Shown here: in pieces, positions 1-39,670 of the stretch
How positions within the stretch are numbered: the stretch's first letter is position 1
Layout of the letters: each line of letters starts with the position of its first letter
Source: an uncultured Chitinophaga sp.
Lineage (GTDB): Bacteria; Bacteroidota; Bacteroidia; NS11-12g; UBA9320
NCBI GenBank assembly: GCA_964355045.1
Contig: CAYHCM010000004.1
Span: 16,474-56,143, forward strand
DNA length: 39,670 nucleotides
Direction: 5' to 3'
Notes under the pieces: model-generated
What the model was told of the DNA's origin: nothing
What the model saw: the letters and a program-made list of their open reading frames with translations, nothing else
Database searches by the model: none
Position numbers and translations under genes: made by a program

Positions 1-725
1 ATTTGAAGATTTGAAAAGGCAGAATCTTAATAACTGGCAGAATGCAGTCCCCCTTGTGAAATGGACTTGTGAAAAGGCGAAGGGGGTAGGGGGATGAATA
101 AGAATTTACGATTTTAGATTTACGATTTACGATTTGGAAAGAAGGCGATTTGAAGATTTGAAAAGGCAGAATCTTAATAACTGGCAGAATGCAGTCCCCC
201 TTGTGAAATGGACTTGTGAAAAGGCGAAGGGGGTAGGGGGATGAATAAGAATTTACGATTTTAGATTTACGATTTACGATTTGGAAAGAAGGCGATTTGA
301 AGATTTGAAAAGGCAGAATCTTAATAACTGGCAGAATGCAGTCCCCCTTGTGAAATGGACTTGTGAAAAGGCGAAGGGGGTAGGGGGATGAATAAGAATT
401 TACGATTTTAGATTTACGATTTACGATTTGGAAAGAAGGCGATTTGAAGATTTGAAAAGGCAGAATCTTAATAACTGGCAGAATGCAGTCCCCCTTGTGA
501 AATGGACTTGTGAAAAGGCGAAGGGGGTAGGGGGATGAATAAGAATTTACGATTTTAGATTTACGATTTACGATTTGGAAAGAAGGCGATTTGAAGATTT
601 GAAAAGGCAGAATCTTAATAACTGGCAGAATGCAGTCCCCCTTGTGAAATGGCCTTGTGAATTGGAGAAGGGGGTAGGGGGATGTTACGATTTTAGATTT
701 ATCATTTACAATTTGAAAACGATTT
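1..725. repeat. Tandem array of 147-bp units (4 identical + 1 degenerate), truncated by the window edge
   Basis: ATTTGAAGATTTGAAAAGGCAG... recurs at 1, 148, 295, 442 and 589. The fifth copy diverges from 653 and decays by ~725. No long ORF. Confidence 0.97.
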
Positions 726-773
726 ATGGCAAAGTAATCCTCCTTTTGAAATATCCTTGTTAACAGACGAATC

Positions 774-808
774 AACATAGAACTCAGAACAAAGAACTTA
801 GAACTTTT
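774..808. repeat. Heptamer tract AACnnAG x5
   Basis: AACATAG AACTCAG AACAAAG AACTTAG AACTTTT, abutting the stop codon at 808. Confidence 0.8.
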
Positions 809-1098
809 TACCATATAAACATATAAACGATAAACAACCCGTAAAATATGGTAGCCATCAATATTCCTTTGGGAAGAAGGGTGAACCCCGTATTAAAGGT
901 TAACAGAAATATGGCGAGATTGCCAATTAATCCAATCCTTAAAAAGGCGGATAACAAACGATTTTTAAATAATTTAAAAACAAACTCAAAAAAAGAGTCC
1001 GCAATATTTCCCTCTATATACAATGCCAAAATAACTAAAATTGGAATTAATGTTCCAATAATTGCGCCAATCCAAAGTTTTTCAAATTTTGCTTTCAA
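808..1098 (-). CDS. Small hypothetical membrane protein (~3 TM)
   Basis: 96-aa hydrophobic ORF; its TTG start overlaps the surE stop (TTGA). Confidence 0.8.
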   Translation of the reverse strand: MKAKFEKLWIGAIIGTLIPILVILALYIEGNIADSFFEFVFKLFKNRLLSAFLRIGLIGNLAIFLLTFNTGFTLLPKGILMATIFYGLFIVYMFIW

Positions 1099-1859
1099 AA
1101 GTTCCAGGTATTAAGGGTGGCTATGGCATGATGAGCAGTTAAATCAAACTGGGTTGGAACCACGGAAACAAATCCGTTGGCAAGCGCCCATTCATCTGTA
1201 TCTTCGCCGTGGTCGGTATTCACAAATTTTCCGGTAAGCCAGTAATACTTTCGTTGGTGTGGGTCGGTGCGTTCATCAAATTCTTCTACCCATTTGGCTT
1301 TGGCCTGACGGCAAATTTTTAATCCTTTTATTTCAGCCACGCCAAGTTGAGGAATATTTACATTTAATAAAGTTCCAATGGGTAAACCTTTTAACAATAC
1401 CTGCGATGCAATAAGTTTTGCAAAATGGGAAGCTGCCGTAAAATCAGCATCAAACTTATAATCATTCAACGAAAAGCCTATGGCATTTATGCCTTCAATA
1501 GCCCCTTCTACCGCAGCGCTAATGGTTCCGCTGTATATTACATTGATGGAAGAATTGGAACCATGATTAATTCCTGAAACCAACAAATCAGGCCGACGGT
1601 GCATTACTTTATCCACAGCCAGTTTTACACAATCGGCCGGTGTGCCGCTACATTGGTATGCTTCAACATCTTCAAACAAATGAACTTTTTCCATCCTGAG
1701 CGGTTGGTTCATGGTAATGGCATGACCCATTCCGCTTTGAGGGCTATCGGGAGCTACCACTATTACCCGCCCCAACGATTTCATACTGGCAATAAGGGCA
1801 GCAATTCCGGGGGCAGTAATGCCATCGTCGTTGCTGATGAGTATGAGAGGCTGATCCAT
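1095..1859 (-). CDS. surE: 5'/3'-nucleotidase SurE
   Basis: Motifs ISNDDG, GTPADCV, SGINHGSN, YSGT. Confidence 0.97.
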   Translation of the reverse strand: MDQPLILISNDDGITAPGIAALIASMKSLGRVIVVAPDSPQSGMGHAITMNQPLRMEKVHLFEDVEAYQCSGTPADCVKLAVDKVMHRRPDLLVSGINHGSNSSINVIYSGTISAAVEGAIEGINAIGFSLNDYKFDADFTAASHFAKLIASQVLLKGLPIGTLLNVNIPQLGVAEIKGLKICRQAKAKWVEEFDERTDPHQRKYYWLTGKFVNTDHGEDTDEWALANGFVSVVPTQFDLTAHHAIATLNTWNF

Positions 1860-1891
1860 TTTAGATTTTAGATTTATGATTTTAGATTTAT
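1857..1891. repeat. Heptamer tract (TAAAATC/ATAAATC)x5 on the minus strand, ending in the surE ATG
   Basis: Plus strand reads CATTTTA GATTTTA GATTTAT GATTTTA GATTTAT. Confidence 0.8.
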
Positions 1892-1938
1892 TATAGAAAT
1901 TAAAACAAAATCAAAAACGATTTTATATTTAAAGGCAG

Positions 1939-1946
1939 CAAAGATA
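1939..1946 (-). promoter_or_regulatory. Bacteroidota -7 promoter element (TATCTTTG) for surE
   Basis: Matches TAnnTTTG followed by C, just downstream of the secG terminator. Confidence 0.7.
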
Positions 1947-1958
1947 ATTTTTAATAAC

Positions 1959-1982
1959 AAAAAAGCCCCGCCGAAGCGAGGC
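1959..1982 (-). terminator. Intrinsic terminator after secG
   Basis: Minus strand GCCTCGC-TTCG-GCGGGGC-TTTTTT (cUUCGg tetraloop, U-tract). Confidence 0.88.
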
Positions 1983-2013
1983 ACATTAAAATAAATTTCT
2001 ATTTGTTGAATTA

Positions 2014-2343
2014 TTATTCGGCTGGTGGCTGTTGTGCTCCTGAAGGAGCAGGCAATGCTGAACCAGGAGTAGCTTCTTCAATTTTATTTTTCATTAAGGA
2101 TTCCTTGCCTGAATCGCTTGTACGATTTATAAAGAATGGACCGCTCATGGAAAGAACCAATAGGGCACCGGCCAATATCCAGGTAATTTTTTCAACTCCT
2201 TCAGTCGTTTTATTGACACCCAAAATTTGGTTGGCAGCCGAAAAATTGGCAGCCAATCCTCCACCCTTAGGGTTTTGTATCAATACTATTGCTATCAAAA
2301 GGATACATGCAATGATGGCGAGCCAGGTTATTAAGGTAAACAT
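2014..2343 (-). CDS. secG: Preprotein translocase subunit SecG
   Basis: VLIQNPKGGGL motif, two TM segments, VEKITW. Confidence 0.95.
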   Translation of the reverse strand: MFTLITWLAIIACILLIAIVLIQNPKGGGLAANFSAANQILGVNKTTEGVEKITWILAGALLVLSMSGPFFINRTSDSGKESLMKNKIEEATPGSALPAPSGAQQPPAE

Positions 2344-2354
2344 ATTTTTATTTT

Positions 2355-4709
2355 TTATAATTGATTAATGAGTTCTTCTTTAATGGAAAATATTCGGGCT
2401 GCAAAATTGTCTTTTTTATCCGGATTTTGCAACATTAATTTTTCATAGATTTCGAGTGATTTATGTAAATGCCCCTGCTTGTAAAAAAGGTTTGCCAACG
2501 TTTCACTTGCCACTTCGCCATGAAATTCTTCACTTTTACGGGCCATGTTTTCAGGTTTGTAAAATTCAGTTTTGGTTCTTGATATACTTGGATTTTTTTT
2601 GATAAACCGGTCTAAGAGGTCATCAATGGCTAATTTTGAGCTTGCTTTAGTCTGAGATATTTTTTGATCATTATCATCAGGATGCTTTACAAAGGCTTGT
2701 ATTTCATAAGCAATTTCAGCCCAGGCTGCCGGGTCGTAATCGGGTTCGTGTTCACCGATATCTTCATCAAAATTTAAAGGAATATACTCAGGGGCATTTT
2801 CATTAGCCGGCTCTGAAAGTATAATTTCAATTTCTTCATTATTTGTTTCACTATTTGTTTCCTGTACAGTTTCAGTTTTTAATTCATAAGGTTCTGTTTC
2901 AATATCAATCTCATTTGAGAAATTATCGAGCCAACTGTTAAAATCCTTTACATTATCTTCACTATCTGAAGTCAATGCAGGTGTTTCAGGTTTTTCGATT
3001 TCGGGTGATTCTCCGGTAATTTCAGTTTGGATTTCCGGAACATCTAAATCTTCAATTGTTTCAACTTCGTCACTAATTTCGGATCCTTCAATGGCTTCCT
3101 GTGTGATAACTTCGTCAGAAGGTAAAATAATATTGTCGCCAATTTCTTGCTTAGTTTCCGGTTCTTCACCAATTTCTACCGGCTTTTCGTCGGTAATTAC
3201 TTCCGCTTTGGTTTCTGAAATTTCTTCAATCGTTTCTTCTGTCGCAATTGGTAAAATATCATTTATTTCAGCAATTTCTTCGATTGCTTTATCGGGTATT
3301 TCAGGAACACTTGAATCCTCAGTTGTTTCAACTTCATCACTAATTACGGGTTCTTCAACGATTTCCTCCTTTCTGATTTCTTCCTCAAGTAAAGTTATTT
3401 CATCGTCAATTACTTGCTGAGTTTCCGGTTCTTCACCAATTTCTATAGGCTTTTTGTCGACAATTGCCTTCGGTTTGGTTTCTGAAATTTCTTCAATTAT
3501 TTCTTCTGCAGCAATTGGTAAAATATCATTTATTTCAGCAATTTCTTCGATTGCTTTATCGGGTATTTCAGGAACACTTGAATCCTCAGTTGTTTCAACT
3601 TCATCACTAATTACGGGTTCTTCAATGATTTCCTGTTTGCTGATTTCTTCAGTAAGTAAAGTTATTTCATCGCCAATTTCTTGCTGAGTTTCCTGTTCTT
3701 CACTAATTACTTCCTGCTTTCCGTCGGTAATTGCTTCCGGTTTGGTTTCTGAAATTTCTTCAATCGTTTCTTCTGTCGCAATTGGTAAAATATCATTTAT
3801 TTCAGCAATTTCTTCGATTGCTTTATCGGGTATTTCTGGAACACTTGAATCCTCAGTTGTTTCAACTTCATCACTTATTACGGGTTTTTCAAGGATTTCC
3901 TCTTTATTGATTTCTTCTTCAAGTAAAGTTATCTCATCGCCAATTTCTTGCTGAGTTTCCTGTTCTTCACTAATTTCTACAGGCTTTTCGTCGGTAATTG
4001 CTTCCGGTTTGGTTTCTGAAATTTCTTCAATTATTTCTTCTGCGGAAATTGGTAAAATATCTTTTATTTCAGCAATTTCTTCGATTGCTTTATCGGGTAT
4101 TTCAGGAATTAAAGTTTTGTCAACTTCGGGGGTAATTTCAATTGTTGGTGGCACTTTGGGTTTAACAACAACTTCAAATATTGAATTTTTACGGGAAACA
4201 GATTCATTGGATTCGGTTGGTTCTTCAATTTCTTCTTTGGCTTCATGGTTTTTATCCGAACTAATCGTAAGCACCTGAGATACCTCTGGAATTATTTCCG
4301 AAAGATCTGTATGTGTTTTGTCATCACTTCCTGCTTGTTCACTAATTTCTTCAATACTTGCCAGTACAAGGGATTCAATTTGTTCATTAATTGGTTCAGG
4401 TATTTTTTCACTAATTTCAATACTGTGTTCAGATACTTCGTCAATTTTTATTTCTGATTTTAGCTCCGGTTCATAATTCATAAAATCATAAAGAACCTGT
4501 CGGTCGCCGGCATACAGGGAGGCTAATTTCAGGTTTTTGTTAAATCCAAAAGTTCCCTGGTTTTTATGGCATTTGGCTACAAGTATATGGAGAGCTTGAA
4601 AATAAGGATATTTTTCGCGTAAAACCTCTAAGTCATCCGCATCATGACGACCAAGCTGAGTTGAATTGGCGATATATTCCTGAATGTTTTCCACTATGTT
4701 TTTTACCAA
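2355..4709 (-). CDS. Conserved Bacteroidota protein with C-terminal TPR-like helix and a long acidic repeat linker
   Basis: N-terminal KYPYFQ...YAGDRQVLY and C-terminal SETLANLFYKQG...NPDKK motifs; lies between lptE and secG. Confidence 0.85.
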   Translation of the reverse strand: MVKNIVENIQEYIANSTQLGRHDADDLEVLREKYPYFQALHILVAKCHKNQGTFGFNKNLKLASLYAGDRQVLYDFMNYEPELKSEIKIDEVSEHSIEISEKIPEPINEQIESLVLASIEEISEQAGSDDKTHTDLSEIIPEVSQVLTISSDKNHEAKEEIEEPTESNESVSRKNSIFEVVVKPKVPPTIEITPEVDKTLIPEIPDKAIEEIAEIKDILPISAEEIIEEISETKPEAITDEKPVEISEEQETQQEIGDEITLLEEEINKEEILEKPVISDEVETTEDSSVPEIPDKAIEEIAEINDILPIATEETIEEISETKPEAITDGKQEVISEEQETQQEIGDEITLLTEEISKQEIIEEPVISDEVETTEDSSVPEIPDKAIEEIAEINDILPIAAEEIIEEISETKPKAIVDKKPIEIGEEPETQQVIDDEITLLEEEIRKEEIVEEPVISDEVETTEDSSVPEIPDKAIEEIAEINDILPIATEETIEEISETKAEVITDEKPVEIGEEPETKQEIGDNIILPSDEVITQEAIEGSEISDEVETIEDLDVPEIQTEITGESPEIEKPETPALTSDSEDNVKDFNSWLDNFSNEIDIETEPYELKTETVQETNSETNNEEIEIILSEPANENAPEYIPLNFDEDIGEHEPDYDPAAWAEIAYEIQAFVKHPDDNDQKISQTKASSKLAIDDLLDRFIKKNPSISRTKTEFYKPENMARKSEEFHGEVASETLANLFYKQGHLHKSLEIYEKLMLQNPDKKDNFAARIFSIKEELINQL
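3039..4106 (-). repeat. Four in-frame 267-bp (89-aa) coding tandem repeats
   Basis: PEIPDKAIEEIAEI... units start at 4106, 3839, 3572 and 3305. Confidence 0.95.
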
Positions 4710-5218
4710 TTTACGGCTGCCTTATTAAATATTTCCTGAACTAATTGATCGGTAATTTCGGCTACCAGATTATTTTCAAGGGATGAGAAATTTTTGGAAG
4801 CATCAAAATCCTGAAAACTTTTAAATTCCTGTTCAAAATTCAGGTCAGGATGTTTGATACATTCAAATTTAATGGTGACAGAAACAGACAAACGATTTTG
4901 CGTGGTATTTGCATCACCCTGAACCGCAATAGGAGCAATGGTATAGGTTGTAATGTACCCGCTAAAATTAAAATCACCGTTTTCACGGATAAAATTTAGT
5001 CGTGTATTATTCATCTTATCCTTCAATTTTTCGGTAAGGGTTTGGCTAAGTTTTGGATTAACGGTAGCCGCCTTATTTTCAATAAAACCAACCGAATACG
5101 TATTGGCATCGGGTGGGATAGAGGTTCCCTGAAATCGGTAACAGCCGCCAAAAGCAATTGCCACCATAATTAAAAGGGCAAAATAAATGAACGATTTATT
5201 AATACTAATTTTATTCAA
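4703..5218 (-). CDS. lptE: LptE-family lipoprotein (likely TTG start at 5218)
   Basis: Signal peptide with lipobox AFGGC; NRLSVSVTIKF...IFNKAAVNW C-terminus typical of Bacteroidota LptE; conserved gene context. Confidence 0.75.
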   Translation of the reverse strand: MNKISINKSFIYFALLIMVAIAFGGCYRFQGTSIPPDANTYSVGFIENKAATVNPKLSQTLTEKLKDKMNNTRLNFIRENGDFNFSGYITTYTIAPIAVQGDANTTQNRLSVSVTIKFECIKHPDLNFEQEFKSFQDFDASKNFSSLENNLVAEITDQLVQEIFNKAAVNW

Positions 5219-6470
5219 GACCAAATTCTTTAATTTTTCTATACAAGGTTCGTTCCGAAATTCCAAGTTCGTTGGCTGCCCTTTTGCGTTTACCATTATT
5301 TTTTAATAATGCCTTTTTTATCATTTCTTCTTCTTTTGCGTCCAAACTGAGATTTTCATCCGTATTTACTGTATCCGACGGTTCAATATGATAATCGTGG
5401 GTTGGAGATTCATTTTTGTAAAATGGGACTTGGTTGGGCCGAATAACCAAATCTGTCGAGGTTCCAAAACCTTTATCTTCATTTACCGGCAAAATTCGGG
5501 TAAGGGCAGCTTTGTTGGTTTCAACAAATTCAGGATTATGCAATTGCTGATTTTCCAATATTCCCAAAACTATTCCTTTCAAATCATGCATATCGCGTTT
5601 CAAATCATACAAAACTTTATAAAATATTTCACGTTCATTTAATCCTTCCTGCCTGCTTTCGGGTGTTAGCATTAATTGTTGGGACGTATTTTCTTTTGGA
5701 ATATATTTCAATAATGTAGTTTCATTTATCACTCTGTCCTGCTCCAATACCGACATTTGTTCTACAATATTTTTCAATTGCCTTATGTTTCCCGGCCAGC
5801 GGTAACCGGTCAAAATTGTTTCGGCATCGGGTGTAAGTTCCAAATCACGAATATGATATTTTTCAGCAAAATCAACCGCGAATTTTTTAAATAAAACAGG
5901 AATATCAGAGGGTCTTTCGCGCAATGCCGGAACATTTATGGGCAAGGTAGAAAGACGATAATACAAGTCTTCCCTAAATTTTCCTTTATAACTCAAGGCC
6001 AATAAATCTTTATTGGAAGCGGTAACCACCCTCACATCGGTTTTTAAAACTTTGGAAGCACCTACTCTGATAAATTCGCCGTTTTCCAAAATTCGCAACA
6101 AACGCGCCTGAGTTTCAAAAGGAAGTTCACCAACTTCATCCAAAAAAATAGTACCGCCGTTAACGGTTTCAAAATATCCTTTTCTACCCTCATTAGCGCC
6201 TGTAAACGAACCTTTCTCATGCCCGAAAAGTTCTGAATTAATAGTTCCTTCGGGAATTGCCCCGCAGTTTATTGAAATAAACGGGCCGTGTTTCCGGTTG
6301 CTTAAATGATGAATGATTTTGGAAAAAGATTCTTTACCTACACCACTTTCTCCCTGAATTAAAACGGATATATCCGTAGGAGCCACTTTCATGGCCGTTT
6401 CCAGAGCATAATTTATCCTTGGCGAATTTCCGGTTATCCCGAATCTTAGTTTTACTGATTGAAGTTCCAT
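5211..6470 (-). CDS. Sigma-54-interacting AAA+ Fis-family regulator (no receiver domain)
   Basis: Walker A GESGVGKE, GSFTGA, Walker B FLDE, WPGNIRQL, C-terminal HTH ELGISERTLYRK; ATG at 6470. Confidence 0.93.
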   Translation of the reverse strand: MELQSVKLRFGITGNSPRINYALETAMKVAPTDISVLIQGESGVGKESFSKIIHHLSNRKHGPFISINCGAIPEGTINSELFGHEKGSFTGANEGRKGYFETVNGGTIFLDEVGELPFETQARLLRILENGEFIRVGASKVLKTDVRVVTASNKDLLALSYKGKFREDLYYRLSTLPINVPALRERPSDIPVLFKKFAVDFAEKYHIRDLELTPDAETILTGYRWPGNIRQLKNIVEQMSVLEQDRVINETTLLKYIPKENTSQQLMLTPESRQEGLNEREIFYKVLYDLKRDMHDLKGIVLGILENQQLHNPEFVETNKAALTRILPVNEDKGFGTSTDLVIRPNQVPFYKNESPTHDYHIEPSDTVNTDENLSLDAKEEEMIKKALLKNNGKRKRAANELGISERTLYRKIKEFGLE

Positions 6471-6483
6471 TTTTTTAATAAAT

Positions 6484-6649
6484 ATAAACACGGAGACACA
6501 GAGAAACGGAGTTTCACAGAGTCTTTTAATTTTTTTATAGGTTATTATTTTTCACTATTTTTTTTCTCTTCTCAATATTTCTCCTCTGTGTTTCTTTGTG
6601 TTATCCTTTTCTCAGTGTTTCTCTATGTTCTCCGTGTCTCCGTGTTTAT
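6484..6649. repeat. Fold-back (MITE-like) element with 22-bp terminal inverted repeats built from CAC(A/G)GAGA units
   Basis: 6484-6505 ATAAACACGGAGACACAGAGAA matches the reverse complement of 6628-6649 at 21/22. Confidence 0.85.
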
Positions 6650-8077
6650 TTAAGGTTTCTCCACTTCCTCAACCACCCTCCCAATTAAACTGGTAGTCGA
6701 ACTTCTCTCAATCAACACATCCACATAATCACCCGGTTTATAATTTTCTTTTGGAAATATTACCACTATATTTTCATCACTTCTTCCCCGTAAATCTTTA
6801 TCGCTTTTTTTGGAAACTCCTTCTATCAAAACCCTGAATATTTTTCCTTCCCTTTCTTTATTATTTTGTTTCGAAACCTCATTTTGCATGGCAATTATTT
6901 CCTGAAGTCTTCTGCTTTTTACAGCTTCGGGTACATCATCCTCATATTTTCGGGCGGCTAATGTTCCCGGTCGTTCGCTGTAATTATACATATAAGAAAA
7001 ATCGAACATTAATAATTCAATTAAGGATAAAGTTTCCTGATGATCGTCCTCGGTTTCGGTACAAAACCCTGAAATAATATCGCATGAAATACCGCAACCG
7101 GGCATTATTTTTCTAATTCTATTCACTTTTTCAATATACCATTCACGAGTGTAACCCCGATTCATCAATTCCAATATTCTTGAATTTCCACTTTGGGCCG
7201 GAAGATGTACATATTTGCAAATATTGGGATATTTGGCCATGGTAAATAATACGTCATCGGTAATGTCTTTTGGATGCGACGTACTGAATCTTATTCGAAT
7301 TGTATGGTCAACAAGAGCCACCAATTCTAATAGCTTCGCAAAATTTATACTTTGATTCTGTTCTTCTACTGTAAGATTTCCAAATTCTTTTTTAGGCCCG
7401 CCGCCAAACCAAAGGTAGCTGTCCACATTTTGCCCCAAAAGTGTTACTTCCTTATATCCTAAATCTGATAATTCCTTTACTTCATTAATTATACTTTGGG
7501 CATCGCGGCTTCTTTCTCTGCCACGGGTAAAAGGTACAACACAAAACGTACACATATTATCGCAACCGCGCATAATGCTTACAAACGCCGTAACCCCATT
7601 GCTGTTCAATCGGGTTGGACTTATTTCGGCATAGGTTTCTTCCAGCGACAGCATTACATTGATAGATTTATTGCCGTCTTCCACTTCGTTCAGAAGTTTT
7701 GGTAAATCACGATAGGAGTCAGGCCCGGCCACCACATCTACTAATTTTTCTTCTTCCAGCAGGTTTTTCTTCAACCTTTCGGCCATGCAACCTAATATGC
7801 CTATGACCAATTCATTGTTTCGTTTTTTGTTTGCCCTTAAATGTATAAGGCGGTGTCGAATACGTTGCTCGGCATTATCGCGTATGCTGCAGGTATTTAT
7901 TAATATTACATCAGCATCATTTTCATTGTTGGTAGAAGTATAACCATTTTCTAAAAGAATGGAGGCGACAACTTCGCTATCCGCAAAATTCATGGCACAC
8001 CCGTAACTTTCAATATACAGGTTTTTGGTTTTGGGCTTAATGCTGTTTATAGTTTTTTCCAGTAGTTCAGTTTCCAT
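6650..8077 (-). CDS. miaB: tRNA-2-methylthio-N6-dimethylallyladenosine synthase MiaB
   Basis: UPF0004 cysteines (YGCAMN, NTCSIR, LGCMA), radical SAM motif CDNMCTFC, C-terminal TRAM domain; ATG at 8077. Confidence 0.97.
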
Positions 8078-8088
8078 GCTAAAGGCAG

Positions 8089-8096
8089 CAAAGATA
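8089..8096 (-). promoter_or_regulatory. -7 promoter element (TATCTTTG) for the miaB operon
   Basis: TAnnTTTG ending 11 nt before the ATG. Confidence 0.7.
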
Positions 8097-8140
8097 AATA
8101 TTATTGGTGACAAAAAGTCACGGGTTTATCGGAAGATAGG

Positions 8141-8230
8141 TTTCACGCAAAGGCGCAAAGACGCTAAGTTTATCATGAAATATGACGGGCAAGGTTATTT
8201 TTCTTTGCGCCTTTGCGCCTTTGCGTGAAA
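8141..8230. repeat. 90-bp fold-back element with 28-bp inverted arms built from GCGCAAAG octamers
   Basis: 8141-8168 matches the reverse complement of 8203-8230 at 26/28. Confidence 0.9.
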
Positions 8231-8238
8231 TTACGCAC

Positions 8239-8246
8239 TAAATTTG
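8239..8246 (+). promoter_or_regulatory. -7 promoter element (TAAATTTG)
   Basis: TAnnTTTGC just upstream of the ORF at 8259/8262. Confidence 0.65.
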
Positions 8247-8261
8247 CGCTCTTATTAATTG

Positions 8262-8693
8262 ATGTCGGATTTTTTTGAGATAGCGGGATGGATACTACTT
8301 TCCTCTGTTAAATATATTATTGCCATACTTACCCTTTTAGCCAAGTCGCCGCGCTTATGGTTTTTAGATATGCTGATTGTAGCCATTGGCGGAAGTTTGG
8401 GAGTAATAGTTTTTACTTTTTTAGGAGCGGTTATTTCTAAATTTTTAGGTCAATACGATTTTTTTAAAATTAAATTTAAAAATTTAAGGCGGTTTATACT
8501 CATAAAAAATGGCTATGGTTTAATAGGCATTGCGTTTTTATCTCCATTAATATTAGGCATTCCCTTAGGGAGCATTATCAGTACATTATTTGAACCAGAT
8601 AAAGCGAAAGTATTAAGACTGCAATTGACTTCCGTAATATTTTGGAGTGTTTTATTATTTGGAGTTAAGGGCTTAATCCAGTATTTGAATTGA
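8262..8693 (+). CDS. Hypothetical membrane protein (small multidrug-export-like)
   Basis: Hydrophobic ORF with YGLIGIAFLSPLILGIPLG motif. Confidence 0.75.
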   Translation: MSDFFEIAGWILLSSVKYIIAILTLLAKSPRLWFLDMLIVAIGGSLGVIVFTFLGAVISKFLGQYDFFKIKFKNLRRFILIKNGYGLIGIAFLSPLILGIPLGSIISTLFEPDKAKVLRLQLTSVIFWSVLLFGVKGLIQYLN

Positions 8694-8793
8694 GCTAAAT
8701 AAATTATTAAAAATAGCCGGCTTCATTTATTAATTTGCGTTCCAAATCAAAACTCACATGAGGTTATTGAAACAGCCTAATGCCATATATAAA

Positions 8794-9933
8794 ATGAACA
8801 CAATAAAGAAATATCCGTTTAATATAATTGCAGCATCAGTGTTGGTGTGCCTCAGTTTAATTATCGCGCTTCTTTACGTTGGCCAACATATTATTTTTCC
8901 AATACTACTTGCTATGCTTTGTGCCATTTTATTAAGGCCGGTGGTAAAGTTCTTTAATAAAAAATTAAAATTTCCGTACGTATTGGCCGTAGCATTCACG
9001 GTTTTTTTATCCGTAATTTTTATAGCAGGCATCGTGCTTTTTGTTTCATGGCAAATAGGTGATATAGCCAATGATTGGAATAAAATAAAAACGAATGTAG
9101 CTGTCCATAGTCATAATATTCAACATTGGATTAAGCAGAGTTTTCATATCAGTTATACCGATCAGGACAAGTATATAAAACAGGCTACTAAGGAATCACT
9201 AAGCAACACTACATCCAATGTCGGAAATACATTGAGCAGTTTTACCGATGCCCTGATGAATCTTATTCTGATTCCTATTTATACGTTTCTTTTGCTTTTG
9301 TACCGCGACTTGTTTGTCGGATTTTTGTTCAAATTATTTAGTAAAGAGCATCATCAAAAACTAAATGACATTTTGAATAATGTTAAAATAGCAATTCATA
9401 GTTATTTAACCGGCTTGCTTACCGAGATGACTATTGTGGCATCATTAACCAGCATTGGGTATATGATTGTGGGGGTTCAATATGCCCTTTTGCTGGGAGT
9501 AATTACAGGTATATTAAATTTAATTCCTTATGTGGGTATTACCATCGCCGGATTACTCAGCATAGTTGCTACTTTGGGCGGCTCCACCGATCTTTCAATA
9601 ATAGTAGGAGTAGTAATTGTGAACGTGGTAGTTCAATTTTTTGATAACAATATTTTAGTACCGATGGTGGTAAGTTCAAAGGTAAAAATAAACGCATTTG
9701 TTTCTTTGGTGAGTATTATTACCGGTGGCGCCATTGGTGGAGTAGCCGGAATGTTTTTAGCCATTCCTATAATTGCTATTATAAAAGTTATTTTCGACCG
9801 TATTGAATTTTTGGAACCCTGGGGATATGTGATGGGTGATAATTTAAAGCAATCTCAAAAAGTTATTAAAATTAAAATACCTTTTTTAAAACGGGGGAAA
9901 CGTATTGGGAAAAAGGAAGATAAAGCCGGTTAA
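8794..9933 (+). CDS. AI-2E family transporter
   Basis: LNLIPYVG, QFFDNNILVP, GMFLAIP motifs; multiple TM segments; start at 8794 or 8758. Confidence 0.92.
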   Translation: MNTIKKYPFNIIAASVLVCLSLIIALLYVGQHIIFPILLAMLCAILLRPVVKFFNKKLKFPYVLAVAFTVFLSVIFIAGIVLFVSWQIGDIANDWNKIKTNVAVHSHNIQHWIKQSFHISYTDQDKYIKQATKESLSNTTSNVGNTLSSFTDALMNLILIPIYTFLLLLYRDLFVGFLFKLFSKEHHQKLNDILNNVKIAIHSYLTGLLTEMTIVASLTSIGYMIVGVQYALLLGVITGILNLIPYVGITIAGLLSIVATLGGSTDLSIIVGVVIVNVVVQFFDNNILVPMVVSSKVKINAFVSLVSIITGGAIGGVAGMFLAIPIIAIIKVIFDRIEFLEPWGYVMGDNLKQSQKVIKIKIPFLKRGKRIGKKEDKAG

Positions 9934-9980
9934 TGGGAGTGAATAGTATTAAAACCAATATCGTTAAGTTAAGCTTTGTT

Positions 9981-10064
9981 GATCCTGAAAGGGTACTATG
10001 TTTAAAGCGAATTAACAAGTGTATGCTATTGTTTTTATTATAAAAATGAGATTCCTTCGGAATC
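9981..10064. repeat. Degenerate inverted REP-like doublet, each copy a GAA-triloop hairpin
   Basis: GATCCT-GAA-AGGGT...ATGTTTAAA on plus and GATTCC-GAA-GGAATC...ATTTTTATA on minus; 16/26 identical. Confidence 0.5.
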
Positions 10065-10151
10065 TTTCTTTAACTAAACGACATTGGATTTATAAGCTAA
10101 CATCTCACACAAGTTACTTTGGTAGAAACAAGGATTGGAATAGTAAATGAT

Positions 10152-11183
10152 ATGGCAAAGAAGAAAATAACAGCAACCGAAGGGTTCAATGAAATACTGC
10201 TTTACACCACCCCAAATGGGAAAGTAAAAGTTGAGATTTATTTACAAAACGAAACCATCTGGCTTACCCAACAAAAGATTGCCAACTTATTTGGAGTGGA
10301 CAGAAGTGTGGTAACAAAGCATTTAAAAAATATTTTTGAGACCAACGAACTCAACCCGGATTCAGTATGTGCAAAAATTGCACATACTGCCATTGACGGA
10401 AAAACCTACCCTACACAATTCTATAATCTGGATGCTATCATTTCCGTTGGTTATCGTGTAAACAGTACTAAGGCAACCGCGTTTCGTATTTGGGCTACCG
10501 AACGATTAAAGGAATACATCATCAAAGGCTTTACCATGGATGATGAACGACTGAAAAATCCCAATAGCATTTTCGGAAAAGATTATTTTGAAGAACAACT
10601 TGCACGTATCCGTGATATCCGGAGTAGTGAAAGAAGATTTTATCAAAAAATAACTGATATTTATAGCCAATGCAGTGCGGATTATTATTTAGAAATACAA
10701 AGCACAAAAGATTTTTTTGCAACGGTTCAAAACAAATTGCATTGGGCCATAACAGGGCAAACCGCAGCCGAATTAATAGCCTCAAGGGTGGACAGTGAAA
10801 AAGAAAACATGGGCCTTAGCGCCTGGAAAAATGCACCCAAAGGAAGTATTAGGAAAACCGATGTGGGAATTGCAAAAAATTATTTGAACGAAAAAGAATT
10901 GGATGGACTGAACCGCATTGTAACCATGTATTTGGATTATGCCGAAAGTCAGGCATTAAGAGGAGTTGTGATGTATATGAAAGATTGGATTGAGAAATTA
11001 GATGCGTTTTTACAATTTAATGAATCCGCAATACTTCAACATCAGGGCAAGGTATCACATGAAGTGGCATTGGCACTGGCCGAAAAAGAATTTGAGAACT
11101 ATCGTACTGTGCAAGATAAATTATTGGAAAGTGATTTTGATAAAGCACTAAAGAAATTGAAAAAAACAGGTTCCCAAAGTTAG
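10152..11183 (+). CDS. Virulence RhuM family protein (putative DNA-binding)
   Basis: ETIWLTQ, YNLDAIISVGYRVNS, FRIWAT, RIRDIRSSERRFYQK, QNKLHWAITGQTAAE. Confidence 0.93.
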   Translation: MAKKKITATEGFNEILLYTTPNGKVKVEIYLQNETIWLTQQKIANLFGVDRSVVTKHLKNIFETNELNPDSVCAKIAHTAIDGKTYPTQFYNLDAIISVGYRVNSTKATAFRIWATERLKEYIIKGFTMDDERLKNPNSIFGKDYFEEQLARIRDIRSSERRFYQKITDIYSQCSADYYLEIQSTKDFFATVQNKLHWAITGQTAAELIASRVDSEKENMGLSAWKNAPKGSIRKTDVGIAKNYLNEKELDGLNRIVTMYLDYAESQALRGVVMYMKDWIEKLDAFLQFNESAILQHQGKVSHEVALALAEKEFENYRTVQDKLLESDFDKALKKLKKTGSQS

Positions 11184-11368
11184 TTCTTCCTATTGTTTTA
11201 TCCCTTTCTAATAGTGCTGATGTTTCAATATTACATGAAGGTATTAATCTGAAACAAATCAGAACTAATGATTCGTTTGCTAACCAACGTTTATTGGTAG
11301 GCGGTTAGTTCAAAATTTCAAGTTGTCTCAAAAGGTTTTGTTATTGGCTTGATTATGGATGATAATTA

Positions 11369-12073
11369 TTAAACTTTTTGTCCAACTTCTGCAATTCCCA
11401 TCCCCAAATCAATCATCCCGTCTATCATTCTCACCACGCGTTTGGCTCTTCGGGCCACTTCTTCTTCATGAGTTACCAATACAATCGTGTTGCCTTTTTT
11501 ATGTATTTCATCAAAAAGGTCTAATATTTCGCTTGAACTTTTACTGTCGAGGTTTCCGGTAGGTTCATCCGCAAGAAGTATGGATGGATTATTTACCAAA
11601 GCACGGGCTATGGCTACCCTTTGGCGTTGCCCACCCGAAAGCTCGTTGGGGCGGTGGTGCATCCTGTCATTAAGCCCTACGGAAGTCAATGCTCTTTCGG
11701 CTCTTTCCAGGCGTTCTTTTTTGGAAATGCCGGCGTAAATAAGGGGTAAAGCCACATTTTCCAGAGCATTCATACGCGGTAGCAAATTAAAAGTTTGAAA
11801 CACAAACCCAATTTCCTTGTTTCGTATTTCGGCCAATTCGTTGTCGTTCATTTTAAATACTTCAGTACCGTTAAGAATGTATGTACCTGAAGTAGGGGAG
11901 TCAAGGCAACCGATAATATTCATTAGGGTAGATTTTCCACTTCCCGATGGCCCCATCAAGGCCACATATTCGCCACGATTTATTATGCAATTCAGATTTT
12001 GCAAGGCAAAAACTTTCTGATTGCCCATGACATATATTTTTTCGATGTTTTTTAATTGAATTATCAATTCCAT
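11369..12073 (-). CDS. ABC transporter ATP-binding protein (LolD/MacB-type)
   Basis: [27 protein letters not shown]. Confidence 0.95.
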
Positions 12074-12092
12074 CTTTTTACATTTTTATAAT

Positions 12093-12200
12093 ACACACCC
12101 CTAACCCCTCTCGAGAGGGGAATTTCACCCGCAACATTGTATAATCTTCAAATTTCCAAATCTTCAAATCCTGAATTTCAATTTTCCAATTTCAATTTCC
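12093..12200 (+). repeat. REP-like palindrome followed by an octamer tract
   Basis: ACACACCCCTAA then perfect palindrome CCCCTCTCGAGAGGGG (12105-12120); AATCTTCA/AATTTCCA units from 12143. Confidence 0.8.
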
Positions 12201-12935
12201 ACCTTTATTCAACTTCCTAAACTCCGCATCAATAATACTAAAAACTTCGTCTTTCAGGGCATCCTTGTCTTCCAAATTTAGACCAACCGTATTTACGGCA
12301 CGATGAACCACCATCCTGATTCTTCCCGGAATAAGTCCGTTATCCAATCCACCACCGGGCATTTTTTTCCAATTATCAGGTAAAGTTATAGGAATAATCG
12401 GAATTTGATTATCAATAGCCAACCGAAAAGCTCCGTTTTTAAATTTTGCCATAGGCGGTACATTTTTATGAATTCCACCTTCAGGAAAAATCATGACACT
12501 TGTTCCTTCGTTGAGTCTTTGGGCTGCCAATATAAAAGCATAATGCGATTCCCTGTTATTTTTTCGGTTTACTGAAATATCAATGGTCCTGAAAAAAATA
12601 CCAAACACCGGAATCCGTGATAATTCATCTTTGGCCATATAATTAAAATAATTGGGCAAAAGCATATTGGTAAGTACAATGTCGAGGTAGGAAAAATGAT
12701 TGGCGCAAAAAATATATGTTTTATTTTTATCCAACTTTTCCTCATATCGAATAGATGGAAAAATACCTGAAGGATACAAAACACAATATGCCCAAACTTT
12801 CCGAAGATTATGTGCCGCAGGATACCACTTTTTTCGAGATAGCAGAATACGGAATGGAATATAAAGTATGATAAAAACTACAATGAAAAATATGAGAAAC
12901 CAAACAGCCCATGCCAATCGAAATAGTTTAAACAT
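12192..12935 (-). CDS. plsC: 1-acyl-sn-glycerol-3-phosphate acyltransferase
   Basis: NHFSYLD (HX4D), FPEG, FKNGAF. Confidence 0.88.
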   Translation of the reverse strand: MFKLFRLAWAVWFLIFFIVVFIILYIPFRILLSRKKWYPAAHNLRKVWAYCVLYPSGIFPSIRYEEKLDKNKTYIFCANHFSYLDIVLTNMLLPNYFNYMAKDELSRIPVFGIFFRTIDISVNRKNNRESHYAFILAAQRLNEGTSVMIFPEGGIHKNVPPMAKFKNGAFRLAIDNQIPIIPITLPDNWKKMPGGGLDNGLIPGRIRMVVHRAVNTVGLNLEDKDALKDEVFSIIDAEFRKLNKGGN

Positions 12936-12942
12936 ACAATTA

Positions 12943-13347
12943 TCAAGCTTGATTAATAAAATTTTTTATTTGACCAACCATATAGTCAGCCAGATTTTGC
13001 AATGGTTTGGTGGCCACCATGCGCATCATAATATTGAGGTCGGCATTTATAATAATCTTTACTTTACTATTATTACCTTCCGGTTCAATCTGCCATTCTA
13101 AAAAAAGATCTACGGGAGGTTTGCCTTCAGGAACAATTTTTATATACGAATTTGGCCGGGTTTCATCTTTTTTAAGGTGTAATGTACCCAAGCCCTGAAT
13201 TTTCATTTTTACTTCATCTTCGGTACTCCACCATTCCGAAACCTGTGATGGCATTAATTTTTGGTAATTATTAAGGTTGCTTAAAAAAGTAAATACTTTT
13301 TCCTGACTTTGTTCAACCGGTTCAAAATTGCTTTCTATTTGTGTCAT
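12943..13347 (-). CDS. SRPBCC/CoxG-like family protein
   Basis: VFTFLSNLNNYQKLMP...LNIMMRMVATKPLQN pattern. Confidence 0.75.
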   Translation of the reverse strand: MTQIESNFEPVEQSQEKVFTFLSNLNNYQKLMPSQVSEWWSTEDEVKMKIQGLGTLHLKKDETRPNSYIKIVPEGKPPVDLFLEWQIEPEGNNSKVKIIINADLNIMMRMVATKPLQNLADYMVGQIKNFINQA

Positions 13348-13862
13348 ATCAGTTTGTCGGAGCGGGTATAAACAAAGGCCGTAACAAATATAGAAACCAA
13401 TAATCCAATAAGAACAGATTCAATTACACTTGGAATTAAAAAACCGCCGGGTGTTAGTTGCTGATGGATACCTTTGAGCGCATTTGCAATATTGATAGTT
13501 GAATCTTTTTGGCTTTCGGCAAACTTTATAAATTGCTCTTTCGAAAATTGTTCAGGCTTAACAAGCATTTTGGGAAAACCAAAATACATTATGCAAAAAC
13601 CGATAAAATAAACAAGTCCGTTAATGAGCGAAACAATAAAACCTGTAAACATACAGCGCATAAAGCTAATTACATTCCCATTAATTTTTTTGGCAGCAAT
13701 TATTGCAAAAATTACACAAATACCTAATACGGATCCACAAAATATCCTGAAAAGTAAATTGTTTTCGCGCAGGATATATAATTCTTTATCGTAATAAAAA
13801 TAAAGAAAAGCAGAAGTTAGCAAGCCGCTGACAACTCCTAAAATACCATATATTTTGTTCAT
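13344..13862 (-). CDS. DUF4199-like membrane protein
   Basis: Four TM segments and ISFMRCMFTGF motif. Confidence 0.7.
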   Translation of the reverse strand: MNKIYGILGVVSGLLTSAFLYFYYDKELYILRENNLLFRIFCGSVLGICVIFAIIAAKKINGNVISFMRCMFTGFIVSLINGLVYFIGFCIMYFGFPKMLVKPEQFSKEQFIKFAESQKDSTINIANALKGIHQQLTPGGFLIPSVIESVLIGLLVSIFVTAFVYTRSDKLI

Positions 13863-13885
13863 GCCTTAATATTAAAATAAGGCTG

Positions 13886-13893
13886 CAAAACTA
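13886..13893 (-). promoter_or_regulatory. -7 promoter element (TAGTTTTG)
   Basis: TAnnTTTGC upstream of the ATG at 13862. Confidence 0.6.
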
Positions 13894-13914
13894 ACTAAAA
13901 AAAATCAGTGGATT

Positions 13915-14256
13915 TTATTCCTGTTCCGAATGGTTTTCTGAATTGTTTTCTAAATTCTCGGGTGGCATTTCTTCACGGTCACGACGGAACTCATCAAAAT
14001 TATATTCAGGCATCAAATCGGTTTTTACATAATTCACCGTTTCCTGAAAGGCTTCCATAAATTTATTGAAATCTTCTTTGTACAGGAAAATCTTATGCTT
14101 GATATACATGCCGTCTTCCGGCCTTTTCTTGCTCTCCGTTATGGTAATGTAGTAATCATTGCCACGTGTTGCCTTCACATCAAAAAAATAAGTTCTTTTA
14201 CCGGCCTTTACTTTTTTTGAAAATACTTCATTGCCATCTCTTGTCGAATCGTACAT
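13915..14256 (-). CDS. DUF3276 / PUR-family nucleic-acid-binding protein
   Basis: FSKKVKAGKRTYFFDVK...KHKIFLYKEDF; ATG at 14256. Confidence 0.92.
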   Translation of the reverse strand: MYDSTRDGNEVFSKKVKAGKRTYFFDVKATRGNDYYITITESKKRPEDGMYIKHKIFLYKEDFNKFMEAFQETVNYVKTDLMPEYNFDEFRRDREEMPPENLENNSENHSEQE

Positions 14257-14486
14257 ACGCTCTTGTTTCTTTAAATAATGACTGCAAAAAACAGGATAAA
14301 TTTGATTATCACAACACTTCACAATTAATTTATTCAGCAATTAAGGTAAATAGCTGTAAATCAAATTCTTTATTTATTTGCCGGATTTCTGACTTTTTCA
14401 AAATCATATTAATTTTCAACATCCGATATGTTGGTAATAAAATAGAGTGAATAGAAAGTGATAAAAAGATAATTTAGAAAAAGTAG

Positions 14487-14494
14487 TATTTTTG
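14487..14494 (+). promoter_or_regulatory. -7 promoter element (TATTTTTG)
   Basis: TAnnTTTG ending 20 nt before the ATG at 14515. Confidence 0.6.
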
Positions 14495-14514
14495 TCCGGT
14501 TAGTAAAAAACTTA

Positions 14515-15615
14515 ATGATAGATATAAAAGAAAAGACAGGATTGCATGATGCACGAATTTTTGGCCCGATGAGTGAGTTTGAGCACGAACAGGTAATGCT
14601 GTGTCAGGATAAGTCAACCGGATTAAAAGCTATAATAGCAATACACAATACCATTTTAGGACCCGGCCTGGGCGGAACACGATTTTTCAACTATCATTCA
14701 GAAAACGATGCTTTGAGGGATGTTCTCCGTTTGTCGCGCGGCATGACATACAAGGCTGCAATTACAGGACTTAATTTAGGGGGAGCTAAAGCAGTCATTA
14801 TTGGGGATCCTCACACGTTAAAATCCGAAGGATTATTCCGTAAATTTGGACGGTTTATTGAAAACCTGAATGGTAAATACATTACTGCTGAAGATGTAGG
14901 AACTACCACCCGTGATATGGAATACATAAGCATGGAAACAAAACATGTGGTTGGACTACCCGAAATTAAAGGCGGCGGCGGCGATCCATCTCCTGTAACA
15001 GCTTATGGCGTTTTTATGGGAATGAAAGCCTCAGCAAAATTTGTGTATGGCAGCGATTCATTAAAAGGCAAAACAATAGCCGTGCAAGGTATTGGAAAAG
15101 TTGGTTTTCATTTGGTGGAACATTTATACAAAGAAGGAGCCAAAATCTATGTTTCGGATATCAATGATTCACAATTGCAAAAAGCAGCCAAAGAATTCGG
15201 AGCAATTGTAATTGATGGAAATGATTTATTCGATTTGAATGTTGACATTTTTGCACCGTGTGCAATGGGTGCCGTGCTAAATACGGATACTATAAATAGA
15301 TTAAAATGTTCAATAGTTACAGGTGCAGCCAACAATCAACTTGAACATGAAGATGAACATGGACCTATGTTAAAAGAAAAGGGAATTGTTTATGCCCCTG
15401 ATTTTTTGGTAAATGCCGGAGGACTTATTAATGTTTATTCCGAGCACATAGGATACAATAAAGCAATAGCATTAGGTCAGGCTGAAAATATTTATGATAC
15501 TACGCTTGAAATTTTGAAGAAGGCTGATAAGGAGGGTATTCATACACAAAAAGCGGCCATAATGCTTGCCGAAAACAGGCTTAGACAAATGAAAAACGTA
15601 AAATCAACCATTTGA
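14515..15615 (+). CDS. Glu/Leu/Phe/Val dehydrogenase (leucine dehydrogenase-like)
   Basis: GPGLGGTR, GGAKAV, AEDVGT, GIGKVG, GAANNQL, APDFLVNAGG. Confidence 0.94.
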   Translation: MIDIKEKTGLHDARIFGPMSEFEHEQVMLCQDKSTGLKAIIAIHNTILGPGLGGTRFFNYHSENDALRDVLRLSRGMTYKAAITGLNLGGAKAVIIGDPHTLKSEGLFRKFGRFIENLNGKYITAEDVGTTTRDMEYISMETKHVVGLPEIKGGGGDPSPVTAYGVFMGMKASAKFVYGSDSLKGKTIAVQGIGKVGFHLVEHLYKEGAKIYVSDINDSQLQKAAKEFGAIVIDGNDLFDLNVDIFAPCAMGAVLNTDTINRLKCSIVTGAANNQLEHEDEHGPMLKEKGIVYAPDFLVNAGGLINVYSEHIGYNKAIALGQAENIYDTTLEILKKADKEGIHTQKAAIMLAENRLRQMKNVKSTI

Positions 15616-16238
15616 AATACTTCCCTAAACTAACCTTTGCATTATTGATGGTATTTCTTTGCCTTATAAGTAATGCGCAAAATACCACAAACCGATATAG
15701 AATATTTATGGGTGTGGGTAATACCAATTCCATAGCCGATTTTGTAACCTTAACCGACAAATCGTTTATGGGTGAGCTAAGCGGACAACTTAGATTTGGC
15801 ATTAGGCTGGCTGATAATTATGAATTAAATTTTGGGGTTTATGGTCGTAAATATCCCGATATATCGAAATACCCCGGCATGTCGTACAATAAATTTTTAG
15901 GATACTCAGGAGCTTTTATGTATGAATTCAGAAAACCGGACAGTCGCTGGGGATTACCTTTCGGCATTGAGGCGATAAAATTTGAAAGAAATTTGGATTC
16001 TACCTTTAGGTCAGGAGGAGTTGATTCAGTTTATTTTGATCATTATAGTGCTTTATCTTATGGCCCTAAAATAGGGGTGAGGTGTCATTTTGGAAAATAC
16101 TTTTTTATAGAAGCTGAAGTTGAAATATTATATGAAAAATTTAAATGGGAAATAGATTGGTATGATAAAAATTTAATTGAAGCCAACAGCTTTACAAGTT
16201 TCAAGTTTATTGGCATTTCGGCCAACTTAGCTTTTTAA
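15612..16238 (+). CDS. Putative outer-membrane beta-barrel protein
   Basis: Signal peptide ending SNA-Q, alternating aromatic strands, C-terminal Phe. Confidence 0.65.
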   Translation: MKYFPKLTFALLMVFLCLISNAQNTTNRYRIFMGVGNTNSIADFVTLTDKSFMGELSGQLRFGIRLADNYELNFGVYGRKYPDISKYPGMSYNKFLGYSGAFMYEFRKPDSRWGLPFGIEAIKFERNLDSTFRSGGVDSVYFDHYSALSYGPKIGVRCHFGKYFFIEAEVEILYEKFKWEIDWYDKNLIEANSFTSFKFIGISANLAF

Positions 16239-16250
16239 GTAATTTATTGA

Positions 16251-17717
16251 ATGACCAACAAGGGAATATTCCGGAATGAGATATTTTATCTATCCCTTTT
16301 AAGCACATTTATTTTAAGTCTTTTTGTGTATTACGCAGTTATTTCGCCCGGTTGCGAGGGGGGAATGGACAGCTATAATCATTATTTAATTTCCAGATAC
16401 AGTTGGAAATATCCTCATCTTTTACTCGATCAGTGGGGAAAACCGTTATATACAATCCTTGCCTCTCCTTTTGCCAATTCAGGATTTTTAGGGGTAAAAA
16501 TATTTAATATTATTTTATGGATATCATCGGCTTGGCTAACATGGATTACCCTTAAAAAACTGAAAATAAGCAATGCATGGGTTGGTTTTATACTTGTAAT
16601 TATTCCGCAGGTTTCTGTTCAAAATTCAATTTCAGGACTTACAGAATATTTGAATGAATTTTTATTGATTTTATTTTTGTTTCTGGCTTCCACAAAACGT
16701 TGGAATATGGCTGCTTTGGTTTGTGGTTTACTACCCTTTGCCCGCAGCGAGGGGTTTGTAATAATGGCAGCGGCAGGCTTTTATTTAGTGTTTATTGAAA
16801 AACAATACAAAAGTTTGCTTTGGTTTATAGCCGGTCCCGTTATTTTTAATATTTTCGGTTGGATAATAGAAGGCGACCCATTATGGGTTATTAGTCATAA
16901 CCCATATATTAAAGCTCAGGATTTGAATTTGAATCTTTGCGGAAATGGAAGTTTGTTTCATTATATTAAAAAAAATCATATTATTTTTTCGTTAGCAGGT
17001 TCGGTTTTAGTTTTTATCGGCACATTGTCGGCTTTCTTTTTTTATATAAAAACGTTTAGAGAAAAAGTTTTTTTACATAGATACATGCTATGGCTCACAG
17101 GTGGTATATTCTGGCTCTATTTTGGGATACATAGTTTTATATGGTGGAAAGGATTGATGGGAAGTTGCGGCTACGAACGTGTAATGATAGTAATTACACC
17201 TTTGATGGCTCTATTGGGAACATATGCCTTGCATATGCTTGTTTTAAATTTTTCGAAGTTTAAAAATTATTTAATGGGGATAATGATTCTTATGCTGATA
17301 ATCTCTACCCACCATTCCTATCGGTTTATAAAATATAATTTACCTATACCAATATCCGGCGAACAAAAAGAATTTGTAAAAGTGGCCAATTGGCTTAAAA
17401 CTATTGATTATAAAAATGGGATGACTTATCATTTATATGCCTACCTAAGTGTAATATCTGATATGGACCCTTATGATACAAAACATTTTACCGATTTGTG
17501 GAGTTTGGATTTTAATTATGCCCCGGTTGGAAGTTTGGTAATTTGGGACGGACATTTTGGCCCCAACGAATGCAGGCTACCCTTAGAAAAACTTCAAAAA
17601 CATCCCGATTTTGTACTTCTGAAATCATTTATTCCCGAAAAACCTTTTAAAACATTAAACAATTATGATTTTGAAGTTCATGTATTTAAAAGGGTTAAAA
17701 TTACAGGTGGAAATTGA
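16251..17717 (+). CDS. Polytopic membrane protein, probable GT-C (ArnT/PMT-like) glycosyltransferase
   Basis: GGMDSYNHYLIS loop, WGKP, LTE and RSEG motifs, many TM segments. Confidence 0.65.
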   Translation: MTNKGIFRNEIFYLSLLSTFILSLFVYYAVISPGCEGGMDSYNHYLISRYSWKYPHLLLDQWGKPLYTILASPFANSGFLGVKIFNIILWISSAWLTWITLKKLKISNAWVGFILVIIPQVSVQNSISGLTEYLNEFLLILFLFLASTKRWNMAALVCGLLPFARSEGFVIMAAAGFYLVFIEKQYKSLLWFIAGPVIFNIFGWIIEGDPLWVISHNPYIKAQDLNLNLCGNGSLFHYIKKNHIIFSLAGSVLVFIGTLSAFFFYIKTFREKVFLHRYMLWLTGGIFWLYFGIHSFIWWKGLMGSCGYERVMIVITPLMALLGTYALHMLVLNFSKFKNYLMGIMILMLIISTHHSYRFIKYNLPIPISGEQKEFVKVANWLKTIDYKNGMTYHLYAYLSVISDMDPYDTKHFTDLWSLDFNYAPVGSLVIWDGHFGPNECRLPLEKLQKHPDFVLLKSFIPEKPFKTLNNYDFEVHVFKRVKITGGN

Positions 17718-17729
17718 GCCCAATACCCT

Positions 17730-17737
17730 TACTTTTG
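17730..17737 (+). promoter_or_regulatory. -7 promoter element (TACTTTTG) for nusB
   Basis: TAnnTTTGC upstream of nusB. Confidence 0.7.
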
Positions 17738-17762
17738 CACCCCGTTTTAAAAATTAGTATTG

Positions 17763-18707
17763 ATGTTGAATAGGAGATTAATTCGTGTGAAGGTGCTGCA
17801 AGCTGTATATGCCTATCATCAGTCGGAAGTAAAAGATTTAAAATCGGCAAAATCATTTCTTAAAAAGTCAATAAACGGAATTGAAGACACATTTATCAAT
17901 GTTTTGCAATTTCCAAATGAGTTATTTCATTTTGTAAAAACTAATTATAATCCGGCCGATAAGCATTTAAAGGTTAAGGATGAAATAAATTCAGTTTTTA
18001 ATACCCTCTCCAAAAACTCTTGTCTGGATGAATTGATTACCAATCCAAAATCGAAAGAATTATTTACCATGCCTTCCATCAACTGGAACAAGGACAATGA
18101 TTTTTTATCTTTAATTTATAAGCAAATAGCTGAAACCGATTGGGTAAAACAATTGGCTGCCGATGATATTAACGACTTTGCAACCAACCGTGAATTTTTA
18201 TTAAAACTTTTTAAATATTTGATTGAAGCCTCCGATGATTTTAATATTAAATTGGAGGAAATAAATATTCATTGGCAGGATGAAAAAATCCCGGTGCTCA
18301 AATCCATTGAAAAACTCATAAAATCGTGTAACGAAGCCGGAGCAGATATTGAAGTGCCTGTAATATCAAAAGACCTGAATGATGACCTGGAATATTCCGA
18401 AAAATTGTTGGAACTCACTACTAAAAATCATAACACATACGAAGAACTTATAGGAAACAGGACTCCTGAATGGGATGCCGAACGCATAGCACGGATAGAT
18501 TTATTTATAATGATAATGGCTTTGGCCGAGTTTATGGAGTTTCCATCTATTCCTGTAAAAGTTACCATAAATGAATATCTGGAATTAGCCAAAATTTACA
18601 GCACACCGCAAAGTTCAAAATTTATTAACGGCATTCTCGATAAGCTTTTAAACGAACTTAAAAAAGATGGAAAGGTAAATAAGCACGGAAGAGGATTGGT
18701 TGAATAA
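17763..18707 (+). CDS. nusB: Transcription antitermination factor NusB (long Bacteroidota form)
   Basis: MLNRRLIRVKVLQ, IPVKVTINEYLELAK, FINGILD. Confidence 0.95.
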   Translation: MLNRRLIRVKVLQAVYAYHQSEVKDLKSAKSFLKKSINGIEDTFINVLQFPNELFHFVKTNYNPADKHLKVKDEINSVFNTLSKNSCLDELITNPKSKELFTMPSINWNKDNDFLSLIYKQIAETDWVKQLAADDINDFATNREFLLKLFKYLIEASDDFNIKLEEINIHWQDEKIPVLKSIEKLIKSCNEAGADIEVPVISKDLNDDLEYSEKLLELTTKNHNTYEELIGNRTPEWDAERIARIDLFIMIMALAEFMEFPSIPVKVTINEYLELAKIYSTPQSSKFINGILDKLLNELKKDGKVNKHGRGLVE

Positions 18708-18735
18708 TTGGAATACTATCAGAATTAGAAATTAT

Positions 18736-18743
18736 TATCTTTG
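18736..18743 (+). promoter_or_regulatory. -7 promoter element (TATCTTTG)
   Basis: TAnnTTTGC ending 19 nt before the ATG at 18763. Confidence 0.65.
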
Positions 18744-18762
18744 CACCCAAAAAAACAGAAAT

Positions 18763-19230
18763 ATGAATTTTAAATATTCCTCAATGATTATGATGGCATG
18801 CTTAGCAATTTTATTTGCCTGTAATGAGAATGCCAAAACCGTAGATGCAAACATTATTGAAAACCCCTCATCGGCCAACAATCCTGAAGCAAAAGGAACA
18901 TTACCTGTAATGACATTTACAAAAACTACTTTTGAATTTGGTAACCTTACTGAAGGCGACTTAGTAGAACACTTGTACCATTTTAAAAATACCGGAAATA
19001 AGGCGTTATTAATTTCGGATGTAAAGGCCGAATGTGGGTGTACGGTTCCGGTTTGGCCCCGTGAACCTATAATGCCAAATCAGGAAAGTGATATAAAAAT
19101 TCAGTTTAACAGCAGTGGCAAATCAGAAAATATAAATAAAAAGGTAACTATTTTTGCAAACACCGACCCGGTAGAAACCATATTGACTTTTACAGCTTAT
19201 GTAAAAAAACGACCTGAAGGGAAGTATTGA
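18763..19230 (+). CDS. DUF1573 domain lipoprotein
   Basis: Lipobox LFAC; FKNTG..L.I..V.AECGCT motif. Confidence 0.9.
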   Translation: MNFKYSSMIMMACLAILFACNENAKTVDANIIENPSSANNPEAKGTLPVMTFTKTTFEFGNLTEGDLVEHLYHFKNTGNKALLISDVKAECGCTVPVWPREPIMPNQESDIKIQFNSSGKSENINKKVTIFANTDPVETILTFTAYVKKRPEGKY

Positions 19231-19343
19231 GGGATTTGAAACTGGAAATTTGAAATTAGAAACAAGCCCCATGTAATTTCTAATCGGGAATCAGTAAATG
19301 GGAATTAATATTAAAATAATTTAAAACAAATAAAAAATAAATA

Positions 19344-19646
19344 ATGCAAACAATTTTATTAGCAAGTTCAGGCACAATCAACATGGTAATGATACTACTC
19401 ATGTTTGTGGTCATGTATTTTTTCATGATATTACCACAAATGAAAAAAGGAAAAGCCCAAAAGAAATTTTGGAGCGAAATGAAAAAAGGGGATCACATAA
19501 TTACTTCAGGAGGTATTCATGGCAAAATTATTGACCTTAAAGATACCATTGTAGTAATAGAAACCGAAGGAGGAGGAAAATTAAAAATTGAAAAATCGGC
19601 TATTTCACACGAAATGAGTCTGGCTTCGGCTAAACCGGCAGCATAA
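19344..19646 (+). CDS. yajC: Preprotein translocase subunit YajC
   Basis: YFFMILPQ...KKGDHIITSGGIHG. Confidence 0.95.
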   Translation: MQTILLASSGTINMVMILLMFVVMYFFMILPQMKKGKAQKKFWSEMKKGDHIITSGGIHGKIIDLKDTIVVIETEGGGKLKIEKSAISHEMSLASAKPAA

Positions 19647-19680
19647 TTTTTTTTATAAATTTTTTATAAACAATCAACTC

Positions 19681-20301
19681 ATCAAAATTCATTTAAAAAT
19701 TGGAGTTACCGGCGGGATCGGGAGTGGCAAATCAACAGTCTGCCGCATTTTTGAGCAATTAAAAATTCCAATTTATTATGCTGATGTTCGGGCTAAAACT
19801 TTCATGCAGGAAGACCCTGATTTGAAAAAACAAATCAGAAAATATTTTGGTTGGGATTCATACGATGAAAAAGACCAATTGGATAGATCATATCTGGCCA
19901 AAATAGTTTTTAACAATACCGAAAAACTAAATATTCTTAATTCATTGGTTCATCCGTTAATATTTGACGATTTTCGCACCTGGGCATCAAAACAAGTGGA
20001 TTATCCCTATTCAATTAAGGAAGCCGCACTGATGTTTGAAACTGACAGTTTTAAGGAACTTGATAAAATCATTGTTGTGACAGCCCCCATAAACATGCGA
20101 TTGGAAAGAGTAGGGCAACGCGATAATGTAAAACAAGACGATGTGCTAAAACGGATGGAAAACCAGATGAGCGACAGGGAACGAATAGCCAAAGCTGATT
20201 TTGTATTGAAAAATGACGGAAAATCATCCTTAATAAATCAGGTATTGGAATTGCATCATCATTTTTTGGATTTGCAAAATAAAATGGAAAAAGCAATTTA
20301 A
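19681..20301 (+). CDS. coaE: Dephospho-CoA kinase (start codon non-canonical or uncertain)
   Basis: In-frame IKIHLKIGVTGGIGSGKST P-loop upstream of the track's ATG at 19804; also LNSLVHP and EAALMFE. Confidence 0.9.
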   Translation: MKIHLKIGVTGGIGSGKSTVCRIFEQLKIPIYYADVRAKTFMQEDPDLKKQIRKYFGWDSYDEKDQLDRSYLAKIVFNNTEKLNILNSLVHPLIFDDFRTWASKQVDYPYSIKEAALMFETDSFKELDKIIVVTAPINMRLERVGQRDNVKQDDVLKRMENQMSDRERIAKADFVLKNDGKSSLINQVLELHHHFLDLQNKMEKAI

Positions 20302-20315
20302 TTTGCATAGTGAAA

Positions 20316-20822
20316 ATGGCCGACAAACGAACCATCATATTAACCCATGACCAGATACAAAACAAAATGCAACGCATGGCCTGGGAGATATATGAGAACA
20401 ACCATTTGGCCCATCAACTTATTTTGATAGGAATAGCCGAAAACGGGAATCATATAGCTGGTGGAATAGGAAAAATTCTTTCAAAAATTTCAAAAATAAA
20501 GATAGAAACCGGCCGCATTGATTTGGACAAGACAAAAGGATTTGATTCGGAAATTGAGCTTACTTGCAATGTGAAACTAAAAGGTGAAACCGTAATAATA
20601 GTGGACGATGTGATGAACAGCGGCAAAACAATGTTGGCCGCTCTTCGCGAAATTATTGATCAAAAACCTGCTAAAATTCAAACGGCTGTAATGGCCAATC
20701 GAAATCATAAGGCTTTTCCGGTAAAGGCTGACATTGTAGGAATTTCATTGGCCACCACGTTGCAGGAACATATTTGGTTTGCCATAGAACCGCAAGATAA
20801 AATGGTTGTTTTTTTAACTTAG
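20316..20822 (+). CDS. Phosphoribosyltransferase, PyrR-like
   Basis: RMAWEIYE, PRPP motif IIVDDVMNSGKT, RNHKAFPVKAD. Confidence 0.85.
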   Translation: MADKRTIILTHDQIQNKMQRMAWEIYENNHLAHQLILIGIAENGNHIAGGIGKILSKISKIKIETGRIDLDKTKGFDSEIELTCNVKLKGETVIIVDDVMNSGKTMLAALREIIDQKPAKIQTAVMANRNHKAFPVKADIVGISLATTLQEHIWFAIEPQDKMVVFLT

Positions 20823-20859
20823 GTTAATTTTAATTTACTTTGTATCTTAATCACAAATC

Positions 20860-21291
20860 ATGAAAACATCAAGCAAATTTTTAATACTAATAGCAGGCCT
20901 GTTGGCCTTAACCCTTCAAAATTGTCAGAATTGCGACGATTGCTCAATTACCCCTGCACCAAAACAGGTTAGCGTGGTAAACAGTTCAGGAAAAGATTTG
21001 ATGTTCGGAGCCTCCCCGGTTTATAATCCTGATAATATTGTTATAAAAAATAATTTGGGTGAAACCGTTGAATTCTTCGCTAATGCATCTAATACAAGCC
21101 TGGATTTTACTTTTACAACATCAGCCAATACCTATTTTATTAAATTGAATACAACAGATACCGATACCATTTTGTTTGGATATGGCAAAGACAAACACAT
21201 TGATTGCTGCAATGAATTTGATGTAACGGCATCAACTACTGTCAACGGTAAATCGGTGAGTAATGATGATAAAATTACGATTGTAAAATAA
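20860..21291 (+). CDS. Hypothetical Cys-rich lipoprotein
   Basis: Signal peptide followed by CQNCDDC; DCC near the C-terminus. Confidence 0.75.
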   Translation: MKTSSKFLILIAGLLALTLQNCQNCDDCSITPAPKQVSVVNSSGKDLMFGASPVYNPDNIVIKNNLGETVEFFANASNTSLDFTFTTSANTYFIKLNTTDTDTILFGYGKDKHIDCCNEFDVTASTTVNGKSVSNDDKITIVK

Positions 21292-21310
21292 GAACAGAAT
21301 TTGCAAATTC

Positions 21311-23107
21311 TTAGCTTGAAAAATACTCCATCAAAACTTTTGCCCTCACTTTTCCAACTACTTTTTCCAAAGCTTCTACTGATTGCATTTTCAAATTTTT
21401 AATACTTTTGAAATTCTTTAATAAAAGTTTGGCGGTTTCTTCACCTATACCTTTTATTTGGGTTAGTTCGGTGCCAAGGCTGCCTTTACTGCGGCGGTTG
21501 CGGTGGTTGATAATTCCAAAGCGATGGGCTTCATCACGCAGTTGCTGAATTATTTTTAAGGTCTCCGATTTTTTATCAATGTAAAGGGGGAGGGGGTCTT
21601 CAGGATAATAGAGTTCTTCCAACCGTTTGGCAATGCCGATGACGGCAAATTTTCCATAAACCCCAACCTGTTTCATGGCTTCCACCGATACACTCAATTG
21701 GCCTTTTCCTCCGTCAATAATCACCAAATCGGGGAGGGGTTGGTTTTCATCCAACAGCCTTTTGTAGCGGCGGGTTATCACTTCGTACATAGTGGCAAAA
21801 TCATCGGGTCCAACAACAGTTTTAACATTAAAAATGCGATATTCTTTTTTGGATGGTTTGCCATCTCTGAAAACCACACAGGTCGAAACGGGGTAATTTC
21901 CCTGAATATTAGAATTATCAAAACACTCAATATATTTGGGCTGTACTTTTAATTTCAAATCCTGCTGCATTTGATCCATCAGGCGATTTATTCTCAGTTC
22001 CGGGTCCAGTTTATCGTATTGTTCCAGTTTTTCTTTTTTGAAATGAAGCAAATTGACCATGCTAATTTCTAAAAGTTTTAATCTGTCGCCGGCTTTGGGC
22101 ATTGTATATTTAAGAGATTCATCCTTAATTTCAATTGCTATTGGAATAATTACTTCTTTGGCAGTACTTCTGTATCGGTCGCGAAGTTCTACGATGGCAT
22201 GTTCCAAAATTTCATTATCGGTTTCGTCTAATACTTTTCGGTATTCAATAGTTTGCGTTTGGATAATCATTCCATTCACAATTTTAAGATAATTTACAAA
22301 GGCAAATTGTTGGGAGCTACTTATATTAAAAACATCTACATTCGTAATAGTAATACTTACGACCGTAGTTTTTCCCTGATAATTTTCAAGTTTTTCCAAT
22401 TTATTTTTAAACAGTGCAGCTTGTTCAAAATGCATAGACCTGGAGGCCTCACCCATTTTTTGCTTTAAATGATTTTTAACTTCTCCCAGATTCCCACGCA
22501 AAATATTTTTAATACTTTTAATGGATTCCATGTATTCTTTCTCGGTTTCATATCCTTCGCAAGCCCCGCGGCAATTGCCAATCTGGTATTCCAAACACAC
22601 CTTAAATTTATGAGCATCAATATTTTTTTCACTCAATACATAATTGCAATTTCGGATAGGGTAGAGGCGCTTTACCAAATCTAAAACAATATGCATAATA
22701 TAGGGTGACGAAAAAGGACCAAAATATTCAGAACCATCTTTTACAGGGTTTCGCATGGCATATACTTTTGGAAACCGTTCGTTGGTAATGCGGATAACCG
22801 GAAACGATTTATCATCTTTGAGGCTGATATTATAGCGTGGCCGGTATTCTTTTATTAGGCTGTTTTCCAATAGCAGAGCGTCAATCTCGGTTTTTACAAC
22901 CATAAATTCTATTTGATTAATTTTAGAAACAAGAACCTCGGTTTTGCGGTTTTCGAAATATTGTTTCGTAAAATAACTGCTGACTCTTTTTTTTAAATTT
23001 TTGGCTTTGCCGATATAAAGAATAGAACCCGTATTATCAAAATACTTATAAATTCCCGGCAGGTCGGGGAGGTTGGTGATGATTTCTTTGAGGGATTCGG
23101 GTTTCAA
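21311..23107 (-). CDS. uvrC: Excinuclease ABC subunit C (likely TTG start at 23107)
   Basis: GIY-YIG (PGIYKY...YIGKAKNL), ECFDNSN, IDGGKGQ, RDEAHRF, HhH. Confidence 0.97.
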   Translation of the reverse strand: MKPESLKEIITNLPDLPGIYKYFDNTGSILYIGKAKNLKKRVSSYFTKQYFENRKTEVLVSKINQIEFMVVKTEIDALLLENSLIKEYRPRYNISLKDDKSFPVIRITNERFPKVYAMRNPVKDGSEYFGPFSSPYIMHIVLDLVKRLYPIRNCNYVLSEKNIDAHKFKVCLEYQIGNCRGACEGYETEKEYMESIKSIKNILRGNLGEVKNHLKQKMGEASRSMHFEQAALFKNKLEKLENYQGKTTVVSITITNVDVFNISSSQQFAFVNYLKIVNGMIIQTQTIEYRKVLDETDNEILEHAIVELRDRYRSTAKEVIIPIAIEIKDESLKYTMPKAGDRLKLLEISMVNLLHFKKEKLEQYDKLDPELRINRLMDQMQQDLKLKVQPKYIECFDNSNIQGNYPVSTCVVFRDGKPSKKEYRIFNVKTVVGPDDFATMYEVITRRYKRLLDENQPLPDLVIIDGGKGQLSVSVEAMKQVGVYGKFAVIGIAKRLEELYYPEDPLPLYIDKKSETLKIIQQLRDEAHRFGIINHRNRRSKGSLGTELTQIKGIGEETAKLLLKNFKSIKNLKMQSVEALEKVVGKVRAKVLMEYFSS

Positions 23108-23285
23108 TGAAGGGGAAATTTGAAATTGGAAAATTGAAATTTTAGTTCTGTCACAAATGTCTATTCTGCCACCAAAACACAAAAATCACAAAATTTTGCT
23201 AAAATTATTATTTTTGCATTTAAGCGTTAGGGCATGGACACCATACCAATTTCAAAACAGATAACTTTTATTCTTAGCATTAAAA

Positions 23286-23439
23286 TCGACAGATTCACAG
23301 ATTAAAAATTTTTTCAGATTAAATCAGATTAAAAAATAGTTCCTATTTTTTGTCGTAAAAGTATTTTTCACAATGACAAATTTTAATTTGTCCTATCTGA
23401 TTTAATCCCTTGTTAATTTTTAATCTGAGAATCTGTGGC
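23286..23439. mobile_element. ~154-bp MITE-like or structured element, copy 1
   Basis: Terminal inverted repeats ACAGATTCACAGATTAAAAATT / AATTTTTAATCTGAGAATCTGTGGC; homologous to 38471-38623. Confidence 0.75.
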
Positions 23440-23545
23440 ATAATTTAGTTATTTGGTAGGTTTTTGGTTTATCAATATGTTGTCTCCCAATGGTGAGATT
23501 AAACTTGGATCTTAATTTTTGTAATTTGGAATTTGGAATTTCCAA

Positions 23546-24106
23546 TCAGACCGTCATAATATCCTTCTCCTTTTCCACCACCAATTCATCTACTTTTTTT
23601 ATAAAACTATCTGTTATTTTTTGAATATCCGCTTCGCCATCTTTGGCCAAATCTTCACTCAGGCCTTCTTTTTGAAGTTTTTTTATTTTTTCGATACTGT
23701 CTTTGCGGATATTTCGAATGGCAATTTTTGAAGTTTCCGCCTCATGTTTTACCTGTTTTACCAATCCAATTCTGCGCTCTTCGGTTAAGGGAGGAACGGC
23801 AATCATTATAATGGTTCCGTCATTTTGTGGATTTAACCCTAAGTTGGCGGCCATTATTGCTTTTTCTATCACCGGTATCATTGTTTTTTCCCATGGCTGA
23901 ACCACCAATGAACGAGCATCGGGCGTATTTACATTGGCTATTTGATTTAGAGGAACAATTGAGCCATAATATTCTACCATTACTCCGTCCAATACCGAAG
24001 GCATGGCTTTTCCGGCGCGTAATCTTGAAAACTCGATGCGGGCATGTTCAATGGATTTCTCCATGTGCTCACGGGTGTAGTTAGCTATTTCTTTAAGGTC
24101 GCTCAT
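23546..24106 (-). CDS. frr: Ribosome recycling factor
   Basis: RLRAGKA, VEYYG, GLNPQNDG, PPLTEERR, IRNIRKD. Confidence 0.97.
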   Translation of the reverse strand: MSDLKEIANYTREHMEKSIEHARIEFSRLRAGKAMPSVLDGVMVEYYGSIVPLNQIANVNTPDARSLVVQPWEKTMIPVIEKAIMAANLGLNPQNDGTIIMIAVPPLTEERRIGLVKQVKHEAETSKIAIRNIRKDSIEKIKKLQKEGLSEDLAKDGEADIQKITDSFIKKVDELVVEKEKDIMTV

Positions 24107-24122
24107 AGTTTAAAATTTTTGA

Positions 24123-24130
24123 CAAAAATA
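24123..24130 (-). promoter_or_regulatory. -7 promoter element (TATTTTTG) for frr
   Basis: TAnnTTTG ending 16 nt before the ATG. Confidence 0.6.
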
Positions 24131-24146
24131 AAGACAAACCTTTCAT

Positions 24147-24300
24147 AAATTACAAAATTCAATTATCAAATAACAAATAAATTACAAAAGTCAATAATCA
24201 AATTGCAAATCGCAGATTCATCATTACCAAAGTTTAAGAATAAAAATATATTAAATGATAAATAAATTCCAATTATCAAATAACAATATTATTACAAAAC
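24147..24300. repeat. Degenerate heptamer tract (AATnnCA-type)
   Basis: AAATTACAAAATTCAATTATCAAATAACAAATAAATT...; CAATTATCAAATAACAA occurs twice. Confidence 0.7.
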
Positions 24301-24322
24301 GAATATTTGGGGTAAATATCAT

Positions 24323-25300
24323 TCAATAATTCAACTGCACACTTATCAAACCCAAAATGAGTACAATAAACAAAAGATTTTTAAACCAGTCTATGCCCTT
24401 GTCGTCCTGAAAATAATTGGTGGCAAATACTGTAATTGGAATAACAGCTAATGCCATATTGTGCCAAAGATTTAATTCCTGAACCAGAACTACCAAAATG
24501 CCTGCCAGCCAAAGCAAGATAAATACACCGGCAAACCGTCGCGATTTATTACTGATTTTAGTACTCTTAAACTGAAAATGAAAAAAGGAAATTACAGAAA
24601 GGGCGGTCAAAATAATAAGAAGAAGATAGAACCTTTCCTGCCAGTGGTTGAAATTAAATCCTAAATTAATGGGTGTGAAGGTAAAAAATGACCAGAATAT
24701 TGTCAATTGTCCAATCAAATAATAAATACTTGCTGTAATAAACATGACCATAAATACCGAAAGCCCCATAATAACAATACTGTTGGTACTGAAAGAGTAA
24801 ATAATAAGTATTCCTATTAAAATAAATGGAAAATAATATATAGCCTCCTTACTTAGCAATAATGAAATACCTATAAGCGTACCAATATCAAGAAATAGCA
24901 TGCCCGGATTTTTTCCAATTTCCTGCAATCTCAGCATCCTGTCAATTATTAAAAGTAAAAAAAAATTAAGAAAAGAGGCTGGATTTAAATAAAACTGTTC
25001 ATTGTAAACCCCTGCCAACATTACATAAATAATAAATGGAAAGAACGATCGTTCCTTTATTACTTTATGATAATGGAGAAAATAAGTAAGAATACCGGCC
25101 TGCAAAAGTATAAAAGCCAATCCCAATACAATATCAAGATTTGGTATATGAGAGACCGTAAGTTTTAAAGAAGAAAATAAAGGTGTATAGGTTATTTGTG
25201 GAAAATCGGGAACAGGTTCAAAAAATATTTTCGACAAAATAAGAATAAACAACCCGATAATAATTCCTCCCAGGCTCTTGTTTCTTATACTCTGTATCAT
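24323..25300 (-). CDS. DUF6427-like polytopic membrane protein
   Basis: Hydrophobic 325-aa ORF with ~9-10 TM segments; family call from resemblance only. Confidence 0.6.
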   Translation of the reverse strand: MIQSIRNKSLGGIIIGLFILILSKIFFEPVPDFPQITYTPLFSSLKLTVSHIPNLDIVLGLAFILLQAGILTYFLHYHKVIKERSFFPFIIYVMLAGVYNEQFYLNPASFLNFFLLLIIDRMLRLQEIGKNPGMLFLDIGTLIGISLLLSKEAIYYFPFILIGILIIYSFSTNSIVIMGLSVFMVMFITASIYYLIGQLTIFWSFFTFTPINLGFNFNHWQERFYLLLIILTALSVISFFHFQFKSTKISNKSRRFAGVFILLWLAGILVVLVQELNLWHNMALAVIPITVFATNYFQDDKGIDWFKNLLFIVLILGLISVQLNY

Positions 25301-26835
25301 GGCTTAAACGAAATTTTTAATAGGGCAAACTTACGGTCTTTTAATACAGGAACAATAATTTTATCAGATGCAATTTGGCTGCCTTCACCCGGAATAATAA
25401 ACGCATTCATTTCATCGCCTTTGGCTATAATTTTTATTTCTTTTTGCCCACCCGTCAAAAAATTGGCCATTACAATATCTCCACCGGTAGCTATAGGATC
25501 GTTATAGATAATATTGATTGAATAAGGAGATGCTGATATAAAAACAGACCCAAGTATCCCGCCATCATTTACCGTATTTTGATTTTTGGTGACATAATTT
25601 TCCCAGGAAAGTTTGCCGATACTATCAAAATTTTGAATTAAAACATTTTCAAAGGTGTAAATATTTTTGCCTTGCGATGAGGGCACACCATTTATTATCA
25701 TTACATCCTGATCTTTTTGGGTATAAGTATTTTCACATATTTTTATATAACCTCCGTCTGTTCGGCAAATTACCTTTAACGGCTGATAAGTAAACGGTAA
25801 AAAACCATTATGAGCCTTGGCTTCGCCGGTCAGTTCTTTTAAAATAGGCTGTGAAAAAGGTTGCTTAATAAGCTTTTCAGTATCGTGTTGCAAATTTTTC
25901 CATTGATATGAAAAATTTCCTTCAAAGGCATTTTCTTCCGAAGAGGTATAAAAACCTGAAACCCCTTTTAAATCTTTAAAAAAATTATAGAAAAGTAGCG
26001 GCAGTTCCAAACTATGGGTAGAATCAAGAACCGGTTTAATAAAATTACTGTCGCCCGATTGTTCAATCAGAGTAAGGTGCAATTGGTTATATTTATTTTT
26101 TTTAGAAATGGCCAACAAGGTATATTGTAGATTTTTGTCAATTACCAAATCGCTTATTGTTTCTAAATTAAGGCTTGATTTTAACATAAATTGTCCCTTT
26201 GTATTCACTTCTAATTTTGAATTCATTGTGGAATATCGGCAAAGAATATTTTTTGAACCATTCAATTCATGGTTGAAAATAAAATAATTTTGATGATCAA
26301 AAGATGGTTTAATAATAAATTCAGGCTCAAAATTCCATTCGGTAACTTTGAATTGTAAAATGGTCGTTTCAGGTATCATGGTTTCAAAACTTCCGTTAAG
26401 ACAAGTTGCTATAATTTTATAGGAATTACTTTTTTTATCAAACACCTGTTTTATGAGCAATAAGCCAGTTTCATTGATATCGCAATAAAGTATCCGTGTG
26501 TTTTTCAATAAATAACTTTTACTGCTTTCAAAGCCCAAATTGTGCCTGTACCGTTCTAAAACTACAAACTTCGAAAGAAATTTATTGCGATGCCGCAAAA
26601 CATAAATGCCCGATTCATCTTCGCCTATTATGGTTGTAAAAATTGAATTTCCCCTGAGTTTTTGAGTATTGCTCCATTCCAGGGTTTGGGCTGATGCCGA
26701 TAGGCCAAGCATAATAAAAAGACCCAAGTTCCAAATTCCAAATCTCAAGTTCCAAGGGCTTCCAGCCAAACCTTTTTGAAATTTGATCCGCCGCAGGCGG
26801 ATTGAAAATCGAAATTTGAAACTTGAAATTTGCAC
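25297..26835 (-). CDS. Hypothetical secreted protein (start uncertain)
   Basis: Long ORF; SASA-Q signal cleavage site; beta-rich mature region with K.Q.TVNDGG motif. Confidence 0.75.
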   Translation of the reverse strand: MQISSFKFRFSIRLRRIKFQKGLAGSPWNLRFGIWNLGLFIMLGLSASAQTLEWSNTQKLRGNSIFTTIIGEDESGIYVLRHRNKFLSKFVVLERYRHNLGFESSKSYLLKNTRILYCDINETGLLLIKQVFDKKSNSYKIIATCLNGSFETMIPETTILQFKVTEWNFEPEFIIKPSFDHQNYFIFNHELNGSKNILCRYSTMNSKLEVNTKGQFMLKSSLNLETISDLVIDKNLQYTLLAISKKNKYNQLHLTLIEQSGDSNFIKPVLDSTHSLELPLLFYNFFKDLKGVSGFYTSSEENAFEGNFSYQWKNLQHDTEKLIKQPFSQPILKELTGEAKAHNGFLPFTYQPLKVICRTDGGYIKICENTYTQKDQDVMIINGVPSSQGKNIYTFENVLIQNFDSIGKLSWENYVTKNQNTVNDGGILGSVFISASPYSINIIYNDPIATGGDIVMANFLTGGQKEIKIIAKGDEMNAFIIPGEGSQIASDKIIVPVLKDRKFALLKISFKP

Positions 26836-26918
26836 TTTTGGAATTTTGAATTTTGAATTTTTACTTTAACCTTTTTACTTTAACCTTTATACTTTTTTTA
26901 CTTTAACCTTTTAACTTT
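26726..26918. repeat. Stacked heptamer tracts plus a GCA-triloop hairpin
   Basis: CAAGTTC/CAAATTC units; ATCCGCC-GCA-GGCGGAT at 26786-26802; GAAATTT, GAATTTT and TTTACTT/TAACCTT tracts. Confidence 0.8.
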
Positions 26919-26923
26919 GGGCC

Positions 26924-28453
26924 TTAAACCTTAATTCTCCGGCTTCGTTTAATAAAAAAATAGGATAAAATACCAAGCCCGATAATGGCAATGGCAAAAC
27001 GGCTTGTTTCCCATTTGGCTATGAGTAAATCAATTGAAATAGCACCTGCCAACACAATGTACAAAATTGGCAAAACCGGATAGAACAAGGTTTTATAAGG
27101 CCGTTCGGCATCCGGGCGTTTGCGTCGTAAAACAATAATTCCTCCAATAGTTACCACATAAAAAAGCAAAGAGGCAAATGTTACATAATCTAATAAAGCA
27201 TTATACGAACCGCTCAGGCAAAGCAAACTTGCCCAAACTCCCTGCATAATAATGGCATTCCCGGGAACGCTTCTTTTATTTAAAGTTCCTGCATCTTTAA
27301 AAAACAATTTATCTTTGGCCATGGCATAATACAATCTCGCTCCGGCCATTATCAGGCCATTGTTGCATCCAAAGGTAGAAACCATAATCATTACTGCCAT
27401 CATAATAACGGCAGCACTGCCAAATATAACCTCGGCTGCTGCTGCGCCAATTCTTCCCTCTTCAGCCCACATGGCGCCTCGTGCAAGGGCTGTTACACCA
27501 TCCGGATTTCCATCTACAGGCAGCAACATAAAATAAGCAACATTGGCCATAAAATATAGCAATACCACAATACCGGTGCCTATCATCAGGCTGTACGGAA
27601 TATTTCGTTGCGGGTTTTTTACTTCACCTGCGGTATAGGTAATATTGTTCCAGGCATCACAACTGAATAAGGAACCAACCATGGCTATCCCAATCACAAT
27701 AACCAACTGCCCGCCTTGTAACGTTTCTTTACTAATTCCTCCGATTTTAGAAAATGTTGTGGTTCGGGCATCCCAAAATTGCGACCAGTTATAAGCAAAA
27801 GCATCGCTGTTAATTCCAACATATATACCGGCGATAATTAAAAAAAGTAAGGATCCTATTTTGGCCACTGTAAAAATGCCCTGAACAATTTTGGCATTTT
27901 TTACACCCATCAAATTATTAACCGATAAAAGACCAATCAATAAAACCCCCACAAACTGTTGCGATGTGATTCCGACGTAATTAAACCAAACTGCCGATGG
28001 ATTGCTGCTTGTAAAATCCCTGATTTGAAAACTTAAATCCCATAAAATATTTGTATTGCTAATCCATGGAAAAATAACCCCCGAAAACTTGGCAAACGCA
28101 ATAGCCACCGCAGCTATAACTCCCGTTTGAACCACAAAAAAAGTAATTAGCCCAAATACAAAACCGGTTCCTTTTCCGTATGCCTCGGTCAAATACACAT
28201 ATTGCCCACCGGCTTTAGGAAACATACCGGCCAATTCGCCATACCCCAAAGCTGCCATCAAAGTAAGCACCCCGGTCAAAAGCCAAACAACCAATATCCA
28301 GCCGGGGGAGCCCAATTGTTGCGACATGGAGGCCGTTACAATAAAAATACCCGACCCTATCATTGAGCCGGCCACCAGCATACTGCTGTCGAACAATCCT
28401 AATTCTTTTTTAAATCCTGTAGTTTCTGCCATAATTTTAGATTGGTCAAACAT
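26924..28453 (-). CDS. APC-family amino acid permease
   Basis: GSMIGSGIF, ELAGMFPKAGGQYVYL, GEVKNPQRNIP, RPDAERPYK. Confidence 0.95.
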   Translation of the reverse strand: MFDQSKIMAETTGFKKELGLFDSSMLVAGSMIGSGIFIVTASMSQQLGSPGWILVVWLLTGVLTLMAALGYGELAGMFPKAGGQYVYLTEAYGKGTGFVFGLITFFVVQTGVIAAVAIAFAKFSGVIFPWISNTNILWDLSFQIRDFTSSNPSAVWFNYVGITSQQFVGVLLIGLLSVNNLMGVKNAKIVQGIFTVAKIGSLLFLIIAGIYVGINSDAFAYNWSQFWDARTTTFSKIGGISKETLQGGQLVIVIGIAMVGSLFSCDAWNNITYTAGEVKNPQRNIPYSLMIGTGIVVLLYFMANVAYFMLLPVDGNPDGVTALARGAMWAEEGRIGAAAAEVIFGSAAVIMMAVMIMVSTFGCNNGLIMAGARLYYAMAKDKLFFKDAGTLNKRSVPGNAIIMQGVWASLLCLSGSYNALLDYVTFASLLFYVVTIGGIIVLRRKRPDAERPYKTLFYPVLPILYIVLAGAISIDLLIAKWETSRFAIAIIGLGILSYFFIKRSRRIKV

Positions 28454-28641
28454 AGTACATTTTGGAACAAAAAATTAATTAGAAATTTTATGATTCGGCA
28501 TCAGGGTATATTTACCAATTGAGGGTATCTTCCCTTTGGTAAAAAAACCTGCGTGACTTCGTGGTCGTGATAATATCTTTATAATTTTTATTGGCTGGTA
28601 TCCACCAAAAGCTACTCAAAATATACATTCCTGATACACCC

Positions 28642-28675
28642 AAAAAAAGGGGCGATTTCAAAATCGCCCCTTTTT
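28642..28675 (-). terminator. Intrinsic terminator (possibly bidirectional) after the Omp28 gene
   Basis: A7-GGGGCGATTT-CA-AAATCGCCCC-T5. Confidence 0.9.
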
Positions 28676-28695
28676 CCTTTGATTTTAATAGTTAC

Positions 28696-29922
28696 TTATT
28701 TAATGGTAACGGGTATTTTTATACCTGTTAATATGTTTGTTTTGTTTTGTGAAACGAAAATTACCACTTCGCAATTTTCTATTACTACATTTCCCCCACC
28801 CGGAGGTATTATTGATCCATTATAATCTGCCGGAACAATATATATAAAGGTCTTCGTATATTTAGAGCCTTTTAATGTTTTTGCCGCTGGAATAATGTCT
28901 CCCCATTGGCTTGTCAACAAATACCTGAGAACATGATTTTGCTCATAATTGTTAGCATCCGGGGTACCACCACTTTGCTTTGAAAAAAGTTTATTCTGAA
29001 GCAAAGCAACATTTACATTGTTCTGAACTAATTCGTCACCGGTATAATACAAATCCACTTTAACTGTTAGTTCTCTTGTTACACTATTAAAGGTTGCTCT
29101 GGAACCAATGTTTACAGGAGATGTCAAGGTAATAACTTTAGCCACTGCCTTTACCCACTGACCTCTATCCATAGTCATATTACTACGCGAAATATCCATT
29201 GCATTTACGCCTAAGCTTAAACAAGTCATTCTGCTTATGGTTCCGGCAGGATATCCGGCAGGGTTTGCCTGATCATGAATGGCTTTGCCACCAGTAGAAG
29301 TAAAATTAGCCCAGCCTGCGGCAGGGGTAGCATAGCCACCTGAGTGGTTGCCAATAATAATGAACCTACCGGGGTTTGCATCTTCAATAGCCTTGGCTCT
29401 TAAGTGTCCATCGGGGCAATAACCGCATCGAACGCCGGTAAAATCTTCTAAAATTGCATTTCTATTCATTGTTATAGTTGGAGCAGTATTTTCGTCAGCT
29501 AATTTTATAGTTGTTATTTTTACTTCATCGCCATATGCTGTGCCTTGCGTATTTGTTGCATATGCCCTGTAGTAATAGGTGGTGTTTTCCTCCAAAATAG
29601 AAATACTGCCTGAAAAAATTCCAAGGCCTTTACCTATGGCAATTTTGTTATCTACAATAGTCGGTTTGGAGATTTTGCTAAAACAAAAACCTCTTTCAAT
29701 TACATCTGATTTACCTGCTAAAGTAACTTCACCATTGGCAGTAGTACTAAGAGCAAAAATTTCGACATCAGCAGAAGTTATTACAGTTGGAAGTCCTGTT
29801 ACTGCAACAGGAACATTCTCTTTGTTTTCATCTTTACAGGCATCAAATAGAATACCTACAGTTGCAAGAACTACAATCAGCAGGCCGAGGGAATGGATTT
29901 TTTTGATTAGATTATTTTTCAT
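28696..29922 (-). CDS. Omp28-family outer-membrane lipoprotein with an N-terminal FN3-like domain
   Basis: Lipobox FDAC; ERGFCFS...TTYYYRAYATN..GTAYG module; LEDFTGVRCGYCPDGH and NHVLR..LT.QWG. Confidence 0.85.
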   Translation of the reverse strand: MKNNLIKKIHSLGLLIVVLATVGILFDACKDENKENVPVAVTGLPTVITSADVEIFALSTTANGEVTLAGKSDVIERGFCFSKISKPTIVDNKIAIGKGLGIFSGSISILEENTTYYYRAYATNTQGTAYGDEVKITTIKLADENTAPTITMNRNAILEDFTGVRCGYCPDGHLRAKAIEDANPGRFIIIGNHSGGYATPAAGWANFTSTGGKAIHDQANPAGYPAGTISRMTCLSLGVNAMDISRSNMTMDRGQWVKAVAKVITLTSPVNIGSRATFNSVTRELTVKVDLYYTGDELVQNNVNVALLQNKLFSKQSGGTPDANNYEQNHVLRYLLTSQWGDIIPAAKTLKGSKYTKTFIYIVPADYNGSIIPPGGGNVVIENCEVVIFVSQNKTNILTGIKIPVTIK

Positions 29923-29941
29923 GGTTTATTTTATTTGAAGG

Positions 29942-29949
29942 CAAATGTA
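29942..29949 (-). promoter_or_regulatory. -7 promoter element (TACATTTG)
   Basis: TAnnTTTGC ending 19 nt before the ATG at 29922. Confidence 0.7.
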
Positions 29950-30257
29950 ATCAGGCTTATCAAATTAGCAATGAAAGTTTTGTCATATTTGAGTTAGAGG
30001 TTTCTATTGACTCATTTCAATGATGGAAACTCATGAAAAGTGCAGAAGCCGCATTGGTTATCTGCCGATTAATAATTTCCCTTGCTCCCTCATATTAATT
30101 CCAACCCACCGGAATATTTTCTTCAGGTAAATGTTTTAAACTAACGGATATTTTTATTATCGGTTGGTACGCCAAAAGATTAGCGAAATATTCCGCATTA
30201 ATCGGTAAATCAGAATTTAATTAGGATTGAATATCGGTAGAAAAAAATTTCTTCACC

Positions 30258-30749
30258 TCACCCATTAATCAGAAATTTTGTAAAATCGGTATTTGGTGGA
30301 TTTTCCAAACCCAACATACGCCCCATAGTTATGAGCTGGCCCCGGTGATACGTGCTGTGATTAACCACATGTTGAATAAAAACATAACACGGCGTAGTTC
30401 CTTTTAGCCAAGGTTTATCAATACTGTAGAGTGCCTCCAAATCCGATTTATTCATCGAACATACAAAGGTTTCCAAATCCTGCGATTGTTTTTGAAAGCC
30501 GTAAAAAAAAGCAATCTCATTTTCCTCAAAGTCCTTTCTGAATTTTTCCAATTCCTTTTTTTCCAAAAACGAAAGCCAAAATCGTTCGGCATCCCAAATA
30601 TGAAGCATAGTAGATTTTAATGTTGAAAAACTGGATGGTATTTTTTGGGTTAATAATTCAGGTTCGGCATGTTGCAGCCATTCTGCAATCTGAATATTAG
30701 CCCGGGTATTGTATTTAGTAAGATCTTGAAATATTTTTACAAAATTCAT
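30258..30749 (-). CDS. DinB family protein
   Basis: HIWDAE..W and HVVNHSTYHRGQ metal-binding His motifs. Confidence 0.92.
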   Translation of the reverse strand: MNFVKIFQDLTKYNTRANIQIAEWLQHAEPELLTQKIPSSFSTLKSTMLHIWDAERFWLSFLEKKELEKFRKDFEENEIAFFYGFQKQSQDLETFVCSMNKSDLEALYSIDKPWLKGTTPCYVFIQHVVNHSTYHRGQLITMGRMLGLENPPNTDFTKFLING

Positions 30750-30765
30750 TTTATGAAATACATTG

Positions 30766-31686
30766 TCAAACTTTAATTATGGTAACCGTATAAGTATAAC
30801 TGGTTTTGGGAGAATTTTTAATTCCGCTTATGGTAACCGTATAGGCAATTTCAGTGGTACTGATTGTATTTATACCCTGTGGTTCCCAAATAATGGTATT
30901 ATCGCCATATCCATTATCGGTAGATGAAACAACGGTTAATGTGATATTGCCGCCCGGCCCATTCATCGTAACGGTTGCATTTGAAAAATCGGCACCCGGA
31001 ATTCCGAATGACCATCTTAAAAAAACAAGAGTATTCGGCATATATCCTGCTGGAGGATATGCAATAAATGCCGGAATTAATGTGTTTCCACCCTTTGTAC
31101 CTATGGTTCCAAGCGACATACTCGCATCAGTAGTACCATAGCTGAATTGTGTTTTTGCTGAATGAAGAATCCATCTTCTGTGGCCTACCGCTTTATTGGA
31201 TGTTCCGTTATCTGACATAAAAGAGGTAATAGCGTTTACCGAATGACTGCCTAAACTCAAATTGCTTGTTTTTGCTCCATCATAACCACTTTGAGTCCAG
31301 CAAGTCCATGTATTTGGCGGAGTGTGGCTTAATTGCGAATTTGCTTTCATCATTAATGCGGCTTGCTGATACATGGGGAATTTGGCGGCATCCAAAGTAG
31401 TATTGTCATTTAAACCAACCAGTTTTCTGAAATAGTTAATTCGTTTTATAACCATATCATGCGTTAATTGAGGAGCTGTTCCCGCATCGCAGCCGGAAGT
31501 ATTGCCCGTCCAACCCGGATTTAAAACTGCCGACCCAAGATAATTATTTTTATAGTCGGCCACAACCGTTTCTCTGTCGCTCAAAATAAGTGGGTCATCA
31601 TCTCCTTTTTTACAACTGTTGATTATTAAGCTGTTTGTTAGAAACAAGACGATTAGAATAAGTTGACCCGGTACTTTATTGTTCAT
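30766..31686 (-). CDS. CAP (SCP-like) domain lipoprotein
   Basis: Lipobox INSC; RINYFRKLVGL, LSH, SNL, GHRRWIL. Confidence 0.88.
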   Translation of the reverse strand: MNNKVPGQLILIVLFLTNSLIINSCKKGDDDPLILSDRETVVADYKNNYLGSAVLNPGWTGNTSGCDAGTAPQLTHDMVIKRINYFRKLVGLNDNTTLDAAKFPMYQQAALMMKANSQLSHTPPNTWTCWTQSGYDGAKTSNLSLGSHSVNAITSFMSDNGTSNKAVGHRRWILHSAKTQFSYGTTDASMSLGTIGTKGGNTLIPAFIAYPPAGYMPNTLVFLRWSFGIPGADFSNATVTMNGPGGNITLTVVSSTDNGYGDNTIIWEPQGINTISTTEIAYTVTISGIKNSPKTSYTYTVTIIKV

Positions 31687-31778
31687 TATAAAAATTGTTT
31701 TTTATTATAAAGCAAAGATGAATTAAATCCATTTGAAAATGGAATATTTTTTATAAAAAAAGTTTTTACGCATTAGTT

Positions 31779-31786
31779 TACCTTTG
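31779..31786 (+). promoter_or_regulatory. -7 promoter element (TACCTTTG)
   Basis: TAnnTTTGC ending 5 nt before the ATG at 31792. Confidence 0.7.
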
Positions 31787-31791
31787 CAACC

Positions 31792-32538
31792 ATGAGCCGC
31801 TTCAAAATTGTATTTATTTCAGTATTAGTATTGATACTCTTGGGCGGAAGTTTTTATATTACAAAAAATCGAACCCAATTCTTGCCATCCTCAGGCACTT
31901 TGATACGGGACAATGAATTACCCATACCGCCTCGCATAAGCTTCAATGTTTCAAAGCAACGTCAAACTTTTATTAAGGATTTTTTTAAAGGCTGCAACCT
32001 GAGCGGCGATAAAAAACAACTTATTGACGCCTGTAATTTTAGCAGTCCTGAGGTACGTGATTTTGCGATACGGGTAGCCGGAAATTCACCCGGAACTTAT
32101 AATCTTGGGCAAGTATGCGATATGTTTGACCAATGTTTTACCAATTGGAAATATGTGAACGACCCCAAAGGCGAAAACTATGTGGCAAAAGCCAGCGAAA
32201 CAATTATCAATAATTTTACGGGCGATTGCGATGATTTTGCTGTAATTATTTGTTCATCCTTAATGGCTATAGGAGGGGAGGCCCGCATTAGTTATGCTTA
32301 TAAAGGAAAAAAGGGACATGCTTTTTCGGAAGTAAATTTGGGAAATACCCCTCAGGAAATAATTACCACCTACCTGAGCAAACGCTATAAACTAAAAATG
32401 GTAAATGGGAAACGGGATAAAAGCGGCAATTGGTGGCTCAATTTGGATTGGTTTGCCGGTTATCCCGGTGGGTTGTATTTTAAATACGCGCATGGGCAGC
32501 GATTTTATGTATTACAAAATTATTGCGAAGCGATTTGA
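31792..32538 (+). CDS. Transglutaminase-like (Cys-His-Asp) protein with an N-terminal membrane anchor
   Basis: WKYVNDP, GDCDDFAV, GHAFSEV, WLNLD. Confidence 0.8.
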   Translation: MSRFKIVFISVLVLILLGGSFYITKNRTQFLPSSGTLIRDNELPIPPRISFNVSKQRQTFIKDFFKGCNLSGDKKQLIDACNFSSPEVRDFAIRVAGNSPGTYNLGQVCDMFDQCFTNWKYVNDPKGENYVAKASETIINNFTGDCDDFAVIICSSLMAIGGEARISYAYKGKKGHAFSEVNLGNTPQEIITTYLSKRYKLKMVNGKRDKSGNWWLNLDWFAGYPGGLYFKYAHGQRFYVLQNYCEAI

Positions 32539-32546
32539 GGGAAGGA

Positions 32547-32720
32547 GCAATAGGCAATGAGCAATAGGCAATAGGAAATAGGGAAATGATAAACAGTAAT
32601 CGGTAATTGGTAAATAAAATGTTCAATAAGCAATTTTCAATGTTCATTTACTTAGCGGAAAACTTATAACATAGAACTATAAGAACTTAGAACATAGAAC
32701 TATAAGAACTTAGAACTTAA
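32547..32720. repeat. Four stacked heptamer tracts including a perfect 23-bp duplication
   Basis: GCAATAG-type, AATnGGT-type, AATnnnC-type and AACnnAG-type tracts; 32668-32690 = 32691-32713. Confidence 0.88.
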
Positions 32721-32724
32721 AAAA

Positions 32725-33117
32725 ATGCACACCCCAAAAGAGCGATATAGAAGCAACCTCAATTTTACGGTAGTAACGTTTTTTGTTTTGGTAAGTTTGG
32801 CTACAGGATTTTATTTGGGAATGGTGGCTGCCAAAGGCCCATTAATAGAAACTTCAAGGAATAAAGATAATTCGGCCATTTATCAAAATTTATGGCAATA
32901 CCGTATTGATTTTTTCAATCTTCTTTTGATATCAGTCGGATATGTTTTTGCGGTATTAATTCTTTTGGTTGCCATTGGAAGAAATAAAATTAATAAAGAA
33001 AAGCGCGAAGAAATAACTGATCTTGAACGCCTCGGCGACCTTTTTAAAAAAGGAGTTCTCACCCGGGAAGAGTTTGATAAAAAGAAAACTGAATTAATGG
33101 ATGATGAGGATCAGTAA
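32725..33117 (+). CDS. SHOCT-domain membrane protein
   Basis: Two TM segments; C-terminal LERLGDLFKKGVLTREEFDKKKTELM. Confidence 0.85.
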   Translation: MHTPKERYRSNLNFTVVTFFVLVSLATGFYLGMVAAKGPLIETSRNKDNSAIYQNLWQYRIDFFNLLLISVGYVFAVLILLVAIGRNKINKEKREEITDLERLGDLFKKGVLTREEFDKKKTELMDDEDQ

Positions 33118-34342
33118 CTATTTGCCCCTTCCACAAAATACATTAGCACCTCACCCTTGTTCTTCATCTCAATTTTTCCACGAGAAGTACAGTTGAATTT
33201 ATCTTTTACCAACTCATACGTGGTTCCGCTAATATTAATTTTTCCTGGTTCGCTGTTGTTTTCTAATCGTGAGGCGATGTTTACCGTATCGCCCCAAATA
33301 TCATAAGCGAATTTTTTGATACCCACAATGCCTGCAACCACCGGGCCGGTATGAATTCCAATTCTAATTTCAAATAATTCTTTTTTATGGTTGATTTTTT
33401 TTGCGAATGATTGTACATAAAATTTTGAATTTCGATTGAAGCGTTTACCACATCTGTTGCATTCGTTTTATTGGGAACAGGCAATCCTCCTGCAGCCATA
33501 TAACTGTCGCCAATTGTTTTAATTTTTTCGATGTTATATTTATCTATTATGTTATCAAAAGCCTTAAAACACTTGTCAATTTCGGCTACCAATTCAGATG
33601 GTGAAAGTTTTTCGGAAATTTGTGTAAAGTTTTTAAAGTCTGTAAACATTACAGTTACCGTATCAAACTGCTTTGCTTCGGCACTTCCGTTAGCTTTAAG
33701 TTCCTCAACAATTTCTTTGGGAAGAATATTGAGCAACAAAGATTCTGATCTTGCCTGAAAAAAATTTTTCTTTCCTACAAAATAATACACCATCAGATAT
33801 ATTAAAGAACCAACCCCGATAATATTAATAACAAAGAACAAACTAATTTCTCCAACTGATAAATTGTTTTGAACCCTGAGCCATGGCTGCAAAATACAGC
33901 CAATAATAACCAGTAAAATATATGCCAGCAGCCAACGCGGTGCGTTTGATTGTTTATCGAAAAGCATGGCGCCAAGTGGTGAAATAAGTCCCCATAATAT
34001 TACTGCGCTTCCACTCACAAAACCACCCAAAGCCAGCATTAGCGCAAAGGGCAGTAGCAAGATGAGAAGCAGTTGGCTGAATCGAAAAATTTGAAATTTA
34101 TGTGTTATTCCAAAATACATGATGCTGATTATTGAAATTACTGAATAGGATAATGGGATTAAACCGACCAGGTTTTCACCGAAAATTATATACATGATAC
34201 CCCATGCTGCTCCGGCAAAACTGAAAGGAATGGCACAGATAACCGGAAGTGATTTCTGTAATCGTAATTCCTCGCTGTCACCTTGCCTGGCACCTATCAT
34301 TGATACCCGGATAAATACTTTTTCGAGATAGTTATTCATCAT
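33111..34342 (-). pseudogene. Membrane class III adenylate/guanylate cyclase split by a 1-nt frameshift (pseudogene, recoding site or sequence error)
   Basis: ~6 TM plus VMFTDFKNFT and IKTIGDSYM in one frame; IRIGIHTGPVVAG...YDIWGDTVNIASR in the -1 frame; junction at ~33380-33402. Confidence 0.85.
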
Positions 34343-34465
34343 TTTTTTTATTACATCAAATTTCCTTTTTTTACATTTATTGCATTCAACTACTGCTTAA
34401 AAGTTTGGTCAATTTTGATATCAAAAATCATATCTAATACCAACCCTTCTTTTAACAAACTTTAG

Positions 34466-34473
34466 CAAATGTA
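34466..34473 (-). promoter_or_regulatory. -7 promoter element (TACATTTG) for the cyclase gene
   Basis: TAnnTTTGC in the intergenic region. Confidence 0.55.
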
Positions 34474-34602
34474 AAAATTACACAGATTGATGCCCCAAAA
34501 GTTTGCCATTTAGACAATAATAATAGCATAATTTTAAATCTATTAATTGACTGACGGTCATCAGCTTTTTGAAAAACATAAGTTTAATTATTCTAAGTTT
34601 AG

Positions 34603-35865
34603 TCAATTCAAATTTATTTTTTTAGCGTAAATCATTTGCTTTGCAGTAATAGCACGAACCAGATAAATCCCATTCGTATATTGAGAAACATCAAGCGTAA
34701 TAAGTTTTGCATTATCAATCAATCCTGAATAAACAATTTCTCCAAGCGGACTGTAAATTTCTATTTTTATTTTCCCTGAAATATTATCAGGCAATTCAAT
34801 AGAAATATTATCACCTGAAGGATTAGGATATATTTTTATAAAATTATCAGGTATTATTTTCTCAATTCCCGTTGAGTTACATCCGGTGCCAATAAACCAA
34901 GGAGTTGCAGTTGAATCATTCGAGAAAAAATCAAGCAACCAGCCACCAACTTTCTTAGCTCCTGCGGCGGATGGATGAGTTCCGTCATTTTGAAAATCGG
35001 CAGGGCAGTTTAGCGCAATTTTGGGATTGGTGGTTTGTGCTGTACTTCCATCCGACCACATATAAATTCCCCAGGCAAGCCATGGCGAGTTTGCAAGAGG
35101 ACCTGAATAGGAAAGCCGGGCATCACCTTTTATCTGGTCTTCAATTACTTTTTTTACAGCCCAGCCTGTGCGATACGAATAAGGTTCAGGATTCAAAGAA
35201 GTGGTAGCATATCGCGCCGAAATTCTGCTCGCCAGATAACATAATTTTATATTCGGGAAACGAACTTTTAATTCACGCATTATGCGTTTTATCTGCACCA
35301 CCAAAGAATCATGATGCACATCAATAGGAGTGGAGCCGGCAACATTGGCTTCCTTAAACCAAATAACCTGAACTTGATTTCCATTTACTCCGGCAGCGGT
35401 AAGTCGCTGGCCAACGGTTCTCCAAAAATTTGCATAATTGGAATGAGTTGGGGTTGAAATAACACTTGCCGTTTGGCCGCCTTGTGCTCCATCCACCAAG
35501 ATGAGTTTCGGGTTTTTGGCGGCAAAAGCATTTGCCAACGGAATAAATTGCTGAGTTTCCTGAGTGCAATTGGACATGCCAATGCTAAGCCAAACAATTT
35601 TACCCTTGGCAACATCCGGTTTTCCATTGGTATCAAGGCATTGAATTTGCGACGCCATTTGCAATCCGGCAGTTTTATGAGCGGAAGGGATAAAATTGGA
35701 ACCATTGGGATATAATCCGCCCATGAGTCCTGTAACGGGAGAAATACCTGTTCCCAAATCGTTGATAGGAGTGAAGCCTGTGGACGGTGCGCTGCAATTA
35801 GGCTGAGAAAATAATTGCACTGCAAAGAATAAAAGGGAGCTTGCAAAAAGTAATTTGGTTTTCAT
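34603..35865 (-). CDS. T9SS type A sorting-domain protein with an SGNH-hydrolase-like domain
   Basis: Signal peptide; SIGMSN, GAQGG, DGTHP; C-terminal domain IYPNPS...GIYLVR...KKI; ATG at 35865. Confidence 0.82.
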   Translation of the reverse strand: MKTKLLFASSLLFFAVQLFSQPNCSAPSTGFTPINDLGTGISPVTGLMGGLYPNGSNFIPSAHKTAGLQMASQIQCLDTNGKPDVAKGKIVWLSIGMSNCTQETQQFIPLANAFAAKNPKLILVDGAQGGQTASVISTPTHSNYANFWRTVGQRLTAAGVNGNQVQVIWFKEANVAGSTPIDVHHDSLVVQIKRIMRELKVRFPNIKLCYLASRISARYATTSLNPEPYSYRTGWAVKKVIEDQIKGDARLSYSGPLANSPWLAWGIYMWSDGSTAQTTNPKIALNCPADFQNDGTHPSAAGAKKVGGWLLDFFSNDSTATPWFIGTGCNSTGIEKIIPDNFIKIYPNPSGDNISIELPDNISGKIKIEIYSPLGEIVYSGLIDNAKLITLDVSQYTNGIYLVRAITAKQMIYAKKINLN

Positions 35866-35949
35866 TTTATAATTGGGATTATTACCTTGGTACAATGTTA
35901 TTAATAAAACGGTATTAATTTTTGAAAACTGTAATTTTTTATAAATAGA

Positions 35950-36048
35950 CAATTAGCAATGGGCAATTAGCAATGGGCAATTGGCAATAAGCAATCGGCT
36001 AATTTTGGGTTTTGGATTTTGGAATTTGGAATTTGTTTTTTGGAATTT
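35950..36048. repeat. Heptamer tracts CAATnnG x7, then TTTGGAA-type
   Basis: CAATTAG CAATGGG CAATTAG CAATGGG CAATTGG CAATAAG CAATCGG, then TTTTGGA/ATTTGGA units. Confidence 0.85.
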
Positions 36049-36055
36049 GTTAAAA

Positions 36056-36544
36056 TCAGTTTTCCTTATTCGGCCAACTATACCATGCTAAATTTCCTTT
36101 TTGGGTGATAATATCTTTCCAGTCATTTATATTAAAATTAAGAAGAGCCATTCCACAAGTTGGTATATCTATAACCGGTGCATTGCCAATATAATTAAAA
36201 AGTTCAGTCATTCCTGGGTTATGGCCAACGATAGCAAGGGAATTAATATTATTATTTGTAGCTACAATTTCATCTAACAAAGCTTCAAAGAAGGCAAGAT
36301 ATAGTTTATCAGAAACTTCAATTTTTTCTATTGCCAAATCCATTAGCTTCGCAATAGTGTTGGCTGTCTGTATAGCTCGTTTAGCCGGGCTTACTTTAAT
36401 CAAGTCAGGCGTGAATCCTGTTTTTTCGAGCCGTTCGCTCATTATTATACATTCATCATATCCACGTTCGCCCAATTCTCTTTCTTTGTCAATATGGCTT
36501 TTCAATTCAGCTTTGGCATGGCGAATTAGTAAAAGATTCTTCAT
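36056..36544 (-). CDS. sixA: Phosphohistidine phosphatase SixA family
   Basis: LIRHAKA, SPAKRAIQTA, VGHNPG, PTC. Confidence 0.88.
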   Translation of the reverse strand: MKNLLLIRHAKAELKSHIDKERELGERGYDECIIMSERLEKTGFTPDLIKVSPAKRAIQTANTIAKLMDLAIEKIEVSDKLYLAFFEALLDEIVATNNNINSLAIVGHNPGMTELFNYIGNAPVIDIPTCGMALLNFNINDWKDIITQKGNLAWYSWPNKEN

Positions 36545-36610
36545 GATAGCTTTGCACGTATTTGAAGAAACAAATTAAACGAATAGATTTCAGGAAATGT
36601 AAATATTATT

Positions 36611-37639
36611 TTAAGGTTTTGAAAACGCCTTATTATTAATAAACGAGGTATCGGTAAGGGTTTTAAGAAAACTAACCAAATCTTTTTTTTCCTGAACACT
36701 TAGTTTTAAACCATAGGCCTTGCCGGCTTTGGTCATTATCGGGTCAATGGTTGGTGAGATTTTTACTCCGGAATTATAATGTTCTATAACTTCAGCCAAA
36801 GTAGCAAATCGTCCGTCGTGCATATATGGAGCCGATAATTCAATATTGCGCAGCGTAGGAACCTTGAATTTTCCTTTATCCAACGGATTTTTTGTTACAT
36901 AATATCGCCCTGAATTATCAGTATTATAACCAGAATCCAAACCAATATTTCTAAACGCATTATCCGTCATTAAAGGGATGGAATGACAATGAAAACAATC
37001 CCCTTTTTCGGTGGTAAATAATATATAGCCATTGAGTTCGGAAGGTGTTAAATCAGATTCTCCCCGCGAAAATTTATCAAATTTAGAGTTGTATGAAACC
37101 AATGCCCTGAAAAATTGTGCTAAACCAAATGCTACATCCTTTTGAGTAATATTGGTAATATTAAAGGCTTTTTTAAATAACCCTTTATACTCATCGTTAT
37201 TATTTAATTTGGTAACATTGGTATTAAAAAATTGGGTAACCTCAAACACCATTTGATCTTCCAAAGTTCCTGATACTTCACCTTTCCATAAAAAATTTGT
37301 GCTCCATGCCAGGTTTGTATGTACCAAAGCATTTGATGCAAAAGTTGTAAATCCGTTGGCTTGATAATGGCATTGTCCGCAAAAGCGGCCGTCGTTAGAT
37401 ATAATGGGGTCGTAATATAATTTTCGTCCAAGTGCTACTCCTTCCTCGGTCATTGGATTTTCAGGGTTAAATGTAATAACCGGGAAATTTTTTGGAACAT
37501 TAATACTATAAGGCGTTGTTTTAAAATTAGTATCAACCGGAGGTTTTTCATTGCAGGCAAAAAAGCCCATAAGAACAAACAAACTTAAAATTAAGCCTGA
37601 AGCAGTTTTTTTATTTAACAGTAAATACATCTTTTCCAT
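36611..37639 (-). CDS. Di-heme cytochrome c peroxidase family lipoprotein (MbnH-like)
   Basis: Two CXXCH motifs (CGQCH, CFHCH); FKVPTLRNI..SAPYMHDGRF; adjacent to an MbnP-family gene. Confidence 0.9.
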   Translation of the reverse strand: MEKMYLLLNKKTASGLILSLFVLMGFFACNEKPPVDTNFKTTPYSINVPKNFPVITFNPENPMTEEGVALGRKLYYDPIISNDGRFCGQCHYQANGFTTFASNALVHTNLAWSTNFLWKGEVSGTLEDQMVFEVTQFFNTNVTKLNNNDEYKGLFKKAFNITNITQKDVAFGLAQFFRALVSYNSKFDKFSRGESDLTPSELNGYILFTTEKGDCFHCHSIPLMTDNAFRNIGLDSGYNTDNSGRYYVTKNPLDKGKFKVPTLRNIELSAPYMHDGRFATLAEVIEHYNSGVKISPTIDPIMTKAGKAYGLKLSVQEKKDLVSFLKTLTDTSFINNKAFSKP

Positions 37640-38330
37640 TTTGAGCTAGTTTTGACATGGCATTTGGTACACCCATTGAATAATTTCCGTCAATTTCAAA
37701 ATCATAGAATGATGGATTTTTATACCATTCATTAATATTCATAGTAAGGGTTTTATTCTGAGTTTCTCCTGTAATACTTATTGGTATATTAATATCCACT
37801 TTTATCAAATTAAAATTATTTCCAAGGTGCATGGCATAGCCATTTTTATTTAAACCCGATTTATCAAGAAAATAACCTTCCATTTTCATAAAATGATAAC
37901 CACCACCCATGGCATCAGGCCAGGCCATATTTATATTTTGGAGTGTTGGTGGTAAATAATTTGTTATATTTTTATTGGGATCAAGGCCTATAAAAAATGA
38001 AATGGAAGTATAGTCTCCCTGCGGAATATTGTCAATAATAAGGGCATTAGTTAATGATTTTCGGGCATTGATATAAAAAACGGAATTGGAAGCATAGGAT
38101 GAGCCGTCCGGTTTTTTAAAAGTAAAACCAGAAAGAAAATATTCCAGATGGTTTATGCCGTATTTGTTTCCCGAAGCATTAGTAAAAATAATAGTATCAA
38201 ACTTTAAGGATGCTGCGTCAACCGAATATTCAACAGCAAATTTTAAAACACCGGTTTTAATTTTTACAGGCTCATCTTTACACGAAAAGAATACTAAAAC
38301 AATAAAACTTACTATTAATAAATTTTTCAA
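37611..38330 (-). CDS. MbnP-family lipoprotein
   Basis: Lipobox FFSC; LEYFLS, IPQGDY...F.IGLD, GYHFMKMEG, MHLG; paired with a di-heme enzyme. Confidence 0.8.
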   Translation of the reverse strand: MKNLLIVSFIVLVFFSCKDEPVKIKTGVLKFAVEYSVDAASLKFDTIIFTNASGNKYGINHLEYFLSGFTFKKPDGSSYASNSVFYINARKSLTNALIIDNIPQGDYTSISFFIGLDPNKNITNYLPPTLQNINMAWPDAMGGGYHFMKMEGYFLDKSGLNKNGYAMHLGNNFNLIKVDINIPISITGETQNKTLTMNINEWYKNPSFYDFEIDGNYSMGVPNAMSKLAQNGKDVFTVK

Positions 38331-38350
38331 ATTCTCCTTTTTTTATCCTT

Positions 38351-38358
38351 CAAAGATA
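38351..38358 (-). promoter_or_regulatory. -7 promoter element (TATCTTTG) for the mbnP/H-like operon
   Basis: TAnnTTTG ending 20 nt before the TTG start. Confidence 0.65.
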
Positions 38359-38380
38359 AATTGGGAGAAAATGAAAATAT

Positions 38381-38394
38381 ATGATTTATATCAT
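38381..38394. promoter_or_regulatory. FNR/Crp-like box ATGAT-TTAT-ATCAT
   Basis: TGAT-N4-ATCA dyad centred ~30 nt upstream of the -7 element. Confidence 0.55.
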
Positions 38395-38470
38395 GTTTTC
38401 GTAAATCAGAATTGTGAATATTCAGAGGATACTAAGTGGTTAGGTTTGGAAATAATACCCAGCTTTAACA

Positions 38471-38623
38471 GCCACAGATTCACAGATTAAAAATTGTTTC
38501 AGATTAAATCAGATTTAAAAATATTTCATATTTTTTTTGTGAAAATATTTTGAAAAAAGATAAATTTTAATTTGTCCTATCTGATTTAATTCCCTGAAAA
38601 TTTTTAATCTGAGAATCTGTGGC
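38471..38623. mobile_element. 153-bp MITE-like or structured element, copy 2
   Basis: 25-bp terminal inverted repeats GCCACAGATTCACAGATTAAAAATT (24/25) and an inner 12-bp inverted repeat. Confidence 0.8.
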
Positions 38624-38672
38624 ATATGGTAGGCAGAAGAAGTACTTAACAGGCAACAGCCCTACAAGGCTA

Positions 38673-39670
38673 CTATTTTCCCTTAAAAACTATAACCCGT
38701 GTATAATAATTTGTGTTATCCGTTCCTGAGGATTGAAGAATATAGATGCCGTCGGCCACTGAGTTTAAGTTCATGTGGTGAATCTGTATGCCGGAGTTCG
38801 ATAGTTCGGTTTGTATTAATTTCCCGGATAAATCGTACAAAGAAAAGGTAAAAACCTGACCTGATTTTTTATTGATATTTAATACCGCACAATTGGTAGG
38901 ATTGGGATAAACAGTGGGGCCGGCTTGTTTTCTAATGTCATTTATACTGTTAATTTTTACCGAACCTTTTAAAAAATTAATTCCGCCCCGGTTATTTCCA
39001 ATTATCAAATCATGAACTCCATCGTTATCCAAATCACCAACCGCCGGCCTGCTTTGAGTTCCAAAATCTAAGGTAGTTGTTCGCATATAGGCCGAATCGA
39101 AAATTACCATGGTATCTTCCTTATATTTTAATTGATTGTAGGTATCAAATTTAAAAAAACGAACTTTACCTTCATCCCCACCGCAAACCATATCAAATTT
39201 TCCATCATTATCCAAATCGGTTATTTTGCCTGAAGCATCGCCAAAATAATTATAAACCGGCTTCCCACCGGTATCATATTCGGTAATTTCATTTACAATA
39301 AAATTTCCCAAAGTATCATCCATTTTGGTAAATTGAGGATTGGTTTTGTTTCCGGTATTTCTGAAATAATTAAAATTGCCATTTTTTTCACCTACCACCA
39401 AATCCAATAAACCATCCTTGTCCAAATCAATAATTTGGGGTGTGCTTCGTTCACCATTTACTCTCACATTTCCATAATTTTTAATTGGTGTAGTAAATGC
39501 CCAGGTAGTACTTGAACCAATATTTTTATAAAAATAAAGGCTCCCAAAATAATTTCCGGCTACCAAATCGGGTTTGCCATCTCCATTCAAATCGCCTATT
39601 GATATTGAAAGAAATTGAATTGAGTCGGCACTTAGCCCCCAAAGATCTTCGTTTTCAAGTTTAAATACGG
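38673..39670 (-). CDS. FG-GAP/VCBS-repeat protein with T9SS type A sorting domain (5' end outside the window)
   Basis: Repeated DLxxDGxxDL motifs; C-terminal domain VYPNPT...LYDLSGKLI...GIYIL; frame is open to the window edge. Confidence 0.9.
   Translation of the reverse strand, partial: VFKLENEDLWGLSADSIQFLSISIGDLNGDGKPDLVAGNYFGSLYFYKNIGSSTTWAFTTPIKNYGNVRVNGERSTPQIIDLDKDGLLDLVVGEKNGNFNYFRNTGNKTNPQFTKMDDTLGNFIVNEITEYDTGGKPVYNYFGDASGKITDLDNDGKFDMVCGGDEGKVRFFKFDTYNQLKYKEDTMVIFDSAYMRTTTLDFGTQSRPAVGDLDNDGVHDLIIGNNRGGINFLKGSVKINSINDIRKQAGPTVYPNPTNCAVLNINKKSGQVFTFSLYDLSGKLIQTELSNSGIQIHHMNLNSVADGIYILQSSGTDNTNYYTRVIVFKGK

What the first reader, a model, noticed from the sequence alone, without database searches (positions are those of the whole stretch)
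1..725. Non-coding array of identical 147-bp composite units
Seen: at least four identical 147-bp units, a fifth diverged copy, no spacers and no ORF across units. Each unit is a mosaic of three parts: a GATTTGAA octamer pair; a REP-like stem (CCCCCTT 49-55 / AAGGGGG 80-86) overlapping a 13-nt internal duplication (CTTGTGAAATGGA / CTTGTGAAAAGGC); and a GATTTAC heptamer tract. In the fifth copy the hairpin changes fall in the loop and the stem is intact. The array lies downstream of the surE operon with no obvious terminator between them. Inference: a recently amplified REP/BIME-like module, or a multimeric structured-RNA precursor whose partner gene lies left of the window.
Basis: partly seen in the sequence, partly recalled or inferred. 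Interest (0 to 1): 0.75.

Follow-up and report, generated by a model that had tools for sequence, protein, structure and literature searches.

The report
Tandem array of triplex-motif and heptamer repeats
A stretch between two housekeeping genes holds several head-to-tail copies of a 147-base unit built from two kinds of selfish-looking DNA repeat that are scattered through this genome, each kind with its own small partner gene elsewhere; how many copies there really are cannot be read from this assembly.

Summary
The array is real as sequence: 4 identical 147-bp units (1-588), a diverged fifth (589-725) and a decayed sixth start (about 729-757). It abuts a 100-N scaffold gap. The 55 bases before the gap equal window 1-55, a k=55 graph-overlap signature, so the assembled copy number is not reliable. 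Contig depths in two other samples hint at roughly 2-4 copies.

"No ORF across units" is wrong: the minus strand is open from 814 to 2.

The "REP-like stem" is the first two thirds of CCCCCTT-loop-AAGGGGG-TA-GGGGGAT. This is a class II intrastrand-triplex motif of the BoxC/PIT/TM kind, with an unusually long first loop. G000 holds 86 copies in two subfamilies. Each subfamily brackets its own DUF559 nuclease gene, and all 14 DUF559 genes in the genus are bracketed this way.

The heptamer tract is identical to the inverted arms around a four-helix-bundle (PF05635) gene.

Six congeners have only 69-152 bp at this site and no hairpin.

Best reading: a triplex-motif element lying in a heptamer tract, amplified by exchange between the flanking tracts. 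No support for a structured-RNA precursor or a RAYT link.

The scan has already noted both repeat-gene pairings on other genomes.

The parts
1..588 (+). Four identical 147-bp units (1-147, 148-294, 295-441, 442-588); the first begins directly after a 100-N scaffold gap
589..725 (+). Fifth, diverged unit: same spacer and stems, 4 loop changes, 9-nt deletion after GGGGGATG, heptamer tract 84% alike
726..760 (+). Decayed start of a sixth copy (TCCTCCTTTTGAAATATCCTTGT against TCCCCCTTGTGAAATGGCCTTGT), with no purine blocks left
1..15 (+). GATTTGAA octamer pair (complete at 147-162, 294-309, 441-456, 588-603); same words as the arms of the four-helix-bundle gene at G000:C5:41549-41848
16..48 (+). 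Spacer AAGGCAGAATCTTAATAACTGGCAGAATGCAGT; found only at this locus in the genome (6 BLAST hits, all in or beside the array)
49..55 (+). Pyrimidine block CCCCCTT of the triplex motif (also at +147, +294, +441, +588)
56..79 (+). Long first loop (24 nt); with the stem's last three bases it forms the two 13-nt repeats at 53-65 and 66-78
80..86 (+). Purine block AAGGGGG (Watson-Crick partner of 49-55)
89..95 (+). Second purine block GGGGGAT, mirror image of 80-86 after a TA loop; would give 5 G.G:C, 1 A.A:T and 1 T.A:T triads
   Evidence: rule from PMC4666352
104..135 (+). Heptamer tract ATTTACG/ATTTTAG x4.6 (also at 251, 398, 545; diverged at 683-714); 31 of 31 identical to an arm of the four-helix-bundle gene at G000:C153
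2..814 (-). Open frame through the whole array. Its ATG overlaps the stop of the 96-aa ORF, and it ends about 50 nt before the lpxB ATG in the left flank. No real Pfam match
808..1098 (-). 96-aa membrane-like ORF, conserved next to lpxB in 6 congeners
1095..1859 (-). surE

Best explanation
The array is non-coding repeat DNA in the spacer between a 96-aa ORF and lpxB, which form a surE-ORF96-lpxB run on the minus strand. Its unit joins members of two genome-wide repeat families.

(a) A triplex-motif element. It is CCCCCTT-loop-AAGGGGG-TA-GGGGGAT, a class II purine-motif intrastrand triplex layout like BoxC/PIT/TM_ECO, here in a long-loop form. It belongs to the subfamily that brackets the DUF559 nuclease gene on scaffold C203.

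(b) Heptamer/octamer tracts of the kinds that form the inverted arms of four-helix-bundle (PF05635) genes.

Inferred history. A triplex-motif element came to lie inside a heptamer tract upstream of lpxB, so that like tracts flanked it as direct repeats. Replication slippage or unequal exchange between those tracts then duplicated the 147-bp segment repeatedly. Old copies decay at the ORF96 end and identical young ones sit at the lpxB end. The non-B structure of the motif may add to the instability.

Shown: the anatomy, the family memberships, the partner genes, and the empty site in relatives. Inferred: the insertion, the exchange mechanism, triplex formation, and any role of DUF559 in spreading the motif. 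The true copy number is open: at least 2, with depth hints of about 2-4.
For: Motif and family.
- 86 copies are in G000.
- 69 of 71 short C5TT/AAG5 hairpins carry the second G5 run 1-3 nt downstream, and 86 of 97 G5-N1-3-G5 motifs have a C5 within 50 nt upstream.
- The exact 16-mer of subfamily A occurs 39 times in G000, in 5 of 10 congeners (3-7 copies each) and in 0 of 50 genomes of other genera of the family.
- Subfamily B occurs 34 times in G000 and in 2 of 10 congeners.

Partner genes.
- G000 has 2 DUF559 genes. C203 is bracketed by inverted subfamily-A copies and C212 by inverted subfamily-B copies.
- All 14 DUF559 hits in 7 of 11 genomes of the genus are bracketed by inverted hairpin repeats whose sequence matches between the two flanks. 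In the 10 hits of G000, G002, G007, G009 and G010 these are clear C-run/G-run/G-run motifs; in the 4 hits of G004 and G006 they are other GC-rich types.

Layout. It fits the published class II definition and shares the TTA/short second loop of TM_ECO.

Heptamers.
- 569 tracts of period 7/8, 478 of them outside crude ORFs.
- All 9 PF05635 genes have inverted flank matches above the 99th percentile of 344 control genes.
- The C153 arm is identical to window 545-575.

Motif next to tracts. 27 of 81 motifs outside the array have a tract within 120 nt, against 8.7% of 4853 random intergenic points. Tract-motif-tract layouts occur at C2, C12 and C85.

Empty site. 6 of 6 congeners with the locus have 69-152 bp between ORF96 and lpxB. 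Three of them carry a heptamer tract beside lpxB. None has the hairpin.

Array ends. The array begins and ends in a heptamer tract, with a diverged fifth and a decayed sixth copy at one end.

Recurrence. Further motif-bearing tandem arrays lie at C47 (109 bp x2.6; 103 bp), C96 (93 bp x4.5) and C109 (48 bp x2). Three of the five arrays (those at C4, C47 and C109) touch gaps.

Independent samples. Logan contigs of X3 and X4 hold the unit-type hairpin and the unit-unit junction. Their depths are 12.2 and 18.3 against a flank of 5.1 in X3, and 15.3 and 24 against 6.32 in X4. Each sample has its own single-base variant, which covers all the depth laid at that place.
Against: - Copy number rests on an assembler's traversal of a k=55 loop. 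Contig depths are one figure per contig, include highly repeated end k-mers, and give only rough ratios.
Triplex formation by the array copies is therefore less likely than for the short copies.
- Co-occurrence of motif and DUF559 is imperfect. G008 (99% complete) has 4 subfamily-A copies and no DUF559. G004 and G006 have DUF559 genes with other flanking repeats and no A or B copies.
- No insertion event, target duplication or empty-site allele was caught: there were no joints, and the relatives are too diverged to fix boundaries.
- The motif shows strand bias relative to genes (48 co-directional against 14 opposite, binomial p 1.7e-5). This hints at an RNA- or transcription-level role that this reading does not explain, and the array is in the minority orientation.
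- The open minus-strand frame is unlikely by chance (63 of 20,000 shuffles).
Confidence: 0.68

Rival explanations
1. Assembly artefact: the genome has only one identical unit plus the diverged one, and the four identical copies are an unrolled loop of the assembly graph at a contig end.
For: The four copies are 100% identical and abut a 100-N gap. The 55 nt before the gap equal window 1-55 and recur at 148, 295, 442 and 589, and 59 of 139 gaps show the same k=55 overlap. 588 bp of identical repeat is about one short-read insert length (inference).
Against: In two other samples the unit-type hairpin contig has 2.4 times the flank depth and the junction contig 3.6-3.8 times; these ratios are rough. 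Diverged fifth and decayed sixth copies show repeated duplication over time. Similar arrays occur at three other loci.
Confidence: 0.15
2. The minus-strand frame is used. Ribosomes read from the ATG that overlaps the ORF96 stop, through every unit, to about 50 nt before lpxB. This either makes a 49-aa-repeat protein or simply keeps the inserted stretch translated, so that transcription reaches lpxB without Rho-type polarity.
For: The period is a multiple of three. The frame is open over the 373-nt non-redundant part in only 63 of 20,000 dinucleotide shuffles, and any of the three frames in 164 of 20,000. The ATG overlaps the ORF96 stop, and the frame stops in the left flank shortly before the lpxB ATG. 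No terminator-like site lies between ORF96 and the array, and the unit's minus strand contains no TTTG, the core I recall for Bacteroidota promoters (read). An RNA library holds contigs on 477-678.
Against: No real Pfam match (one hit below the cut-off). The segment is absent from 6 congeners. The unit alone has an open frame in 44% of shuffles. Other motif arrays have periods of 109, 103 and 93 with no frame logic. The RNA contigs carry no strand and may be DNA carry-over.
Confidence: 0.08
3. REP/BIME element tied to a RAYT (Y1 tyrosine transposase).
For: It is a dispersed intergenic palindrome with a conserved flank.
Against: The palindromes beside the Y1_Tnp genes at C72 and C30 are different sequences. 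The C5/G5 motif brackets DUF559 genes instead. The array has one orientation only, unlike BIME mosaics.
Confidence: 0.04
4. Multimeric structured-RNA precursor or small-RNA gene array.
For: A stem is kept in the diverged copy. An RNA library holds contigs over 477-678 while none cover 702-1233. The motif family is biased toward the sense orientation.
Against: No Rfam match at E up to 1 in 1-2500, and none at E up to 0.01 in 8 other motif loci. Unit fold z-scores are -0.89 and -1.40. One third of the unit is locus-specific. The unit is not conserved in 10 congeners. The stem never varies, so there is no covariation to count.
Confidence: 0.03

Closest known systems
BoxC / PIT elements / TM_ECO: class II purine-motif intrastrand triplex repeats (Holder et al. 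2015, PMC4666352; sections 15, 16, 19 and passages read. Hoyne et al. 2000 known only through that paper)
   Same: Both have a pyrimidine block, a short loop, a purine block, a 2-3-nt loop (TTA in subfamily B as in TM_ECO type A) and a mirrored purine block. Both are tens of near-identical intergenic copies, with copy numbers that differ sharply between close relatives and loci prone to rearrangement.
   Different: The stems are 7 nt (C5TT), not 9 nt (CCCTCNCCC), so the published consensus is not met. The host is a Bacteroidota genus, not Proteobacteria or Cyanobacteria. Copies here are direct tandem, whereas the paper reports tandem inverted pairs. There is strand bias relative to genes here and none reported in E. 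coli. The paper names no partner gene (0 occurrences of 'DUF559' or 'endonuclease').
REP/REPIN sequences with their RAYT transposase
   Same: The logic is the same: a small nuclease-type gene is bracketed by inverted copies of a hairpin repeat that also occurs in many gene-less copies, with subfamily matching between gene and repeat.
   Different: The gene is DUF559 (Vsr-like PD-(D/E)xK fold by Pfam name), not a Y1 HUH transposase. The RAYT-type genes of this genome carry other palindromes. Mobilisation by DUF559 is not shown.
ORF-carrying intervening sequences of 23S rRNA (S23p/PF05635; Warrier et al. 2016, PMC4990558, abstract only) and cyanobacterial STRR heptamer repeats (recalled, no call)
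   Same: The heptamer tracts in the unit are the same words as the inverted arms around PF05635 genes of this genome. They are abundant intergenic 7-mers.
   Different: In the array the tracts are solo and direct, with no inverted partner and no gene, and they lie in a protein-gene spacer, not in rRNA.
Tandem duplication between flanking direct repeats (slipped-strand or unequal exchange; textbook mechanism)
   Same: The array has the form (tract-X)n-tract, with identical inner copies and diverged outer ones.
   Different: The exchange itself has not been observed.

Membership tests
Class II intrastrand triplex motif (ITxF / PIT definition, PMC4666352) | Order 5' pyrimidine block, purine block, reverse-Hoogsteen block on one strand | tested here: met
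   49-55 CCCCCTT, 80-86 AAGGGGG, 89-95 GGGGGAT; definition
Class II intrastrand triplex motif (ITxF / PIT definition, PMC4666352) | Stems of 6-15 nt giving C-G-G, T-A-A or T-A-T triads (one mismatch allowed from 7 nt) | tested here: met
   7 triads without mismatch, read against the rule
Class II intrastrand triplex motif (ITxF / PIT definition, PMC4666352) | Loops of 1-6 nt (ITxF) or 0-10 nt (Hoyne et al.) | tested here: not met
   The second loop is 2 nt, but the first loop is 24 nt in all array copies. The limit is met by the 69 short copies elsewhere in G000
Class II intrastrand triplex motif (ITxF / PIT definition, PMC4666352) | Triplex folding shown by CD, NMR or melting | not testable with these tools
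   The ViennaRNA DNA fold models only hairpins
TM_ECO / BoxC | Consensus CCCTCNCCC N3-6 GGGNGAGGG N3 GGGNGAGGG | tested here: not met
   The blocks here are C5TT / AAG5 / G5AT
DUF559-bracketing repeat (pairing noted by this scan; not found in print) | A DUF559 gene flanked by inverted copies of the same motif subfamily | tested here: met
   G000:C203:4077-4394 lies between subfamily-A copies at 4012-4035 (+) and 4430-4452 (-). 14 of 14 DUF559 hits in the genus are bracketed by matched inverted hairpin repeats
REP / REPIN with RAYT | A Y1 transposase gene flanked by the same palindrome | tested here: not met
   The Y1_Tnp genes at C72 and C30 have other flanking palindromes
BIME | Mosaic of REPs in alternating orientation | tested here: not met
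   All five copies are direct, with spacing 147
Heptamer arms of PF05635 (four-helix-bundle) cassettes | The same heptamer words form inverted arms around a PF05635 gene | tested here: met
   The C153 arm is 31 of 31 identical to window 545-575. 9 of 9 genes score above the 99th percentile of controls. In the array the tracts themselves are solo and direct
CRISPR array | Repeats separated by unique spacers | tested here: not met
   The whole 147-bp unit repeats with no unique spacers
Any Rfam RNA family | Covariance-model match | tested here: not met
   three matches at E 0.14-0.86, all outside the array and far below gathering; none

The most novel reading that the evidence does not exclude
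The unit marks where two gene-plus-repeat systems meet. Triplex-motif elements (partner: DUF559 nuclease) settle preferentially in the heptamer tracts that belong to four-helix-bundle gene cassettes. The resulting tract-motif-tract structure is a built-in amplification substrate. Here the expansion inside the surE-ORF96-lpxB run has been shaped to stay translatable, so that the essential lpxB is still expressed. If so, the matched subfamilies A and B, each with its own DUF559 gene in one genome, would be REP/RAYT-like evidence that DUF559 is the enzyme that spreads BoxC-type repeats.
Probability: 0.2. Interest if true: 0.65.

Novelty: new variant of a known kind. Interest (0 to 1): 0.5.

Why it matters
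BoxC/PIT/TM repeats have been known for decades without a function or a partner enzyme (PMC4666352, read here). This genome shows two matched repeat subfamilies, each bracketing its own DUF559 gene. It also shows a long-loop variant and direct tandem amplification next to heptamer tracts, which gives a concrete picture of how such motifs make loci unstable. On the practical side, arrays like this break short-read assemblies: 6 of 139 gaps have a motif within 150 nt, and 3 of the 5 motif arrays touch a gap. Copy numbers at such contig ends should not be trusted. The array itself is probably of little consequence to the cell beyond its possible effect on lpxB expression.

Tried and rejected
- Rfam over 1-2500 and over 8 other motif loci: nothing usable.
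- The RAYT link was tested and rejected.
- Partner genes on scaffold C4, to the left of the window: none of PF04480, PF01797, PF05635 or PF00078.
- Reading the motif as a small-peptide gene was rejected because loop lengths and upstream parts differ by 1-nt indels between copies.
- Reading the ATG after GGGGG as a start codon was rejected: only short frames follow.
- Sigma-70-type promoter hits on the minus strand of each unit are set aside. The count (11) is close to the shuffle mean (7.1), and I recall that the consensus does not apply to Bacteroidota.
- Attempts to find empty sites for the motif copies at C12 and C2 in congeners failed, because only one flanking gene is syntenic.
- Logan contigs gave no joint that skips the array, and parts without cover (for example RNA contigs missing on 702-1233) are not evidence.
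- My first pattern search was written so that it caught only subfamily B. It was repeated for subfamily A.
- The long-loop count used too loose a pattern and is not used.
- Literature: 'DUF559' + 'repeat' gave 18 papers, of which I saw the listing of 15. 'Intrastrand triplex' + 'bacteria' + 'repeat' gave 20 papers, 15 listed. No title or abstract start links DUF559 to such repeats. Supplements of PMC4666352 were not opened.

Full report
WHERE IT LIES

The window is G000:C4:16474-56143, one gap-to-gap piece of a scaffold. The assembly has 139 N runs, 138 of them exactly 100 N.

Directly left of window base 1 is such a gap. Left of the gap come 102 bases of repeat and then the start of lpxB on the minus strand (PF02684, 6e-86). 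Right of the array, also on the minus strand, are a 96-aa membrane-like ORF (808-1098), surE (1095-1859, PF01975) and secG. The array therefore fills the spacer ORF96-lpxB inside a co-directional gene run.

THE OBSERVATION

TRF finds period 147, 4.7 copies and 99% matches. Units 1-4 (1-588) are identical. The fifth keeps the spacer and both stems but has four loop changes, a 9-nt deletion and a diverged heptamer tract. A decayed start of a sixth copy follows at about 729-757.

Two points are wrong or missing.

First, the minus strand is open through all units, from ATG 814 to base 2 (271 aa; 147 = 49 codons).

Second, the copy number is not trustworthy. The last 55 nt before the gap equal window 1-55, and that 55-mer recurs at 148, 295, 442 and 589. 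In addition, 59 of 139 gaps in this assembly show the same exact 55-nt overlap, which is the mark of a k=55 graph. The left contig could therefore join at any unit.

INDEPENDENT SAMPLES

Only Logan contigs were on offer. Laid on 442-2000, two DNA runs from other samples (X3 from the same study, X4 from another study) each hold three relevant contigs:
- a contig of the unit-type hairpin (472-575 in X3, 463-573 in X4), at depth 12.2 and 15.3;
- a contig across the unit-unit junction (547-648 in X3, 546-639 in X4), at depth 18.3 and 24;
- a long contig from the fifth copy into surE, at depth 5.1 and 6.32.

The ratios (2.4 and 3.6-3.8) hint at roughly 2-4 copies. They are rough, because contig depth is a mean and the contig ends touch a heptamer 31-mer that is highly repeated (bin depth 275-968).

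Each sample carries its own single-base variant of the unit hairpin, and that variant covers all the depth laid at that place: 502 A>T in X3, and 493 C>T in X4 and X6. This fits copies that are homogenised or recently amplified within each lineage, although contigs drop rare variants.

One RNA library (X6) has contigs on 477-574, 546-678 and surE 1234-1728, and none listed on 702-1233. That is only a hint of transcription.

WHAT THE UNIT IS MADE OF

BLAST of one unit against the genome splits it into three parts:
- bases 1-45 occur only at this locus (6 hits);
- bases 46-96 occur at about 20 further places;
- bases 104-135 occur at about 60 further places.

THE HAIRPIN PART

Listing all copies shows a fixed motif: (G/A)TCCCCCTT, a loop, AAGGGGG, T(T)A, GGGGGAT. 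G000 has 86 copies.

Subfamily A (TA second loop...GATG) gives 39 exact 16-mer matches. Subfamily B (TTA second loop, followed by a T run) gives 34-36.

The second G run belongs to the element. It is present in 69 of 71 short C5TT/AAG5 hairpins; of the other two, one is cut by Ns and one is degenerate. In the other direction, 86 of 97 G5-N1-3-G5 motifs have a C5 within 50 nt upstream.

The third block is the mirror image of the second. In the antiparallel purine motif it would give five G.G:C triads, one A.A:T and one T.A:T.

In its text, class II is defined as a pyrimidine block, a purine block and a reverse-Hoogsteen block, with stems of 6-15 nt and loops of 1-6 nt. TM_ECO is CCCTCNCCC N3-6 GGGNGAGGG N3 GGGNGAGGG, with TTA or CCG as second loop. 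Its copy numbers differ greatly between strains, and TM loci are more rearranged than controls. No promoter or terminator activity was found, and no partner gene is named.

The short copies here meet the class II definition but not the TM_ECO consensus. The array copies have a 24-nt first loop, beyond the published limits. As a plain hairpin they are weak (-6.6 kcal/mol, z -1.66). The fold tool pairs the C run with either G run at similar cost.

Long-loop copies also occur singly at other G000 loci and in four congeners (G002, G007, G008, G009), with a conserved loop. The long loop is therefore a subfamily trait and not a peculiarity of this array.

PARTNER GENE OF THE HAIRPIN

Inverted pairs of subfamily A lie 406 bp apart in G000, G009 and G010, which led me to a small ORF between them. 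It is DUF559 (PF04480, 7.5e-27).

G000 has two DUF559 genes. C203:4077-4394 lies between inverted subfamily-A copies, and C212:1093-1419 between inverted subfamily-B copies.

Across the genus, 14 DUF559 hits in 7 of 11 genomes are all bracketed by inverted hairpin repeats whose sequence matches between the two flanks but differs between subfamilies. In G000, G002, G007, G009 and G010 (10 hits) they are clear C-run/G-run/G-run motifs. In G004 and G006 (4 hits) they are other GC-rich types.

Co-occurrence is not perfect:
- G008 (99% complete) has 4 subfamily-A copies and no DUF559.
- G002 has 7 subfamily-A copies, but its DUF559 genes carry other subfamilies.
- G004 and G006 have DUF559 genes but no A or B copies.

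The motif is restricted to the genus among those searched: 0 of 50 genomes of other genera of the family. It is expanded in G000, with 39 and 34 copies against at most 7 and 4 in congeners.

The two Y1 transposase genes of G000 are flanked by other palindromes.

This scan holds 110 earlier notes on DUF559 with flanking hairpin repeats in other genomes. Two literature searches gave no title or abstract that links them (listings only).

THE HEPTAMER PART

G000 has 569 tracts of period 7 or 8 with at least 3 copies. Of these, 478 lie outside crude ORFs, which cover 83% of the genome.

Each is flanked by inverted tracts of its own heptamer. All nine inverted-flank scores (17-29.5) exceed the 99th percentile (16.3) of 344 control genes.

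The arm of the gene at C153 is 31 of 31 identical to the array's ATTTACG/ATTTTAG tract. The arms of the gene at C5:41549 are GATTTGAA/GATTTGG words, like the unit's octamer pair. The scan holds 40 earlier notes on this cassette type.

HOW THE ARRAY AROSE (INFERENCE)

In 6 of 6 congeners that hold ORF96-lpxB, the spacer is 69-152 bp with no hairpin. The three closest carry a heptamer tract right beside lpxB.

In G000 the array has the form tract-(X-motif-tail-tract-linker)n-X-motif-tract. A heptamer tract sits at both outer ends.

Motifs lie near tracts more often than chance. Of 81 motifs outside the array, 27 have a tract within 120 nt, against 8.7% of 4853 random intergenic points; 5 of 81 have one on both sides, against 0.4%. 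Tract-motif-tract layouts recur at C2, C12 and C85.

Like tracts on both sides of an inserted element are direct repeats, the classical substrate for slippage or unequal exchange. The period equals the distance between the tracts.

Other motif-bearing arrays exist at C47, C96 and C109. Three of the five arrays touch gaps, and 6 of 139 gaps have a motif within 150 nt.

The gradient from a decayed copy at the ORF96 end to identical copies at the lpxB end fits repeated rounds of duplication.

UNEXPLAINED

The minus-strand frame is open over the 373-nt non-redundant part in only 63 of 20,000 dinucleotide-preserving shuffles (any of the three frames: 164 of 20,000). It starts at an ATG that overlaps the ORF96 stop and ends about 50 nt before the lpxB ATG. 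The unit alone is open in 44% of shuffles, and Pfam gives nothing real. I keep 'translated to avoid polarity on lpxB' as a minor rival.

The motif family is also oriented with the flanking genes (48 against 14, p 1.7e-5), unlike what the paper reports for E. coli. The array is in the minority orientation.

VERDICT

This is a real but ordinary-in-kind repeat locus. It is a tandemly amplified mosaic of a BoxC/PIT-like triplex-motif element (long-loop variant, DUF559-linked family) and heptamer tracts (PF05635-linked family), with an unreliable assembled copy number. It is not a structured-RNA array and not a RAYT-type REP. Interest is moderate. The gene-repeat pairings are the notable part, and the scan has seen them before on other DNA.

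Noticed in passing
G000:C11 (3 genes), C16, C5, C38, C17, C153, C120 (coordinates): All nine four-helix-bundle (PF05635) genes of the genome sit between inverted tracts of their own 7-8-mer repeat. The flank scores are all above the 99th percentile of 344 control genes.
   Followed up: partly
G000:C203:4077-5437; also G009:C263 and G010:C1: The subfamily-A DUF559 gene runs in one open frame (459 aa in three genomes, 516 aa in G007) into a Sua5/YciO/YrdC-family gene (PF01300). The downstream motif copy is read through as ...IPLPPSKGD....
   Followed up: partly
whole genome G000: Heptamer/octamer tracts within 60 nt upstream of crude start codons are G-poor on the sense strand in 120 cases against 44. 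Near gene ends there is no bias (101 against 127).
   Followed up: partly
whole genome G000: The triplex-motif copies are oriented with the flanking genes (48 co-directional against 14 opposite). Subfamily B is followed by a T run, so it may double as a terminator. This was not tested.
   Followed up: no
window 2355-4709 (minus strand), repeats at 3031-4108: A 784-aa acidic protein with four 267-bp (89-aa) repeats at 88% identity and no Pfam match.
   Followed up: no
window 23276-23442 and 38461-38626: Two copies (86% alike) of a ~170-nt element, each holding a 22-25-nt inverted repeat (ACAGATTCACAGATTAAAAATT...) about 104 nt apart. MITE-like.
   Followed up: no
window 8141-8230: Inverted pair of octamer tracts (ACGCAAAG / CTTTGCGC, 28-nt arms, 93% complementary, 34 nt apart). 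The AAAGACGC word family has 9 TRF arrays in the genome.
   Followed up: no
L025 (G008:C2) and L027 (G009:C188): A long-loop subfamily-A motif sits right after the stop of a gene ending ...GGMPGGMDGMM, followed by a canonical hairpin and T-run terminator, at the same place in two species. I recall that tail as GroEL-like; this was not tested.
   Followed up: no
whole assembly G000: 59 of 139 scaffold gaps have an exact 55-nt overlap between the two sides. Many of the 'gaps' are graph junctions at repeats rather than missing sequence.
   Followed up: yes
window 774-806 and 1858-1889: Further solo heptamer tracts (AACTTAG type just before the ORF96 stop; ATTTTAG type upstream of surE). Intergenic spacers of this window are generally filled with such tracts.
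   Followed up: no

Follow-up and report, generated by a model that had tools for sequence, protein, structure and literature searches.

The two elements described here, copy A and copy B, are probably members of a dispersed, non-coding, palindromic family of selfish DNA repeats, which would be the gene-less derivative of a hairpin-armed cassette carrying a GxxExxY nuclease gene. They lie on the plus strand of the 39,670-nt stretch of DNA that was analysed (hereafter the window), at positions 23286 to 23439 (154 nt) and 38471 to 38623 (153 nt), in the positions and the shared orientation given by an earlier note on this DNA. The note had presented them as two elements; both exist, but they are not a mere pair, since 17 copies that retain both termini, as well as fragments, occur in this freshwater Bacteroidota genome. 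It had proposed either an undescribed structured ncRNA or a structure-dependent mobile element, and this interpretation is partly supported overall. The mobile element is a much better fit, as the repeat is multi-copy, intergenic and absent at the corresponding sites in relatives, with nested insertions and a gene-containing parent.

Position, sequence and fold of copies A and B

Copy A is located upstream of the start of a uvrC-like gene (21311 to 23182, minus strand; Pfam UvrC_RNaseH_dom, E 9.8e-54, and GIY-YIG) and downstream of the stop of frr, encoding ribosome recycling factor (23546 to 24106, minus strand; Pfam RRF, E 2.9e-64). The neighbours of copy B, both on the minus strand, are an MbnP-like gene (37611 to 38330) and a gene encoding an FG-GAP repeat protein with a Por_Secre_tail sorting domain (38673 to 39590). 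The core, an imperfect palindrome, comprises a 25-bp terminal stem with two tandem CACAGATT words, a 13-15-bp inner stem, two small hairpins and a 23-nt central spacer. On the plus strand of copy A, the left terminal arm, (CACAGATT)2 followed by AAAAATT (23286 to 23310), pairs with the right terminal arm, AATTTTTAATCTGAGAATCTGTGGC (23415 to 23439), and the left side of the inner stem, CAGATTAAATCAGAT (23315 to 23329), pairs with its right side, ATCTGATTTAATC (23395 to 23407). Hairpin A (23330 to 23351) is followed by the central spacer (23352 to 23374) and by hairpin B (23375 to 23392). Both stems, the inner one being CAGATTAAATCAGAT/ATCTGATTTAAT, and both hairpins agree with the structure drawn in the note.

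The two copies are 89% identical over 151 nt (BLAST) and differ at 19 alignment columns, indels included (MAFFT). As had been noticed, the changes are mostly unpaired, with 13 differences in 50 unpaired columns and 6 in 104 paired ones. The minor-allele fraction is 0.073 in stems and 0.207 in loops, stems being about three times more conserved, and the inner-stem helix is paired in 95.2% of the cells of the copy alignment. The core fold, a long stem capped by two hairpins, is far beyond chance on both strands (z about -9 to -11): it reaches -48.0 kcal/mol on the plus strand (z -8.8) and -54.3 kcal/mol on the minus strand (z -10.6), and none of 200 shuffles was as good in either case. The TAnnTTTG motif, which had been mentioned as a possible upstream feature of the element, is found upstream of only 2 of the 16 copies examined, namely A and B, and its 61 matches in the window against 64 expected correspond to chance.

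A very stable predicted fold, with stems more conserved than loops, is also what speaks for a structured ncRNA, which would be an sRNA gene or act in cis as an RNA element, its multi-stem fold being selected. The G-C to T-A double change of hairpin A is real; however, the variant ATATTTCATAT found in copy B (38517 to 38535) is common to C55 and to the gene-bearing copy on C155, so that it is most simply one event. In hairpin B of copy C8, two pairs are changed on both sides. From such comparisons, these isolated compensatory changes (hairpin A in three copies, hairpin B in C8) make some constraint on pairing likely. Nevertheless, covariation among 13 copies is no higher than in shuffles (score 0.057 versus 0.049, with 50 of 500 shuffles as high), an outcome that tells against the ncRNA by the note's own measure, and pairs changed on both sides number 4 for 2.6 expected (113 of 500 shuffles as high). 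Mismatches show no strand bias (18 G.T, 19 A.C), both strands fold equally well, and a search of Rfam gave no match, even with E as high as 10. No conserved promoter motif was found upstream of the copies, a promoter-like motif being present at only 2 of 16. Copy A and one other copy are partly covered by contigs from RNA (metatranscriptome) libraries, but neither their strand nor the transcript ends can be read from them, and DNA carry-over may explain them. In addition, the orientation to flanking genes is mixed, relatives lack the element at the corresponding sites, and its copy number is very uneven among genomes. On this evidence we consider an RNA function very improbable.

The repeat family and its lineage-specific outer module

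A BLAST search identified 33 places in the 3.99-Mb, 281-contig assembly, and the 17 copies with both termini are 78-91% identical to copy A; these counts are lower bounds, as the assembly is fragmented and contigs end inside copies. All 19 copies examined are intergenic. They lie on the same strand as the upstream gene in 6 cases and on the opposite strand in 10, the corresponding numbers for the downstream gene being 8 and 8, and some are located between divergently transcribed genes. The suggested search for empty sites was successful: the uvrC-frr spacer measures 406 nt here versus 45-58 nt in four genus-mates, and the copy-B spacer 337 nt versus 105 nt, the element being absent at the corresponding sites of genus relatives. 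A 241-nt query matched only one of 40 relatives, and there at the arms only. C55 and C144 carry nested insertions, and C57, C31 and C1 have internal deletions. These data establish a repeat family with an intergenic, orientation-free distribution and insertion polymorphism relative to relatives.

The 25-bp (CACAGATT)2 termini recur across Bacteroidota and beyond, the left terminal arm sequence being present in at least 121 public genome loci. The exact arm is found in 7 of 201 Bacteroidota genomes and never in the reversed control, with 13 matches here and 31 in genome G101. The distribution is patchy, with bursts, and copy number is highly uneven among genomes. This sparse occurrence argues against a hairpin selected for serving the host, as a two-way terminator or as a stabiliser of mRNA 3' ends, with a nuclease gene housed only now and then in its loop. 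Short versions between genes in many genomes, beside varied housekeeping genes, are consistent with such a role, as is the location of copy A right after frr, where the spacer of relatives holds a simple hairpin. However, the element is missing at the matching sites of genus-mates, and a terminator has no role between divergent genes. We therefore regard a host-serving origin as improbable; it is nonetheless compatible with a selfish repeat, because such a repeat can be put to use.

Most cores are accompanied by an outer repeat, whose left part consists of a TAG-tagged 7-bp hairpin and CAATTTCAAAACAGATAACT, and whose right part is AGTTATATGGTAG. Beside copy A, the left module (23227 to 23266, plus strand), conserved upstream of most cores, comprises TTAG, the hairpin GGCATGG/CCATACC and CAATTTCAAAACAGATAACT, and the right motif is AGTTATTTGGTAG (23447 to 23459, plus strand), found at most 30 nt downstream of 9 of the 17 cores. 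Near copy B, comparison with other copies revealed a degenerate remnant of the left module, ACTAAGTGGTTAGG (38431 to 38444, plus strand), and the right motif is reduced to ATATGGTAG (38624 to 38632, plus strand). Just outside the composite element of copy A lies a half arm (23168 to 23199, plus strand) of a different word-repeat hairpin family of the GCCAC-N5-CAC-N5-CAC type, which has arms at more than 40 genomic places (37 pattern matches versus 0 in the reversed-sequence control).

The proximal-left motif accompanies 14 of the 17 cores and the full left hairpin module 8. The outer repeat also occurs with other cargo and as head-to-tail arrays, such as three identical 94-nt units in C131. 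With the extra flanks shared by 14 cores, this indicates that the amplified unit is a composite of about 240 nt, whose limits were not set by the (CACAGATT)2 arms. In this genome the core has thus been spread for the most part by a second, lineage-specific repeat that carried it as cargo, and not by its own arms.

Amplification of the composite instead of the core alone could also be explained by a REP/REPIN-like element: a Y1 HUH transposase would move it as ssDNA through the outer module, recognising the TAG-tagged 7-bp hairpin as the end and taking the 153-nt core along as a passenger. The outer-left hairpin differs among copies with its pairing kept (GGCATGG/CCATACC, GGTATTG/CAATACC, GGCGATG/CATCACC), the outer unit is not confined to this cargo and also forms arrays, and the genome has two Y1 genes. 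However, the outer hairpin flanks neither of these genes, only 4 of 14 copies have GTAG as the tag, the exact ends of the module are undefined, and the module was found in 0 of 40 relatives and 0 of 80 metagenome loci. In addition, the YI.NQ..HH motif of both Y1 genes resembles that of subclass 1.2 of Quentin et al. 2018 (PMC6006769), which passages of that paper describe as generally devoid of IS200-type terminal secondary structure. This explanation is therefore possible but rather unlikely.

The GxxExxY nuclease gene between the arms

The gene-containing parent whose search had been suggested was found, with a PD-(D/E)XK nuclease gene rather than a known IS transposase. In C155, a PF13366 gene (133 to 474) is enclosed by two half cores, one left and one right, each of which matches on the opposite strand. 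It occupies exactly the position of the central spacer and is antisense to the plus strand of the element. Contigs C155 and C235 break inside an arm. The gene, which is the sole same-arm nuclease gene in the genome, is decayed, with an in-frame TAA. At the same locus of the genus-mate G002, the gene lies between two short (CACAGATT)2 hairpins and ends at about the stop point of C155, without the C-terminal part of intact homologues. Given the in-frame TAA and this early stop, the cognate active nuclease is probably now missing from this genome. Four other genus-mates have only a plain 34-71-nt spacer at this locus.

With regard to other genomes, the exact arm lies directly upstream of a GxxExxY gene in an Ignavibacteriae MAG (70% identical protein) and in a Methylococcaceae MAG (67%), the best protein match in 200 sampled Bacteroidota genomes being 53%. 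A gene-bearing same-arm copy in the genome and the arm beside closely related nuclease genes in other phyla are thereby established. It is likewise established that GxxExxY genes are generally bracketed by similar word-repeat arms: in 16 of 26 loci of other genomes (16 of 29 when three dropped loci are counted in), the gene stands between inverted word repeats scoring 24 bits or more, versus 0 of 51 shifted control windows, and the other 10 of the 26 have no bracketing repeat within 200 nt. As G101, with its 31 arm matches, has only a distant GxxExxY match (E 1.2e-12), the arms can occur without a close nuclease. The fold and active site of the protein (PF13366, TIGR04256) are predicted to be those of a PD-(D/E)XK nuclease: residues D70, E80 and K82 do not vary among 19 sequences, and the best fold matches of the structure model (pLDDT 95.2) are Cas4 and lambda-exonuclease-type nucleases (TM 0.45-0.62, normalised by query).

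The Correia elements of Neisseria, the enterobacterial ERIC/IRU and the pneumococcal RUP are bacterial MITEs, imperfect palindromes of 100-160 nt with terminal inverted repeats of about 25 bp, which occur in many copies between genes and are frequently transcribed together with their neighbours. The 25-bp terminal inverted repeats, the size of about 150 nt, the multiple intergenic copies and the insertion polymorphism would suit a classical MITE, that is, a deletion derivative of a DDE-transposase IS moved in trans via these repeats. Nevertheless, no transposase family is present among 143 ORFs flanking 80 public same-arm loci, and the GxxExxY nuclease is the only gene found between such arms. 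In contrast to the Correia, ERIC and RUP elements, neither a transposase-encoding parent nor a clear target-site duplication was found, and most copies share conserved DNA beyond the termini, which counts against a MITE because cut-and-paste at the terminal repeats would not carry outside DNA. Such an origin is thus most unlikely.

Relation to known systems and probable role

In the proposed hairpin-armed cassette, the arms would bracket the small PD-(D/E)XK GxxExxY nuclease gene, the core being the version without the gene. The ORF-bearing 23S rRNA intervening sequences of Leptospira and Coxiella likewise have inverted repeats that pair into a long stem, with a small ORF in its loop; here, in contrast, the elements lie outside rRNA genes, the ORF belongs to another family and gene-less copies are dispersed between protein-coding genes. 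We found no published description of this repeat or of a GxxExxY cassette in the literature. The relation of core to cassette may be analogous to that of a MITE to an IS, or of a REPIN to a RAYT gene, a system reportedly studied by Nunvar in 2010 and by Bertels and Rainey in 2011. With REP/REPIN and RAYT (TnpA_REP, Y1 HUH) systems, as described in passages of Di Nocera et al. 2013 (PMC3733652) and Quentin et al. 2018 (PMC6006769), the likeness includes many short intergenic palindromic hairpin repeats, inverted copies of the repeat on either side of a low-copy gene, a large excess of copies without the gene over those with it, a patchy distribution with bursts, and, in the outer module, a TAG-tagged small hairpin. 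The differences are that the gene here encodes a PD-(D/E)XK nuclease of about 124 aa and not a HUH tyrosine transposase, that the arms are tandem 8-nt words and not a single tagged palindrome, and that neither repeat flanks the two Y1 genes of this genome.

With regard to function, the conserved stems may reflect descent together with a constraint on the palindrome as DNA rather than a function as RNA. The constraint could arise because a protein recognises the palindrome, or because a hairpin or cruciform has to be maintained. Propagation would depend on a trans-acting enzyme, and copies that have settled probably have no activity or, at most, serve as incidental two-way hairpins at transcript ends.

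The palindrome family and its fold

The two elements at 23286-23439 (copy A) and 38471-38623 (copy B) lie in the same orientation, as the earlier note described, and are 89% identical over 151 nt (BLAST). Each is a ~153-nt imperfect palindrome, hereafter the core, comprising terminal arms, an inner stem, hairpin A, a 23-nt central spacer and hairpin B. The fold drawn in that note, with a terminal stem of ~22-25 bp, an inner stem formed by CAGATTAAATCAGAT and ATCTGATTTAATC, and two hairpins, is as we find it, the terminal arms being (CACAGATT)2 at each end and 25 bp in length. The core folds at -48.0 kcal/mol on the plus strand (z -8.8) and at -54.3 kcal/mol on the minus strand (z -10.6), and on each strand none of 200 shuffles folds as well. 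Copy A occupies the frr-uvrC spacer. Copy B is located between the genes for an FG-GAP protein and an MbnP-like protein, and a Por_Secre_tail protein adjoins it, which gives the window a Bacteroidota-like character.

In the genome to which the window belongs (assembly of 3.99 Mb in 281 contigs, 93.9% complete), 33 places match the core by BLAST. Seventeen copies possess both termini and exhibit 78-91% identity to copy A; the uninterrupted ones measure 140-158 nt. Three copies have internal deletions (contigs C57, C31 and C1), and further core pieces are present at the ends of contigs C106, C155 and C235; long hairpins of this type break assemblies, and several contigs of this genome end inside copies. 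Nested insertions are also observed, namely a 48-nt palindrome, CCCCGTGGG...CCAACGGGG, inside the inner stem at C55:18436-18635, and a ~160-nt piece flanked by the 8-bp repeat ACAAATTT in the loop of hairpin B at C144:5316-5629. All 19 copies examined are intergenic. With respect to the upstream gene, 6 copies are on the same strand and 10 on the opposite one, the corresponding numbers for the downstream gene being 8 and 8. The core exhibits several features of MITEs: terminal inverted repeats, a small size, many copies and no coding capacity. The DNA flanking the arms, inspected for target-site duplications, is itself conserved as part of a second, outer repeat.

Among 40 relatives, a single one, the genus-mate G002, matches the element, and at the arms only. 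The uvrC-frr spacer comprises 406 nt in the window genome versus 45-58 nt in four genus-mates, and the spacer of copy B comprises 337 nt versus 105 nt in the genus-mate G010; the flanking genes of the relatives show ~75-85% identity, and the spacers, which are too diverged to be aligned, do not allow insertion junctions to be placed. Empty sites, which the earlier note had proposed to look for, are found in genus-mates at uvrC-frr, at the copy-B spacer and at a carA-side locus. These data show that the element is an insertion relative to the genus-mates and a multi-copy intergenic palindrome without preferred orientation. On either side of the whole insertion at frr-uvrC, inverted segments rich in GGAAATTT are observed (23100-23150 and 23505-23545). 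As the same spacer in the genus-mates G008 and G007 is one simple hairpin of this kind, the insertions at frr-uvrC seem to lie within an older hairpin, at its centre.

The earlier note considered that the fold could be that of an undescribed structured ncRNA, and pointed out that most changes fall in unpaired segments. The latter is correct: the 19 columns of the family alignment that differ between copies A and B are distributed as 6 in 104 paired and 13 in 50 unpaired columns, and variability is approximately three times lower in stems (0.073) than in unpaired parts (0.207). The palindrome is thus under some constraint. The fold of copy A was mapped onto 13 uninterrupted copies (52 pairs) and compared with 500 shuffles. 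Paired cells amounted to 89.4% versus 89.0% in the shuffles (72 of 500 as high), and 4 pairs were changed on both sides versus 2.6 expected (113 of 500 as high). The covariation score of these 13 copies, 0.057 versus 0.049, is not significant (50 of 500 as high), an outcome that the earlier note had itself named as contrary to a structured RNA. The compensatory change from G-C to T-A that it reported in hairpin A is real; it is common to copy B, the C55 copy and a gene-bearing copy on C155, and was thus counted as one event. The copy on contig C8 exhibits two compensated pairs in hairpin B. No wobble bias is observed, with 18 mismatch cells of the plus-strand type (G.T) versus 19 of the minus-strand type (A.C).

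The TAnnTTTG motif upstream of both window copies behaves as the chance occurrence that had been suspected, with 61 instances in the window versus 64 expected, and it precedes only these two of the 16 copies examined. Rfam 15 gave no match over the whole window at gathering scores, and chance-level matches only around copy A when E values up to 10 were allowed (E 3.7-8.1). The covariation, the symmetry of the wobble pairs, the mixed orientation, the rarity of the motif and the Rfam searches all argue against a structured ncRNA, which is not supported, and nothing ties the constraint to one RNA strand. In metatranscriptome libraries of the same samples, which may include DNA, contigs overlap copy A at its right arm and right flank, as well as a further copy; two of the four runs contain short pieces located on the element or next to it, the other two contain nothing, and such contigs demonstrate neither transcription nor strand, ends, level or absence. 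An integron attC reading of the CAGATAAC...GTTATATG boxes was set aside by eye, as the match to RYYYAAC/GTTRRRY is poor and the enclosed 'cassette' would measure only ~55 nt.

The unit amplified in this genome

Most cores are carried by the outer repeat, which is lineage-specific. To the left of the cores it comprises ...TAG, a 7-bp hairpin, CAATTTCAAAACAGATAACT and a ~19-nt linker, and to the right AGTTATATGGTAG. The proximal-left motif accompanies 14 of the 17 cores, the right motif 9 and the whole left hairpin module 8. Copy A has the complete outer repeat, copy B only degenerate remnants. The sequence of the left hairpin differs between copies, with its pairing kept. Outer units that lack the core are present as well. 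On C131 (1-360, minus strand), three identical 94-nt units are arranged head to tail, each with a 40-nt hairpin cargo, and a fourth, diverged unit lies at the contig start; on C192 the unit carries other palindromic cargo, and on C106 it is doubled. As the outer flanks are common to most cores and the outer unit occurs without them, the unit amplified in this genome is a composite of ~240 nt, with the (CACAGATT)2 core as a passenger. On C46, the composite itself occupies the loop of a GCCACTAAAACAC-type hairpin; repeats of this genome thus lie within the centres of other palindromes.

The outer module was found in none of the 40 relatives. A metagenome scan with a 17-mer from its left side returned more than 117 loci; since none of the 80 fetched carries the surrounding module, these are chance matches, uninformative on the occurrence of the outer repeat.

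Movement of the composite by a hairpin-recognising single-strand transposase is unlikely. The genome does encode two such candidates, Y1 HUH transposase homologues (PF01797, IS200-like) at C72:17174-17518 and C30:4891-5235, whose YI.NQ..HH motif resembles that of subclass 1.2 in Quentin et al. 2018 (PMC6006769). However, neither gene is flanked by the outer-left hairpin, and a profile of the outer-left module has no match on either contig. Both genes are flanked by other repeats, the one on C30 by inverted tandem octamers, (ACCTTATT)2, a word pair also present upstream of copies on C113, C79, C106 and C131. Contigs C64 (~19543), C96 (~14569) and C107 (~42) have in common a segment of 43 nt or more that terminates in ...GTGTGGTCGAGTTATATAGAAG and is followed by a different sequence at each place; it could mark the terminus of a further repeat or IS.

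Nuclease genes between word-repeat arms

The earlier note had proposed to look for gene-containing parents, and such a parent was found. The window genome has three genes of the GxxExxY family of small PD-(D/E)XK nucleases (PF13366, PDDEXK_3, TIGR04256). The gene at C155:133-474, which contains one in-frame TAA, lies between pieces matching core positions 1-84 and 22-141, each on the opposite strand, so that it replaces the 23-nt central spacer and is antisense to the core as drawn. The end of C235 and the start of C155 fall inside one arm, and both contigs match the two sides of one locus of G002, in which a gene matching TIGR04256 is located between two short (CACAGATT)2 hairpins. This locus, on the carA side, comprises ~660 nt in G002 versus a plain spacer of 34-71 nt in the genus-mates G010, G008, G009 and G006; the GxxExxY cassette, i.e. 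this gene between word-repeat hairpin arms, is thus an insertion with empty sites in relatives. These observations show that the core has a nuclease-gene-bearing parent. After the cassette arm, at C155:619-700, three extra tandem copies of the 26-nt terminal-arm unit (TAAATATTAATCTGATTATCTGCGGC and variants) are present.

A GxxExxY gene with the same arm also occurs in MAGs of other phyla (loci L138 and L159). The G002 protein shares 70% identity with the protein encoded next to the exact arm in a MAG of Ignavibacteriae and 67% with that of a Methylococcaceae MAG, whereas its best match among 200 sampled Bacteroidota genomes is 53% identical, which indicates that gene and arm travel together across phyla. 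The C155 gene and its G002 counterpart (L034:1650-2030) terminate at nearly the same position, following ...HYKWVLN and before the C-terminal part of intact homologues, and in C155 the remainder continues in frame after the TAA. As both end early compared with intact homologues, they look decayed, and the same-arm gene seems to be decaying in this genus.

A scan for CCACAGATTCNCAGATT in one genome per species returned at least 121 loci. Among the matches listed, nearly all belong to Bacteroidota, including Flavobacterium, Pedobacter, Chitinophagaceae, Saprospiraceae, Sediminibacterium and Bacteroidales, and a few to Ignavibacteria and Methylococcales; most of those listed are short GCCACAGATTCACAGATT-loop-AATCTGTGAATCTGTGGC hairpins, and there are some with three or four tandem CACAGATT words and some longer palindromes. 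The 143 ORF fragments beside 80 arm loci match varied housekeeping families, with PDDEXK_3 in two and transposase families in none. Of 201 evenly sampled Bacteroidota genomes, 7 contain the exact arm (13 matches in the window genome, 31 in the Bacteroidota genome G101 and 1-2 in the others), and a reversed-pattern control gave no match. A GxxExxY match is present in each of the 6 other genomes with the arm, but also in about half of all 201 (nuclease homologues in 102); the association of arm and nuclease across these genomes is weak, related genomes not being independent.

With regard to the nuclease family in general, 29 GxxExxY loci from other genomes were collected, of which three, none with a repeat, were set aside (two near contig starts and one with a fused 883-aa frame). 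In 16 of the other 26, the ORF lies between inverted repeats scoring 24 bits or more, versus 0 of 51 window pairs shifted by 900 nt, and the bracketing arms are again tandem words, e.g. AGCCACGAATTGCACGAATTACACGAAT, ACCACGAAAACCACGAAAAACACGAA and TTTCACGCAAAGACGCAAAGTCGCAAAG. In the window genome, the arms of a different word-repeat hairpin (GCCACTAAAACAC... type) lie exactly on either side of the C133 gene. GxxExxY genes are thus shown to be generally bracketed by word-repeat arms. Residues G25, G27, E30, E40, Y58, D70, E80, K82, Q94 and Y98 are invariant in 19 aligned proteins. The structural model of the nuclease (pLDDT 95.2) is most similar to PD-(D/E)XK nucleases of the Cas4 and lambda-exonuclease types (Foldseek E 4e-4 to 2e-3, with modest TM scores), and a sequence search against PDB chains gave no match. 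In Steczkiewicz et al. 2012, PF13366 is listed as a family of unknown function.

A second abundant hairpin family in this genome has arms of tandem N5-CAC words (GCCACTAAAACACGAAGGCACAAAATTTCAC...). It is found at C2:61780-61920, C79:16230-16360, C5:45640-45765, C133:3376-3858 and more than 40 other places, and a half arm lies in the window at 23168-23199. The GCCAC-N5-CAC-N5-CAC pattern has 37 matches versus 0 in a reversed control. One member of this family brackets an intact-looking GxxExxY gene on C133.

Relation to known palindromic repeats

The element is a variant of palindromic non-autonomous repeats. It works like REPIN-RAYT systems, in which RAYT is the Y1 gene, and like MITE-IS pairs, but lacks one defining feature of each: neither Y1 gene has the repeat at its flanks, and a parent encoding a transposase is not found, the gene between the arms belonging to PF13366. 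The outer-left hairpin is preceded by NTAG, with the GTAG tag of REP/REPIN sequences in 4 of 14 copies, whereas the core arms have no such tag on their 5' side. The core shares with the GxxExxY cassette its arms of tandem words in inverted arrays, with (CACAGATT)2 at both ends. The core is probably a gene-less derivative of this cassette, and its conserved fold probably reflects a palindrome at the DNA level.

More tentatively, the nuclease could recognise the arms and drive spread, as indirectly suggested by the invariant D-E-K residues, the predicted nuclease fold and the joint occurrence of gene and arm across phyla. Recognition would be of the tandem 8-nt words or of the hairpin when extruded, and the enzyme would promote copying of its cassette, together with gene-less hairpins such as both window copies, to further intergenic sites and between phyla. 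The preferred landing sites would then be palindrome centres, which would explain the repeats nested inside repeats. It is conceivable, though less likely than not, that GxxExxY nucleases and word-repeat arms constitute a class of selfish elements that is widespread and as yet unpublished, analogous to REPIN-RAYT on another enzyme fold. Searches on the arm 16-mers, the nuclease family and Bacteroidota repeats, in literature that excluded most subscription journals and supplements, found no printed description of the system.

An apparent new structured RNA is thus placed as a member of a repeat system, and long hairpins of this type can mislead RNA-motif discovery in Bacteroidota. PF13366, a large orphan protein family, gains a genomic context. 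If the nuclease does act on the arms, the system would represent a second, independent invention of the REP/RAYT lifestyle and a source of sequence-programmable hairpin or word recognition.
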